Shown: positions 1 through 64,000 of the stretch, piece after piece
Position numbering within the stretch: the first letter of the stretch is position 1
Layout of the letters: each line of letters begins with the position of its first letter
Origin: Mobula birostris
Lineage: Eukaryota
Reading direction: 5' to 3'
Length of the DNA stretch: 64,000 nt
Assembly (NCBI RefSeq): GCF_030028105.1
Contig: NC_092384.1
Location: forward strand, 3,825,665-3,889,664
Notes under the pieces: model-generated
Databases searched by the model: none
What the model was told of the DNA's origin: nothing
The model's input: only the letters and a program-made list of their open reading frames with translations
Made by a program: the position numbers and the translations under genes

Positions 1-659
1 CTGCAATATAACAAGCAGATTTAGAAATGCCAATCGTCTTGCAGTAATGTCTAATCCCATTGCGCTTTGATTTATTTAAATAATTTCGGAATGTTGATAT
101 TGCATGCGCATTTGTGTACAGGATTCGGGCTGTAAGCAATTTATGAGCAAGAGAGAATAGAAATCGGGCAAGTGCAAGCGGAGTAGACATTAGTTTGAGT
201 GCGCCAGTGTTTAAAGAGGCTTTAGCTCATTAGTCTTGGGCGAACTAACGTATCTGGTGAGTTTAGAAACGGAGAATGTAGAAACTTACAGCATATTACA
301 GGTCCTTCTGCCCACAATGTTGTGCCGACCATTTAACAGTCTAGAAACTGCCTGGACTTTCCCTGGCGCATTGCTCTCTATCTTCCTAAGCTTCATGCAC
401 ATATCTAAAAGGCTGTTAAAATGCCCTATTTTAGCCGCGTCCATCACTGTGGCCGGCAGTACATTCCACGCACACACCTTTCTCTCTGTGTGAAATACTT
501 AGCCTGGGCATTTCCACGGGACCTGTTTCCAAGCACCTTAAAACTATGCTTCATCGTGTTAGCCCTTTCAGGCCTGGGAAAAGACCTTTGGCTATTCACG
601 ATCAATACCCCTCATCATTTTTTTTCTTCTTATTTGTTCATTCCTCCACGGTTAGGACA

Positions 660-3510
660 TAGTAGTGCAATGGGAATGGCTCCAGGGGCAGTGTTTTACA
701 TTGTGTTTGGGATGTAGGAGGTCTTGGATACCCACAGTCTCGCGGATGAACATATGGGCACCAGGTGCACCGAGTTGCTGAGAAAACGTATTAAGGAACT
801 GGAACTGCAACTCTGTGACGTTCAAATCACACTGAAGAATGAGGAGCTGTTAGATAGGAACTACAGGGAGGAAGTCACTTCTATGTTGCAGGAGTCAGGG
901 AACTGGACACTGTTAAGAGAAGGAAGACAAATGAACAACCAATGCATAGTAAGCCTGCGGCCGTTTTTTTTCCCCCCAATAATAAGTACACATATTCAAA
1001 TACTGTTAAAGGCAACGTCGGCTAGGAGTGAGCCACAGTGACCGGGTCTCTGGCACTAGCTCTGCTGTTGTATCTCAGAAGAACAGAGAGGTGAACAGGA
1101 CTGCAGTGCTGATAGGAGATCCCACAGTCAGAGAGGCAGAGAGGCGATGCTGTTGGTGTGTTGGAGACACCCGGAATGCATGTTGCCTCTTCACTGACAT
1201 GATCATCGATGTCTGAGATCGGGCCCATGGCATTCTCAAGGACGACTGCGCGGAGCCAGATGTCTTGGAGCACATTGGCACCAATAAGATAGATGACAAA
1301 GTCAGGCGGTCCAGAGGTGCAAATTTAGGGAATTGGGTAGAACGCTGAAAACAGGACCTCCCAGAAAGTGATCTCTGAATTGCTGCCTGTGCCACGTGCA
1401 AGTGAGAATAAAAATAGGACGATTTGGCAGGTGAATGTTGTGGCTAAGGAACTGGTGCAGGGAATATGGGTTCAGACTTATGGTCATTGGAATCTCTTCT
1501 GGGGTAAAGGGACAGGTTACACATGAAACCAAGGGGTCCCATAATCTTGCGGGTAGGCTAGTTAGAGTTGATCTGGTGTAGTAAGGATGCGGTCTACAAG
1601 TCACAACGGGAGAAGGAAAATGCAACCAGAAGTTAAATGTTGCAAGAGTCATGGAGGATTTCAATATGCAGGTAAATCGGGAAAATAAGTTTGGTTCTGG
1701 AATCCAAGAAAGGAAATTTCTAGGAAATCTACGAGGTGGCTTTTTAAAGCAACTAGCTATTAACCATTTCGAGCAACTAACAGGAAAATTAACTATTCTG
1801 GACTGGGGGTTGTGCAGTTAACCGGAATGATGAGAGAGCTTAAGGTAAAAGTACTCCTGTTGGACAGCTGTTATAATATACCAGAATTCACGCTGAAAGC
1901 TAAGCTAAAGTCAAAGGCATTGCAAGGCAATTACTGAGGCATGAGAGAGCAGTTGGTCAAAATCATTGGAAAAGCAAACTGGCAGGAATGACGGCTGAGC
2001 AGTAAAGATGAAATGCCTGGAAGCAAATTGGAAAGTACAGGATATATATCCCAAAGTGGAAGAATCATTCTGAAGGCAAAATGGCACAACTATGGCTAAC
2101 AAGAGAAGGCAGAGATAAAATCCAAACGGAGGTCAAACAATGATAATCACTGGGTAATTAGGAAGATTGGGAAACATTTTAAAAGCAGCAGGAGGCTACT
2201 AAGAGGTAAGCAGGCTAATACTATTAATGAGGATATTTTAAGTTTCTTCAATTGCAGAATTTGAAAAACAGAATGACTATGTGATCAAACAGGCCGGAGC
2301 TAGCATGTTTTCCTCAAGGGAAACACTTGTCTGCCAAATCTGTTATGACTTTTTTGAAGAAGTAACAAGTTGGAAAAAGAAAGAAGACTCGGTTGATGCT
2401 GGGTACTTCGATTGCTAGAATGGCTTTGACTGCACCACACATGATTCTGCTGAACAATTTAAGACTCCATGTTAATACAGGAAATATACTAGCATGGATA
2501 AAGTAGTGGTTAATCGGCAGGAGAAAAAGAGTGGAACAAAGGGAACCATTTCTGGTTGACTACGGTTGACTACTGGTGTTTCACAGGGGTCTCTATTGGG
2601 GCCACATTTTGTACTTTATATGTCAATGATTTCGGTGACAGAATTGATGGCTTTGGTTCAAGATTTGCCGACGATATGAAGATACGCATAAGGGCGAGTT
2701 GTTTTGTGGAAGTGGAGGGGCTACAGAAGGACGTAAGTAGATTATGAGAATGGGCAAAGAAGGAGAAGGTGGTATACAGTGTCAGCAAAATGTACAGTCA
2801 TCCACTTGGTTAAAAGAAATAAAAGAATGAGTATTTTCTAAGTAGAGAATAAATCAAAAAAGAAAAAACTGAGGGGTAGAGCGACTTGGGAGTCCCTAAT
2901 AGTTAATTTGCAGGTAGAGTCTGCGGTGAGCAAAGCAATTTCAATGTTGGCATTCATCCCAAGAGGAGGGGATAAAAAAAAAAACGAGGATATAATATTG
3001 AGACTTTATATAGTACTGACGTGACCTCTGTTGGTGTATTATGACCATGAATGGGCCCTTTATCATAGAAAGACTGTGCTATGACTGGAAAAGTGTTCCA
3101 AGGAAGTTCAGCACAATGTTTGCAGGATTGAACGGCCTGTTGTATGAACAGCAGTTGATGGCGCTGGGCCTATATTCACTACAACTTATTGAAAATGATC
3201 GAATGGTGAAAGGGCTTGATCGAGTGGATATGGATAGCATGTTTCCGTTGGTTGGAGAGCCTAAGGCGAAAGGTCACAGGGTATTTTTAGAACAGATGTG
3301 AGGAGGGAATTTCTTCACCCAAAGAGTAGTGAACCTATGGAGTTCGTTGACACAGGTGGTGCTGGAGACCAAATGTTTACCTATATTTAAGGCAGAGTTT
3401 AATAGTCTTTTATTGGTCAATGGATGAATGGAAACAGGAAGAAGCAGGTGATTGGGGCTGAGAGGCCTAATAACCGAGTTCTGTTCCTAAATCTTATGGT
3501 CTTATGCATT
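660..3510 (+). mobile_element. Degraded near-full-length CR1-type LINE with ORF1 (zinc-finger/coiled coil plus SGNH-esterase-like region) and ORF2 remnants
   Basis: ORF1-like peptides RCTELLRKRIKELELQL and VLIGDPTVREAERR..CCL, HIGTN. RT-like NDFGDRIDGFGSRFADDMK at 2556-2747. The 3' tail ends in cttatggtcttatg. Many stops and frameshifts. Confidence 0.85.
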
Positions 3511-4410
3511 GATTGTTGAGTTCGTCAAACATTTGGTATGTGCTAGTTAATTATACTTTCCACCTTGCAGAAACGACTGATTTGCCTTTAATTTTCCTTT
3601 TGGAGGATTAATAACAATATTGATTTCATGTCCATTGTGGCGCAACAACGCCATAATTTGCCTCTCTTATCATTTTGCCGTTAATTTAGGTTTGAAATAT
3701 CAGTGTGAAATATCTTGCAGCTGGTTTATTTCTAAACCGTTACAATTTATAACAGTATGGATTGTGTTACCCCACTAATTTGTGGCGACCATTTGTAGAT
3801 AAACAAAATAGCTGGCAGCACATTTGAAAAAATATCATTTATTTCAATAGAAAAGGATTACATGTAAATTGAAAGCTATTTCCAATCTGTTTGAGTAATC
3901 ATTTTAATTTCTTTTCGAGTGGTTGGCGTCACGGACAATGTATTAATTGTCAAACCATAGATGCTTCTGAACTGTAGAAGAAATTAAAAGCTTTCTGGGG
4001 TGGAGATACATATAGACCAGGTTTCCTTTCCTGAAAGCTGGTAGATTTGATTTAACATTAATGAGCTTCAATTTGCTACATTCAAGTATATTTAATTAAA
4101 ATTGTTGCGGAAAAAAAATTCTCAGGAGCAGCAGACAGAATAGATCAGGCCGACTCAGAGAGTTGTTTCAGATTAGATTAATCCCTATTTATCCAAACAG
4201 TCTTAAATGCTTACACAATTAGAATTTAAATTGATTGAATTAATCTCTATAAACAGCATTCCAGGCAAGTTTCTTCCTGTGCCTCGGAACATGTGAAAAT
4301 AAGATACCAAAGAATCAATTATAATCACTGCTGTAAATGGTGATTTCAAATTTCGGCTATTGCACCAAAGGCCCTTTCTTTCTTTCTCTCTTTCTTTCTT
4401 TCTTTCTTTT

Positions 4411-4555
4411 TGCTTTCAGTTAGTCCTGACGAAGGGTCACGGCCCGAAACGTCGACTTTACCTCTTCCTAGAGATGCTGCCTAGCTGCTGCGTTCACCAG
4501 CAACTTTTATGTGTGTTGCTTGGAATTCGAGCATCTGCAGCTTTCCTCCTGTTTG
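4411..4555 (+). mobile_element. Penelope-like element terminal repeat fragment, following a (TCTT)n microsatellite
   Basis: ttagtcctgacgaagggtcacggcccgaaacgtcgac...gatgctgcctagctgctgcgttcaccagc...gcatctgcag matches the PLE-derived end I recognise as abundant in elasmobranchs (from recall). It contains a hammerhead core. Confidence 0.7.
4422..4457 (+). ncRNA. Minimal type I hammerhead ribozyme motif (Penelope-associated)
   Basis: AGTC(4422-25) | CTGACGA(4426-32) | A | GGG..CCC stem II (4434-45) | GAAA(4446-49) | CG | TC (cleavage after C4453) | GACT(4454-57). Stem I AGTC/GACT is complementary. Stem III is reduced to the palindrome ACGT. Confidence 0.7.
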
Positions 4556-5204
4556 CGTTAAGAACCTAAATTAGACGCATGGACTTTTCTGCCATATTAA
4601 ACCGTGGCGTTCTCTCTTCATATATGCTCTGATACTGAAGGAACACATTCTCTCAGAATACTTCGGCTGGTAACGAATAAATGACATGCATCCCAGACAT
4701 GTAACAGTGAAAGTCCATCTCCCATTGTAGGAAATTTACGCTCCTCACATCTGCGCACAGTGTCTACATGCTGCAGTGTCCCAAATATGAAGCTCAATTC
4801 GGAATACAAGTAGCTGGAAAGCAGCCTGCTACTGATTAAATATTATCACTTCCAAATCGGAATCAGAATTAGATTCAGGTTCAATATTACTGGCATATGC
4901 CGAGAATTTATTGTTTTGAGGCAGCATTGCGTTGCAATAGATAATAAATGAAAAAAAATAAACACTAATTAAATAGTGCAACAAGAGAGCAAACATAGGG
5001 AGGCAGTGAACATGAGGTCCGTGTCCATTCAGAAATATGGAACAGCAAAAACGTTAAGTGTGTCTGTCAAGTCACTTAAACATTCCCGTTGACGGTAGCA
5101 ATAAGACGTTGGAATGCCCTGTGTGATCCGGATACTTAATGATCGATTCTGTTTCTCTGTGGAAACGACTTTTGAAGATGTGTCGATACTGGAGAGGCTC
5201 GTGG

Positions 5205-8200
5205 CCATCAGACAATCGACCATAAGACACAGGAACAGAATTAGGCCATTCAGCCCATCGCGTCTGCTCTGCCATCCCATAATGGCAGATCCCGCATCCC
5301 ACTCATACACATGCCCCCTCGCCATATCCTTTGATGTCGTAACCGATCAGGAATCGATCACTCCGCGATAAATACTGTATATCGGCGGTGTTGGCCTCCA
5401 CTGCAGTCTGTGCAGAATATTCCACAGATTTACCAGTCTTTGGCAAAACAATCCTTCCTTACGTGTGTTCTAAAATTTCACCCCCAGTTTTGAGACTGTG
5501 CCCCCTAGCTCTGGATACCCCCACCATGGGAAACGCTCTCTCCAGATCCACCATACCTAGTCCTTTCAACATTAAGGAGGTTTCAATGAGATCCCAAGTC
5601 AGTCTTCTACATTCCGCTGAGTACAGGTCCAAAGCTACCAAACACTCCTGATATTTAAATCACTTAATTCCTGGAATAATCCTGTACTCTTTCCAATGAC
5701 AACATATCCTTACCGAGATATGGGGCCAAAATTGGATTTCCCTTGATACAAATGTCAACATTGCAATTATCTTCTTTACCACAGACTCTACCTGTAAATA
5801 TACCTTCTGGGAGTCTTGCACGAAATCTCCTAAGTCCTTCCGCCACTCCGATGAGTGAAACTTCTCCGTATTTAGATAATAGTCCACATTGTTGTTTCTT
5901 TTACCAAAATGCATTATCATACTTTTCTCAACACTGTATTCCACCTGCCATTTTGCCCATTCTTCTAATCTGTCGAAGTCTTGCTGCATCCGCATTGCTT
6001 CTTCAGCACCACCTAATCCTCCATGCATCTTTGTATCATCCGAAACCTGTCACAAAGCCAACAATTCTATTATCCAGATCAATGATAAATATTGTGAAAA
6101 GTAGTGGTCCTAATACTGACCCTTGAGGAAAACCAGAAAAAAACCCCTTTTATTCCTACTCCTGCCTCCTAACTCTCAGCCATTCCTTTAGCAATGCCAG
6201 TATCATTCGGTAAGCCATAGGATATTGTTAGGTAGCGTCAAGTTTGGCAAGTTATCAAATGCCTTCTGAAAATCCCAGTAAATGTCATTCACTGCCTCTC
6301 CTTTCTCCACTCTGCTTATTATATCCTAGAAGGATTACTACAGGTTTGTCAGGTAAAATTTCCCTTTATAGAACCCCTACCAACTTCGACTTATTTTATC
6401 TTTGGTCTCCAAGTACCTCAAACCCTCATCCTTAATAGCAGACTCTAAACATTTCCCAACAAGTGCGGTTAGGCTAACAGGCGTATAATTTTCATTATTT
6501 TGCATTCCTCCATCCTTAAGGGATTGGATAACATTATCAATCTTTCAGTCCTCCGGGATCATGCCAGAATCAAGTGATTCTTGAACGATTACTAGCAACG
6601 CATCCGTTATGTCTTCAGCAACCTCTCTCAGGACTCTGGGACTTACCCACCATGACACCTTTCAGACTCCCTCGCACGTTTTAACTTTGTAATAGCATTG
6701 GCACTCACTCCTGCTCCCTGACAATCACAGCCCTCTGCCAGACAGTTAGTGTCTTCCACAGTGAAAAATACCCATTCGTTCATCTGCGATTTCGTTGCCC
6801 GCAATACGATCTCACCAACATCATTTTCAGTGGCCCAACATCAACTCTTAGCTACCTGTTACCATTATATAACCGAAAAAAACAATTGGTATCCTGCTTT
6901 ATGTATCATACGGGATTGGGGGAGAGGAGCTGTCGCTGGAAGCGGACCCAAATGCAAGACACAGGCACTGAAGTACAAGGATCTGGACACGACTAGAGAC
7001 TAGAGTTAGGGACGTGACTGGATGCAGAGAAGGAGCTGAGACAAGAACACAGACTTGGGATAGGACATTGACGAGGCAAGAGGAACCAGGAATAGTAGCC
7101 TGAGCCTGGACAAGGACCCAGAACCTGGGTCTTGACGCGGACTCGGACCCCGAAAATAAGCGAGGACATGAATTGGTTACAGGACTGGAAATGGCTTGTG
7201 TTCTTCATGGCTTGTGTACTTCATGAGTGGGCAATTCGAGGCGAGGACAAGAAGAGGCTTGTGCTTGGACTCCGAGCCAAAGACTGGACAAGGACCCAAA
7301 ACCTGGGTCTTGACCCGAACTCGGACTCCGGAACTAGGCGAAGACATGATGTCGTCTTAGGACACAGGACTAGGCGAGGCTACAGGACAGAACCAGCGAC
7401 TCCTGGGCAAGACGAGAGAACTCCAGTACAGGACGAGGGAACTCCAGCACAGTACAAAGCACAAGGACAGGACGAGGCACATGGAAAGGACGAGAACACA
7501 AAGCCTTGACTTGTACAGGATGAAGTTCTTGGACGTGGCTTGGACAGGACGAGGCACTCTTGGGCTAGGCCAGGTACAAGGCCAGGACGAGACCCCGAAG
7601 TCTTGTCTTGGTCTTGGGAGGCAGGATCGCAGAGCCTTGGTCGAGGGAGACAGGAACGCAGAGCCTTGGACGAGGAAGAATAGGAACATAGGTCACAGAC
7701 CCGTGACCTCTCCTTGGGAACAGGACGTAGATCCGGGACTCATGCACAGAATGCTGAATACGACGACACAGTTCCCAACACTAAGTAGCACGAAACGGCC
7801 AGACATACCTAGCGAAGGCGTGGACACAGATACGGTTTCCAACACAAGGCAGCGGCAAACAGCCGGACCTTACTAGCGAAGGCGTGGACACAGAAACAGT
7901 TCCAAGCAATGAAAGACAGTTCCTTATGTAGGCACAGCAAGGCTCCAGCCTTGCTTTGGCGGTAGAACCTGACAGCGATACAGGCAAGGACGCAGGCGAG
8001 GTTGCAGGCAAGTCTACAGGCCAAGGGGTCAGGCAAAGGTTGCAGGCAAGGCTTCAGGCAGAGGTTGCAGGCAAGGATTCAGGCAGTTACTGCAGGCAAG
8101 GCTTCAGGCAGAGGCTTCAGGCGGGGTTGCAGGCAAGTCTTCAGTCAGAAGGTGAAAGGAACGGAAGGGGACAGTCCATCAAATGAAGCTGAACTCAGGA

Positions 8201-10330
8201 GCTATTTGTGTAGCCAGCCCAAAATCAGAATCATGTGCCTCAATTAAGGCACACAACAGGACAAGGGAAAACTGGAAAACCAGGAATACGGATCTATCGA
8301 CCGGAACGTGAACCAGAATGCAGACTTCACAGACAGGACCATGGCATTATATTATTGTCTAGTGGGCCCTGATAAGTTAACTTTACACTTTTTATAGCAT
8401 TTTATTGTCTTTTGTTGGATTTTAAAAGTTTCCCAATCATCCAACTTTCCACTCACCCTTGTTACCTTATATGCCCTTTCCCTGGGTTTATGCAGTCCTT
8501 AACTTCCTTTGTCAGCCACGCTTGTCTACATTTACCAGTTGAGAACTTCTTGCTCTGTGAGAAATGTCCATCCTGTGCTTTGTGAACTTCAGCCATCTCT
8601 AATATGGGTCATCCCGGCTAGTATCCTCCTGTGTACATTAAGCTCCCTAATAAGATCTGGGTTGTAATACAACAACCAATCTAGGATGGCCTTTCCCGAG
8701 TAGGATCAAGCACAAGCTGCTCTAGGAAGCCATCTCGTAGACATTCATAAATTCCCTTTCTTGCGATCCGGGTCCAACATGATTTTCCCAATTCCTTGCA
8801 TATTAAAGTCCCAAATTACAAATGTGTCATCTCTTATTACACATCTTTTCAATCTCCCTTTGCAATCTCAACTCCACATATTAGCTACTATCTGAGGGCC
8901 TATATAAGATTCCCATGTTGCTTTGTTTTAACCTTTATAGTCTCTTAACTCCCACTACAACGTTTCATCAGTCACTGATCCGATGTCACCTCTTTCTGAA
9001 AATGTAATACCATCTCTTATCAACAGAGCTCACCAACCGCTTATGTCTTCCTGACTGTCTTGTCGATGTAAATTATATCCTCTGATGTTAACCTCCCAAC
9101 TATGGGTTTCATTCAGCCTTGTCGCAGTGATGCTCACAACGTTCTACAGACCAATCATCAAGTGCGCCACAGATTCGTCCACGTTATTCCAAATGTTACG
9201 CACATTTAAATACAGGAACTTCAGTCCTGCATTGTTAATCCTTTTGAATTTAGCCTCTGTGGTACAATGTAACTCTTTGCTCTGTCTACATTTGCACCTA
9301 ATCATTGGCCTGTCCTTACTTATATCCATGTTATGTCCATCATCTACTTCTAAACCTGCTGGCTGATCCACGGCTTAATGATATCCGTTCCCACCCTACT
9401 GACAAAATAATTTAAACCTCTCCCAACAGCTAGTAAACTTGCACGTGGGAATATTGGTTACCGTCGGATCAGGTGCAAACCATCCCTTTTGTAAGATGCC
9501 ACCTGTCCTAGAGGAGGTGCCAGTTATCCAGAAAGCTGAATCGCCTGCTCCAATTATTCAGCCACTCGTTTATAGGTCACTTCATTCTATTCCTACCCTC
9601 ACAGTCGCGTGGTACAGGGAGCAATCCCGAGATTACTACATTTGATGTCCTGCTTCTCAGCTACCTTCCTAACACCCTGTGTTCTTTTTCTCAGCAACCC
9701 ATCTCTTTTTCTACCTACGTCGTTGGTACTAACGTGTACAAGGACTTCAGGCTGTTCACCCTCCCTTACCAGGATATTTTGGACCTGTGCAAAAACATTG
9801 CGGACCCTAGTACCTGGGAGGTAATCTGTGTTTCATTTTCGCATCCACAGAATCGCCTATTTGCCTTCCTGACTATAAACTGTCCTATTACTGCTGCAAC
9901 CCTTTCCAGTTCCATAAACGTTTGACTCACGGGACCAGAATCTGTACCAGAGGCACTGCAGCTGTTGCTTCCCCGCTCCAACAGTACTCCGTATCGAGTG
10001 GTTATTGTTGAGAGGGACGGCCACGGCGGTGTTCTCCACTATCTGACGGTCTCCCTTCCCATTCCTGACCGTCACCCATTTATATGTCTCATGTAGCCTT
10101 GGAGAGTCTACTTCCCTCTAGATCCTGTTTATCACCGCTTCACTTTCCCTAACAAGTCGAAGGTCATGGAGCTGCAGTTCCAGTGCCCTAACAAGGTCTC
10201 TAAGGAGTTGTGTCTCGATGCAACCGGTGCAGATGTGGCCACTGGGGAGGCTGGTAGTCTGCTGGAGATCCCATATATGAGACCCAGAATAGGACACCGG
10301 CTCGGTACACGTACTTCCTATTCTGTTCAG
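5205..10330 (-). mobile_element. Degraded CR1-type LINE(s), interrupted by a solo LTR at 6904-8346
   Basis: Reverse 3' tail (gaccataagac..aggccattcagccc) at ~5215. RT C-terminal peptides DFDRLEEWAKWQVEYSVEK at 5660-6028. Endonuclease start LKFLYLNVRNIWNNVDE at 9144-9371. ORF1 region near 9850-10300. Confidence 0.85.
6904..8346 (-). mobile_element. Solo LTR (~1.44 kb) with internal short tandem repeats
   Basis: Degenerate TGTCA..TGACA termini (tatcat at 6904, ggaccatggca ending 8346). Flanks are TTATG (left) and TTATA (right); the paralogous copy has TTATA on its left flank at 51160-51164, consistent with a 5-bp TSD. It has 11-12 bp gcaggcaag/ttcaggcaga repeats at ~7980-8145. Confidence 0.8.
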
Positions 10331-10479
10331 TGTTCATTCAGAATAAGTAATAAAAAAATCATGGAGCTCATTGCATTTGCAAATTCCTGCAGCTGTTATC
10401 GATCCTACACTGTGCCTCCTCAATACCAGCAGGTGATGCAATCAGATAGCGTGGTCTTCACGGTGCATTTGTAGAAACG

Positions 10480-10900
10480 TCCGAAAGCTATTTTTTGTGA
10501 TCTGCCAAGTCTCTACAAACTCATAATGACATATAGCGTCCGCTATGCCTTCTGTGCAGTTGCATCAAGATGTTACTTCCAGGATACATCTTCAGAGACG
10601 TGGACACGCAGGAATTAAACATACTAAACATTTCCACTGCTGAATCTTTAATGTTGCGTATGTGTTTCCTCGACTTCACCTTTCTGAAAACCACAACAAA
10701 TTCCTTGGTCTTAGTGTCATTAAGTGCAAGTTTGTTGTTGCTACACCACTGAAGAAACTGATCTATCTCACTCCTGTATACCTCCCCTTCACCATCTAAC
10801 AATAGCTGTGCTTAGTCCCACGGTCATAATTGCAGAACGGGACAGTACAGCACTGGACTCTACATGGATCCTTAATGTGTGCCAGTGTTAACGGTCAGTG
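10480..10900 (-). mobile_element. Rex1/Babar-like LINE RT C-terminal fragment
   Basis: ORF 10521-10802 reads GEVYRSEIDQFLQWCSNNKLALNDTKTKEFVVVFRK, typical of the end of this RT clade. Confidence 0.65.
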
Positions 10901-11375
10901 ATAAGTATTTTCGATCTACACTGAATGTGGTGATATGATGAGTAAGTGAAGAGTCCACTTGCAGAAGGACATGCAGAGTTCCAGGTGCTAGAACTTGTTG
11001 ACTAGTACTTTGAATATGATGTGGTTGTATTCTGATAAGTAAACAATAAACAGCAAGCTAACGTAGGTATTTCTAATGTTCAGATGATCCAAGGCCAAAC
11101 TAGTGATAATAGATTAATTGTAGACATATTGAGGCAATTGGCAAATTTCAGCGCGTCGTTCACCATGCTAAGGAAGGAATTGGTTCAGGCCATCACCAAA
11201 CTCTCATAGCACTTCAGCCCGTTAGGTTTGAGTACAACTGGGAGATATTCGTTGAGTCAACTGACCCTGCCCTTCATGGGCGCTCTAATGATCATCGACA
11301 TTTTGAAGTGGTCCCCATCCTGCGACAGTAGCGTTAAGAAAGATGCCTTGGAACATTCCAGCCAAAGGTGATATA

Positions 11376-11590
11376 CAGTGGCATGCAAAAATTTGGGTAC
11401 CCACTGCAATTTTTTTCTTATTGTCAATAGCTAAGCGAGTAAAAGATGAACTGGTTTCTAAACGGCATAAAGTTAAACATGACACATTTCTTTAGTACTT
11501 TAAGCAAGAAAACTGTTTTTTTTTCCATATATTTAACAGTTTAAAAATAATAAAAAATGAAAAGACCCGAAGCAACACTTTGGGCACAAG
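11376..11590 (+). mobile_element. Tc1 transposon 5' terminal fragment
   Basis: TA|CAGTGGCATGCAAAAATTTGGG TIR, the same family as the TIR ending at 35955. The paralogous fragment is at ~54858-55075. Confidence 0.8.
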
Positions 11591-11629
11591 GACTCCCAAG
11601 TCCACTTGCATTTCTGCATTTTGAATTAG

Positions 11630-13605
11630 ATCCCCATCTATTGTATTTCATTTGTCACTTCTTTGCCCTTTCCTCTAAACTATCTAAGTCCTTTGCAGGC
11701 TCCCTGTTTCCTCAACACTACCGGCACCTCCACCAATCTTTGTATCATCGGCAAATTTAGCGACAAATCCAATAATCCCATCGTCCACATCATTGCAATC
11801 CATCGTGAAAAGCAGCGTTCCCAGCACCGACCGCTGTGGAACTCCACTGGAAACCGTGAACAGCGAGAGCAAGATCCCTTTATTCCCACTCTCTGTTTTC
11901 TGCCGATTAGCCAATGATCCACCCATGCTAGCAACTCTCCTTTTATTCGATGGGCTCTATCTTACTAAACAGCCTCATGTGCGGAACCTGGTCAAAGGCC
12001 TTCTGAAAATCCTAGTACACCACGGGTACTGCACCTCCTTTGTCTACGCTACCTGTAATTTCTTCTCAACACTACAGTATGTTAGTCAGCAGGAAATTCC
12101 TTTCAAGAAATCATGCTAGCTTTGGCCTAACTTGTAATGTGCCTCCAGGTGCTCCGTAGTCTCATCCCCAACAATCAAATTCAACAACTTCCAAAGCACT
12201 AACTGGTCTATAATTTCCTTTCTGCTGTCATACACCTTTCAAAATAATAGCGCAGTAACTTTTTCCAGTCATGCGGTATTATGCCTGAATCTATCGATTC
12301 TTCAAAGATCTTATTAATGCCTCAGCAATCTCTGCAGCTAGTTCCTTTTGAACCCAAGTGTGAATTCCAAAAGGTCCAGGAGACTTGTCAACGGTCAGAC
12401 CCTGAAGCGTCCTGAGCACATACTCAGTCGCACTTTTCACTGCACATACTTCACTTACCTGACACCCTTGAATGTCCGGTATTCTGCAGATGTCTACCAC
12501 TGTGACAAATGATACAAAATACGCATTCAGTTCCTCTGCATTCTCTGCGTCTCTCATTAAAATATCTGTAGCGTCAAAAATACTTCGACTCATAAAAACA
12601 AGCATCACTTAAGCTTTGTTAACCACACTATCGTCCTGAAACACCTCACCTTTATCTGGGTAAAAGTAGACACCTTGTCAGCCCTGTGGATTTATCCACC
12701 CAATTTGGCTTGGCATTTCCAGATCTCCTCGTTGTTTATCTATTCATGAGCACATCGTTTTAAAGACCCATTTGTTCTTTGCTGTCTGTATATTAGATAC
12801 AATAGAATAGTACAGCACAGTACAGGTCCCTTGGCCCACAACGTTATGCCAACCCTCAAACCTTGCCTCCCATATAACCCCCCACCTTAAATTCCTCCAT
12901 ATACCTGCCTGGTACTCTCTTAAATTTCACTAATATATCTGCCTCCACCACTTACTTAGGCAGTGCATTCCACGCACCAACCACTCTCTGAGTAAAAATA
13001 CTTCCTCTAATATACCCCTTGAACTTCCCATCCCTTACCTTAAAGCCATTTCTTCCTGTATTGAGCAGTTGTGCCCTGGGGAAGAGGCGCTGCCTTTCCA
13101 CTTTATCTATTCATCTCAATATCTTATTTACCTCTATCACGTCTCCTCTCATCCTCGTTCTCTCGAAGGAGTAAAGCCCGAACTCCATTAATCTCTGATT
13201 CTAAGCCATACTCTCTAAACCAGGCAGCCTTCTGATAAATCTCCTCCGTACCCTTTCTAATGCTTCCAGATCCTTCCTATAGTTAGGCGACCAGAACAGG
13301 ACACAGTACTCCAAGTGTGGCCTAACCAGAGTTTTATAGAACTGCATCATTACCTCGCGACACTTAAGCTCTATCCCTCGGCTAATGAAACCTAACACCC
13401 CATAAGCTTTCTTAACTACCCTATCTACCTGTGCGGCAACTTTCAGGGATCTGTGGACATGCACCCCAGGCCCCTCTGCTCCTCCACACTTCCAACTATG
13501 CTGTCATTTACTTTGTACTCTGCTGTGGAGTTGTTCTTCCAAAGTGTACCACCTCACACTCTCTGGGTTGAACTCCATCTGCCACTTCTCAGCCCACTTC
13601 TGCAT
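11630..13605 (-). mobile_element. Two CR1-type LINE fragments (about 11630-12640 and 12795-13605)
   Basis: Peptides SGVPQRSVLGTLLF..FVAKFADDTKIGG (11684-11926) and LKVAAQVDRVVKKAYGVLGFISRGIE..LVRPHLEYC (13201-13464). Confidence 0.85.
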
Positions 13606-13849
13606 CCTATCAATGTCTACCTGCAATATATGCTATGTAATTCTTTCTCATATTGAGCCAGGCTTCAGATATCTCTCGATAACAAAAGGGTCCGTAAACC
13701 TGTTTGATTTCTCTTTTATTCTGACAGGTACATGCAAACGGTGTATTCGCGAAATTTCTGAAGGCCTCCCATTCATTTGCCACGAAATAACCTGAGCCAA
13801 TCCACCCTTTCTACTCCTGTCTGATAACGTCAGCATTGGCCATTCTCTG

Positions 13850-16800
13850 TACAACGCCCTGGGAATCGTTTCACTGCTAATGTAATGGTTTCTCTGTGGC
13901 CGCAGTTTTTGAGTTATAACTAGAGAGAGCGGGGGCTTTGGAATGTGCGGCGTCCAATGAGTGGAGAGTTTTTCTTTCTCGTGTGCCCGAGAGTGAAGAA
14001 GTTGCGGAGATGTGTTCGGCAAAACATGGAGAGAGAAGATGCCAGAACGGAGAGGACCAAACTGCAGGCTGGGTGGACTTGGAATGGGGCCGGGAGTCGA
14101 CGACGCCTGGGGGAAATCGATGGAGGACGAATGGACAGGAAAATTGTGAGCTTCAACTTGAGCATTAGACTCTTTCCTAAATATGGGCCCATTTTCCTTT
14201 TGTTTTCTTTACTAGCCCTTCAGTCAAATTAAGAATTATAAACCTCAATCGCTTAATTGCATTGGGTGTACTGTTCGTTATTTCGTAGTATTGACTTGTA
14301 ACAGGGAAAACCATCACGCAACATCCAGATAAACGAGATTTCACCACTTTCGCGGGGGCGGCGACTGTCTTCTCCTGGACTAACGCAGCCCGCCGAAACT
14401 GATGGTATCGATTGCGGACGTATCGTTCCGGAATTGATTTCGTTGGATGCTGTGTGATTACCCTGAGCATTGGACCAGTGGGTTGTGTGTTTAAGTCTGT
14501 GCTAGTATGGATGTGGCCGGGTGGAGTGATGGTGTTCATCCACGGGAGTTACCGGTAATTAATGCGGGCGTGTTGAGTGGGACAGATATTCGTACTCCGG
14601 GTGAATTGTGAATTCGCCAGGTAAATACTGTTAAAGTTGTCGGAAAAAGTGTGATTATAGAGTGGAGGGCTTTGATAAACTGTTGGGCACAGATCTCGTT
14701 TTACTGCAGACCAGCTCTGACGTAACGGCAGCGCAGCGGGCCGGATCACAAGACGAGTTTCCTGTAGCTAGGGTCGGAGATTTCAAAGACAGGGTTCTAT
14801 CGTTTCTGAGAAGTGAGGGGAAGGAAACACTGCGGAGAGTCGTTGGGAATCCTTAAAAGAGACACAGTGAGGGGCAGCGAGGTGTATCGTGGGTTTGGTG
14901 GGGGGTTTGGGGTTGGGGGCTCATTTCTAGCAATATATTAAGGTGCACCCGAAAGAAAAGAACCATATTACTTCAGGCTTAATGGGGCCAAGCTCTAGAG
15001 TACCCCTACAGATAACAGTATTTATACTAGAGCCGTACTTGACAAAGAGTCGCAAGTCTCTTTGTTGTACCGTTCATTTTACATCCATTAACGCCATTCA
15101 GTGCACTTGAGATCAGGGGTCTTAGTACGGCTGGTTATCCGTATGATGGTTACTTGTCAGTAAAACTAGAGCTTTCGGAGGCTGATGTGGGAATGGCTGA
15201 GGGCCTTGATACGTTACCGTTAGGCTGTGCGGACCCTGTTGATAAGGGCGGTGATTCAATTCTTGTGGAGAACAACCCTCCTATTGTGACGAAGCTCATG
15301 GGAGCCTGTAACGAGAAAGCTGAAGAGAGCTTCCTGAGAACATTGTTCTTTCACTCGGTGTTTCGAGCTGCTTTTGACGAACTGCGTGGCTGCATTGGGT
15401 CTAATAACGAATTTAGACGAGGGACTGTGCGGTTCCCCAGTCCAAGCCAATCATGTTACGGCCCGGGGAAGTAGCGAGAGTAATGGGAAACCCAAATTTC
15501 CCAGAATGCCCGAGGGCGAGGCCTTCTTGGTGGATGCTTCGGAAGACCACGAAGAGGAGTCGGGAATGCCTGTTGTTGTACTGGTGAGGCCCGAACTGCA
15601 GAAGCCCTCGGTTATACTGGCGGACAAGATGGGAGTGATTGTCAGAAACACTACTAAGAGGGAGGTCACATTCAAGCGGGGGCTGCCCCTGACGCATCTT
15701 TTCCCGGAATCGATAGTGCTAGTGTCCCTGTGAGACAAGCGGAGGAGAAACTATCTGCAAAGCGGGGAATTATGACTGCTGAGTCACTCAACTTCGGGAA
15801 CTCGCAGGTAACAGGGGGTTAGGAGAGCAAGTTAATAGAGAAGATGTTGAAGCTGGAAGATGTCTTTTCCATCGACTAGTTTAATGTGGGTTGTTCCAAG
15901 AACTCTCTTAACACTATGCGGATGACCAGCGATACCCCTTTCGGAGGGAGGTCACAGCAAATGGCTTCTGCATAGTAGGAAGACATTCGGTAGCATTCTG
16001 TAAGTTGAAGGAAGCTGAGTTCATCATCGAGTCCAGAAGCCCCTATGCATCACACAATAGTGGTGGCCAGTAAAAGGAATGGGAAGGTATGAATATGTGT
16101 GGACTATAGCACTCTGAACAGGCGTACCGTCTCCGATCAATATACGGTCCCAAGGACCGAAGACGCGCTTTCCTGTTGGGGTAGTGCGAAGTGGTTTAGT
16201 TTGCTGGGCTTGAGGAGTGGATATTACCTGATCCCCATTAGTGAGTCTGACAAAGAGGAAACGGCATTTAAATGTCCACTGGGATTCGTCCAGTTCGAAG
16301 GGCTGCCCAGGGCATATCGGGTCCCCCTACAACCTTCCAGCGGGACATGGGGCATATGAGCTTTCTTGAAGTATTGGTGTATCTGGATTAATTCATATTG
16401 TGTAGGTCCACATTGGAAAATCATGAAGCGGAGCTCAGACAAGGTACATAGCGGTTCGTGTTGTAGGTAGGGCCGAGTGATAGGCCAGGATGGCCTTGCC
16501 AGGTAGACCACAAGTATCCCCAGTTGTGTTGAAACATGAAGAGGTAGATGAGGGACTACGGAGGTGTCACACATCAGAAGGCTACGGGATAAGCTGGCCT
16601 ATGTAGCAATGGGAAAACGGGATGTGGCTCAAGTTGCTTTGGGGAGCTATGTCACTGCCTTTTACACCTGGGTTGGACTTTGTGTTCTGAAGGAGGGGAT
16701 GGCAAACTATCTCAAAGTCATCAGGAAATGAATAAATTTCGTGGGGTAGCGTGTCACGCCCTGGGAAAGGGTTCACTGCTAATCTAATGGTATCTGTGTA

Positions 16801-17291
16801 GCAACATTGTTTGCGTTATGAGTAACGGAAGCTTTGAAATGTGAGGCGCCCAATGAGGGGAGTTTTTTTTTCCTCCCTGTGTTCCTGAGAAATAAGGAGA
16901 CTCGGCTTTTGTTCCGTGGAGGGTGTCGAGAGAAGAGAGAAGGGAGAGGTCATAGACTACAGGATGGCGTGGACTTGGAATGGGATCGGGAGTCGACGAC
17001 AATGGAGAACGGAGAGCCGGGAAAATCGTGAGGTCCAACGAGTGCATTAGAATGTTTCCTTAAAATGGGCCCTTGATCTTTTTTTTTCTTAAAATAACCC
17101 TATCGTTAAGTTAAGGATCATAAAGCTCAATTATTTAATTGCATGTGGTGTACTGTTCGTTATTTTGTGGTACTGATTTGTAACAGGTGAAAACATCAGG
17201 CAGCATCCACACAAAGAAGGTTTCACCAACTGGTGGGGGCAACGACTGTCTTCTCCTAGACTAACGCAGCCCATTGAGCCTGGAGGTTGCA
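13850..17291 (+). mobile_element. Decayed, internally deleted Gypsy LTR retrotransposon (~3.4 kb) with both LTRs
   Basis: 5' LTR ~13850-14410 and 3' LTR 16752-17291 (TGTCACGCCCTGGG...GGTTGCA), preceded by a purine-rich tract. The 4-bp TSD is TCTG (left) / TCTA (right), and TCTA on the left of copy 2. Protease-like LDKESQVSLLY at ~15040. RT-like DYSTLNRRTVSDQYTVPRTEDAL..LRSGYY at 16099-16359. The frames are broken. Confidence 0.88.
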
Positions 17292-17487
17292 TCTAATTTA
17301 AATATTCATCCCAAGGAACAAAAAACTATCTTTCAGCCTAATTATAATCAAACTAATGGAATTATTGTCAGATACAATTTCTCCCCAGACACATTTCTGT
17401 CACCTGCCCTGTCTCATTTCGTATCCTCCTGATAACATCTGTACCATTAGGTCGTCTGTTATTTTAAATGCCTGCATATCGCCGCAA

Positions 17488-17536
17488 TGACGTCAAAGTG
17501 AAACCAAGATGTAAGGGTTGTGCAGTCCATTTGCAA
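17488..17536 (+). promoter_or_regulatory. Candidate proximal promoter cluster: CRE, IRF-type element, octamer-like motif
   Basis: TGACGTCA (17488-95) directly abuts AAAGTGAAAC (17495-504). ATTTGCAA (17529-36) is one mismatch from the Ig octamer. All lie 100-150 nt upstream of the ATG at 17640. Confidence 0.5.
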
Positions 17537-17639
17537 AACCATTTCCACACGACCCTCGAACAGCTTCTCATCACTGTGCTACGTGATTGAACTTTTGAAA
17601 TACAGTTAATACTGTCTGATTTCATCACTTTTGTTCACA

Positions 17640-17694
17640 ATGCATATATTTGATAAGCTCCTTAATCTCTGGTTCCTGCAGATTGTGTACACAG
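17640..17694 (+). CDS. Exon 1, leader peptide MHIFDKLLNLWFLQIVYT
   Basis: ATG has A at -3. Hydrophobic 18-codon peptide. Phase-1 donor AG|gtatgt, followed by a 245-nt intron to the V exon. Confidence 0.82.
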
Positions 17695-17939
17695 GTATGT
17701 CTACAATTCCGTCGTTGATCTGCAATAACGAGTTGCGAGATATTCGGAATTGTTTGTGACAAGCAGCTGCCCAAGAAGTAAACAGCAGTTTTGTTCTTTT
17801 AAATTGATTTACTTCACTCACAGTCGAATCGATCTATTTCAGTCACAGTGATATTATATATGCATATTTTTATTTTAATATTTTTTGTCAATAAAGCCAA
17901 CCATTATACTCTGATAACTATTGTTTTTCATTCTGACAG

Positions 17940-18260
17940 TTGCTGACAGGGCCTCGATCACAGTGCGCCAGATTCCTGTGAACGAGACTAAGGCAGAGGG
18001 TGCAAATGTGTCAATTTACTGCACCTACCCAATCTTCGCTCAGAACGCAGTGGTGGCTGTTTATTGGTGGAAAGGGGGACAAGAAGGATATATAGATCCT
18101 ACTGCAGACAGAAGGATGAGTATTATAACTACACAGCAAGGTTCTGCCGAATTCCATATCTTCGACCTGAGATTCGGGGACTCTGGAATATTTTATTGCG
18201 GTGTGAGAGACTGGACAGGAACGATTTCCAAAGGCAATGGCACGAACGTTATTGTACACG
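17940..18260 (+). CDS. Exon 2, V-set Ig domain with in-exon J-like G strand
   Basis: Acceptor ttctgacag|, donor |gtaaat, phase 1/1. Cys at 18020 and 18197, YWW C strand, DSGIFYC, and J-like KGNGTNVIV. Confidence 0.95.
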
Positions 18261-18856
18261 GTAAATCTTACTCGGCGTGTCTTAGACAAATGTAACTACT
18301 AAATTAAACGGATCGCGTTAGATATTGATAAAGTACAATAAGAGACCGCCTCTCCATCCACAGTAATATTCTTCATTTCGGGTTTCAATAACCACTGTTC
18401 ACTGTTAGTGGAACAGTGGAATCTCGGAAAGAAAATTGTTCTCTAATTTCATGTGATTTTATGCTCCTTTATAACTGAAGATACATTTCCTGTGATGTAC
18501 ATATAATGAAATATTTATGTCGGTAGATGGGCAGTTAATGGAATAGTATTTTGCATGTGCTAACTGAAATCATTTAATCAAATTCGAGACCTGTGAGTTA
18601 CAGATGATGACGTGCCCTTCGTAAGTTAAGAGTTCAGCCATTACCCGCAGAACATTAAAATCGATTCTGGAGAAAGATCGAGGGCTTTGCCGGCTTATAC
18701 GACGAATAAACTCTTCGCGGGTTTCCAGCAGGATACAGTTATCAATTGTAACCGATATCTCGATGGCATACTCTACCATTCTTGGAAAAGCCCGAGAAGA
18801 GTTTATTTGGACACTCGAGTCTGTCTGTCCCTTTGCAAACAGAAAAATTGAATAAA

Positions 18857-19055
18857 TGTTGCTCAGTCGTTAAGTCGAGTCCGATTCTGCCTGACATCCT
18901 GGACCAGGGAGTCCGGCAGGATGCGGAGTTAGGTTGATAGGCATTTCTTCCGCGCAGATACTGCTGCTGCTGCCCAGGCTGGGACCCGGCTGGGTTTGAA
19001 CTCAGTTCCATCCGCCTTGAAGTCCAGTGCTGATGCACTGAGGTAGTGTTCATTG
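18857..19055 (-). mobile_element. tRNA-headed SINE with RTE/BovB-like 3' tail
   Basis: On the minus strand: A-box-like TACCTCAGTG (19045-36), B-box GTTCAAACCC (19001-18992), and tail cggactcgacttaacgactgagcaaca followed by tttatt. Confidence 0.55.
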
Positions 19056-19059
19056 GTTC

Positions 19060-20000
19060 ATTATCCATGAGGAATCGGATGGCAGAGAGGAAGTAAAACT
19101 TCTTTGAATCACTGAGTGTGTGTCTTCACGCTTCTATACCTCTTTCTCACGGTAATGATGAGAAAAGGACATATCCTGGGTAACGGAAATCCTTAATGAT
19201 GGACTCAGCCCTCCCCAGACACTGCTCCTTGAAGATGTCTTGGATGCTACGGGTGCTAGTACCCATGATAGAAAAGCCTCATTTTATAACTTATTGTAGC
19301 TTCTTTCCATCCAGTACAGTAATCGCTCCCCAGCATACCAGATGGTGATGTAACCTGGCAAAATGCTCTCCTCGTACATCTGTAGAAGTTTTCGAGTGTC
19401 TTAGGTGACAAACCAAATCTCCTCAAACTTCCAGTGAAATATAGTCACTATCTTGTCCCCATTATGGCGATATCGATATACTCGGACCAGGTTAGTTACG
19501 CAGAGATATTGACACCCAGGAACTTGAAATTTCCCACTCTCTTGAAGTCCGAGGTTTGGTTTATTATCCTTCGTCCTACTGTTTTTGAAGTCCTCAGTCA
19601 ACTTTTTGGTCTTACCGATGTTGAGTGCAAGGTGGTTGCTGCAACGCCACTCTGCTAGCTGATACAGCTCGCTCTTGTAAGCCCTCCCCTCTCCATCAGA
19701 GACTCTGCCAACAATTGTCGTATCATTACCAAATGTATTGATGCCATTTTAGCTATGCCTAGCCACATAGCTATGGGTATAGAAAGAGTAGAGCAGTGGG
19801 CTAAGGACACATCCCAGTGCTGCGCCCGTGTTGATCATCTCTGAGGAGGAGTCATTAATACAAAGTGTGGTCTCAGGTTTGCAAGACGAAAATCAAATTG
19901 AAGGAGGAAGTACAGAGGCCCATAGCTTATCGATATGATGGTGATAAATACGCTGTAGTCAGGGAATTGCAAGCAGCATCGTGACAAGGTATTGGTATTG
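19060..20000 (-). mobile_element. Rex1/Babar-like LINE 3' portion, degraded
   Basis: Reverse-strand 3' region (gaggaatcggatggcagagaggaagtaaaact...cttctatacctctttc) with RT-end remnants toward 19700-19830. Confidence 0.65.
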
Positions 20001-23000
20001 TCCTGGTGATCTAAGACCGTCTGAAGAGCCGTTGATTGTGATTCTAGCCCTGTGAGCTACCATATCTGCTGCCTTCAATTCGGATTCTTAAAAATACAGC
20101 AGGGTGCACTATATGAATTCCTCCGTCTGCAACTATTAGGAACTATTACACAGTTTTACAGCACCGCAGTGGTATTGATCGTGTTCTAGATCGTTCTCTG
20201 TTTTATTAAAAAAAAACGTAGTTTATTATTCAGCTTAGAGTAGTTAATCTGTGCAACTCTGCCTAATGAAGCAATAGCGGCTACTTCAGTAAATATATTT
20301 AAGACAAGGTTGGATAAGAGTTTTGCATAGTAGGGAATTAAATGTTATGGGAGAAAGGCAGGTTGGTATGGAGATGAGCCCAAGATCAGATCAGCCATGA
20401 TCTTATTGAATGATGGAGCAGACTTGATGGGTGGGATCGTCTACTTCTGCTCCTATTTCTTATGATCTTATGCACTGAGTTAAACGGTAGAACGTGTAAA
20501 AAAACAAAACAATGATATTAATTATTTTAAATATATTAAAGACTTCATGACATTGTGTGAGTTTCTGTCGTGAATGCGGTATAGCATGTAATATTAAGTT
20601 TTCTTGGAGGCAGCGATTGGTAAAATAAATGGCAGTATGTTTGTTCAGTATGGAGGACAGAACACATTAAATCACACAACTGAACTTTGTATATATAATT
20701 AATGCAACGTGTAACAAAAGGTGGGTCCAAATGAGGTAAAATTAGAAACACTTGTTAAATTCAGAATTTCTAAATATTTAACAGTTGTAACCCTCTTTGC
20801 GATTGCATATCCTTGTTTAACAGCCCGGGGCAGGGACTGTGAACAGAATAAATACCAGTCTAAACTGTCACTGGGAAATGTATAATTTAATTTATTCATC
20901 GATGAAACCCGTAATTTCTGGTCATCATTGAACCATGTATTGGAAGCAACTTTTTTGTTTTTTTTTAATTATGTGCCCTCTTTTCATCTTACGTCTGAAT
21001 TACCACATCGAGCTAGATTGCAAATTACCAAAGCACTATATTGCCCAAAAAAGGGCTGTATTATTCTTTTTGTTCCAACATCATTCTCAGGTCTTTCCCT
21101 CAACTTAGAGACGTTACCCATAAAAAAAAATCTTCTTGATATTCCATACTGAACCGCAGGGAATTTTCATCATTTTGTCTTAGCTTGCTGTAGCCTCAGA
21201 GACAACGCAAAAGCACATAGCCTCCAAAACAACAAACAGACGATGATCCGTGATTTTTAAAAAATAAATATTTCACCAGATTCATTTGAAAGTATGGAAA
21301 ATAGTATAATATATTTGTCATATTTGCTTTATAAATGCTGTTCTGATCACAAGAGAATCGAAGATTTTAGCTTTATTCACCCACTCTTACTGCAATCCCT
21401 GCCTATTATTTTCCTCCTGTTACCTATTCTTTTTCATTCCCTTGGTTTCCCCTGATTCCAGCATGGTCCAACATGCTGACTTCCACAATCATGCGCTCTC
21501 AGTCCTCTGCGTACTGCAATCATCTTTTTGTATTCTTTTACCTGTTGTAATGTTATTTATTCCCGAAATATACGTTTACCACAACTTCTGGAGCCATACA
21601 AAGGCTCTGATGAATATCTTCCACAGAACATCTAGGTTTGCAGATTCAGGATGTAGACCAGACAGCCGGGTAGAATCGGTGAATCGATTCCAAGGAAGGA
21701 TTGAGTTGAGATTTGCAGTGGGTGGATACCGGTATTTTTTTCTTGAATTGGAAGCCTTTGCTCCACCATAGGTTTTGGTTGTACGTATGTCGAAATATCA
21801 CGGAATATTTTGAGATCTCGTCAAAACACAAACTTTGAGGTCTCTGTCAACGTTTCCCACAACCCTTTGTTTCAAACAATTCAAGCACATGTGTGACGGT
21901 GTGCTATTCTCAGGTGACACGGAACTTGCAGTGGGTTCAGAGAATTAGAACCTAGGGGTAGAACGTAGTATGTTAAATAAGAAGAAATTTACTGTGAAAC
22001 AACCAAATAGAGGGGTCGAGTATTTCGTCACTGGTGAGGGGTTGCAAGGTTTGGTAGTCACTGAGTTATGTTGTTCTATGTGTATGTTACATCTGAACCC
22101 CGTCCGGTGAGGAAAATCCCATACTGTCAGAGAGCAGCAAAATGAATGACGGAAGAAACAGTTTATTAAGGAAATAATGGAAATCCAAACATTATAAATT
22201 ACAATACCTGATATTCCAAGGCATTATTGAAGGAATGACATTAAATGTCGCTAAATAACTTACCCCGGAACAAGCTCACTACGCTGTGTTTGGATCATTA
22301 ACGTTATTGATACAGTAATGTATTATTTTTATAGGCAACTGACGACTGGAAATTTACTTTGAAATGATTCGCGTCTTAACGAGCTCAGGACAATGTCCGA
22401 TTACAATCACTTCTTTCATGTTGCTGCTGAATCTGACCTAGCTACACGAACGCCTGCGCCTCTTCTTAAATCGGATATTTTTCTTCTTCATAACTGGATT
22501 TCGAGAAACTCTGCCATGGACGGTCCTTAGAATGCTTGCGAAAGGAGGAGGTTTGGGCCTGAAATAATACTTACGTTAATTTTGGCTCGATTTATTACAT
22601 CTCCGATTTATTTCATTTAGCATTGCCCACCATAATTAATTTCCACTCCAAGCCGATTTAACAAAATTATATCTCCGTGGCGGCAAAGTCATGGTACATT
22701 TTACCTTCTAACTTGAAAGTGCAAATGCAGATCGGCCATGATCTTTAGAAAACAAATTGTTTTTCTTGCATGTTAACAGACAGCAGAAAACTGCAGGAAA
22801 CCTTTTAACCGCTGCAATTGAAAGATTATTAAAATGCACAAAAATCGTTTGATTTTTTTTTCACACGAGTCGTAGGTTCATGCAACCTAGATGGACACTT
22901 CTCAACCCAAATCTGAAATGCCGAACAAACCGCAATATCCCTGAACAGATTTTTTTGCAATTCATTCGCATGCCTGAATATTTTTTGGGGGAGCATTTTC

Positions 23001-25437
23001 ATTTTATCACGCTTCCTCAGCTTCCTTGTGCATGCCTTTACATGTACCAACTGCCAAGTGAGTAGAAAAGGGTACCTTTTAAGTTCAATTTAAACCTACG
23101 CCATTTATTTTAAGTCCATCTCTCCAGTTGCAGACACCAAGAATCTGGGAAGAAGACTCTGAATATCCATGTTATCCAGGTCCTTATAACTTTATAAGCA
23201 TCTATCAGATCACCCTTCGACCTCCTTCTCTGCAGACAAAGAGTCGTAGATTCTCCATGTAAATGAAACCCTCCAGACCCAGTGCTGCACGCATTCATAC
23301 CAGATTAATGACATCTGTGCTGTGCTAGGCCAAGAGAACCGCGGAAAATATCTCTGGTGTGTTCTCACCAACGACTTGTGCAATTTCTGACGTCCGAATT
23401 GCTGACCAATAGGCAGGAATTTCAAAGCGCGTTCTTCGCCACATTACCCATCTGTGTCACTACTTTAAGGGATCAGGCACGGACGGTACTAGAGTTCTGT
23501 TTACGTCAACCCTCCCTATGGAACTACCAATTACTGTTTAAGCCTTGGTCGAATTTAATGTAGAAAATAGTACACATCGCACTGTTAAATATTTCCTGAT
23601 GATTCTCGTATTGCAAACAGGTTTGTTCCGGGGACACATGTTGGAATAAGGAGTCTTAATTGAACACAGTTTAGAACGTTGTTGGATATCCAATCGCATG
23701 TGTGATGAATTCTGAGATATTTAATTATTGTCCTTATAGGAATCTGATCAATTGGCATTTCAATGCCTGCCGATTATACAGAATGATGTTGTGCCGAACT
23801 AATTTCAGCTAATCATTGCAACAAGCACAAGTTCCATATCCTCTCCATATATACTGATTTCCACCTCCAGTCCATTCAGATAGATACCTTTATTCCGTTT
23901 TCTCTAAATAATAACATATTATTAAGCGAGTTACAGAACAGTTGATACAACACTTTTTCCTGTTTTAAAAGTGGCATTTTTTATTTCTGCTTATAAATTG
24001 ATCTGCTTTTCTCACTAAACCTAGTGTAGGATTTACACTCTATACAAGAAGGAGATTTGTTCCATCAGCTTCTTGGGTTTTTCTGTCGCTGCTGAATCAC
24101 ATTCTTAATTGAACTTTTTTTTTTCCTTAAATGGTTTTTGATAGTAACATAACTATTGTATTATGAATTACTCACTGCATCATTATGTCATTAAACAAAA
24201 TCTCGGACATCCTTCTGCAGGAGATTTGTTCTCGCAACTTCTTGGATTTTGCTATTGCTTCTGAATTATGTTCTGAATTGAACGTTCTTCCCTTAAATTG
24301 TTGTTGATAGTAACACAATCTATTGTATTTTGAATTACTCACTGCATCATTTTGCATCACTGTGTCAGTAATCAAAATCTCGGATGTGCTTCTGCATTGT
24401 AAGATTTTGGCCGGTATTCATACTAGATAATGTAGACCATCTTGCGTGCAAAATCTCCTTCCATTAAATTTCTCCAAAAATAGTTAACCTGCGTTTTGTT
24501 ATCAACTCTTCTCGCTTTGTTTTCACTCAATCTCGCCCACCTGATTGGTTCTGTGGAACCAATACTAATCCGAAATGTGGAATTGGTATCTGCAGTGAAG
24601 GTCCCAAATTCAAGATTCAAGATTGCTCCATTAAATTCCTCTACCCAATTATAAAGGAGAATGAAATAATTACTACGCAGGATCTGATAGAATGCAAATA
24701 AACACTTGATAACAACACAATTACTATAAAATACGTTAGCTAAGAGAAGTTTGCTCTACCATCAAATTATTTTTTTCGCTGTAACACGCTGTAAGGTTAT
24801 TGACGTGACTAAACCTGCATATATTTTCAATCGGTATGAAAAGTCGATGAAAAATATAATGGGATTCAAACTGAATTCAGTATTTGCAGAAATAATTCAT
24901 TTGTTTGTGCAATTGGTAGTGGGGTTCTGTTGTTTTGACGTATAACAATTACGACATATGGAATATAAGAAGAATTATGAAGACCTTAGCGGAAATGTTT
25001 TACAGCACAGCACAATAAAGAACGTGCAGAACGTTTTCACAATGTAAATTCAATAATTTATAAAATGTGAATTTAAGATTAGACAACCTAACAGAAACAA
25101 ACTAATCTTATTGTATCTTTTTGCATGTGGAATAAAGATAAATAAATAGTGGCCACGGAGTCATGGGGTAAAGCAGAAAGCTTTTATGTAATTTATCCGT
25201 GATACCTTCACCTGAAACTTCAGTGTTCTATTCAATGAAAAAATAAAAACTAATGAAAATGTATATCGCCTCATAAAACGTCATGGTAAAATACGTAAAC
25301 TACTTGACTTGGGATGAATGTTTTCAAGTTAAATTCAAATTAACACTCCAGGTTGTGAAGAATATTTTTCTGTCAGTGATTATTTTCTCTGATAAAGGCG
25401 CGTTTAGAGATTTTACCTCTTTTTCAACCATTTGCAG

Positions 25438-25716
25438 TTCCGCCGGCGCCGTTGAAAATCACCGAAGTGAACGCTCCTTCCGTGGCTCTGACGTGCACAA
25501 CTGCTGCTTTTTTCCCGAAGGACTATGAGCTCATATGGTATAAAAATGAAGTCGAAATCACTTCTGGAATGCATACCACACAAATGCAGAACAAGGAGGG
25601 ATTATATCTAGTTTCAAGCTCCCTTAATGTAACAGAAAGCTGGTCTGTTTATACTTGCCAAGTATTTCATGAATCTATGAAGGCGCCAGCCTCCGAGTCA
25701 TATAGAATCGGACTAG
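25438..25716 (+). CDS. Exon 3, C1-set Ig constant domain
   Basis: Acceptor tttgcag|, donor |gtaag, phase 1/1. VPPAPLKI..LTCTTAAFFPKDYELIWY..YLVSSSL..YTCQVFH matches the Ig/MHC C1 signature [FY]xCx[VA]xH. Confidence 0.95.
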
Positions 25717-26913
25717 GTAAGAGGCTTATAATCTCAACCGCATGTTTTATGTCTGGCATTTATCAATTCATCACAAACAGAGAGGAAGGGGACATATTCA
25801 AATGGGGAAAGGGAGATGTAAGGCAGTGGCTATACAAAGAAGAGTGAGATATCATATTATACTGCTGCTGTTTCCTGCTTCATGGAATAATATGCAAAAA
25901 TAAATGGCGTAACTCCTTTACTTTTGAAGATCAAGGTTTTCTAAATCCCTGTTATCGGCAATGCAGACTTGTTTTTTTTTATGTTATTTTATCTGATCTC
26001 CACTTTGCACAATCAGATTCACTGAATTATATGACCTGAAATGTGTTGTTGTTTGACAGCAGTACAACGCAGTCATCGACCTACTAGAAGTTACATATAT
26101 AAATCAGTAGTACAAAAATGTTCGCGTAAGGAAAGAAAATGTTTCATAATCGGTGTGTGTGAGTCTTCAGCCATCTCCTCCACGACGGAGCAAAGTGAAG
26201 AATGCATGCACTTTCGACTTTATCTCTAACAGAAATAGACTTTCCTGGACCCTCTCTAACGCGTCACATTCTCACTATAATCGAGCACAATATCACAATA
26301 TCACAGACCATAGTTTAATGAAAATGCAGCATTAGGGTTCACTTCACTTCTTTTAGATTCCATATTTCTACCGACGAATGGCATAAGCCTTATTATCAAA
26401 TTCGGAACTTACCCTGATATGTTATTATCAATAAAAGTAAGCTGCTTTTCCCTTCATCTGGTTTAAAACAACATATTGATATCCCTAATTCTGCACACCA
26501 AGCTGCTACACCTTATGTTAGCCTGCCTGTTCATTATATCAGAGTTCGTATCTGCTGAATTTTGCCGGCACAATTCACAACACTACCTAGAAATTCTGTT
26601 TTGCGCCATTTTATTCTTTGACCTGAGATCGCTTGTGTATATTTTCCAGCCCTCGCTTCAATTCATGCCTTGTCAACTTATTCAACAGTACAGAATTATT
26701 GATGAAAATAAGCGGAATTAAATGGTGATATTATTACTTATTAATGTTCTACGGATAATCCACGTTTTATTTCAATTTGTGATTTATTACTAAGGCAATG
26801 AGCTCAAGATGTGAGAGAAAATATGGATCGGTTTCTTTACGTTCGTGGTGCACGTGTTTCAATTGTTTAATCTCTGTAAAATGCTAATGTTTGACTTCTA
26901 TTGCACACCTCAG

Positions 26914-27024
26914 GAAGCAGAGAAAAGTTCATCTTAATCCTGACGGGTGCACTTGCAGCATGCGGAGCCATTATCCTAGTGCTGTTGTTACTTATGAGGC
27001 GCTGCAGAGTAGACAGGACTGAAG
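26914..27024 (+). CDS. Exon 4, transmembrane segment
   Basis: cctcag| ... |gtaaga, phase 1/1. (G)SREK-FILILTGALAACGAIILVLLLLM-RRCRVDRTE is an uncharged 23-aa helix followed by a basic stop-transfer. Confidence 0.93.
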
Positions 27025-27513
27025 GTAAGACGTTACAATGCCCTGGCCCATATTTAGTTTCACTAGCATATTGGAGTTAAAATGGCCGTGAGAAGGGTAA
27101 AACATCCATGATGAGAAATACGTTTAGGTAGATGTGCTTGAGAGTCTATCTGACAGCTGAGTGTTGTGTGCAGAACAAGATTTAAAACGCATTTTACTCG
27201 ATGTTACTGAATTTTGCAACAACTAAAAACGGTATTGTTAACTCTGCAAGAAATGTTACAAATTTAGAACGTTTGTTGCCGCAGGACAACATATGCCAGC
27301 CACAGAGTTTGAGTAATTCTAGGCAATACAATAGGTCATTTTTTTATTACCAGTAACATCATCATTGGGTGGTTTGATAAAATGACAAGAATGGCATCAG
27401 ATCACTGGCCTATTTCGAACGGATCTGGTTGCTCCCGGAATATTCAATAACATTCGGTGCGCCTGTTCACATGCTGAGGATGAAATTGGTCACTTTTTTA
27501 TTTCCTCTATTAG

Positions 27514-27557
27514 CAGCGGAAAATGATGAGAACTTAAGTCGCTACCTGGAAAATCAG
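27514..27557 (+). CDS. Exon 5, cytoplasmic (AAENDENLSRYLENQ)
   Basis: Polypyrimidine tract plus TAGCAG acceptor, CAG|gtaag donor, phase 1 to 0. Confidence 0.8.
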
Positions 27558-27769
27558 GTAAGATTAATATTATTATGACATATACAGGGGTTTACATATT
27601 TTGTACATACACCTAATATCAGTAACACATAATTAGAGCAACAGAATGGCTGTCACTTTGCGTGTAACACCTTATGTTCTAGGATCGCATGGTTCATTTT
27701 TGTTTTGTATCTCTGGCTTATGTAGTGCAGCATCTTCAGTGATATATTTATTCAGAGGAGTTTCACAAG

Positions 27770-29910
27770 GACAATTCCAGGAATGAAAGCTGTATCACAC
27801 GAGGGAAGTTTGATGACTCTGCATCTGTACTTGCTGGAATTCAAAAGGCTGAGGGGGATCTTACTGAAACCTTTCGAATGTTGAAAGGCCTAGACAAAGT
27901 AGATGTGGAAATGATGTTTCCCGTGGTCGGAGAGTCTCGGACAAGACAGCAAAGCCTCAGGATAGACGGGCGCCCTTCCAGACCGAGAGGCGGAGAATGT
28001 TCTTTAGCCAAAAGTTGTGATTTTTTTTTCCCCGCATATCGCTGTGTAGGCCAATTCATTAGGTGTATTTAAGGCAGAGATGGACAGGCTCTTGATTGAA
28101 CATGGCATCAAAAGTTACGGGAAGAAGGCCGGGAACTGGAGTTCAGGAGAAGAAAGTAAATGATTAGGCATGGTTGAATGGCAGAGCAAACTCGATGGGC
28201 CATATGGCTTAATTCTGCTCCTATGTCTTATGGTCTTCTGGTCTTATTCAGGAACTCGTTAAGTTATCCAAGTCACTACATTTGATATTTTAACTAATCA
28301 GACTGAATGTGCGTGAATCATTTTACTTGAGTCCAGTCATTTTCTAATTGGACATTAATACTAACAAAATAAAGGTTAGGTCGGTAGCTACTGCAGTGGC
28401 ATGCAATTGTTTGGACACCCCGGCCAAAATTTCTGTTACTGTGAATAGTTAAGTGAGTACAAGATGAACTGATCTCCAAAAGTCATAAAGTTAAATATGA
28501 AACATTATTTTCAACATTTTAAATTTAGAGTATTATTGTTGTTTTCTACAATTTTAGAGTGAAAAAATGAAAGGAGACAAAAGGTCGCGATTTTGTGCAA
28601 TTTGTTGCCACTTATAGCTGTGGAGGCCAGGTCATTGGTTGTATTTAAGGCAGAGATGGATTGATTCTTGATTGAGCATGGCATCAAAGGTTACGGGGAC
28701 AAGGCCGGGAACTAGAGTTGAGGAGGAGAAAATAAAGCAGAGCAGACTCGATGGGCCAGATGGCTTAATTCTACTCTGTGTCTTATGGTCTTATGATCTT
28801 ATTCAGGAGCTGTTGAAGTTCCTGGTGCATTTGATATTTTTACCTTATCGGACTGAACCTGCGTGAATCATTTTACTTGAGGCCCATAATTTTCTATTTG
28901 GGCATTCGTACTAACAAAGTAATGTTTAGGATGGTAGATGGTGCTAATATTTGAGAGATTATGGTGTCGACGTCGTCAGACCCCACGACATGGGCGTCAT
29001 CTTTAGAACGTGTCGACATCATAATCTGTCAGAATTCAGCACTAGACACCCTTCTATTTATTTCGTTAGTATATACGCACACACACACGTACACTTGCAA
29101 AGTGTATGGTTATGCACATTGGCAGAAGAAATAAATGGACAGACTATTATTTAAATGGGAAGAGAATTCAAACTACTGAGATGCAACAGGACAGGGGAGT
29201 CCTCGTGCAGGATACCCTTAAGGTTAAACTCCAGGTTGACTCGGTGGTGAAGAGGGCGAATGCAATGTTGGCATTTATTTCTAGAGGAATAGAGTACACT
29301 CGCAGGGATGTGATGCTGAGGCTCTATAAGGCGCTGGTAAGACCTCACTTGGAGTACTGTGGGCACTTTTGGCCTCTTTTTTTTTTAAGAAAGGATGTGC
29401 TGATGTTGTAGAGGGTACAGAGAAGATTCACTAGAATGAGTCCGGGAATGAGAAGGTTAACATGTGTGGTACGTTTTCCCGCTCTCGGACTGTATTCCTT
29501 GGAGTTTAGAAGAATGAGGGGGACCTCATAGAAACATTCGGAATGTTGAAAGGCATGGACAGAGTGGATGTGGCAAAGTTGTTTCCCATGATGGGGGAGT
29601 CTGGAACGAGACGTCATGACTTGAGGATTGAAGGGCGCCCATTCAGAACAGAGATGCGAAGATTTTTATTTTAGCCAGAGGGTGGTGAATCTATGGAATT
29701 TGTTGCCACAGGCGGCAGTGGAGGCCAAGTCATTGGGAGTATTTAAGGCAAAGATTGATATGTATCTGAGCAGTCAGGTCATCAAAGGTTATGGTGAGAA
29801 GGCGGGAGAATGGGACTAAATTGGAGAATGGATCAACTCATGATAAAATGGCCGAGCAGACTCGATGGGCCGAATGGACGAATTCTGCTCCTTTATCTTA
29901 TGGTCTTATG
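27770..29910 (+). mobile_element. Cluster of CR1-type LINE 3' fragments (about 27770-28250, 28590-28800, 29100-29910) with a Tc1 end at ~28395-28580
   Basis: RT C-terminal peptide QVDSVVKRANAMLAFISRGIEY..LVRPHLEYC (29106-29411), repeated cttatggtc tails, and a cagtggcatgc TIR at 28395. Confidence 0.8.
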
Positions 29911-31127
29911 GTCCTTATATATATTATATATTTATGCCATCATCATATCGATGCAATTACAAGGAAGGCATGGCAGAAACTATATTTGATTTGGAGTTTG
30001 AAGAGATTCGGCATGTTATCAAAGACACTAGCAAGTCTGTACAGATATACAGTGCCATGCAAAAGTTTTGGCACCCCGGTCAAAATTTCTGTTACTGTGC
30101 ATAACTAAGCGAGTTAAAGATGACACATTTATTTAAAATTTAAACAGGATTACTTTTTCATTTCCATCGTTTGCAGTTTCAAAATAACAAAAAAAGAAAA
30201 GGTCCCGAAATAAAAGTTTGGGCACCCTGCATGGTCAGTACATAGAAACACCCTCTTTGGTAAGTATCACAGCTCGTAATCGCTTTTTGTAGCCAGCTAA
30301 GTGTCCTTCCATTGTTGGGGTGATTTTCGCCAATTCTCCATGCAAAAGGCTTGTAGTTCTGTGAGATTCTTGGGCAATCTTGAACACACTGCTCCTTTGA
30401 GGTCTATCCATAAATTTTCGATGATGTTAAGGTCGGGGGACTGTAAGGACCATGGCAAAACTTTCAGCTTGCGCCTCTTGAGGTAGTCCGTTCTGGATTT
30501 TAATGTGTGTTTAAGATCATTATCCTGTTGTAGAAACCATCCTCTTTTCCTCTTCTGCTTTTTTGCAGACGGGGTGATGTTTGCTTCCATTATTTGCTGG
30601 TATTTAATTGAATTCGTTCTTCCCTCTACTAGTGAAATCCTTCCCGTGCCCCCGGCTGCAACACAAGCTCAAAGCATGATCGATCCACCCCCGTGCTTAA
30701 CAGTTGGGAGAGGTGTTCTTTTCATGAAATTCTCCACACGTTTTTCCCAAGCATACCTTTGCTTATTGTGGCCATAAAGTTCTATTTTAACTTCATCAGT
30801 CGACAGAACTTATTTTCAAAATGCATCAGGCTTGTTTAGATGTTACTTTTCAAATGTGTGACGCTGACGTTTGTGGTGAGGATGCCGGAAAGGTTTTGGA
30901 GAACAAAGGATGTAGAATTGGATGAACAGTACCCCTCTCCAACTGTTAAGCGCGGGGTTGGACTAATCATGTTTTGGGCTTGTGTTGCAGCCAGTGACAC
31001 AGGGAACATTTCACTTGTAGAGGGAAGAATGAATTCAATTAATACCAGCAATTTCAGGAAGCAAACATCACACCGTCTGTAAAGAAGCTGAAGATAAAAA
31101 GAGAATGGCTTCTACAACAGGACAATG

Positions 31128-31370
31128 ATACAGGGACTAAGGATCGATTAAAAAGAATCGATCTGTGATTATTAGTGCATGAAAGAGCGACCCTGTGAAG
31201 TCTACCAGTGTGTCTAACACTTGCCTGGTTTGGTAGATTATCACTTGAAGACGGCGCTCTGAAGTTGGTCACGTTTGGCCAACTTGGAAGTTTGGGAGGA
31301 CATCGAAGAGGATCGACGACGCCTGTCTACTTGGATTACGAGTCTCTCTGTCTCTCTCTGTCTCTCTCTG

Positions 31371-31429
<59 letters not shown>

Positions 31430-31684
31430 AATCCCGTGGACAGAACTGAATATCCTTACCACACTATCGTAAGACTGTATCAATTACCATCTAAGTTTGA
31501 AGAAGTTTGGGTTTTGTATTTAAACACCTATATATGAATAAACTCTGCTAACCTGTTTGATTTTCTGGCTTTATGTTACTCTATTACATAGCTACTAATA
31601 CAATAGTGTTAGTTAACAGCAAAACCACACTCCAGGTGTCTTCCATTTTGCTGGTTCTTTTAAGCACGTTACGGGGTATGTAAC
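31128..31684. mobile_element. LTR-like fragment containing a (TC)n/(TCTCTG)n microsatellite (~31342-31428)
   Basis: Non-Tc1 sequence with AATAAA at ~31538 and an LTR-like end ggggtatgtaac. The Tc1 sequence resumes immediately after it. Confidence 0.5.
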
Positions 31685-31949
31685 TGTGGATAGCCCGCAA
31701 AAGAGCAGTGGATGCAAGACGGCCCAAGAATCATACAGAGCTAGAAGCCTTTTGCACAGAAGAATGGGCGGAAATCCCCCAAACAAGAATGGAAAGACTT
31801 TTAGCTGTCTGCAAAAAGCGTTTACAAGCTGTGATACTTGCCGAAGGGGGTGTTACTAAGTACTGACCAAGCAGGGTGGCCAATCTTTTGTTTCAGGCCC
31901 TTTTGTTATTTGGAAACTGTAAAAGATGGAAATAAAAATGTAATACTAT

Positions 31950-34575
31950 TACAGCTACAGAAAGTGTGGGTAATGAAGCAGGATCTTCTTTTGAGTCAGT
32001 ATGGGTGGAAGACAGGAACAGGAAGGAAGCAGTTACTCTATTGGGGGTATTCTACAGGCCCCCTGGTAGCAGCAGAGACACAGAGGAGCAGATTGGGTGA
32101 CGGATTTTGGAAAGGTGCAAATATAACAGTGTTGTTGTCATGGGTGACTTTAACTTCCATAATATTGATTGGCACCTGATTAGGTTCAAGGGTTTATATG
32201 GGACAGAGTTTGGTAAATGTGTCCAGGACGGATTCCTGTCACAGTATGTGGACACGCCGACTAGGGGAAATGCCATACTAGATCTATTACAAGGTAATGA
32301 ACAGGATCAGGTCACAGAACTCTCAGTGGGTGAGCACTTGGGGGACAGTGACCACCACTCCCTGGCCGTTAGCATTATCATACAAAAGGATTGAATCAGA
32401 GAGGACAGTTTTTTTTTTAATTGGGGAAGGGCAAATTATGAGGCTAGAAGGCCAGAACCTGCTGGTGTGAATTGTGAAGATGTTTTTGAAGGGAAATGTA
32501 CCATGGACATGTGGTCGATGTTTAGAGATCTCTTGGAAGACGTGAGGGATAAGCATGTCCCGGTGAGGAAGATAAAGAATGGTAGGATGAAGTAACCATG
32601 GGTCACAAGTGCGGTGGAATATCTAGTCAGGTGGAAGAAGGCAGCATACATGAGGTTTAGGAAGCAAGGATCAGATGGGTCTATTGGGGAATATAGGGAT
32701 TCAAGAAAGGAGCTTAGGAAGGGGCTGAGAAGAGCAAGAAGGGGGCATGAGAAGGCCTTGGCGAGTACGGTAAAGGAAAACCCCAAGACATTCTTCAATT
32801 ATGTGAAGAACAAAAGCACGACAGGAGTGAAGGTAGGACCGATTAGAGATAAAAGTGCGAAGATGTGCCTGGAGGGTGTGGAAGTGAGCAAGGTCCTCAA
32901 TGAATACTTTTCTTCGGTACTCACCAATGAGAGGGAATTTGATGATGGAGAGGACAATATGAGTGAGGTTGATGTTCTTGAGCATGCTGATATTAAGGGA
33001 GAGGATGTGTTGGAACTGTTAAAATACATTAGGACGGATAAGTCCCCGGGGTCTGACGGAATATTCCCCCAGGCTGCTCCGCTAGGCAAGGGAGGAGATT
33101 ACTGAGCCTCTGGCTAGGATCTTTATGTCCTCGTTGTCCACGGGGATGGTACCGGAGGTCTGGAGGGTGGCGAATATTGCCTCCTTGTTCAAAAAAGGTA
33201 GTAGGGATAGTCCGGGTAATTATAGACCAGTGAGCCTTGCGTCTGTTGTGGGAAATCTGTTGGAAAAGATTCTTCGAGATAGGATCTATGGGCATTTAGA
33301 GAATCATGGTCTGATCAGGGACAGTCAGCATGGCTTTGTGAAGGGCAGATCGTGTCTAGCAAGCCTGATAATGTTCTTTGAGGAGGTGACCAGGCATATA
33401 GATGAAGGAAGTGCAGTGGATGTGATCTATATGAATTTTAGTAAGGCATTTGAAAAAAGTACCACACGGTACCTTCAGAAAGTCAGAAGGAATGGGATCC
33501 AGGGAAGTTTGGCCAGGTGGATTCAGAATTTGCTTGCCTGCATAGGGTAGAGGGTCGTGGTGGAGGGAGTACATTCAGATTGGAGGATTGTGACTAGTGG
33601 TGTCCCACAAGCATCTGTTCTGTGATCTGTACCTTTCGTGATTTTTATTAACGAACTGGATGTGGGGTTAAAAGGGTGGGTTGGCAATTTTGCAGACGAC
33701 ACAAAGGTTGGTGGTGTTGTACATAGTGTAGAGGATTGTCGAAGATTGCAGACAGACATTGATATGATGCAGAAGTGGGCTGAGAAGTGGCAGATGGAAT
33801 TCACTCCGTAGAAGTGTGAGGTGGTACACTTTGGAAAGATAAACTCCAAGGCAGCGTACAAAGTGAATGGCAGGATGCTTGGTAGTGTGGGGGAGCAGAG
33901 ACATCTTTGGCACATGTCCACAAATTCCTGCAGGTTGCATCACTTGTGGATAGGGTAGTGAAGAAAGTTTATGGGGTGTTAGCTTTCATAAGTCGAGGGA
34001 TAGAGTTTAAGAGTCGCGATGTAATGATGCAGCTCTATAAAACTCTGGTTAGGCCACACTTGGAGTACTGTGTCCAGTTCTGGTCGCCTCACTATAGGAA
34101 GGATGTGGAAACATTGGAAAGGGTGCAGAGGAGAATTACCAGGATGCTGCCTGGTTTAGAGAGTATGCATTATGATCAGAGATTGAGGGAGCTAGGACTT
34201 TACTCTTTGCAGAGAAGGAGGATGAGAGGAGACATGATAGAGCTGTACAAGGTAATAAGAGGAATAGATAGAGTGGATAGCCAGCTCCTCTTCTCCAGGG
34301 CACCACTGCTCAATACATGAGGACATGGCTTTAAGGTAAGGGGTGGGAAGTTCAAGGGGGGTATTAGAGGAAGGTTTTTTATTCAGCGAGTGGTTGGTGT
34401 ATGGAATGCACTCCCTGAGTCAGTAGTGGGGGCAGATACACTAGTGAAGTTTAAGAACGTACTAGACAGTTATATGGAGGAATTTAAGTTGGGGGGTTAT
34501 ATTGGAGGCAGGGTTTGAGGATCGGCACAACATTGTGGGCCGAAGGGTCTGTACTATTCTATGCTATATGTTCTA
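31950..34575 (+). mobile_element. 5'-truncated CR1-type LINE, ORF2 (endonuclease end plus RT) broken by stops and frameshifts
   Basis: VVVMGDFNF, PGNYRPVSLASVVG, SQHGFVKGRSCL, LVRPHLEYCVQFWSPHY, and an (ttctatg)-type tail at ~34555-34577. Confidence 0.92.
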
Positions 34576-34699
34576 TGTAATCTTGCTTAAAATATTAAAG
34601 AAGTGTGTCATCTTTAATTTTATTCCCTTATGGTAACCAGGTAATCTATTACTCGCTCTGCTATTCACATAACAGAAATTTTGGCCGGGGTGCACTCGC

Positions 34700-35955
34700 T
34701 GTTAGGGCTATGGCTTGTCGCAATCATCGTTAGCAAACGCAAGGTGATGCAAATTTCAAAGCTTCATAAATGCCCTGACTACTCAATCCCTGTGCCAACA
34801 AAAGCATCCATGGGCTCCTATAAGCAGCGACCTAGCACTCTGAAAATTAAATTAAATGACGCCCAGAAAGCTGGAGAAGGGAAGGCTATAAGAAGATAGC
34901 GAAGCGTTTTCGGGTAGCTGTTTCCTCAGCCTGTAATGTAATTAGGAAATGACAGTTAACAGGTACAGTGGAGGTCAAATTAAGGTCTGGAAGACCAAGA
35001 AAACTTTCCAAGAGAACTGCTCGTAGGTTTGTTAGAAAGGCAAATCAACACTCACGTTTGACTTCAAAAGACGTTCAGGAAGATTTAGCAGACTCTAGTG
35101 GTGGTACACTGTTCTACTGTGCAGCGATATCTGCACAAATATAACCTTCATGGAGGAGTTATCAGAAGAAAACGTTTCCTGCGTCCTCACCATAAAAGTC
35201 AGCATCAGACGTTTGCAAAGTAACATCTAAACTAGCCTGATGCATTTTGAATACAAGTCCTGTGGACTGATGAAGTTAAGATAGGACTTTTTGGCCGCAA
35301 TAAGCAAAGGTATATTTAGAGTAAAAAAAAAAGGTGAGAAATTTCCTGAAAGAAACATCTCTCCCACTGTTAAGCACGGGGTGGATTGATCATGATTTGA
35401 GCTTGTGTTGCAGCCAGCGGCACGGAGACCATTACACCGGTAGAGGGAGGAATGAATTCAATTACATACCAGCAAATTCCGGAAGCAAACATCACACAGT
35501 CTGTAAAAAAGCTGAAGATGGAAAGAGGATGACTTCTACAACAGGATAATGATCCTGAATACACTTGAAAGTCCTCAATGGACTGCCTCAAGAGGCGCAA
35601 CTGAGGATATCGTCATGGCCCTCACAGTCCCCTGACATAAACATCATTGAAATTCAAAAGAGCAGTGCATGCAAGACGGCCCAAGAATCTCACAGAACTA
35701 GATACCTGCCAAAGTGGTTGTTACTAAGTACTGACAGGCAGGGTGCCCAAACTTTTGCTTCGGGCCCTTTTCCTTTGTTTTTTTTGGTATTTTCAATCTG
35801 TAAAAGATGGAAATAAAAAAGTAAGCATGCTTAAAATATTAAAGAAATGCGTCATCTTTAACTTTACGTCTTTTCGAAATCAGGTCATCTTTTACTCGCG
35901 TATTCACAGTAACAGAAATTTTGAACAGGGATGCCCAAACATTTGCATGCCACTG
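34700..35955 (+). mobile_element. Tc1/mariner transposon lacking its 5' TIR, transposase pseudogene
   Basis: HTH-region MGSYKQRPSTLKIK, DDE motifs WTDE, QQDND and WPSQSPDINIIE. The 3' TIR ...tttgcatgccactg|TA ends at 35955. Confidence 0.9.
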
Positions 35956-36072
35956 TATATATAGGCGAATACACGAGCTCACCAACTGTTTGGGAAAATC
36001 AGACGGACTGTTTTTTTTTTCTGTATACATTTATATCTTCCAATTTCCGTCAAGTAATCATGCGTTTCACAG

Positions 36073-36090
36073 GAATACAATGCACTGAAG
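36073..36090 (+). CDS. Probable 18-nt cytoplasmic micro-exon (EYNALK)
   Basis: T/C-rich tract plus tttcacag| GAATACAATGCACTGAAG |gtacga. Phase 0/0, so it preserves the frame. An 84-nt intron follows, similar to the next 88-nt intron. Confidence 0.6.
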
Positions 36091-36174
36091 GTACGATTAA
36101 TCTTGTTTTCTGATCCACAGTGTGTTGGTTATTGCAGAGTTAATTGAAATATAAAAAAAAATTGTTTTTCTCAG

Positions 36175-36282
36175 GCTTCCGAAATTCAGGATATCGGCAG
36201 TCCTTCTTATGCAGATCTAGACTTTAGAAGGGATAATAAAAACAAGGAAGTCAGATCTGAAGCCGAACTCACTAATGCACTG
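36175..36282 (+). CDS. Cytoplasmic exon with YADL motif (ASEIQDIGSPSYADLDF...ELTNAL)
   Basis: tttttctcag| ... CTG|gtaag, 108 nt, phase 0/0. Confidence 0.88.
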
Positions 36283-36370
36283 GTAAGATAAAAGAGAGAG
36301 TTCACCGCACAAATCAGTTTTTCAAAGTACTGGATCAGCAGCTCTTTACCTCTAATTATTGTTTCCACAG

Positions 36371-36538
36371 ATCATACAAGGAACTGAGGATAAATTGATG
36401 TATGCATGCGTGAATCTCGCCGCTTCTCAGAAAAACGCAAGAAGAGTGCAGAAGACTCATGGGACCGAGTATGCAGGAATAAAGATAAAGGAAAAGGCGA
36501 GAAAGCTGGAGACGAAAAGAGCACCATATAGCGATTGA
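36371..36538 (+). CDS. Last coding exon with ITIM LMYACV (36395-36412) and ITSM TEYAGI (36464-36481)
   Basis: tttccacag| acceptor, phase 0, 55 codons plus TGA. Confidence 0.9.
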   Translation: MIQGTEDKLMYACVNLAASQKNARRVQKTHGTEYAGIKIKEKARKLETKRAPYSD

Positions 36539-37189
36539 TAACTGTATTACACGTTACTGGCCATCGTCGTGTCCCAAGATCAATCATACTCTGTTACTGT
36601 TTCGAAACAACTGTGGAGTAAGCACAGGATTTTAATGAGAAATCACCAACTCCAACAAAACAAAAAAGCTACGGTTAATGGACCATTGAATCGGAGATTG
36701 TATTCGGGACAGCAAGAATATAGAAACGAAATCCCTATTAGCAGGCTTGGGCCCGCATCACACGACACTTTCCTATGTAATCGCTAGTTCAAATACATTT
36801 TAAGTGTTGGCTGTATCTGCCTCCACAACCTTCCGGGCAGCTCATTCCAAATAAACTACACCCTATTACTTAAATACACACTCTTCTTTTAAAACTCAAC
36901 ACCATCATTTCAAACAGTTCCTCTCAAGTTCTGGACTCCCCTGCCGTAGTAAAATTGCACTGTCTGTCTGCATTACATGTGCCTCTCATACGTAAATTAA
37001 CTGACACAAAATCATCCTCAACTTCGTAATCCGAACCTATCCAACTGCTCCTTACAACAACATTTCACTATTTCAGGCATCATCTATGATTCTTTTCTGA
37101 TATCTCACCACTGTTCCACGTCTTGCGGAGAATGTAAATCTTCAGAATACATTAGCTTATATTTTGTCCAGCTGCGAAATGACGTCGAC

Positions 37190-40100
37190 ACAAATTAAGC
37201 TGGACAAGTAGGTAGTGTTGAGGAAGCAATGCTATGCAGCAGGACTTAGACAAATTCGGAGAATGGGCAAAACAGTACAGTACTGGGAAATGATTGATAA
37301 TGCATTTTCGTAAAAGGAACAATACTGCGGACTATAATCTAAATGGAGTGAAGGTTCAAACATGAGAGGTGCAAATAGATTTCGGAGTACTCGTGCAAGA
37401 CTGCCACATTGAGTCTGTGGTAAAGAAGGCAAATGTCATTTATTTCACCGGAGTAGAATAAAAGAGCAAGGAGGTAATGCTGAATCTTTATGAAACTAGT
37501 CAGACCGCAGTTGGAAAATTGTCAATGTTTTTTTTGCCCAATATCTCCGAAAGCATGTGGTGTAATTGGAGAGAGTTTAGAGGGGATTCACGAGGATAAA
37601 GGGGATTAGATACGAAGAGCATTTGGCAGCTTTGGACCTGTACTCATGGAAAATTGGAAGAATGTGTATGTGTGGCGGGGGGCGGGGGAGGGAGCTGGCG
37701 TTGGTTGATTTCATTGCAACCTACCGAATGTATGGTAATATGGAGAGGATGTTTCCTATGGTGGGGGTGTCCGGAACAAAAGGGCACAGCCTCAAAGATG
37801 AGGGACGACACTGTAGAACAGAAGTAAGGCGGATTTTTATTTTAGCCAGAGAGTAGTAAATCTGTGGAATTCTCTGCCACAGAATGGGGTGGAGGCCAAG
37901 TTCGGACAAACATTTAAGGCGGAAGTTAACCGTTTCCTGACCAGTCATGGCATCAATGGATATGGCGAGAATGCAGATGATTGCGGTTGAGTGTGATCCC
38001 GGATCAGCTATGCTGGAATGGCAGAGCAGACTCGATGGGCTTTATGGTCTAATTCTTTTCCTTTGTCTTATGGTGGGGATATGGATAACAAAATACAGCA
38101 GGAGGTGGAAAAGACGTGTCTGAAAGGCAATGTCTTGATAATGGTTAGGGTTTTGAAGATGAAAGTGGTCTGGGAAACTAGGTCAATACTGGACATCAAG
38201 ACAGAGAATTTGTAGAATGTCTAAAGAATAGCTTTTCACAACAGCTTGTCGGTGAGCCCACTAGGTGATCCGCTGCGCTGAACTGCATATTGTGCAATGG
38301 TGTGGAGGTGATAAGAGAGCTTACGGTTAAGGAGTCCTCAGGGATAAGTGATCACAATATGATGGACTTCACATTGAAATTTGAAGGGAAAAATAAAATC
38401 CAATGTGTCGGTATTTCGGTGGAATAAAGGAAATTACAATGGCATGAGCGGGGTTCTGGCCGAAGTTGACTGGAAACGGACAATTGCAGGAAAGACAACA
38501 GATGAGCAATGGTTGGAGTATCTGAGGAAAATGAGGGAAGTGCAAAACATATACATCCCAAATAAGAAATTTTCAAGGGAAGGAGGACACTACCGTGGCT
38601 GACAAGTGCAGTCAGAGCCAAAGTAAAAACAAAAGAGAGTGTCTACAAGGAAGCCAGAGCTAGTGGGGAGATAGAGGATTGGGGAGCTCTTAAAAACTTG
38701 CAGAAGTAAACAAAGGTCGTTAGAAAGGAAACGATGTATTTTGAGAGGAAGCTGGCTACTAATATCAAAGAAGATACTCAGAGCTTTTTTAAGTATATAA
38801 AGAATAGAAGAGAGTCGAGCGTAGACATAAGACCAAAATAAAATGATACTGCAGATACTGTTATCAGAGATGCAGAGATGGCAGAGGAACTGAATGCACA
38901 TTTTGCATCCGTCATCACAGTGGGAGACGTCTGCAGTAAAGCGGCCATTCATGAGTGTCAGGGAACTGAAGTCTGTGCAGTGAGAATTACGAATGAGAAG
39001 TTGCTCAGGATGCGTAATGGTCTGTGGGTGGATAAACCTCCTGACCCCCTTGGAGTGCATCCTCGGGTTCTGAAAGAAGTAGTTGGAGAGCTTGCGGAAG
39101 CATTAGCAATGATCTTTCAAGAATTGGTAGATTCTGGCAGTGCACCAGAAAATTGCAAATGTCACTCTGCTATTTAAGAAGGATGGGAAGTAGTATAAAG
39201 GAAACTATAGACCTGCTAGCCTGACATCAGTGGTTGGAAAGTTGTTGGAATCAATTGTTAGGAATGAGATTACACAGCACCTGGAGACATCTGACAATAT
39301 AAACCAAAGCCAGCATGGTTTGCTAAAAGGAAAAATCTACCTAACAAACCAGCTGCATTTATTTTAGTACATTACAAGCAGGGTAGACAAAGGAGATGCA
39401 GTAGACGTGATGTACTTGGATTTTCAGAAGGCCTTTGACAAGGTGCCACACGTGAGGCTGTTCAGCAAGGTAAGAGCCCATTGAATTATAGGGAACTTAA
39501 TAGCGTCGGGGAACATTGGCTGGTCGGCAGAAAACAGAGAGTGGGAATAATGAGATCCTATTCTGGCTGGCAGCCAGTTACCAGTGGAGTTCTACAGTGG
39601 TCGGTATTGGGACCACTGCTTTTTAAGATGTACGTCAATGATTTCGAATGCGGTATTAATGGATTGGCTGCTAAATTTGCCGATGAAACAAATGTAAGTG
39701 GAGGAGAGAGTGGTCTTGAAGAAATAAAGAGCTGCAGAGAGACTTAGATAGTTTAGAGGAATGAGCAAAGAAGTGACAAATGAAATACAATGTTGGAAAG
39801 TGTATGGTTATGCACTTTGCTGGAAGAAATAAACGGGTTGTCTATTATTAAGAGATGGAAAGATTTCAAAATACAGAGATGCAAAGGGAGTTGGAAGTTC
39901 TTGTGCAAGGTACCCTAAGCGTTAACCTCCAGGTCGAGTCCGTTGTGAAGAAGGCAAATGCAACGTTGGCATTGCTATCTAGAGGTATCAAATATAAGAG
40001 CAGGGACGTGATGTTGAGGCTCTGAAATGCACTCGTGAGACCACACTTGTATTATTCTGTGCAGTTTTTCGGCTGCTTATTTTAGAAAGGATATGCTGAC

Positions 40101-40610
40101 ATTGGAGAGGGTTCAGAGAAGATTCACGAAATTGATTCTGGGAATGAAAGGTTTACCGTATGAGGACACGCTTTGGCAGCTCTAGGGCTGGATTCCCTGG
40201 AGTTCAGGAGAATGAGGGGGCATCTCACAGAAACATTCCGAATGTTAAAACGCCTGAACAGATTTGATATGGCAAACTTATTTCCAATGGTAGAGGACTC
40301 TAGGACAAGAGGGTATAACTTCAGGATTGAAGGTCGTCCTTTTAGAACTGAGCTACGGAGAAATTACTTTAGTCAGAAGGTGGTAAATATGGAATTTGTT
40401 GCCATAATCGGCTGTGGAAGCCAGGTCATTGGCTGTATTTAAGGCAAAGATTGATAGGCCTTTGATTAGCCAAACCATCAAAGGGTATGGGGTGAAAACA
40501 GGAGAGTGGAGATGACTGGACGAATTGCATCAGTCTATGATTTAATGGCGGAGCAGACTGGATGACCCTAATGACCTATATCTGCTCCTATATCGTATGG
40601 TCTTCTGGTC
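37190..40610 (+). mobile_element. Two degraded CR1-type LINE copies (about 37190-38070 and 38075-40610)
   Basis: Endonuclease-to-RT remnants such as SGWQPVTSGVLQWSVLGPLLF..KFADET, with cttatggt/tatggtctt tails. Confidence 0.85.
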
Positions 40611-43600
40611 TTATCTCAATACCATGTCCTATGAGCCAAACCTATCAAGTGCCTTCTTCACTACCCTGTTCTAGAGTTTCAGCATGTTCTAGCGTGGTAT
40701 GGATTTGCAACACAAGATCAAACTTCTAACTTTCATTTGCTCTATTTTTCATACAAGAGGAATAATCCCAAAATGTAGATGTCAGAATTTTATGGCTATC
40801 TACCACTCCACGAATTATATAATTAGGTATCCATGTTGCAATCGCAACTTGTCAATAGCAAACATCCCGAAAGAATAAAAATCATCCAGTTGTCAAGTTT
40901 GTCCACTATCAAGAAAACCATTTTAGATCCAGTTTGCTAACACGGTTTTTCTTCGTGCTTTAACATACCGGAACTGAGTACAATTTGAAATCTTGTCAAA
41001 AGTATTACAGGAGTTGATGTAAACTAATCTACTGCGTCGTTATATCCCATTTTCTAAGCTCCTTATATTACAGTGTGAACACTCTGCTGCACAGAACCGA
41101 GTCATTCGGCTCGTCTAGCTTACTCTATTGGCCACTGTTCACCCATGTCATCAGCAAATGTTCAAATTATTCTTCCGTGTCTCCAGGGAAAAGGAAATAA
41201 AATAACTGGTCGACAATGTTTTATTTACTCGCAGTGTGCATATGCTGTAGAGAATAATTTGAAAGATCTAGTTTTGCAGGGATCTCTATATTTTCTTTCC
41301 GAATTTGAACACATTTCACACCCTCCATTTATCAATATAGCCAGCATTTGTAAATTCGCCCATCGATGATCTGCGCTCATGATTTGTGCAATTTAGCAAG
41401 CAAAGTTTGGAATGCCAAACGTCCAGCAGTAATGTCTTATCCCATAGCGTTGTTATTTCTTCAAATAATTTCAGAATTTTCATATTGCATGCTCATCTGT
41501 GTACACAATTCGGGCTGTAAGCATATTATGAGCAAGAACCAATAGAAATAAGGCAAGTGCAAGCGGAGTAGACATTATTTTGACTGTGCCAGTGTTTAAA
41601 AAGGCTTTGGCTCATCAGTCCTGGGCGAACTAACGTATCTGGTGAGTTTAGATACAGAGAATATAGACACTTACAGCATATTACAGGATTTTAGGCCCAC
41701 AACGTCGTGCCGACCATATAACCTACTCTAGAAACTGCCAAGAACTTCCCTGGCGCATAGCCCGCTATATTTCTAAGCTTCATGCACCTAACTAAAATGA
41801 TGTAAAATGCCCTATCGCATTCGCGTCCATCACCGTGGCCGGCAGTGCATTCCACCCACACCACTTTCTGTGAAAAGGTTACCCTGGGCATTCCTCACGG
41901 TACCTATTTCCAAGCACCTTAAAACTATGCCTCATCGTGTTAGCCATTTCAGCCCTGGGAAAATAGCTTTGGCTATTCACGATCAATACCCCTCATCAAC
42001 TTTTTCTTCCTTCTTGTTTGTTCATTCCTCGCCTGCTAGGACACAGTAGTGCAATGAGAATGGCTCCAGGAGCAGTGTTCTGTACTGTGTGTAGGATGCA
42101 AGAAGTCTTAGATGCCCACAGTCTCCCGGATGAACATACCGACACCATGTGCACCGAGTTGCTGAGAAAATGTATGAAGGAACTGAAACTGCAGCTCTGT
42201 GACGTTCGATTCACACTGAAGAATGAGGAACTGATAGATAGGAGCTACATGGAGGAAGTCACCTCTGTATTGCAGGAGACAGGTAATTGGATAACTATTA
42301 AGAGGAGGAAGAGAAATGAACAGCCAGTGCATAGTAAGCCTGCGGCCGTTTTTCCCAATAATAAGTGCACATATTCAGATACTGTTAAAGGCAACATCGT
42401 GCTAGGAGTGAGCCACAGTGACCGGGTCTCTGGCACTAACTCTGCTGTTGTAGCTCAGAAGAACAGACAAGTGAACAGGACTGCAGTGCTGATAGTAGAT
42501 CCCACAGTCAAAGAGGCAGAGAGGAGATTCTGTGTGTGTGTGTGTGTTGGAGACACCCGGACTGCATGTTGCCTCTCCAGCGCCATGATCATCGATGTCT
42601 GAGATCGGTCCCATGGCAGTCTCAAGGACGACTGTGCACACCCAGATGCCTTGTTGCATATTGGCATCAATGAGATAGGCGACAAAGACAGGAGGTCTGG
42701 AAGAAGGAATTTAGAGATTGGGTAGAACGCTGAAAACAGGACCTCCCAGATAGTGATCTGTGAATTGCTGCGTGTGCCACATGCAAGTTAGAATAAAAAT
42801 TGGACGATTTGGCAGGTGAATGCTGTGGCTAAGGAACTGGTGCATGGAATATAGATTCAGACATATGGTCATTGGAATCTCTTCTGGGGTAAAGGGACAG
42901 GTTACACATGAAACCAAGGGGTTCCATAATCTTGCGGATAGGTTTGCTAAGAGTTGTTCGGGAGTAGTAAGGTTGTGGTCTACAAGTCAGGACGGGAGAC
43001 AGAAAATGCAGCCTGAAATTAAATGTTGCAACAGTCGTGGGGGATTTTGATATGCAGGTAAATCGGGAAAATAAGTTTGGTGCTGGAATCCATGAAAGGA
43101 AATTTCCAGCAAACCTATGAGGTGGCTTTTTAGAGGAACTAGCTGTTAACCGTTTACACCAACTAGCAGGAAAATTAGCTATTCTGGATGTTGTGCAGTT
43201 AACCGGAAAGATGAGAGAGCTTAAGGTAAAAGTACTCCTATTGGACAGCTGTTAAAATATACCAGAATTCGCGCTAAGCTAAGCTAAAGTCAAAGGCATT
43301 ACCAGGCAATTACTGAGGCATGAGAGAGCACTTGGTCAAAATCACTGGAAATGAAAACTGGCAGGAATGACGGCTGAGCAGTAAAGGTGGAATTTCTGCA
43401 AGCAAATCGACTGTGACTACACCACACATGAGGCTGCTTAACAAATTATGAGCCTATGTTAATACAGGAAATATCCTAGGATGGATAAAGTAGTTTTCAA
43501 TTGTCAGGAGAAAAAGAGTGGGAATAAAGGGAGCCATTTCTGGTTGACTAGGGTTGACTATTGGTGTTTCACAGGGGCCTCTGTTGGGGTTACTTTTGTA

Positions 43601-45379
43601 CGTTATATGTCAATGATTTCGATGACAGAATTGATGGCTTTCGTTCAAGATTTGCCGACGATATGAAGATACGTAAAAGGGCAGGTTGTTTTGAAGAACT
43701 GGAGAAGCTACAAAAGGACGTAAATTTATCATGAGAATGGACAAAGAAAGGTAAGATGGTATACAGTGTCAGGAAAATGTACAGTCATGCACTTGGTTAG
43801 AAGAAATAAAATAATGACTATTTTCTAAATCGAGAGTAATTTTTTTAAAAATGAGTGGTAGTGCAACTTGGGAGTCCCTATTAGTTAGTTTGCGGGTTGA
43901 GTCTGTGGTGAGCAACGCAATTTCAATGTTGGCATTCATCCCAAGAGGAGGGAATAAAAAAAAAATACCGAGAGGTATTGTTGAGACTTTATATAGTACT
44001 GGCATGGCCTCTGTTGGAGTATTATGAGCATGATTGGCCCTGTTATCATAGAAAGACTGTGCTGGCACTGGAAAGGTTTCAAAGGAAGTTCACCGAAATG
44101 ATTGCAGAATTGAACGGCTTCTCATATGAACAGTCGTTGATGGCTCTGGGCCTGCATTCACTACAATTCATTGAAACCGGTCGAATGGTGAAAGGCATTG
44201 ATCGAGTGGAGATGGATAGCATGTTTTCGGTGGCTAGAGACACTATGACCTGAGGTCACAGGGTCTTTTTAGAACATATATGAGGAGGAATTTCTTCACC
44301 CAGAGGGTAGTGAACCTATGGAATTCGGTGACACAGGTGGTTGTGGGGGCCAAATGTTTACCTATATTTAAGGCAGAGGTTGATAGCCTTTTATTGGTCA
44401 AGGGATGAATGGAAACAGGAAGAGGCAGGTGATTGGGGCTGAGAGGAAAAGTGTATCAGCCATGCTGAAATGATAGAGCAGCCTCGGTGGGCCAAATAGC
44501 CTAATTCTGTTCCTAAATCTTATGGTCTTACGCATTGCTTACTGAGTTCCTCTAACATTTGGTATGTGCTAATTATTTATACTTCTCATCATGCAGAAAC
44601 AACTGATTTGGCTTTAATTGTCCTTTGGGGGATTAATAAAAATATTTATTTAATGTCTATTGCCGCTTAGCAACGCCACAGTTTGCCCCTCTTATCATTC
44701 TGCCGTTAATTTACGTGTGAAATCTCAGTGTGAAATGTCTTACTGCTGGTTTATTTCTGAACAGTTACAATTCATAACAGTATGTATTGTGTTATCCCAC
44801 CACTTTGTGGCCACCATCTGTTAATAAACAAAATAGCTGGCATCACCGTTAACGAAATATCATGTATTTCAACAGAAAAGGATGCAAAGTAAATTGAAAG
44901 CTATTTCCAATCTGTTTGAGTAATCATTTTAATTCGTTCACGAGTGACAGGGGCCATGGACAATGTATTAATTGTCCAACCACAAATACTTCTGAACTGT
45001 AGAAGAACTTAAAATCTTTCTGGGTGAAGAAACATTATAGACAAGTTTCCTTTCCTGAAAATCTAACAGTTTTGTCTTTCCCAGTAACGAGCGTAATTTG
45101 CTGCTTTCAAGTATATTTAACTATTATTGAGGCGGGAAAAAATTCTAAGCAGCAGCCGACAGAATAGATCAAGCCGACTCAGAGAGTTGTTTCAGGTTAG
45201 ATTAATCCCTACATATCCAAAGAGCCTTAAATTGTTTCACAATTATAATTTAAATTTATTGAATTGGTCTCTACAAACAGCATTCCAGGCAAATTTCTTC
45301 CTGTGTCTTGGAACATGTAACAATAAGAAACCAAAAGATCAATTATAATCACTGCTGTAAATGGTGATTTTAAATTTCG

Positions 45380-45509
45380 NNNNNNNNNNNNNNNNNNNNN
45401 NNNNNNNNNNNNNNNNNNNNNNNNNNNNNNNNNNNNNNNNNNNNNNNNNNNNNNNNNNNNNNNNNNNNNNNNNNNNNNNNNNNNNNNNNNNNNNNNNNNN
45501 NNNNNNNNN
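45380..45509. other. Assembly gap (130 N)
   Basis: Run of N. It corresponds to the (TCTT)n microsatellite and the 5' half of the hammerhead in copy 1 (about 4356-4440). Confidence 1.
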
Positions 45510-46550
45510 CGACCCGAAACATCGACTCTACCTCTTCCTAGAGATTCTGCCTGACCTGCTGCATTCACCAGCAACTTTTATGTGTGTTGCTTGAAATTCC
45601 AGCATCTGCAGATTTCCTCGTGTTTGCGTTGAGAACCTAAATTAGTTGCATGGCCTTTTCCGTATTCTGCCGTATTAAACCGTGGCGTTCTCTCTTCACA
45701 TATGCTCTGATACTGAAGTCACACATTCTCTCAGAATACTTCGGTTGGTAACGGATAAATAACATGCATCCCAGACATGTAACACTGAACGTCCTTCTCC
45801 TATTGTAGGAAATTTATGCTCCTTACGTTGGTGCACAATGTCTACATGCTGCAGTACCCAAATACGAATCTCAATTCGGAATACAAGTAGCTGGAAAACA
45901 GCCTGCTACTCAATAAATATTATCACTTCAAAATCGGAATAAGAATGATATTTAGGTTCAATATCACCAGCATATGCCGAGAATTTCTTGTTTTGCGGCA
46001 GCATTGCATTGCAATAGATAATACACAAAAAAAAACTAGATAGGTTGTGCAAAAAGAGAGCAAAAATGGTGAAGAAGTGAAGGTGGCTTCCATGTCCATT
46101 CAGAAATATGAGACCGCAAAAACGTTAAGTATGTCTGTCCAGTCTCTTAACTATCCTCGTTGACGTTAACAATAAGTAGTTGGCATGCCCTGTGTGATCC
46201 ACGTACTTAATGATCGATTCCGTTTCTCTGTGACAGCGTCTTTTGAAGATGTGTTGATACTGGAGATGCTCGTGCCCGTCAGACAATAGACCATAAGACA
46301 CCGGAACAGAATCAGGCCATTCAGCCCATCGCATCTGCTCTGTCATCCCATCAAGGCTGATCCCACTTCCCACTCATACTCACACATCTGCCTCCTCGCC
46401 ATATTCTTTGTTGCCGTAAACGATCAAGAAACGATCAATCCGCGTTAAATACTGCATACCCACGCTGTTGGCCTCCACTGAAGTCAGTGGCAGAATATTC
46501 CACAGATTTACCAGTCTTTGGCAAAAACAATCCTTCCTTACCCCTGTTCT

Positions 46551-49500
46551 TGTCATGGTCCGGTCCGTGAAGTCCGCATTCCGGTTCATGGTCTGGTCCG
46601 TGGACTCAGGACTCCGGGTCTTCTAGCTGTCCCTAGATTGACTAAATCAAAGGCACCTGATTCCCATCTTTGGGATGGCAACATAAGCAGCCTTGGGATT
46701 GCGTGTGGGCTGCTGGTTTGTCTTGTCAGTCCCCCTTAGAACAATCTGCTGGTGGAAGGTTAGTGAAACCATTTGTGATCTCTAGGCCTGGTTAGAGCAC
46801 AACTGCTTCATGGAGCCTTGTTGCCACTTGTTGGAGCTGTCTTTGCGGTTTGGATTCGGCTGGTTCCCGGGCCAGCTGAGTGGCTGCCAGCCACTCCGAG
46901 CTAGGGAGGGATCCGGCTGTTTCTGTAGCCAGCTGAGGTTGCTGGCTGAACTGAGACTCGGAGCTACCCCGGAGCAGAGATGGAACTGTCTGTTGTTCTT
47001 TGGTGTTTGTCTTTTCTTGTCCTCGCCTCCGTAGGGTAAGTCAGGCCGTCTTGTCGTTGCCCTGCGGGGGGACCTGCCTTGTCTTTGCCTCTGTTGGGTA
47101 AGTCTGGCTGCCCTGCCATTACCCAACAGATGGACCTGTCACACCCTGCTGTGGAGTAGTTTGACTCCCAACTTGTCTTATGATAAGCCCCGGCTCTATA
47201 TCTACGTTCCGTCCTGTCTCATGTTAGTCTCGTGTTAAAGATGTCCCGCCTTGTCGAAGGATAAGTCCCCACTCTAGGCTGATGTTTAGTTCCCAGTCTG
47301 TGTCTGAGCTCTGAGAACCCAGGCCTCGACGATCCCGCAGCCAAGCTCCTAGAACCCCAGCCTCGACGGTCCAGCAGCCAAGCTCCAAGAAGCCCAGACT
47401 CGAGAATCCCGCAGCCAAGATCCAAGAACCCCAGCCTCGAGGATCTCGCAGCCAAGCTCCAAGAGCCCCAGCCTCGAGGATCTCGCAGCCAAGCTCCAAG
47501 AGCCCCAGCCTCGAGGATCTCGCAGCCAAGCTCCAAGAGCCCCAACCTCGAGGATCTCGCAGCCAAGCTCCAAGAGCCCGAGCCTCGAGGATCTCGCAGC
47601 CAAGCTCCACGAGCCCCAGCCTCGAGGATCTCGCAGCCAAGCTCCACGAGCCCCAGCCTCGAGGATCTCGCAGCCAAGCTCCACGAGCCCCAGCCTCGAG
47701 GATCTCGCAGCCAAGCTCCACGAGCCCCAGCCTCGAGGATCTCGCAGCCAAGCTCCACGAGCCCCAGCCTCGAGGATCTCGCAGCCAAGCTCCACGAGCC
47801 CCAGCCTCGAGGATCTCGCAGCCAAGCTCCACGAGCCCCAGCCTCGTGGATCTCGCAGCCAAGCTCCACGAGCCCCAGCCTCCAGGATCTCGCAGCCAAG
47901 CTCCACGAGCCCCAGCCTCGAGGATCTCGCAGCCAAGCTCCACGAGCCCCAGCCTCGAGGATCTCGCAGCCAAGCTCCACGAGCCCCAGCCTCGAGGATC
48001 TCGCAGCCAAGCTCCACGAGCCCCAGCCTCGAGGATCTCGCAGCCAAGCTCCACGAGCCCCAGCCTCGAGGATCCCGCAGCCAAGCTCCACGAGCCCCAG
48101 CCTCGAGGATCCCGCAGCCAAGCTCCAAGAGCCCCAGCCTCGAGGATCCCGCAGCCAAGCTCCAAGAGCCCCAGCCTCGAGGATCCCGCAGCCAAGCTCC
48201 AAGAGCCCCAGCCTCGAGGATCCCGCAGCCAAGCTCCAAGAGCCCCAGCCTCGAGGATCCCGCAGCCAAGCTCCAAGAGCCCCAGCCTCGAGGATCCCGC
48301 AGCCAAGCTCCAAGAGCCCCAGCCTCGAGGATCTCGCTCCAAGAGCCCCAGCCTCGAGGATCTCGCAGCCAAGCTCCAAGAGCCCCAGCCTCGAGGATCT
48401 CGCAGCCAAGCTCCACGAGCCCCAGCCTCGAGGATCTCGCAACCAAGTTCCACGAGCCCCAGCCTCGAGGATCTCGCAGCCAAGCTCCACGAGCCCCAGC
48501 CTCGTGGATCTCGCAGCCAAGCTCCACGAGCCCCAGCCTCGAGGATCTCGCAGCCAAGCTCCACGAGCCCCATACCTCGAGGATCTCGCAGCCAAGCTCC
48601 ACGAGCCCCAGCCTCGAGGATCTCGCAGCCAAGCTCCACGAGCCCCAGCCTCGAGGATCTCGCAGCCAAGCTCCACGAGCCCCAGCCTCGAGGATCTCGC
48701 AGCCAAGCTCCACGAGCCCCAGCCTCGAGGATCTCGCAGCCAAGCTCCACGAGCCCCAGCCTCGAGGATCTCGCAGCCAAGCTCCACGAGCCCCAGCCTC
48801 GAGGATCTCGCAGCCAAGCTCCACGAGCCCCAGCCTCGAGGATCTCGCAGCCAAGCTCCGCGAGCCCCAGCCTCGAGGATCTCGCAGCCAACCTCCAAGA
48901 GCCCCTGCCTCGTGGATCTCGCAGCCAAGCTCCGCGAGCCCGAGCCTCGAGGATCTCGCAGCCAAGCTCCACGAGCCCCAGCCTCGAGGATCTCGCAGCC
49001 AAGCTCCACGAGCCCCAGCCTCGAGGATCTCGCAGCCAAGCTCCACGAGCCCCAGCCTCGAGGATCTCGCAGCCAAGCTCCACGAGCCCCAGCCTCGAGG
49101 ATCTCGCAGCCAAGCTCCACGAGCCCCAGCCTCGAGGATCTCGCAGCCAAGCTCCACGAGCCCCAGCCTCGAGGATCTCGCAGCCAAGCTCCACGAGCCC
49201 CAGCCTCGAGGATCTCGCAGCCAAGCTCCACGAGCCCCAGCCTCGAGGATCACGCAGCCAAGCTCCACGAGCCCCAGCCTCGAGGATCTCGCAGCCAAGC
49301 TCCAAGAACCCCAGCCTCGTGGATCTCGCAACCAAGCACCAAGAACCCCAGCCTCGTGGATCTCGCAGCCAAGCTCCAAGAACCCCAGCCTCGAGGATCC
49401 CGGGGCAATGTCATGTCCTTGCCTGGATCTGACGTCGGAGCAGTCCGAGGCAAGACTCGGTTTCTGGGTCCTTGTCCATTCTCGTCCTCGGAGTCCAAGC

Positions 49501-49678
49501 CTTGTCTCCTAGACCATGGTTCCTTCGCCTGGCCCCGCTTTCTCTAGCCCAAGTCTGCATTCTTGTGCCTGCTCCTGGTCTGAAACCTGTCATGTCCCTA
49601 CTCTAGACAAGTCCTTTTCCTTGTAATTCAGTGTCTGTGTCTTGCATTTGAGTCCATTCCCAGCACCACAGTGTGATA
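46551..49678 (+). mobile_element. Solo LTR (3.1 kb including an internal minisatellite), present only in copy 2
   Basis: Termini TGTCATGG...GTGTGATA. Flanks GTTCT (46546-50) and GCTCT (49679-83). The empty site gttc|taaaat is at ~5467-5476 in copy 1. Same family as the LTR at 6904-8346, in the opposite orientation. Confidence 0.85.
47324..49400. repeat. 37-bp minisatellite, ~56 units (CCTCGAGGATCTCGCAGCCAAGCTCCACGAGCCCCAG)
   Basis: Direct tandem units without spacers, 68% GC, 3 CpG and one XhoI site per unit, with block-wise variants. Confidence 0.97.
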
Positions 49679-51164
49679 GCTCTAAAATGTCACCACTCAG
49701 TTTTGAGGCTGTGCCCTCTAGTTCTCTATTTCCCCCACCTTGGGAAACATTATCTCCATATCCACCATACCTCGTCCATTCACCATCCGGTAGGTATCAA
49801 TGAGATCCCAACTCATTCTTTTCCATTCCACTAAGTACAGGCCCCAGCTGCCAAACGCTCCTGATATTTAACCCTCTTAATTCCTGGAATCATCCTCTGG
49901 ACTCTTTCCAATGACAACATATTCTTACCGAGATATGGGGCCAAAACTGCAGCCAATATTCCCGGCAACCTGACGAATGTTTTACAAAGGTTCAGAGTTA
50001 TCTTCTGGCTTTTATATTCGTTTTCCTTTGATATAAATGTCAACATTGCAATTATCATCTTTACCACGGACTCTACCTGTAAATTTACCTTCTGGGAGTC
50101 TTGCACGAAATCTCCTAAGTCCTTCCGCCCCTCCGATGTGTAAACCTTCTCCCTATTTAGATAATAGTCCTCATTATTGTTTCTTTTACCAAAATGCATT
50201 ATCATACATTTCTCAACATTATATTCCACCTGCCATATTTGCCCATTCTTCTAATTTGTCTAAGTCTTGCTGCATCTGCATTGCTTCGACAGCACTACCT
50301 AACCCTCCATGGATCTTCGTATCATTCGAAACCCGCCACAAGACCATCAATTCTATTATCTAGATCGCTGACAAATATTGTGAGAAGCAGTGGTCCCAAT
50401 ACTGACCCTTGAGGAAAACCAGAAAAAACCCTTTTATTTCTACTCCTGCCCCCTATCTCTCAGCCACTCCTCCACCAATGTCAGTATCATTCCTGTAACG
50501 CCATAGGATCTTGTTACGTAGTATCATGTTTGGCAAGTTATCAAGTGCCTTCTGAAAATCCCAGTAAATGTCATTCACTGCCTCTCCTTTCTCCACCCTG
50601 CTTTGTTATATCCTTGAAGGACTATTACAGATTGGTCAGGTAAGATTCCCCTTGAGAGAAACCACACCAACTTTGACGTATTTTATCATTAGTCTCTAAG
50701 TATCTTAAAACCTCATACTTAATAACATACTCTAAACATTTCCCAACAACTGCGGTTAGGCTACCAGGCTTATAATTTTCATTATTTTGCCTTCCTCCAT
50801 CCTTAAGGGGTTGGGTAACATTTGCAATCTTTCAGTCTTCCGAGACCATGCCAGAATCAAGTGATTCTTGAAAGATTACGAGCAACGCATCCGCTATCTC
50901 TTCAGCAACCTCTCTCAGGACTCTGGGACCGACCGACCATAACACCGTTCAGTTTACCTCGCACGTTTTAACGTTTTAATAGCAGTGACACTCAGTCCTG
51001 CTCCCTGACAATCACAGCCCTCTGCCAGACAGCTAGTGTCTTCCACTGTAAAAACAGATGCAAAATACCTTTTAGTTCATCTGCGATTTCTTTGCCCCCC
51101 AATATCAACTCTTAGCTCCCTGTCACCTTTATATAACCGACAAAAATTGGCATCCTGCTTTATA

Positions 51165-52452
51165 TGTCATATGCGGGTGTGGCGCTGGAAGCGGACCCAA
51201 ATGCAAGACACAGGCACTACAGTACAAGGAACTGGACAGGACTAGAGCCGAGAGTTAGGGACGTGACTGATTGCAGACAAGGAGCTGGGACAAGAACACT
51301 GACTTGGGCTAGGACATTATGCTAGGATCAGGACTAGGAGCCTGGCCTTGGACTCCGAGCCGGAGACTGAACAAGGACCCAGAACCTGGGTCTTGACATG
51401 GGCTCGGTAACCGGAACTAAGCGAGGACATGACGTGGCTACAGGACTGGACATGCCTTGGGTTCTTCATGGCTTGGTTACTTCATGGTTTGGGCACTTCT
51501 AGGCGAGGACATGACAAGGCTTGTTTTCGGACTCCGAGCCAGAGACTAGACAAGGACCCAGAACCTGGGACTTAACTCGAACTCGGACTCCGGAATTAGG
51601 CGAAGACATGACGTGGTCTTGGGAGAAAGGACTTGGCGAAGCTGCAGGACAGAATGCAAGATTCCTGGGCAAGACGAGAGAACTCCAGTACAGGACGATG
51701 GAACTCCAGCACAGGACGACGCACATGGAGAGGATGAGGCATATGGCAGGACGAGAACACAAAGCCTTGACTTGGACAAGACGAGGTTCTTGGACATAAC
51801 TTAGACAGGCCGAGGTACAAGGACAGGACGAGACCGCGAAGCCTCGCCTTGGTCTTGGGAGACAGGAACGCAGAGCCTTGGTAGAGGGAGACATGAACGC
51901 AGAGCCTTGGTCGAGGGAGAACAGGAAGATGGGACACAGAGCCGGGACCCCTCCTTGGAAACAGGACGTAGGGCCGGGACTCATACGCAGAATGCTGAAC
52001 ACGACGAGACAGTTCCCAACACTAGGTAGCGGGAAACGGCCGGAACTACCTAGCGAAGGCGTAGACACAAAATCAGCTACAAACAACGAAAGACAATTCC
52101 TTATCTAGGCACAGCAAGGCTCCTGTCTGCTCCGGCGGTAGAACTTGACAGGCGAGGACGCAGACGAGGTTGCAGGCAGGGCTTCAGGGAGAAGTTGCAG
52201 GCAAGACTGCAGGAAGAGGCTTCACTTAACGCTTCAGGCAGAGGTTGCATGCAAGTCTTCAGGCAGAAGGTGAAGGGAAGGGAAGGGAACAGTCCAGCAA
52301 ATGAAGCTGAACTCAGGAGCTACTTATGTAGCCAGCTCAAAATCAGAATAATGTGCCTCAATTAAGGCACACAACAGGACAAGGGAAAACTGGAAAACCT
52401 GGAATACGGATCTCTCGACCGGAACGTGAACCGGAATGCAGGCTTCCCAGAC
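51165..52452 (-). mobile_element. Solo LTR, paralogue of 6904-8346, with its right end removed by a deletion
   Basis: TTATA|TGTCAT start. Colinear with copy 1 up to ggaatgcaggcttcccagaca, then it jumps to the equivalent of ~8613. Confidence 0.8.
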
Positions 52453-55400
52453 ATCCCGGCTAGTATCCTCCTGTGTACATTAAGCTCCCTAATAAGATCT
52501 GACTTGTAATTCAACAACCAATCTAGGATGACCTTTCCGTAGTAGGTTCAAGCACAAGCTGCTCTAGGAAGCCATCTGGTAGGTATTCAACAAATTCCCT
52601 TTCTTGCGATCCGGGTCCAACATGATTTTCCTAATTCCTTGCATATTGAAGTCTCTTATTACAAATGTGTCATCCCCTTATTACACACCTTTTCAATCTC
52701 TCTTCGCAATCTCGACTCCACATATTATCCACTATTTGAGGGCCGATATAAGATTCCCATATTGTTTTTGTTTTAACCTTTATAGTCTCTTGACTCCGAC
52801 CACAAAGATTCATCAGTCTCTGATCCGATGTCACCTCTTTCTGAAGATGTAATCCCATCCCTTATCAACAGATATCACCAACCGCTTATGACTTCCTGAC
52901 TGTCTTGTCGATGTAAATTATATCCTCTGATGTTCAGCTTCCAACTAGGGGTTTCATTTAGCCATGACTCAGTGATACCCACAACGTTGTACAGACAAGT
53001 GCGCCACAGGTTCGTCCACATTATTCCAAATGGTACGCACATTTAAATACAGGAACTTCAGTCCTGCATTGTTAATCCTTTTGAATTTTGCTTCTGTGGT
53101 ACAATTTAACTCTTTGCTCCGTCTACAGTTTTTACCCAATCATTGGCCTGTCCTTCCTTGCATCCATGTTCTGTCCGTCATCTGCTTCTAAACATGTTGG
53201 CTGATCCATGGCTTTATGATATCCGCTCCCATCCTCCTGACTAATTAATTTAAACCACACCCAACAGCTAGTAAACCTGCACGTAGGAATATTGTTCCTC
53301 GTCGGATCACGTGCAAACCATCCCTTTTGTAAGATGCCACCTGTCCTAGAGGAGGTGCCAGTTATCCAGAAAGCTGAATCGCCTGCTCCAATTATTCAGC
53401 CACTCGTTTATAGGCCACTTCATTCTATTCCTATCCTCACAGTCGCGTGGTACAGGGAGCAATCCCGAGATTACTACATTTGATGTCCTGCTTCTCAGCT
53501 ACTTTCCTAACACCCTGTGTTCTTTTTCTCAGCAATTCATCTCTTTTTCTACCTACGTCGTTGGTACTAACGTGTACAAGGACTTCAGGCTGTTCGCCTT
53601 CCCTTATCAGGATATTTTGGACCTGTGCAAAAACACTGCGGACCCTAGTGCCTGAGAGGCAATCTGTGTTTCATTTTCGCGTCCACAGAATCGCCTATTT
53701 GCCTTCCTGACTATAAACTCTCCTATTACTGCTACAACCCTTTCCAGTTCCATAAACGTTTGACTCACGGGGCCAGAATCTGTACCAGAGTCACTGCAGC
53801 TGTTGCTTCCCCGCTCCAACAGTACTCCGTATCGAGTGGTTATTGTTGAGAGGGACGGCGGCGGCGGTGTTCTCCACTATCTGACGGTCTCCCTTCCCAT
53901 TCCTGACCGTCACCCATGTATCTGTCTCATGTAGCCTTGGAGAGTCTACTTCCCTCTAGATCCTATTTACCACCGCTTCACTTTCCCTAACAAGCTGAAG
54001 GTCATGGAGCTGCAGTTCCAGTGCCCTAACACGGTCGCTAAGGAGTTGTATCTCGATGCAACCGGTGCAGATGTGGCCACTGGGGAGGCTGGTAGTCTGA
54101 TGGAGATCCCATATATGAGACGCAGAACAGAACACTGGCTCTGTACACGTACTTCCTATTCTGTTCACAGTTCATTCAGAATAAGTAATAAGAAAATCAT
54201 GGAGCTCATTGAATTTCATGGAGCTACACCACTGAAGAAATTGATCTATCTCACTACTGTACACCTCCTCTTCACCATCTAACAATAGCTGTGCTTAGTG
54301 TTACGGTCATAATTGTAGAACGTACAGTACAGCAGTGGGCTATAAACGGATCCTTGATATGTGCCAGTGTTAACGGTCAGTGATAAGTATTTTCGATCTG
54401 CACCGAATGTGGTGATCTGATGAGTAAGTGAAGAGTCCACTTGCAGAAGGACATGCAGTGGTCTAGGTGTTAGAACTTGTTGACTAGTACTGAGAATATG
54501 ATGTTGTTGTATTCTGAGGAGTAATCAATAAACAGCAAGCTAACGTAGGTATTGCTAATGTTCAGATGATCCAAGGCCAAACCAGTGATAATAGATTAAT
54601 TGTAGACACATTGTGGCAATTAGCAAATTTCAGCAGGTCGTTCTCCGTGCTAAGGAAAGAATTGCTTCAAGCCATAACGAAACTCTCATAGTACTTCGGC
54701 CCGTTAGGTTTCTGTGCAACTGGGAGATAGTCGTTGAGTCAATTGACGCTGCCATTCTTGGGCGCTCTTTAGATCATCGCCCTTTTGAAGTGGTCCCCAT
54801 CCTGCGACAGTAGCGTTACGGAAGATGCCTTGGAACATTCCAGCCAAAGGTGATATACAGTGGCATGCAAAAGTTTGGGCACCCAATGTCAAAATTTCTG
54901 TTGCTGTGAATAGGTAAGCGAGTAAAAGATGAACTGATTTCCAAAATGCATAACGTTAAAAATGACGCATTTCTTTAATATTTTAAGCAAGAATATTTTT
55001 TTTTGATCTCCATATTTTACAGTTTCAAAATAGCAAAAAAAGGATAAAGTCCCGAAGCAAAACATTGGGCAACGACTCCAAGTCCCTTTGTATTAGTTCC
55101 CCATCCATTGTATTTCATTTGCCACTTTTTTGCCCTTTCCTCCAAACTATCTAAGTCTCTTTGCAGGCTCCCTGTTTTCTCAACACTACCTGCTCCTCCA
55201 CCAATCTTTGTATCATCGGCAAATTTAGCCACAAATCCAATAAACCCATAGTCCACATAATTGCAATGCATCGTGAAAAGCAGCGTTCCCACCAGCGACC
55301 ACTGTGGAACTCCACTGGAAACCGGGAACAGCCAGAACAAGATCACATTATTCCCACTCTCTGTCGATCAGCCTATGTTCCACCCATGCTAGTAACTGTC

Positions 55401-56279
55401 CTGTAATTCGATGGGTTCTATCTTACTGAACAGCCTCATGTGCGGAACCTTGTCAAAGGCCTTCTGAAAATCCAAATAAACCACGTCTACTGCATCTCCT
55501 TTGTCTACTCTGCTTGTAATTTCCTCAAACACTGCAGTATATTAGTCAGGCATGAAATTCCTTTCAGGAAATCATTTTGGCTTTGGCCTATCTTGTAATG
55601 TGCCTCCAGCTACTCTGTAATCTCATCCCCAACAATCAATTACAACAACTTCCCAACACTAACAGGTCTATAATTTCCTTTCTGCTGCCACACACCTATC
55701 TTAAATAGCGGAGTAACTTTCAGAAATATCCAGTCATGCGGTATTATGCCAGAATCTATCGATTCTTGAAAAATCTTATTAATGATTCTGCAGTCTCTGC
55801 AACTACTTCCTACAGAACCCAAGGGTGCATTGTAACACATCCAGGAGACTTATCCACGCTCAGACCCTTAAGCTTCCTGAGCACATTCTCAGTCGTACAT
55901 TTCACTGCACATACTTCACTTCCCTCACACTCTTGAATATCCGGTATACTGCGGATGTCTTTCACTGTGAAGACTGATACAAAATACGCATTCAGTTCCT
56001 CTGCCATCTCTGCGTCTCTCATTAAAATAGCTGTAGCATCAAATATACTTCGACTAATAAAAACAAGCATCACTTTAGCTTTGTTAACCACACTATCGAC
56101 CTGAAACAACTTATCTTTATCTGGGTAAAAGTAGACACCTTGTTAGACCTGTGGTTTTATCCACCAATTGGGCTCAGCATTTCAAGATCTCCTCCTTGTT
56201 TATCAATTCCTGAGCTCATCGTTGTCTAGACGAGTGTAACGATGCCAACGCTTTGTAACATCTTTCTTATCTCTTTCGC

Positions 56280-56740
56280 TTCCATGTAAAAATGACCACG
56301 GTGAGTATCATGACGACCAATTTGGTCCACTGCACTTGGTTCACTCTCCAGAAGTGGCTGCGTGACCTTGGCTTCACTAGAAGAGAGATCAAGTCAACCA
56401 GCAGGGCTGTAGCTGAGGCAGCAGAGAAAGAATCAGCATGGGTGTGGACCAAGTATGTCCAGAGGGGCAGATAGTCAGACAGTGTATACATATCTTGCAA
56501 ACCCTTCAGTGGTTGCATAGACACCTGAAGAGTAGACTATCTGTTGGATGGAAGTGACCAGCAACTCTGAAAGAGGCAGATGCCAAGTTTTTAAGCTCAC
56601 CAGTGGGAGGTGGTGCTTTAGCACTGCTGGCCCACCATCTCGAGGGAGTCTTGATCGTAAGCGGGCCGCAACTCCTGAAGACAGGTGGCAGATCAACTGA
56701 TGATCCCACTGGTGATAGCACAGGACAGTTAACATGTTAG
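56280..56740 (+). mobile_element. 3' fragment of a restriction-like-endonuclease non-LTR retrotransposon (HERO/NeSL-like)
   Basis: ORF 56292-56474 reads LQKWLRDLGFTRREIKSTSRAVAEAAEKESAWVW, followed by a 3'UTR-like segment. Absent from copy 1 at ~12750-12770. Confidence 0.6.
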
Positions 56741-57939
56741 TCCATGTGTATTTTGTAACTCCCTGTAGAAATGTTGCTATTCCCCTTCACAATCTCTGAT
56801 AGCGCAAACCCATGGCCTCATGGTTTCGTCTTTAGTGTCTGTTCCATTTCAGACACTTGTCAAGTACCTCATTTGTTCTTTACTGTCTGTATATTAGATA
56901 CAATAGAATAGTACAGCACAGTACAGACCTTTTGGCCTGCAATGTTGTGCCCACCTTCAAACCCTGCCTCCCATATAAATCCCCACCGTAAATTCCTCCA
57001 TAAACCTGTCTAGTAGACTCTTAAATTTCACTAATGTAGCTGCCTTCACCACTGACTCAGGCACTGCATTCCACGCACCAATCAGTCCCTGAGTAAAAAA
57101 GCTTCCTCTAATAACCGTCCCACCCCTTACCTTAAAGCCATGTCCTCTTGTATTGAGCAGTTGTGCCCTGGCGAACAGGCGCTGGCTATCCACTGTATCT
57201 ATTCCTCTTGATATCTTGTATACCTCTATCATGTCTCCTCTCAACCTCCATCGCTCCAAAGAGTAAAGACTTAGCTCCCTTTATCTCTGATCATAATGCA
57301 TACTCTCTAAACCAGGCAGCATCCTAGTAAATCTCACCTGTACCCTTTCCAATGCCTCCAAATCCTTCCTATAGTAAGGCGACAAGAACTGGACATAGTA
57401 ATCCAAGTCTGCCCTAGAGGAGTTTTATAGACCTGCATCATTACCTCGCGACTCTTAAGCTCTATCCCTCGGCTAATGAAACCTAACACCCCATAAGCTT
57501 TCTTAACTACACTATCTACCTGTGCGGCAGCTTTCAGGGATCTGTGGACATGCACCCCAGGCCCCTCTGCTCCTCCACACTTCCGGGTATGCTGCCATTT
57601 ACTTTGTACTCTGCCGTGGAATTTGTCCTTCCAAAGTGTACCACCTCACACATCTCTTGGTTGAACTCCATCTGCCACTTCTCAGCACACTTCTGCATCC
57701 TATCAATGTCTCCCTGCAATATATGCTCTGTAATTCTCTGTTATTTTAAACCAGGCTTCATATCTCTCAATAACAAAGGGTCAGAAAACCTGTTTGCTTT
57801 GTCTTTTATTCTGACAGGTACATGCAAACGTTGTACTCCCGAAATTTCTGAAGACCTCCCATTCATTTGCCAGAAAATAACCTGAGCCAATACACCCTTT
57901 CTACTCCCGTCTGATAACGTCAGAATTGTCCATTCTCTA

Positions 57940-60804
57940 TGCAACGCCCTGGGAAATGTTTCACCGCTAATGTAATGGTTTCTCCGTGGCGCAGTGTTTG
58001 GGTTATAACTGGAGATAACGGGGGCTTTGAAATGTGCGGCGTCCAATGAGTAAAGAGTTTTTTTTCTTTCTCGTGTGCTCGAGAGTGAAGAAGTTGCGGG
58101 ATTTTGTTCGTCGGAACATGGAGAGAGAAGATGCCAGAACGGAGAGGACCAAACTGTAGACTGGGTGGACTTGGAATGGGGCAGGGAGCCGACGACGCCC
58201 GGGAGAAATCGATGGAGAACAAACGGACGGGAAAATCGTGAGCTGCAACGTGCGCATTAGACTCTTTCCTAAAAATGGGCCCATTTTCTTTTCGTTACTA
58301 GCCCTTCAGTCAAATTAAGAATTATAAAGCTCAATCGTTTAATTGCATATGGTGTACTGTTCGTTATTTCGTAGTATTGACTTCTAACAGGGAAAACTAT
58401 CACTCAACATCCACACAAACGAGATTTCACCACTTTCGCGGGGGCAGCGACTATCTTCTCCTAGACTAACGCAGCCCGCCGAAACTGAGGGTTACAATTG
58501 CGGAGGCATCGTTGCAGGATTCATTTCGTTGAATGTTGTGTGCATACCCTGAGCATTTAACCAGTGGGTTGCGTGTTTTAAGTCTGTTCTAGTTTCGATG
58601 CTGCTGGGTGAAGTGATAGTATTCATCCACTGGGGCAATGCGGGCGTGTTGAGTGGGACAGATATTCGTGCTCCGGATGAACTGTTAATTCACCTGTTAA
58701 GTACTGTTAAAGTTTTGCAGAGCGGAGGTTTGATAAACTGGCGGGCACAGATCTCGTTTCACTGCAGACCAGCTCTGACGTAACGGCAGCGGAGCGGGCC
58801 GAATCACAAGACGAGTTTCCTGTAGCTAGGGTCGGAGATTTCAAAGACAGGGTTCTATCGTTTCTGAGGAGTGAGTTGAAGGAGCGGCCGGAATTGCGTA
58901 TTACAACTGTGGTGAAGAGGGACAGCTCAGGCGGGGGTTTGAACAACAGGAAACACTGCGGAGAGTGAGCCATCGTGTACCTAAGCAGAGCGAGTCGATA
59001 GGAATTCTTTAAAGAAGCCCAGTGAGGGATAGCGAAGGCGGGGGGGGGGGGGGTGTTCGGGTGCATATTTCTAGCAATATATTAAGGAACACCCGAAAGC
59101 AAAGAATCCTGTTTCTTAAGGCTTAATGGGGCCAAGCTCCAGCGTATCGCTACTGATATAAGGCATTTATACCAGAACCATACTTGACACAGAGTCGCAA
59201 GTCACTTTGTTGTACCGATCATTTTACAACCATTTGCGCCATTCAGTGCACTGGATATCTGGGGGCTTAGTGCGGCTGTTTATCCGTATGATGTTTACTT
59301 GTCAGTAAAACTAGAGCTTTCGGAGGCCGATGTGGGAGTGGCTGAGGGGTTTGATACATTACCGCTATGCTGCCCGGACGCCGTTGAGAAGGGCGGTGAT
59401 TCAATTCTTGTGGAGACCTACACTCCTATTGCGATGAGGCTCATGGGATCCTGTAACGAGAAAGCTGAAGAGAGCTTTCTGAGAACGTTGTCCTTTCACT
59501 CGGTGTTTCGAGCTGCTTTTAAGGAAGTGCGTGACTGCATTGGGCCGGATGAGGAATGTAGACGCAGGACTGTGCGGTTCCCCAGTCCAAGCCAATCATG
59601 TTACGGTCCGGGGAAATAGCGAGAGTAATGAGAAGCCCCAAATTTCCCGGAATGCCCGAGGGCGAGGCCTTCTTGGTGGATGCTCCGGAAGACCACGAAG
59701 AAGAGTCGGGAATACCTGCTGTGGTGCTGGTGAGGCCCGAACTGCAGAAGTCCTCGGTTGTACAGGCGAACAAGATGGGAGTGGTTGTCAGAAACACTAC
59801 TGAGAGGGAAGTCATATTCGAGCGGGGGCTGCCCCTGACGCATCTTTTCCCGGAATCGATAGTGCTAGTGTCCCTGTGAGACAAGCGGGGTAGAAACTAT
59901 CTGCAAAGTGGGGAGTGTTGACCGCTGAGTCATTCAACTTCGGGGACTCCCAGGTACCTGCGGGTGAGAAGAACAAGTTAGTAGAGAAGATGTTTTTTTG
60001 CACTGACTAGTTTAATGGGGGTTGTTCCAAGAACTCTCTTCACACTATGCGGGTGACCAAGGACACCCCGTTCAGAGAGAGGTCACAGCAACTGGCTCCT
60101 GCAGAAGTGGAAGACGTTCGGTAGCATTCTGTAAGTTGAAGGAAGCTGAGATCATCATCGAGTCCAGAAGCCCCTATCCGTCACACAATAGTGGTGGCCA
60201 GAAAGAGGAATGGGAAGGTACGGATATGTGTGGACAATAGGACTCTGAACAGGCGTATCGTCTCCGACCAATATACGGTCCCAAGGATCGAAGACGCGCT
60301 GGCCTGTCCGGGTAGTGCGAAGTGGTTTATTGTGCTGGACCTGAGGAGTGGATATTACCTGATCCACATGAGTGAGACTGACAAAGAGAAGTAGGCATTT
60401 ATATGTCCACTGGGATGTTTCAAGTTCGAAAGTCTGCCCAGGGCATATCGTGTCCCCCTGCAACCTCCCAGCGGGTCATGGGGCACTTGAGTTTTCTTGA
60501 AGTATTGGTGTATCTGGATGACTTCATAGTGTGCAGGTCCACCTTGGAAAATCATGAAGCGGAGCTCAGACAAGGTACAGTGCGGTCTGAGTTGTAGGTA
60601 GGGACGAGTGATATGACAGCGGAGGCCTTGCCAGATAGACCAGAAGTACTTCCAGTAGTGTCGAAACATGAAGAGGTAGATGAGGGAATATGGAGGTCTC
60701 AAACATCAGAAGGCTACGGGATAAGCTGGCCTATATAGCACTGGGGAAACGGAGTGTGGCCCAAATTGCTTTGCAAGCTATGTCACTGCCTTTTACACCT
60801 GGGT
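57940..60804 (+). mobile_element. Gypsy element, paralogous copy: 5' LTR 57940-58496, protease and RT remnants, cut by a LINE before the 3' LTR
   Basis: TCTA|TGCAACGCCCTGGG...GAGGGTTACA. ILDTESQVTLLY at ~59180. VLDLRSGYY and VYLDDFIV at 60191-60597. Confidence 0.88.
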
Positions 60805-63800
60805 CATAGAAACATAGAAACATAGAAAATAGGTGCAGGAGTAGGCCATTCGGCCCTTCGAGCCTGCACCGCCATTTATTATGATCATGGCTGATCATCC
60901 AACTCAGAACCCCAACCCAGCCTTCCCTCCATACCCCCTGATCCCCGTAGCCACAAGGGCCATATCTAACTCCCTCTTAAATATAGCCAATGAACTGGCG
61001 TCAACTGTTTCCTGTGGCAGAGAATTCCACAGATTCACCACTCTCTGTGTGAAGAAGTTTTTCCTAATCCCGGTCTAAAAGGCTTCCCCTCTATCTTCAA
61101 ACTGTGGCCCTTTGTTCTGGACTTCCCCAACATCGGGAACAATCTTCCTGCATCTAGCCTGTCCAATTCCTTTAGGATCTTATACGTTTCAATCAGATAC
61201 CCCCTCAATCTTCTAAATTCCAACGAGTACAAGTCCAGTTCATCCAGTCTTTCTTCATATGAAAGTCCTGCCATCCCAGGAATCAATCTGGTGAACCTTC
61301 TTTGTACTCCCTCTATGGCAAGGATGTCTTTCCTCAGATTAGGGGACCAAAACTGCACACAATACTCCAGGTGTGGTCTCACCAAGGCCTTGTACAACTG
61401 CAGTAGTACCTCCCTGCTCCTGTACTCGAATCCTCTCGCTATAAATGCCAGCATACCATTCGCCTTTTTCACCGCCTGCTGTACCTGCATGCCCACTTTC
61501 AATGACTGGTGTATAACGACACCCAGGTCTCGTTGCACCTCCCCTTTTCCTAATCGGCCACCATTCAGATAATAATCTGTTTTCCTATTTTTGCCACCAA
61601 AGTGGATAACTTCACATTTATCCACACTAAATTGCATCTGCCATGAATTTGCCCACTCACCCAACCTATCCAAGTCACCCTGCATCCTGCTAGCATCCTC
61701 CTCACAGCTAACACTGCCACCCAGCTTCGTGTCGTCCGCAAACTTGGAGATGCTGCATTTAATTCCCTCATCCAAGTCATTAATATATATTGTAAACAAC
61801 TGGGGTCCCAGCACTGAGCCTTGCGGTATCCCACTAGTCACCGCCTGCCATTCTGAAAAGGTCCCGTTTATTCCCACTCTTTGCTTCCTGTCTGCTAATC
61901 AATTCTCCACCCACACCAATACCTTACCCCCAATACCGGGTACTTTAAGTTTGCACACTAATCTCCTGTGTGGGATCTTGTCAAAAGCCTTTTGAAAATC
62001 CAAATATACCACATCCACTGGTTCTCCCCTATCCACTCTACTAGTTACATCCTCAAAAAATTCCATGAGATTCGTCAGACATGATTTTCCTTTCACAAAT
62101 CCATGCTGACTTTGTCCGATCATTTCACCGCTTTTCAAATGTGCTGTTATCACATCCTTGATAACTGACTCCAGCAGTTTCCCCACCACCGACGTTAGGC
62201 TAACCGGTCTATAATTCCCCGGTTTCTCTCTCCCTCCTTTTTAAAAAGTGGAGTTACAATAGCCACCCTCCAATCATCAGGAACTAGTCCAGAATGTAGC
62301 GAGTTTTGAAAAATTATCACTAATGCATCCATTATTTCTTGGGCTACTTCCTTAAGCACTATATGATGCAGACCATCTGGCCCTGGGGATTTATCTGCCT
62401 TCAATCCCTTCAATTTACCTAACACCACTTCCCTACTAACATGTATTTCGCTCAGTTCCTCCATCTCACTGGACCCTCTGTCCCCTACTATTTCTGGAAG
62501 ATTATTTATGTCCTCCTTAGTGAAGACAGAACCAAAGTAATTATTCAATTGGTCTGCATGTCCTTGCTCCCCATAATCAATTCACCTGTTTCTGTCTGCA
62601 GGGGACCTACATTTGTCTTTACCAGTCTTTTCCTTTTTACATATCTATAAAAGCTTTTACAGTCCGTTTATATGTTCCCTGCCATTTTTCTCTCATAATC
62701 TTTTTTCCCTTTCCTAATTAAGCCCTTTGTCCGTCTCTGCTGAACTCTGAATTTCTCCCAGTCCTCAGGTGAGCCACTTTCTCTGGCTAATTTGTATGCT
62801 TCTTCTTTGGAATTGATACTATCCTTAATTTCTCTTGTCAGCCACGGGTGCACTACCTTCCTTGATTTATTCTTTTGCCAAACTGGGATGAACAATTGTT
62901 GTAGTTCATCCATGCAACCTTTAATTGCTTACCATTGCATATCCACCGTCAATCCTTTAAGTGTCATTTGCCAGTCTATCTTAGCTAATTCACGTCTCAT
63001 ACCCTTAAAGTTACCCCTCTTTAAGTTCAGAACCTTTGTTTCTGAATTAACTATGTCACTCTCCATCTTAATGAAGAATTCCACCATATTATGGTCACTC
63101 TTACCCAAGGGGCCTCTCACGACAAGATTGCTAATTAACCCTTCCTCATTGCTCAAAACCCAGTCCAGAATAGCCTGCTCTCTAGTTGGTTCCTCGACAT
63201 GTTGGTTCAAAAAACCATCCCGCATACATTCCAAGAAATCCTCTTCCTCAGCACCTTTACCAATTTGGTTCACCCAATCTACATGTAGATTGAAGTCACC
63301 CATTATAACTGCTGTTCCTTTATCGTACACATTTCTAATTTCCTGTTTAATACGATCTCCGACCTCACTACTACTGTTAGGTGGCCTGTACACAACTCCC
63401 ACCAGCGTCTTCTGCCCCTTAGTGTTACGCAGCTCTACCCGTATCGATTCCACATCTTCTCGGTTTATATCCTTCCTTTCTATTGCGTTAATCTCTTCTT
63501 TAACCAGCAACGCCACCCCACCTCCCCTTCCTTCATGTCTATCCCTCCTGAATATTGAATATCCCTGAACGTTGAGCTCCCATCCCTGGTCACCCTGGAG
63601 CCATGTCTCTGTGATCCCAACTATATCATAATCATTAATAACAATCTGCACTTTCAATTCATCCACCTTATTACGAATGCTCCTTGCATTGACACAGAAA
63701 GCCTTCAGGCGCTCTTTTACAACTCTCTTAGCCCTTATACAATTATGCTGAAAAGTGGCCCTTTTTAATGCTTGCCCTGGATTTGTCGGCCTGCCACTTT

Positions 63801-64000
63801 TACTTTTCTCCTTAGTACTTTTTGCTTCTACCCTCACTTTACACCCCTCTGTCTCTCTGCACTGGTTCCCATCCCCCTCTTGTGAACTAACCTCCTCATG
63901 CCTAGCCTCTTTAATTTGATTCCCACCCCCCAACCATTCTAGTTTAAAGTCACCTCAGTAGCACCTTCTAATCTCCCTGCCAGGATATTGGTCCTCCTAG
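60805..64000 (-). mobile_element. Relatively young CR1-type LINE (ORF2 APE endonuclease plus RT, few lesions), running off the window
   Basis: (CATAGAAA)x3 tail at 60805. RT 61035-61877 (YINDLDEG..KFADDTK, RPHLEYC) and endonuclease 62929-63933 (VNARSIRNK, GITETWL, MGDFN, ILDWVL). The ORF is split by a few stops and frameshifts. Confidence 0.95.

What the first reader, a model, noticed from the sequence alone, without database searches (positions are those of the whole stretch)
1..60804. ~41-kb tandem unit implies a cluster of VJ-C1 receptor paralogues
Seen: 16.7 kb upstream of the receptor gene is repeated 41,385 nt downstream, starting about 4.8 kb after the stop codon, with identical nested insertions. 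Copy 2 stops at a position equivalent to 16673, about 970 nt before the ATG, only because a LINE inserted there. Inference: the whole gene is the duplicated unit, a paralogue starts a few kb beyond 64000, and another ends just left of position 1. Tandem arrays of paired inhibitory/activating IgSF receptors (SIRP, LILR/KIR, CHIR, NITR) are established. An array of antigen-receptor-like V-C1 receptors in an elasmobranch would be notable.
Basis: partly seen in the sequence, partly recalled or inferred. Interest (0 to 1): 0.72.

Follow-up and report, generated by a model that had tools for sequence, protein, structure and literature searches.

The report
Tandem array of paired manta-ray immune receptors
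The window holds about one and a half units of a real tandem array of giant manta ray genes for antibody-shaped (V-C1) surface receptors, where an inhibitory gene sits next to an activating-type twin with an identical binding domain; the layout is familiar from mammals and had not been found described for rays.

Summary
Window 1-16673 is collinear with 41387-60804 at 80-92% identity. A CR1-like LINE (60805-65353, minus strand) interrupts copy 2, and homology resumes at 65354, matching 16680.

The whole-genome search (Mobula birostris, C19) finds the predicted paralogues. One gene starts at window 66322. A complete one ends at -8025. In all there are 9 V, 7 C1, 6 TM and 6 inhibitory-tail exons of this close subfamily across C19:3.556-3.903 Mb. 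At least 45 more distant V-C1 pairs lie elsewhere on C19.

The window gene is XP_072135199.1, annotated "SIRP-alpha-like". It has 7 exons: leader, germline-joined VJ, one C1, an uncharged TM, and a tail with ITIM/ITSM motifs. RNA contigs confirm three of its splices.

New here: the downstream neighbour keeps leader, V and C1 but ends in a unique TM exon with an arginine and a 6-residue tail, which is the activating type. A Mobula hypostoma orthologue has the same ending. Its V exon lies in a 536-bp tract identical to the window gene, inside 82-93% identical flanks, which points to gene conversion.

The array is not on the MHC chromosome or on the PBX/NOTCH-marked paralogons. The scan had noted this family on neighbouring DNA. 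Verdict: a new member of a known kind, the paired-receptor array.

The parts
1..16673 (+). Copy 1 of the intergenic/upstream segment of the tandem unit. It is transposon-rich and is cut on the left by the window edge.
   Evidence: collinear with 41387-60804 at 80-92%. Leftward continuation appears in the flanks.
17640..17694 (+). Exon 1: split leader (MHIFDKLLNLWFLQIVYT), phase 1.
   Evidence: splicing the seven exons reproduces P0001 (XP_072135199.1) exactly.
17940..18260 (+). Exon 2: germline-joined V-J domain, ending ...YYCGVRDWTGTISKGNGTNVIVH.
   Evidence: Pfam V-set E 1.5e-8. One continuous exon. An RNA contig joins its 3' end to the C1 exon.
17864..18399 (+). 536-bp tract 100% identical to the downstream paralogue (window-equivalent about 66547-67082). 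Read as a gene-conversion tract covering the V exon.
   Evidence: flanks are 82-93% identical and the tract is perfect. V dS = 0 while C1 dS = 0.20 for the same gene pair.
25438..25716 (+). Exon 3: the single C1-set domain.
   Evidence: Pfam C1-set E 8.1e-15. An RNA contig covers 25437-25550 with no mismatch.
26914..27024 (+). Exon 4: stalk and uncharged transmembrane segment (FILILTGALAACGAIILVLLLLM), followed by RRCRVDRTE.
   Evidence: The TM-to-cy1 joint 27024/27514 is seen in RNA contigs.
27514..27557 (+). Exon 5: cytoplasmic mini-exon (AAENDENLSRYLENQ).
   Evidence: The loose end at 27558 reads into the start of exon 6.
36175..36282 (+). Exon 6: cytoplasmic, carries SPSYADL.
36371..36538 (+). 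Exon 7: cytoplasmic, carries LMYACV (ITIM) and TEYAGI (ITSM), then the stop codon.
36539..41386 (+). 3' intergenic part of the unit. It matches -8603..-1 of the upstream unit.
41387..60804 (+). Copy 2 of the upstream segment. It belongs to the downstream, activating-type gene.
45380..45509 (.). N run (gap or mask). It stands for about 84 nt of low-complexity sequence in copy 1 (4356-4439).
47318..49399 (.). 37-bp satellite, 56 copies, present only in copy 2.
60805..64000 (-). CR1-like LINE (APE + RT). Its 3' tail is at 60805 and it runs on to 65353 outside the window. It is inserted about 970 nt upstream of the paralogue's ATG-equivalent.

Best explanation
The window covers about one and a half units of a tandem array of non-rearranging V(J)-C1-TM immunoglobulin-superfamily receptor genes on Mobula birostris contig C19 (3.556-3.903 Mb). 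Unequal crossing-over copied a unit of about 41 kb: a 19-kb gene plus about 22 kb of transposon-rich spacer. The units then diverged to about 84% identity and picked up private insertions (a LINE and a satellite). The window gene encodes an inhibitory receptor with one V domain, one C1 domain, an uncharged TM and a tail with SxYxxL, LxYxxV and TxYxxI motifs, which are inferred to recruit SHP-type phosphatases. Its downstream neighbour keeps the upstream region, leader, V and C1 but ends in a different exon. That exon encodes a TM segment with an arginine and a 6-residue tail, so it is inferred to signal through an acidic-TM ITAM adaptor. Gene conversion keeps the two V exons identical, so both receptors should see the same ligand with opposite signalling. 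This is a classical paired receptor. Shown: the duplication, the exon structures, intact frames, the splices of the window gene, the converted tract and the array map. Inferred: phosphatase and adaptor coupling, the ligand, and the cell type.
For: Array: searches place 9 V, 7 C1, 6 TM and 6 tail exons of the close subfamily in gene order on C19. Searches show unit-scale collinearity. Gene model: (exact match to XP_072135199.1). Domains. Splices in RNA contigs. Neighbours intact with AG/GT splice sites. Activating-type end: (ag|CAGCCCGG...AARWIQGINLCRILLGLLVITVGIVLIVNYLQSF*). M. hypostoma proteins P0156/P0157 have the same C-terminus. The exon is unique in the genome. Zeta-family adaptor TM exons exist on C7 and C18. 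Conversion: (536-bp perfect tract); dS is 0 in V against 0.20 in C1; the inhibitory and activating V domains share five species-specific residues in each Mobula species. Not an assembly duplicate: about 16% divergence, private insertions, and several distinct orthologous genes in M. hypostoma.
Against: No RNA evidence for the activating-type gene in M. birostris: the listed runs held next to none of its words, which is not proof of absence. The arginine sits near the outer end of the TM, and adaptor pairing is untested. The 536-bp identity could in principle be an assembly or polishing artefact. V-exon dN/dS of 1-2 rests on only 5-9 synonymous differences per pair. Two units are incomplete: gene -2 lacks the ITIM exons, and V 3649169 is a pseudogene. 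So not every copy is functional.
Confidence: 0.85

Rival explanations
1. Only the upstream region was duplicated, with no array. The repeat would be a segmental duplication of non-coding, transposon-rich DNA with no paralogous gene behind the LINE.
For: Within the window alone, copy 2 ends at the LINE.
Against: Homology resumes beyond the LINE at 65354. Leader, V and C1 exons follow it, and further units lie upstream.
Confidence: 0.01
2. False duplication in the assembly: haplotigs or collapsed and re-expanded repeats placed in tandem.
For: There is an N run inside copy 2. The 536-bp tract (17864-18399, over the V exon) and the 292-bp tract (24219-24510) are both perfectly identical between units.
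Against: Mean identity between units is only about 84%. There are private insertions: the LINE, the satellite and several indels of 0.3-0.6 kb. The 3' ends of the genes differ. M. hypostoma, assembled independently, has distinct inhibitory and activating orthologues. RNA contigs from paralogues differ from the window gene.
Confidence: 0.03
3. The array is real, but the downstream gene is a decaying truncated copy or a decoy rather than an activating partner. The arginine-TM exon would be a fortuitous open frame.
For: No transcript evidence in M. birostris. The exon is unique in the genome. Another unit (gene -2) is truncated.
Against: Leader, V and C1 frames and all splice sites are intact. 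The exon has a proper acceptor in the right phase. The same 34-35-residue ending is annotated in M. hypostoma in two NAGNAG isoforms, with 31 of 33 residues conserved. The V exon is kept identical to the inhibitory gene.
Confidence: 0.12

Closest known systems
SIRP family (SIRP-alpha/beta/gamma cluster of mammals and birds)
   Same: It has an N-terminal V domain with a J-like G strand followed by C1-set domain(s). Tandemly arranged inhibitory and activating members have near-identical V domains. The tail motifs YADL and TEYA[G/S]I resemble those of SIRP-alpha (that comparison is from memory). NCBI names the window gene SIRP-alpha-like. Rat SIRP-alpha and human SIRP-beta-1 give the best TM-scores for the modelled ectodomain, 0.78 and 0.77.
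   Different: There is one C1 domain, not two. Identity is about 20%. The activating TM carries arginine near the outer end, not the mid-membrane lysine of SIRP-beta (from memory). There is no linkage to a syntaphilin gene, which flanks the human SIRP cluster (from memory). CD47 binding is unknown.
Leukocyte-receptor-complex type arrays (KIR, LILR, chicken CHIR) and teleost NITR
   Same: These are tandem arrays of paired inhibitory (ITIM) and activating (charged TM, short tail) IgSF receptors. They expand by unequal crossing-over, are homogenised by gene conversion, and have fast-evolving ligand-binding domains.
   Different: Their domains are C2/I-type (KIR, LILR, CHIR) or V plus I (NITR), not VJ plus C1.
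UrIg / UrIg2 (non-rearranging VJ-C genes of elasmobranchs; PMC12227049)
   Same: Germline-joined VJ exon with a split leader, followed by C1-type domain(s), in elasmobranchs.
   Different: By the paper's account, UrIg is conserved in V sequence and in number of C domains across elasmobranchs, and nurse-shark UrIg2 has nine C1-type domains; they are linked to the MHC or to the IgH/TCR complex. Here there is one C1 domain, ITIM or arginine-TM signalling ends and many copies, and the genes sit on C19, which carries no MHC class I hit.
Immunoglobulin light chains / TCR chains
   Same: V-J-C1 order. Foldseek's best solved matches for the ectodomain model are antibody light chains (E about 5e-16, 18-22% identity). 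phmmer aligns the end of V, J and C1 as one stretch to Fab chains.
   Different: No V/J split and no rearrangement. It has its own TM and a signalling tail.

Membership tests
SIRP family | V-set domain with a J-like G strand at the N-terminus | tested here: met
   Pfam V-set. The exon ends in GNGTNVIVH.
SIRP family | Two membrane-proximal C1-set domains (V-C1-C1) | tested here: not met
   Only one C1 exon lies between V and TM. The 361-aa product has a single C1.
SIRP family | Inhibitory member with cytoplasmic ITIM/ITSM tyrosines that bind SHP-1/2 | tested here: inconclusive
   The motifs SPSYADL, LMYACV and TEYAGI are present. Phosphatase binding cannot be tested with these tools.
SIRP family | Conserved synteny with the SIRP cluster's neighbours (e.g. 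syntaphilin) | tested here: not met
   Syntaphilin-family genes are on C1 and C3, not C19. This is a single marker, so the test is weak.
SIRP family | CD47 as ligand | not testable with these tools
   Needs binding assays.
Paired inhibitory/activating IgSF receptor array (functional class) | Tandem paralogues in one orientation with unit-scale homology | tested here: met
Paired inhibitory/activating IgSF receptor array (functional class) | A member with an ITIM tail and a member with a basic TM residue and a short tail that share a near-identical ectodomain | tested here: met
   Gene 0 versus gene +1: V 100% and C1 91% identical. TM exons are FILILTGALAACG... and CRILLGLLVITVG... followed by NYLQSF and a stop. 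Signalling itself is untested.
Rearranging antigen receptors (Ig/TCR) | Separate V and J segments joined by RAG at RSS | tested here: not met
   V and J-like strand are one germline exon spliced directly to C1.
UrIg/UrIg2 | VJ followed by several C domains, linked to the MHC or to the IgH/TCR complex | tested here: not met
   One C1 domain. At least 9 close and at least 45 distant copies. All MHC class I hits fall on C6 or the unplaced contig C4593. Linkage to the IgH/TCR complex was not tested.
MHC-paralogous region gene | Linkage to PBX/NOTCH paralogon anchors | tested here: not met
   PBX and NOTCH genes co-localise on C6, C16, C26 and C37, none on C19. Translocated paralogon fragments are not excluded.

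The most novel reading that the evidence does not exclude
The C19 clusters could be a cartilaginous-fish-wide, germline-diversified system of antigen-receptor-shaped (VJ-C1) innate receptors. In that reading it would be a surviving side branch of the pre-RAG receptor stock, with diversity made by tandem duplication, V-exon conversion and possibly alternative V cassettes (gene -2 has two) instead of rearrangement.
Probability: 0.1. Interest if true: 0.75.

Novelty: new member of a known kind. Interest (0 to 1): 0.45.

Why it matters
Paired inhibitory/activating receptor arrays (KIR, LILR, SIRP, CHIR, NITR) are a recurrent solution in vertebrate innate immunity. Their presence, with concerted evolution of the ligand-binding exon, in a ray places this genomic mode of evolution near the base of jawed vertebrates. 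The domains involved here are shaped like an antigen-receptor chain (VJ-C1). The locus also gives a clean example of an activating gene made by keeping the 5' half of an inhibitory gene and swapping its 3' end. None of the five literature searches returned a description of this elasmobranch family, and databases name its members inconsistently: SIRP-alpha-like, tapasin-related, NCR3LG1-like, lambda light chain-like and CD276 homolog.

Tried and rejected
- MHC linkage: MHC class I exons map to C6 and to the unplaced contig C4593, not C19.
- MHC-paralogon linkage: PBX and NOTCH anchors are on C6, C16, C26 and C37.
- SIRP synteny: syntaphilin genes are on C1 and C3.
- UrIg identity: rejected on domain number, copy number and location.
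- Literature: searches for a description of the family found only the UrIg papers and unrelated work.
- RNA for the activating gene: the listed runs held none of its words, so nothing can be concluded.
- M. hypostoma locus DNA: one isoform was not on record and the other gave no DNA and no coordinates, so array order in that species could not be compared.
The exons at C19:3.556-3.740 Mb are therefore known only by coordinates and identity.
- Variability by region: it is only mildly higher in the C-C'-C'' and CDR3-like loops. I make no claim that diversification is focused on CDRs.
- Solved-structure matches are dominated by antibodies, which are very numerous in the PDB. I took them as a fold-level resemblance only.

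Full report
**Observation.** A self-comparison of the window shows a collinear chain of eight blocks. These join 2-16673 to 41387-60804 at 79.7-92.4% identity, with bit scores of 1200-2600. The offset begins at 41,385 and grows to about 44.2 kb through copy-specific indels. One of these is a 37-bp satellite of 56 copies at 47318-49399. RT-derived open frames lie in the same order and orientation in both copies (RVT_1 for 16093-16356 and 60140-60391). The transposons were therefore in place before the duplication.

**The N run.** The N run at 45380-45509 is flanked by sequence that aligns to copy-1 positions 4355 and 4440. It therefore replaces about 84 nt of low-complexity DNA in intergenic sequence, and the two sides are collinear. 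The whole-genome fetch carries letters at that place. I masked them and did not read them.

**Source and gene model.** The window is G000:C19:3825665-3889664 of a 4.0-Gb genome. A search of 1.8 billion protein representatives with the V exon returned a 361-aa protein with a 100% match. This is XP_072135199.1, [quoted passage not shown]. Seven exons with AG/GT borders reproduce it exactly:
- leader 17640-17694
- VJ 17940-18260
- C1 25438-25716
- TM 26914-27024
- cytoplasmic exons 27514-27557, 36175-36282 and 36371-36538

Pfam calls V-set (E 1.5e-8) and C1-set (E 8.1e-15). The V exon runs without interruption into a J-like strand (GNGTNVIVH), so the gene does not rearrange. The TM segment is uncharged. 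The tail carries SPSYADL, LMYACV and TEYAGI. Contigs of three public runs of the same species show the V-to-C1, TM-to-cy1 and cy1-to-cy2 splices.

**Testing the inference.** Six-frame searches of the whole genome were run with the V, C1, TM and tail exons. I also examined 200 kb of fetched flanks. Together they give the following map on C19:

| Gene | V | C1 | TM | Tail | Notes |
|---|---|---|---|---|---|
| a (minus strand) | 3575916 | 3564905 | 3563581 | 3556302 | |
| b | 3602039 | 3613245 | 3614663 | 3622371 | C1 is a split hit |
| lone V | 3649169 | none | none | none | in-frame TGA, pseudogene |
| d | 3701576 | 3709197 | 3710665 | 3720127 | equals P0151/P0002 |
| orphan tail | none | none | none | 3739163 | |
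| -2 | two cassettes | present | present | cy1 only | window -66481..-55839; lacks the two ITIM exons |
| -1 | present | present | present | present | window -23282..-8025; complete, 359 aa |
| 0 | 3843603 (17940) | 3851104 (25438) | 3852577 (26914) | 3862041 (36371) | the window gene |
| +1 | 66623-66943 | 73715-73993 | see below | short | leader at 66322 |

Unit -1 and unit 0 are collinear over 85% of 40.9 kb at 84% identity. The element at 60805-65353 is a non-LTR retrotransposon on the minus strand, with an APE endonuclease, an RT and a (TTTCTATG)n tail. Homology resumes directly behind it (65354 against 16680).

Beyond this close subfamily, V and C1 exons at 28-45% identity occur in pairs at C19:3.14-3.52, 3.93-4.06, 12.6-13.07 and 16.7-17.7 Mb. 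There are at least 45 V hits, almost all on C19.

**The downstream neighbour.** Homology between unit 0 and unit +1 stops just after the C1 exon (25889/74182). No inhibitory TM or tail exon follows. Instead, at window-equivalent 76683-76786, a phase-correct exon (ag|CAGCCCGG...) encodes AARWIQGINLCRILLGLLVITVGIVLIVNYLQSF and a stop. This is a TM segment with an arginine and a six-residue tail.

Mobula hypostoma has annotated proteins P0156 and P0157 (252 and 251 aa) with V, C1 and the same ending. They occur in two NAGNAG splice forms. The exon is unique in the M. birostris genome. Two zeta-family adaptor TM exons exist, on C7 and C18. I therefore read gene +1 as the activating partner of the inhibitory window gene. 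That coupling is inferred, not shown.

**Gene conversion.** The V exons of gene 0 and gene +1 are identical. The identity spans 536 bp (17864-18399), including 76 bp of upstream and 139 bp of downstream intron. It sits within flanks of 82-93% identity. For this gene pair dS is 0 in V but 0.20 in C1.

In a V-domain tree the M. birostris pair and the M. hypostoma inhibitory/activating pair form one clade with 99/98 support. At five positions both members of a species share a residue that differs between the species, and derived states occur in both species. That is concerted evolution of the ligand-binding exon.

**Divergence between paralogue lineages.** V dN is 0.13-0.17, with dN/dS of 1.0-1.95 for the window gene against the other lineages (0.5-1.1 among most other pairs). 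C1 dN is 0.04-0.11, with dN/dS of 0.2-1.0. The counts are small, so this shows only that V is not under the usual purifying selection.

**Family placement.** Database names for relatives are inconsistent. They include SIRP-alpha-like, tapasin-related, NCR3LG1-like, lambda light chain-like, CD276 homolog and uncharacterized. Relatives occur in rays and in many sharks.

An AlphaFold model of the ectodomain has mean pLDDT 88.7. Its best TM-scores in Swiss-Prot models are rat SIRP-alpha (0.78) and human SIRP-beta-1 (0.77). Its best E-values are to PD-L1, kappa light chain and CD276. Among solved structures the best matches are antibody light chains. All are at 22% identity or less.

The gene fails the SIRP definition on domain number, having one C1 rather than two, and on a weak synteny test. 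It is not UrIg or UrIg2, which are reported with several C domains and are linked to the MHC or to the IgH/TCR complex. MHC class I maps to C6. The PBX/NOTCH paralogon anchors map to C6, C16, C26 and C37. The MHC-paralogon idea therefore has no support here.

**Verdict.** The finding is real and correctly interpreted. It works like the known paired-receptor arrays (SIRP, KIR/LILR, CHIR, NITR). It is a new member of that kind rather than a member of any named family.

Earlier notes of this scan had already described neighbouring copies as part of a large, inconsistently named shark-and-ray family. They had also described an inhibitory/activating pair in the 12.8-Mb cluster. What this report adds:
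- the array map
- the truncated and pseudogene units
- the 3'-end swap that made the activating gene
- the V-exon conversion tract
- the negative synteny tests

Noticed in passing
L002:9184-L003:2509 region (window-equivalent -66481..-63155; C19:3759184-3762509): Gene -2 has two intact leader+VJ cassettes 2.7 kb apart (dN 0.04 between them) ahead of a single C1/TM/cy1. This could allow alternative V usage from one gene. The gene lacks the two ITIM exons because unit homology stops at -48442.
   Followed up: partly
window-equivalent -41675..-37430 and 98817-103072 (C19:3783990-3788234 and 3924481-3928736): A 4.2-kb block, 92.6% identical between the two places, carries an antisense tail exon of the distant family member P0035 (gene B, minus strand, 85.5-112.7 kb). 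The upstream copy is an orphan exon sitting where gene -2's own tail should be.
   Followed up: partly
window 60805-64000 (to 65353) and window-equivalent -5784..-2649: Two copies of one CR1-like LINE, 96.4% identical, are inserted at different sites of neighbouring units. The family is young and was recently active.
   Followed up: partly
C19:3701576-3720285 (gene d, P0151/P0002): Its V domain is only 72% identical to the window gene. Its TM exon differs by one residue over the exon-encoded part (GSRDKF against GSREKF) and its last exon is 100% identical. This suggests a second homogenised tract, this time over the signalling end. NCBI also predicts C1-skipping isoforms (V-TM) for family members.
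   Followed up: no
window 24219-24510: A second perfect-identity tract (292 bp) between unit 0 and unit +1, in the V-C1 intron, next to a short tandem duplication at 24050-24396.
   Followed up: no
window 45380-45509: The whole-genome copy served by the fetch from genomes has letters where the window reads N. I masked them and did not read them.
   Followed up: no
window 27557 (RNA contigs): One contig runs from the cy1 exon straight into a cy3-like sequence (IMQGTEDTLM), skipping cy2. This matches the M. hypostoma protein P0154 pattern and probably comes from a paralogue or an alternative isoform that lacks the YADL motif.
   Followed up: no

Follow-up and report, generated by a model that had tools for sequence, protein, structure and literature searches.

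The 64,000-nucleotide stretch of DNA of the giant manta ray Mobula birostris analysed here (the window) contains a V(J)-C1 gene on the + strand, extending from 17640 to 36538. It has seven GT-AG exons, with canonical splice sites at every junction, and encodes a protein of 361 aa. The translation of the joined coding sequence is identical to the M. birostris RefSeq model XP_072135199.1 (P0001), named SIRP-alpha-like. In brief, the exons encode a leader, a V domain with an in-exon J, a single C1 domain, a transmembrane (TM) segment and a cytoplasmic tail, and the domain exons are in phase 1 (Table 1). This is the layout that an earlier, sequence-only reading of the stretch had described, and that reading had also anticipated an automatic annotation as SIRP-like.

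Table 1. Features of the V(J)-C1 gene of M. birostris (positions in the window).
Feature	Positions	Strand	Evidence
5' UTR part of exon 1 (minimum extent)	17565..17639	+	Start of the 451-nt X5 RNA contig, running into the leader
Exon 1: start codon and leader (MHIFDKLLNLWFLQIVYT + 1 nt), 55 nt, ends in phase 1	17640..17694	+	X5 contig joint 17694 to 17940, GT..AG; CDS identical to XP_072135199.1
Exon 2: V-set domain with germline-joined J-like G strand, 321 nt, phase 1 to 1	17940..18260	+	Pfam; RNA contigs stop exactly at 18260 and continue in the C1 exon
J-like strand G117-N-G119-T-N-V-I-V124 (GxGTxVxV), within the V exon	18233..18256	+	Family alignments; no RSS-like site nearby
Exon 3: single C1-set domain, 279 nt, phase 1 to 1	25438..25716	+	Pfam; PDB phmmer; structure alignment; X1 contig begins the exon at 25438
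Exon 4: short stalk, uncharged TM helix (residues 224-246), juxtamembrane RRCRVDRTE, 111 nt, phase 1 to 1	26914..27024	+	Contigs of runs X2 and X3 start at 26913/26914
Exon 5: cytoplasmic, 44 nt (AAENDENLSRYLENQ), phase 1 to 0	27514..27557	+	X2 contig joint 27024 to 27514, GT..AG
Exon 6: cytoplasmic, Y282 in SPSYADL (36199-36219)	36175..36282	+	Motif kept as [L/V]xYAxL in relatives
Exon 7: ITIM LMYACV (36395-36412, Y317), ITSM TEYAGI (36464-36481, Y340), stop codon 36536-36538	36371..36538	+	Motif positions kept in the family alignment
Transposon debris in the 8.6-kb intron 5, outside the protein	30297..34320	.	Pfam DDE_3, RVT_1; repeat depth

The locus is an intact, spliced and transcribed gene. 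The sequence-only reading had proposed splicing in RNA data as a check, and contigs from public RNA runs span three joints, leader-V, V-C1 and TM exon-exon 5, exactly at the predicted sites. The V-C1 joint is contained in a 358-nt contig of run X1 (18017-18260 followed by 25438-25550), and run X4 has the same loose end at this joint. The leader-V joint comes from run X5, which is from a sister species about 97% identical, and the joint between the TM exon and exon 5 comes from run X2. For exons 6 and 7, the RefSeq model and conservation in relatives are the only support. In the main transcript, V is spliced to C1. A V-only form that skips the C1 exon was observed for the orthologue of the sister species, and a neighbouring paralogue (P0002) has one in its annotation; the manta gene probably also produces such a short form by C1-exon skipping.

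The transposon debris of intron 5 consists of a Tc1-like DDE_3 remnant on the - strand (Pfam E 1.5e-05) and LINE reverse-transcriptase remnants on the + strand (Pfam RVT_1 E 5.4e-07), and has a very high repeat depth in all runs. A tblastn search of the window, using the gene's own exons and 193 related proteins, gave no second V or C1 exon.

The V exon matches the Pfam V-set model above the curated cut-off (E 1.1e-08). The C1 exon matches C1-set (E 8.7e-15; 55.3 bits, with the cut-off at 21), with secondary matches to C2-set_2 (31.7 bits) and C2-set_3 (24.0 bits). Cys46, Trp61 and Cys105 of the V domain are conserved in the family alignment. The strand GNGTNVIV lies in the V exon with the GT donor directly after it, and its two glycines are nearly invariant in a 25-sequence full-length alignment and a 45-sequence V alignment. 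We did not find any RSS-like site between 17000 and 27100 on either strand, allowing at most one mismatch in the heptamer, a spacer of 12 or 23 +/-1 and at most two mismatches in the nonamer. V and J are joined in the germline, as the earlier reading had noted. Of the hallmarks of rearranging receptors, a V domain followed by a C1-set domain is present, and separate RSS-flanked V and J segments are absent.

PDB matches of the C1 domain (phmmer) are Ig constant domains. In structural alignments with VIA-align, the C1 domain alone superposes on MHC II beta2/alpha2, IgNAR C1 and CL with an rmsd of 1.2-2.0 A, whereas the best superpositions of the V domain alone are with IgNAR V, CD79b and TCR-delta V. 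The V-C1 model from AlphaFold (pLDDT 90.8, pTM 0.83) has the extended shape of SIRP and B7-family ectodomains, with a TM by query of 0.74-0.76 to SIRP-alpha/beta, and is unlike the bent Ig light chains or TCR chains (TM by query 0.41-0.43). The architecture of a TCR or Ig light chain, which the first reading had seen here, is retained in the order and types of the domains but not in their predicted two-domain geometry.

The TM segment FILILTGALAACGAIILVLLLLM contains zero charged residues. The tail of 115 aa contains YADL (Y282), the ITIM (Y317) and the ITSM (Y340), the last two tyrosines being 23 residues apart; an uncharged TM and a tail with both motifs had been noted in the earlier reading. 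It should be noted that Y282 lies in a YxxL motif with Pro at -2 in place of the I/V/L/S of an ITIM, and so departs from the canonical motif. The tyrosine positions are conserved in relatives from chimaera to rays. The tail consensus of the family has four tyrosines, xxYAxLxL ... T(V/E)YAxx ... LTYAxLDL ... TEYAxI, of which the manta gene has lost the second (TVYAQT) and kept the other three. There is no B30.2 domain in the tail. The uncharged TM together with an ITIM and an ITSM at conserved tyrosine positions make up an inhibitory signature.

The tails of PD-1 and the Siglecs are similar in having a membrane-proximal ITIM followed by TxYxx(I/V) some 20-25 residues on. The Siglec-type motif is TEYSEI, which TEYAGIKI of the manta protein resembles, and CD33/Siglec clusters are among the ESM-Atlas matches. 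In contrast, the ectodomains of PD-1 and the Siglecs are V only, or V with C2-set domains, and their architecture is unrelated.

The manta gene is one copy in a tandem cluster, and the +/-10 kb surrounding it contain solely further members of the V(J)-C1 family, which is widespread in cartilaginous fish. Our tree places the gene with stingray and shark sequences in a clade of 100/100 support, that is, in a well-supported elasmobranch clade nested in the larger family. All V-C1 matches for which the source was looked up are chondrichthyan (sharks, rays, chimaera); an exhaustive V-domain search gave no bony-vertebrate V-C1 protein at E <= 0.001 among the looked-up matches. Most relatives have one C1 domain, and a skate relative (P0061) is V-C1-C1. 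The V domains are only 25-50% identical, and comparison of the family members points to a large, fast-diverging tandem expansion. Five automatic names (SIRP-like, tapasin-related-like, B7-H6-like, CD276 and Ig lambda-like) occur across this one family, which makes such names unreliable. With its existing RefSeq model, the manta gene is an ordinary member. No description of this family was found in the literature consulted; the earlier reading had suggested that the gene may be functionally uncharacterised.

We suggest that the gene probably encodes a type I membrane glycoprotein of a chondrichthyan non-rearranging V(J)-C1 family whose nearest known relatives are the SIRPs, and that it acts as an SHP-recruiting inhibitory receptor. 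Its function is most likely that of an inhibitory receptor recruiting SHP-1/2. The earlier placement as an elasmobranch inhibitory member of the germline VJ-C1 group agrees with the V(J)-C1 ectodomain, the TM, the inhibitory-type tail and the elasmobranch clade. The membrane-distal V domain, with its germline-encoded, antigen-receptor-type GxG bulge, would bind a putative ligand. Upon engagement, Src-family kinases would phosphorylate Y317 of the ITIM and Y340 of the ITSM, and possibly Y282. The doubly phosphorylated pair would then recruit the tandem-SH2 phosphatases SHP-1/SHP-2, which would dampen activation of the receptor-bearing cell, assumed here to be a leukocyte.

In predicted structure, in language-model features and in the layout of the tail tyrosines, SIRP-alpha (SHPS-1, PTPNS1, CD172a) comes closest among the known families; membership of the SIRPs is a candidate only. 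The TM-scores to SIRP-alpha/beta (D1-D2, rmsd about 4 A over about 222 residues) are the best in AFDB Swiss-Prot, and SIRP-alpha also makes up the nearest clusters in the ESM Atlas (score 0.96, 204-206/256 features). The V-C1 profile of the family is colinear with SIRP-alpha 2wng at 121 bits. The similarity in ectodomain sequence is not SIRP-specific, Ig chains and UrIg2 having equal or higher scores with this profile. SIRP is absent from the best 60 PDB matches of the V domain alone (phmmer) and from the first 50 of VIA-align, an independent structural aligner. Like SIRP-alpha, the manta protein has a membrane-distal, germline-joined V-set domain with a J-like G strand, a C1-set domain, an uncharged TM and tail tyrosines of the xTYAxL / TEYAxI type, which in SIRP-alpha recruit SHP-1/2. 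Paired, expanded gene clusters and V-only splice variants are also shared, D1-only variants being known in SIRPs (PMC12975943). The four-tyrosine consensus matches the layout of the SIRP-alpha motif, ITYADLNL-(24)-TEYASIQT (PMC5589908). Unlike SIRP, the manta gene has one C1 domain and not two, and it combines an intact ITIM-ITSM pair with an orphan YADL where SIRP-alpha has four tyrosines. The similarity of the tails may be convergent, because ITIM/ITSM tails of like style are found in the Siglecs.

The structural scores, the Atlas clusters and the arrangement of the four tyrosines, along with the RefSeq name and the V-C1-C1 skate relative, would also fit a true (co-)orthologue of SIRP-alpha, with a V domain binding elasmobranch CD47 and a myeloid "don't eat me" signal. 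We regard this as possible but unlikely, given the lack of a second C1 domain and of SIRP among the best V matches. A fast-diverging tandem expansion is, moreover, unlike a receptor with a single conserved ligand, and the name SIRP is one of five given to the relatives.

It is quite unlikely that the V(J)-C1-ITIM family is neither SIRP nor NKp30 and instead a separate old lineage near the common stock of the two, in which one gene gives a TCR-chain-like V-C1 form and an NKp30-like V-only form by exon skipping. If true, the family would be a living model of how NKp30-type single-V receptors and SIRP/antigen-receptor V-C1 receptors came from one precursor, and gene conversion would keep the tail exons uniform while the V exons diversify.

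We find it very unlikely that the gene is a surviving relative of a pre-RAG precursor of the PRARP or UrIg kind, forming homo- or heterodimers via V and C1 in the manner of TCR and Ig chains. Its V(J)-C1-TM content, phase-1 exons and GxG strand would agree with this, as would the superposition of the V domain on IgNAR V, CD79b and TCR-delta V and the match of the family profile to the solved UrIg2 chain (9dmx) at 138 bits, a score inflated by its three C domains. However, the monomer model is extended, not elbowed, and the protein has no stalk cysteine. PRARP genes, reportedly treated by Fu and colleagues in 2019, are said to be VJ-C1 genes of chicken and other non-mammals in which a remnant of the precursor of antigen receptors has been seen; by that description they share the V(J)-C1-TM architecture and the absence of rearrangement. 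The 2019 study is cited in PMC10751288. UrIg and UrIg2 are likewise elasmobranch, with a single-exon VJ followed by C1-type domains and no rearrangement. They have three to eleven C domains: three in UrIg, which the liver secretes, and nine to eleven in UrIg2, which forms disulfide-linked dimers. An ITIM/ITSM tail like that of the manta gene is reported for neither (PMC12227049). The manta protein, with one C1 domain and a TM, has neither the at least three C1-type domains nor the secreted or disulfide-linked form of UrIg/UrIg2.

The resemblance of the V end to NKp30 (NCR3), pointed out in the first reading, is real but weak and local. Human NKp30 matched the V exon in PDB (phmmer) at E 0.014-0.019, over residues 65-105 only, and ranked below pIgR D1, TCR-alpha V, VHH and VNAR. 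Both have a non-rearranging VJ with a similar F-G region (AEFHIFDLR..DSGIFYC..GNGTNVIV in the manta protein) and GNGT(x)(L/V)xV strand, and a V-only isoform, as seen in the sister species and annotated for P0002, would share the domain content of NKp30. A multigene NCR3 family is reported in sharks, going by the accessions cited in PMC12227049. Nevertheless, a C1-bearing member of a shark/ray NKp30 family, recognising a B7-H6-like ligand, is highly improbable, as NKp30 is a single VJ without a C domain, whereas the main manta transcript joins V to C1, and no NKp30/NCR3 receptor name occurs among about 70 named relatives. Signalling by mammalian NKp30 relies on a charged TM residue and CD3-zeta, whereas the manta protein has an uncharged TM and an inhibitory-type tail.

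A B7/butyrophilin-type ligand, displaying its V-C ectodomain to a receptor on another cell, is barely credible: VIA-align ranks the ectodomains of B7-H6, B7-H3, BTN2A1/3A1, PD-L1 and PD-L2 at Z 15-17 (B7-H6, butyrophilins, PD-L2 and Neph/Rst D1-D2 heading the list), PD-L1 and CD276 are high in the AFDB search, some relatives are auto-named CD276 or NCR3LG1-like and C2-set_2 and C2-set_3 are secondary Pfam matches, but the extended V + C arrangement is shared without being proof of kinship, C1-set clearly outscores the C models of the CD80-like and BTN-like types (55 vs 32 and 24 bits), and the GxG strand is nearly invariant. A long tail in which an ITIM/ITSM pair is conserved marks a signalling receptor, whereas most B7 tails are short and butyrophilins have a B30.2 domain.

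We favour an inhibitory V(J)-C1 receptor near the SIRPs. Germline-joined VJ-C1 genes are candidate relatives of the gene that was split by the RAG transposon and gave rise to antibodies and T-cell receptors, and the work on shark UrIg/UrIg2 shows that the topic is active (PMC12227049). The family described here offers more non-rearranging V and C1 domains for trees of Ig, TCR, SIRP and NKp30. It is membrane-bound, single-C1 and conserved from chimaera to rays, and its members probably serve as inhibitory checkpoint receptors of the oldest jawed vertebrates.

The receptor gene consists of seven exons on the positive strand (17640-36538), with canonical acceptors and GT donors throughout. The joined coding sequence encodes 361 amino acids and is identical to P0001, the RefSeq protein XP_072135199.1 of Mobula birostris, which is annotated as SIRP-alpha-like and placed on an 86.2-Mb chromosome record. 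The sequence-only reading had proposed a leader, V, C1, transmembrane (TM) segment and tail with phase 1 domain exons, and this layout is borne out by the gene model.

Exons of the V(J)-C1 receptor gene, in window coordinates
Feature	Position	Strand	Length and phase
Leader exon	17640-17694	+	55 nt, ends in phase 1
V exon	17940-18260	+	321 nt, phase 1 to 1
C1 exon	25438-25716	+	279 nt, phase 1 to 1
TM exon	26914-27024	+	111 nt, phase 1 to 1
Cytoplasmic exon 1	27514-27557	+	44 nt, phase 1 to 0
Cytoplasmic exon 2	36175-36282	+	108 nt, phase 0 to 0
Cytoplasmic exon 3	36371-36538	+	168 nt including stop, phase 0

In brief, the V exon encodes a V-set domain (Pfam, E 1.1e-08) and the C1 exon a C1-set domain (Pfam, E 8.7e-15, 55 bits where the cut-off is 21). 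A tblastn search, using the gene's own exons and 193 related proteins, gave no second V or C1 exon within the window, in agreement with the single C1-set domain claimed earlier. The 3' end of the V exon encodes KGNGTNVIVH, matching GxGTxVxV and directly abutting the donor site, and an RSS scan of 17000-27100 found no heptamer-12/23 spacer-nonamer. The claimed germline joining of V and J without RSS thus holds. The TM segment (residues 224-246) has no charged residues and the tail comprises 115 residues with the motifs SPSYADL (Y282), LMYACV (Y317, ITIM) and TEYAGI (Y340, ITSM). The uncharged TM, the ITIM and the ITSM are as the sequence-only reading had them. We did not find an alternative "activating" TM exon within the window.

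Public RNA runs support the splicing of the gene. A 358 nt contig from run X1 covers 18017-18260, with 2 mismatches in 244 nt, and continues with 114 letters, TTCCGCCGGCGCC..., that are the start of the C1 exon (25437-25550); the contig shows V spliced directly to C1 in M. birostris itself. The same loose end at the V exon was found in run X4. In a contig from run X2, 27024 is spliced to 27514. Run X5 stems from another organism, a sister species; in its 451 nt contig (approximately 97% identical), 17694 is spliced to 17940, and the 5' UTR reaches back to 17565 or further. The contigs thus span the leader-V, V-C1 and TM-cytoplasmic exon 1 joints, all upstream of the last two exons, which are based on the RefSeq model and conservation in relatives. 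A pseudogene was rejected on the basis of the intact frame, the canonical splice sites of all seven exons and spliced RNA contigs matching at 99-100%.

The letters of the X5 contig past 18260 resemble the TM exon and not C1, and therefore a V-only form exists in the sister species. Annotated isoforms agree with this: P0141 of M. hypostoma (RefSeq) and, for the neighbouring paralogue, isoform X2 (P0002). In the V-only form the V exon joins the TM exon with C1 skipped, which makes an NKp30-like receptor that keeps the inhibitory tail.

Two further contigs were observed. A 190 nt contig from run X3, of low depth and with 5 mismatches, joins 25500-25584 (mid-C1) to 26914-26993 (TM exon) via 23 unmatched letters, and may stem from the paralogue, an aberrant splice or an assembly chimera. 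A 302 nt contig from X1 (depth 6.4) lies entirely within intron 4 (27122-27423), pointing to unspliced RNA or to the presence of some DNA in that library.

The rest of the window, outside the receptor gene, seems to consist of transposon debris. LINE remnants with endonuclease and reverse-transcriptase domains and a Tc1-like DDE remnant are located at 61035-63933 (negative strand) and 30297-34320. The window also holds an assembly gap of 130 N (45380-45509) and a tandem array (47318-49399) of 56 copies of a G+C-rich 37-bp unit with 96% matches, which produces spurious long ORFs in several reading frames.

With the V exon as query, 1.84 billion representatives were searched exhaustively by phmmer, and 134 matches were obtained at E <= 0.001. 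In approximately 60 of these the V domain is directly followed by a C1 domain similar to that of the window gene, and many of the 60 also have a TM segment and a tail bearing ITIM/ITSM-type tyrosines. All V-C1 matches for which the source was checked are chondrichthyan, from rays (Mobula, Hemitrygon, Hypanus, Amblyraja and Narcine), sharks (Scyliorhinus, Heterodontus, Heptranchias, Cetorhinus, Carcharodon, Mustelus, Chiloscyllium, Hemiscyllium and Stegostoma) and a chimaera (Callorhinchus). Word-indexed searches with family alignments, covering at most 8000 candidates, likewise gave nearly all chondrichthyan proteins among the matches listed. The non-chondrichthyan V matches with checked source belong to reptile and amphibian multi-V receptors and are approximately 25-30% identical. 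The automatic names of the relatives conflict: SIRP-alpha-like, SIRP-beta-like, tapasin-related-like, NCR3 ligand 1-like, CD276 homolog, Ig lambda-1 light chain-like and uncharacterized.

In a maximum-likelihood tree of 40 family ectodomains, the window gene groups at 100/100 support with its paralogue, one stingray sequence and sequences from four sharks. This clade is set apart by a long branch from the other subfamilies, including those with the Callorhinchus proteins P0028 and P0060. The chimaera relative P0151 (Callorhinchus milii MU249845.1, 15.60-15.62 Mb) has more family C1-set genes on both sides, so the tandem cluster arrangement is present in the chimaera too; in this one look-up, the genes seen within 10 kb were all family members. 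We found no description of the V(J)-C1 family in the shark NCR3/VJ-C1 literature, which was covered in part, so an earlier description is possible. The window gene is an uncharacterised receptor, already known as a RefSeq prediction.

Two V lineages, as judged by protein identity, are common to both Mobula species. The V domain of the window gene is 92-94% identical to M. hypostoma P0141/P0142, and the M. birostris paralogue P0137 is 93.5% identical to M. hypostoma P0138/P0140, against about 70-74% between the lineages. Within M. birostris, the window gene and P0137 share 72% identity in V, 86% in C1 and 99.3% in TM and tail. The TM and tail (26914-36538) are 83-87% identical to the M. hypostoma tails (P0138, P0140 and P0141). 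These comparisons, made at the protein level, suggest within-species homogenisation of the 3' exons, with the V exons remaining distinct, a pattern that resembles gene conversion of these 3' exons. The M. hypostoma gene LOC134356409 (P0142/P0143) has an ectodomain approximately 92% identical to that of the window gene. Its model ends in a different hydrophobic segment, one that contains an Arg (LCRILLGLLVITVGIALIV), and its tail is very short; this is possibly an activating partner or a mis-predicted exon. A search of the window for this segment gave only faint, chance-level matches at 28193-28246 and 29863-29955 (29-44% identity, E 0.14-0.37).

The NKp30 likeness noted earlier for the V end exists, but is marginal and partial, and no NKp30-named protein is among the relatives found. 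UrIg and UrIg2 differ from the window gene in the number of C domains, and further in that UrIg is secreted and UrIg2 is a disulfide-linked dimer (PMC12227049).

Against the AlphaFold model of V-C1 (pLDDT 90.8), SIRP-alpha/beta D1-D2 score highest (TM-score 0.74-0.76). PD-L1 gives 0.61-0.72, butyrophilins 0.66-0.69 and TAPBPL 0.67, and the values for Ig light chains and one TCR beta chain are 0.41-0.43. SIRP-alpha clusters rank first by ESM-Atlas features (0.96). The family profile is colinear with SIRP-alpha 2wng at 121 bits; Ig chains and UrIg2 do no worse with this profile. As a family ranking, the V-C1 profile against PDB was rejected: scores rise with the number of Ig domains, leaving SIRP-alpha, Ig chains and UrIg2 inseparable. 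The V-domain profile was rejected likewise; multi-Ig proteins (titin, ROBO, contactin) dominate its whole-chain scores, and its ranking thus carries no kinship information. An independent structural aligner placed Rst/Neph1, B7-H6, BTN and PD-L2 first, with no SIRP among its best 50, and no SIRP chain was among the 60 best PDB matches of the V domain alone. By TM-score, ESM-Atlas features and the colinear profile, SIRP would be the closest known family, on evidence that does not discriminate. Two C1 domains are a defining feature of SIRP; the window gene has one. We therefore describe the gene as SIRP-like, in its build and probably in its function, and do not assign it to SIRP.

Tyrosine is conserved at four positions of the family alignment: [L/V]xYAxLxL, T(V/E)YAxx, LTYAxLDL and TEYAxI. 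In its layout, the first pair resembles ITYADLNL-24-TEYASIQT, a SIRP-alpha peptide that serves as a docking module for SHP-2 (PMC5589908). In the window gene the second tyrosine is lost and the first has Pro at -2, so Y317 and Y340, with the ITSM 23 residues beyond the ITIM, are probably the working unit. A V domain, an uncharged TM and ITIM-23-ITSM point to an inhibitory receptor, the same signature being found in SIRP-alpha and PD-1. These features favour the inhibitory role put forward by the sequence-only reading. PD-1 recruits SHP-1/SHP-2 when it has been phosphorylated by Src-family kinases. SIRP-alpha recruits SHP-1/SHP-2 once Src-family kinases have phosphorylated its tail (PMC12975943). 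By analogy, and going past the motifs themselves, the V domain of the window protein would bind a putative ligand, Src-family kinases would phosphorylate the ITIM/ITSM tyrosines, and the phosphorylated tail would recruit SHP-1/SHP-2, leading to inhibition.
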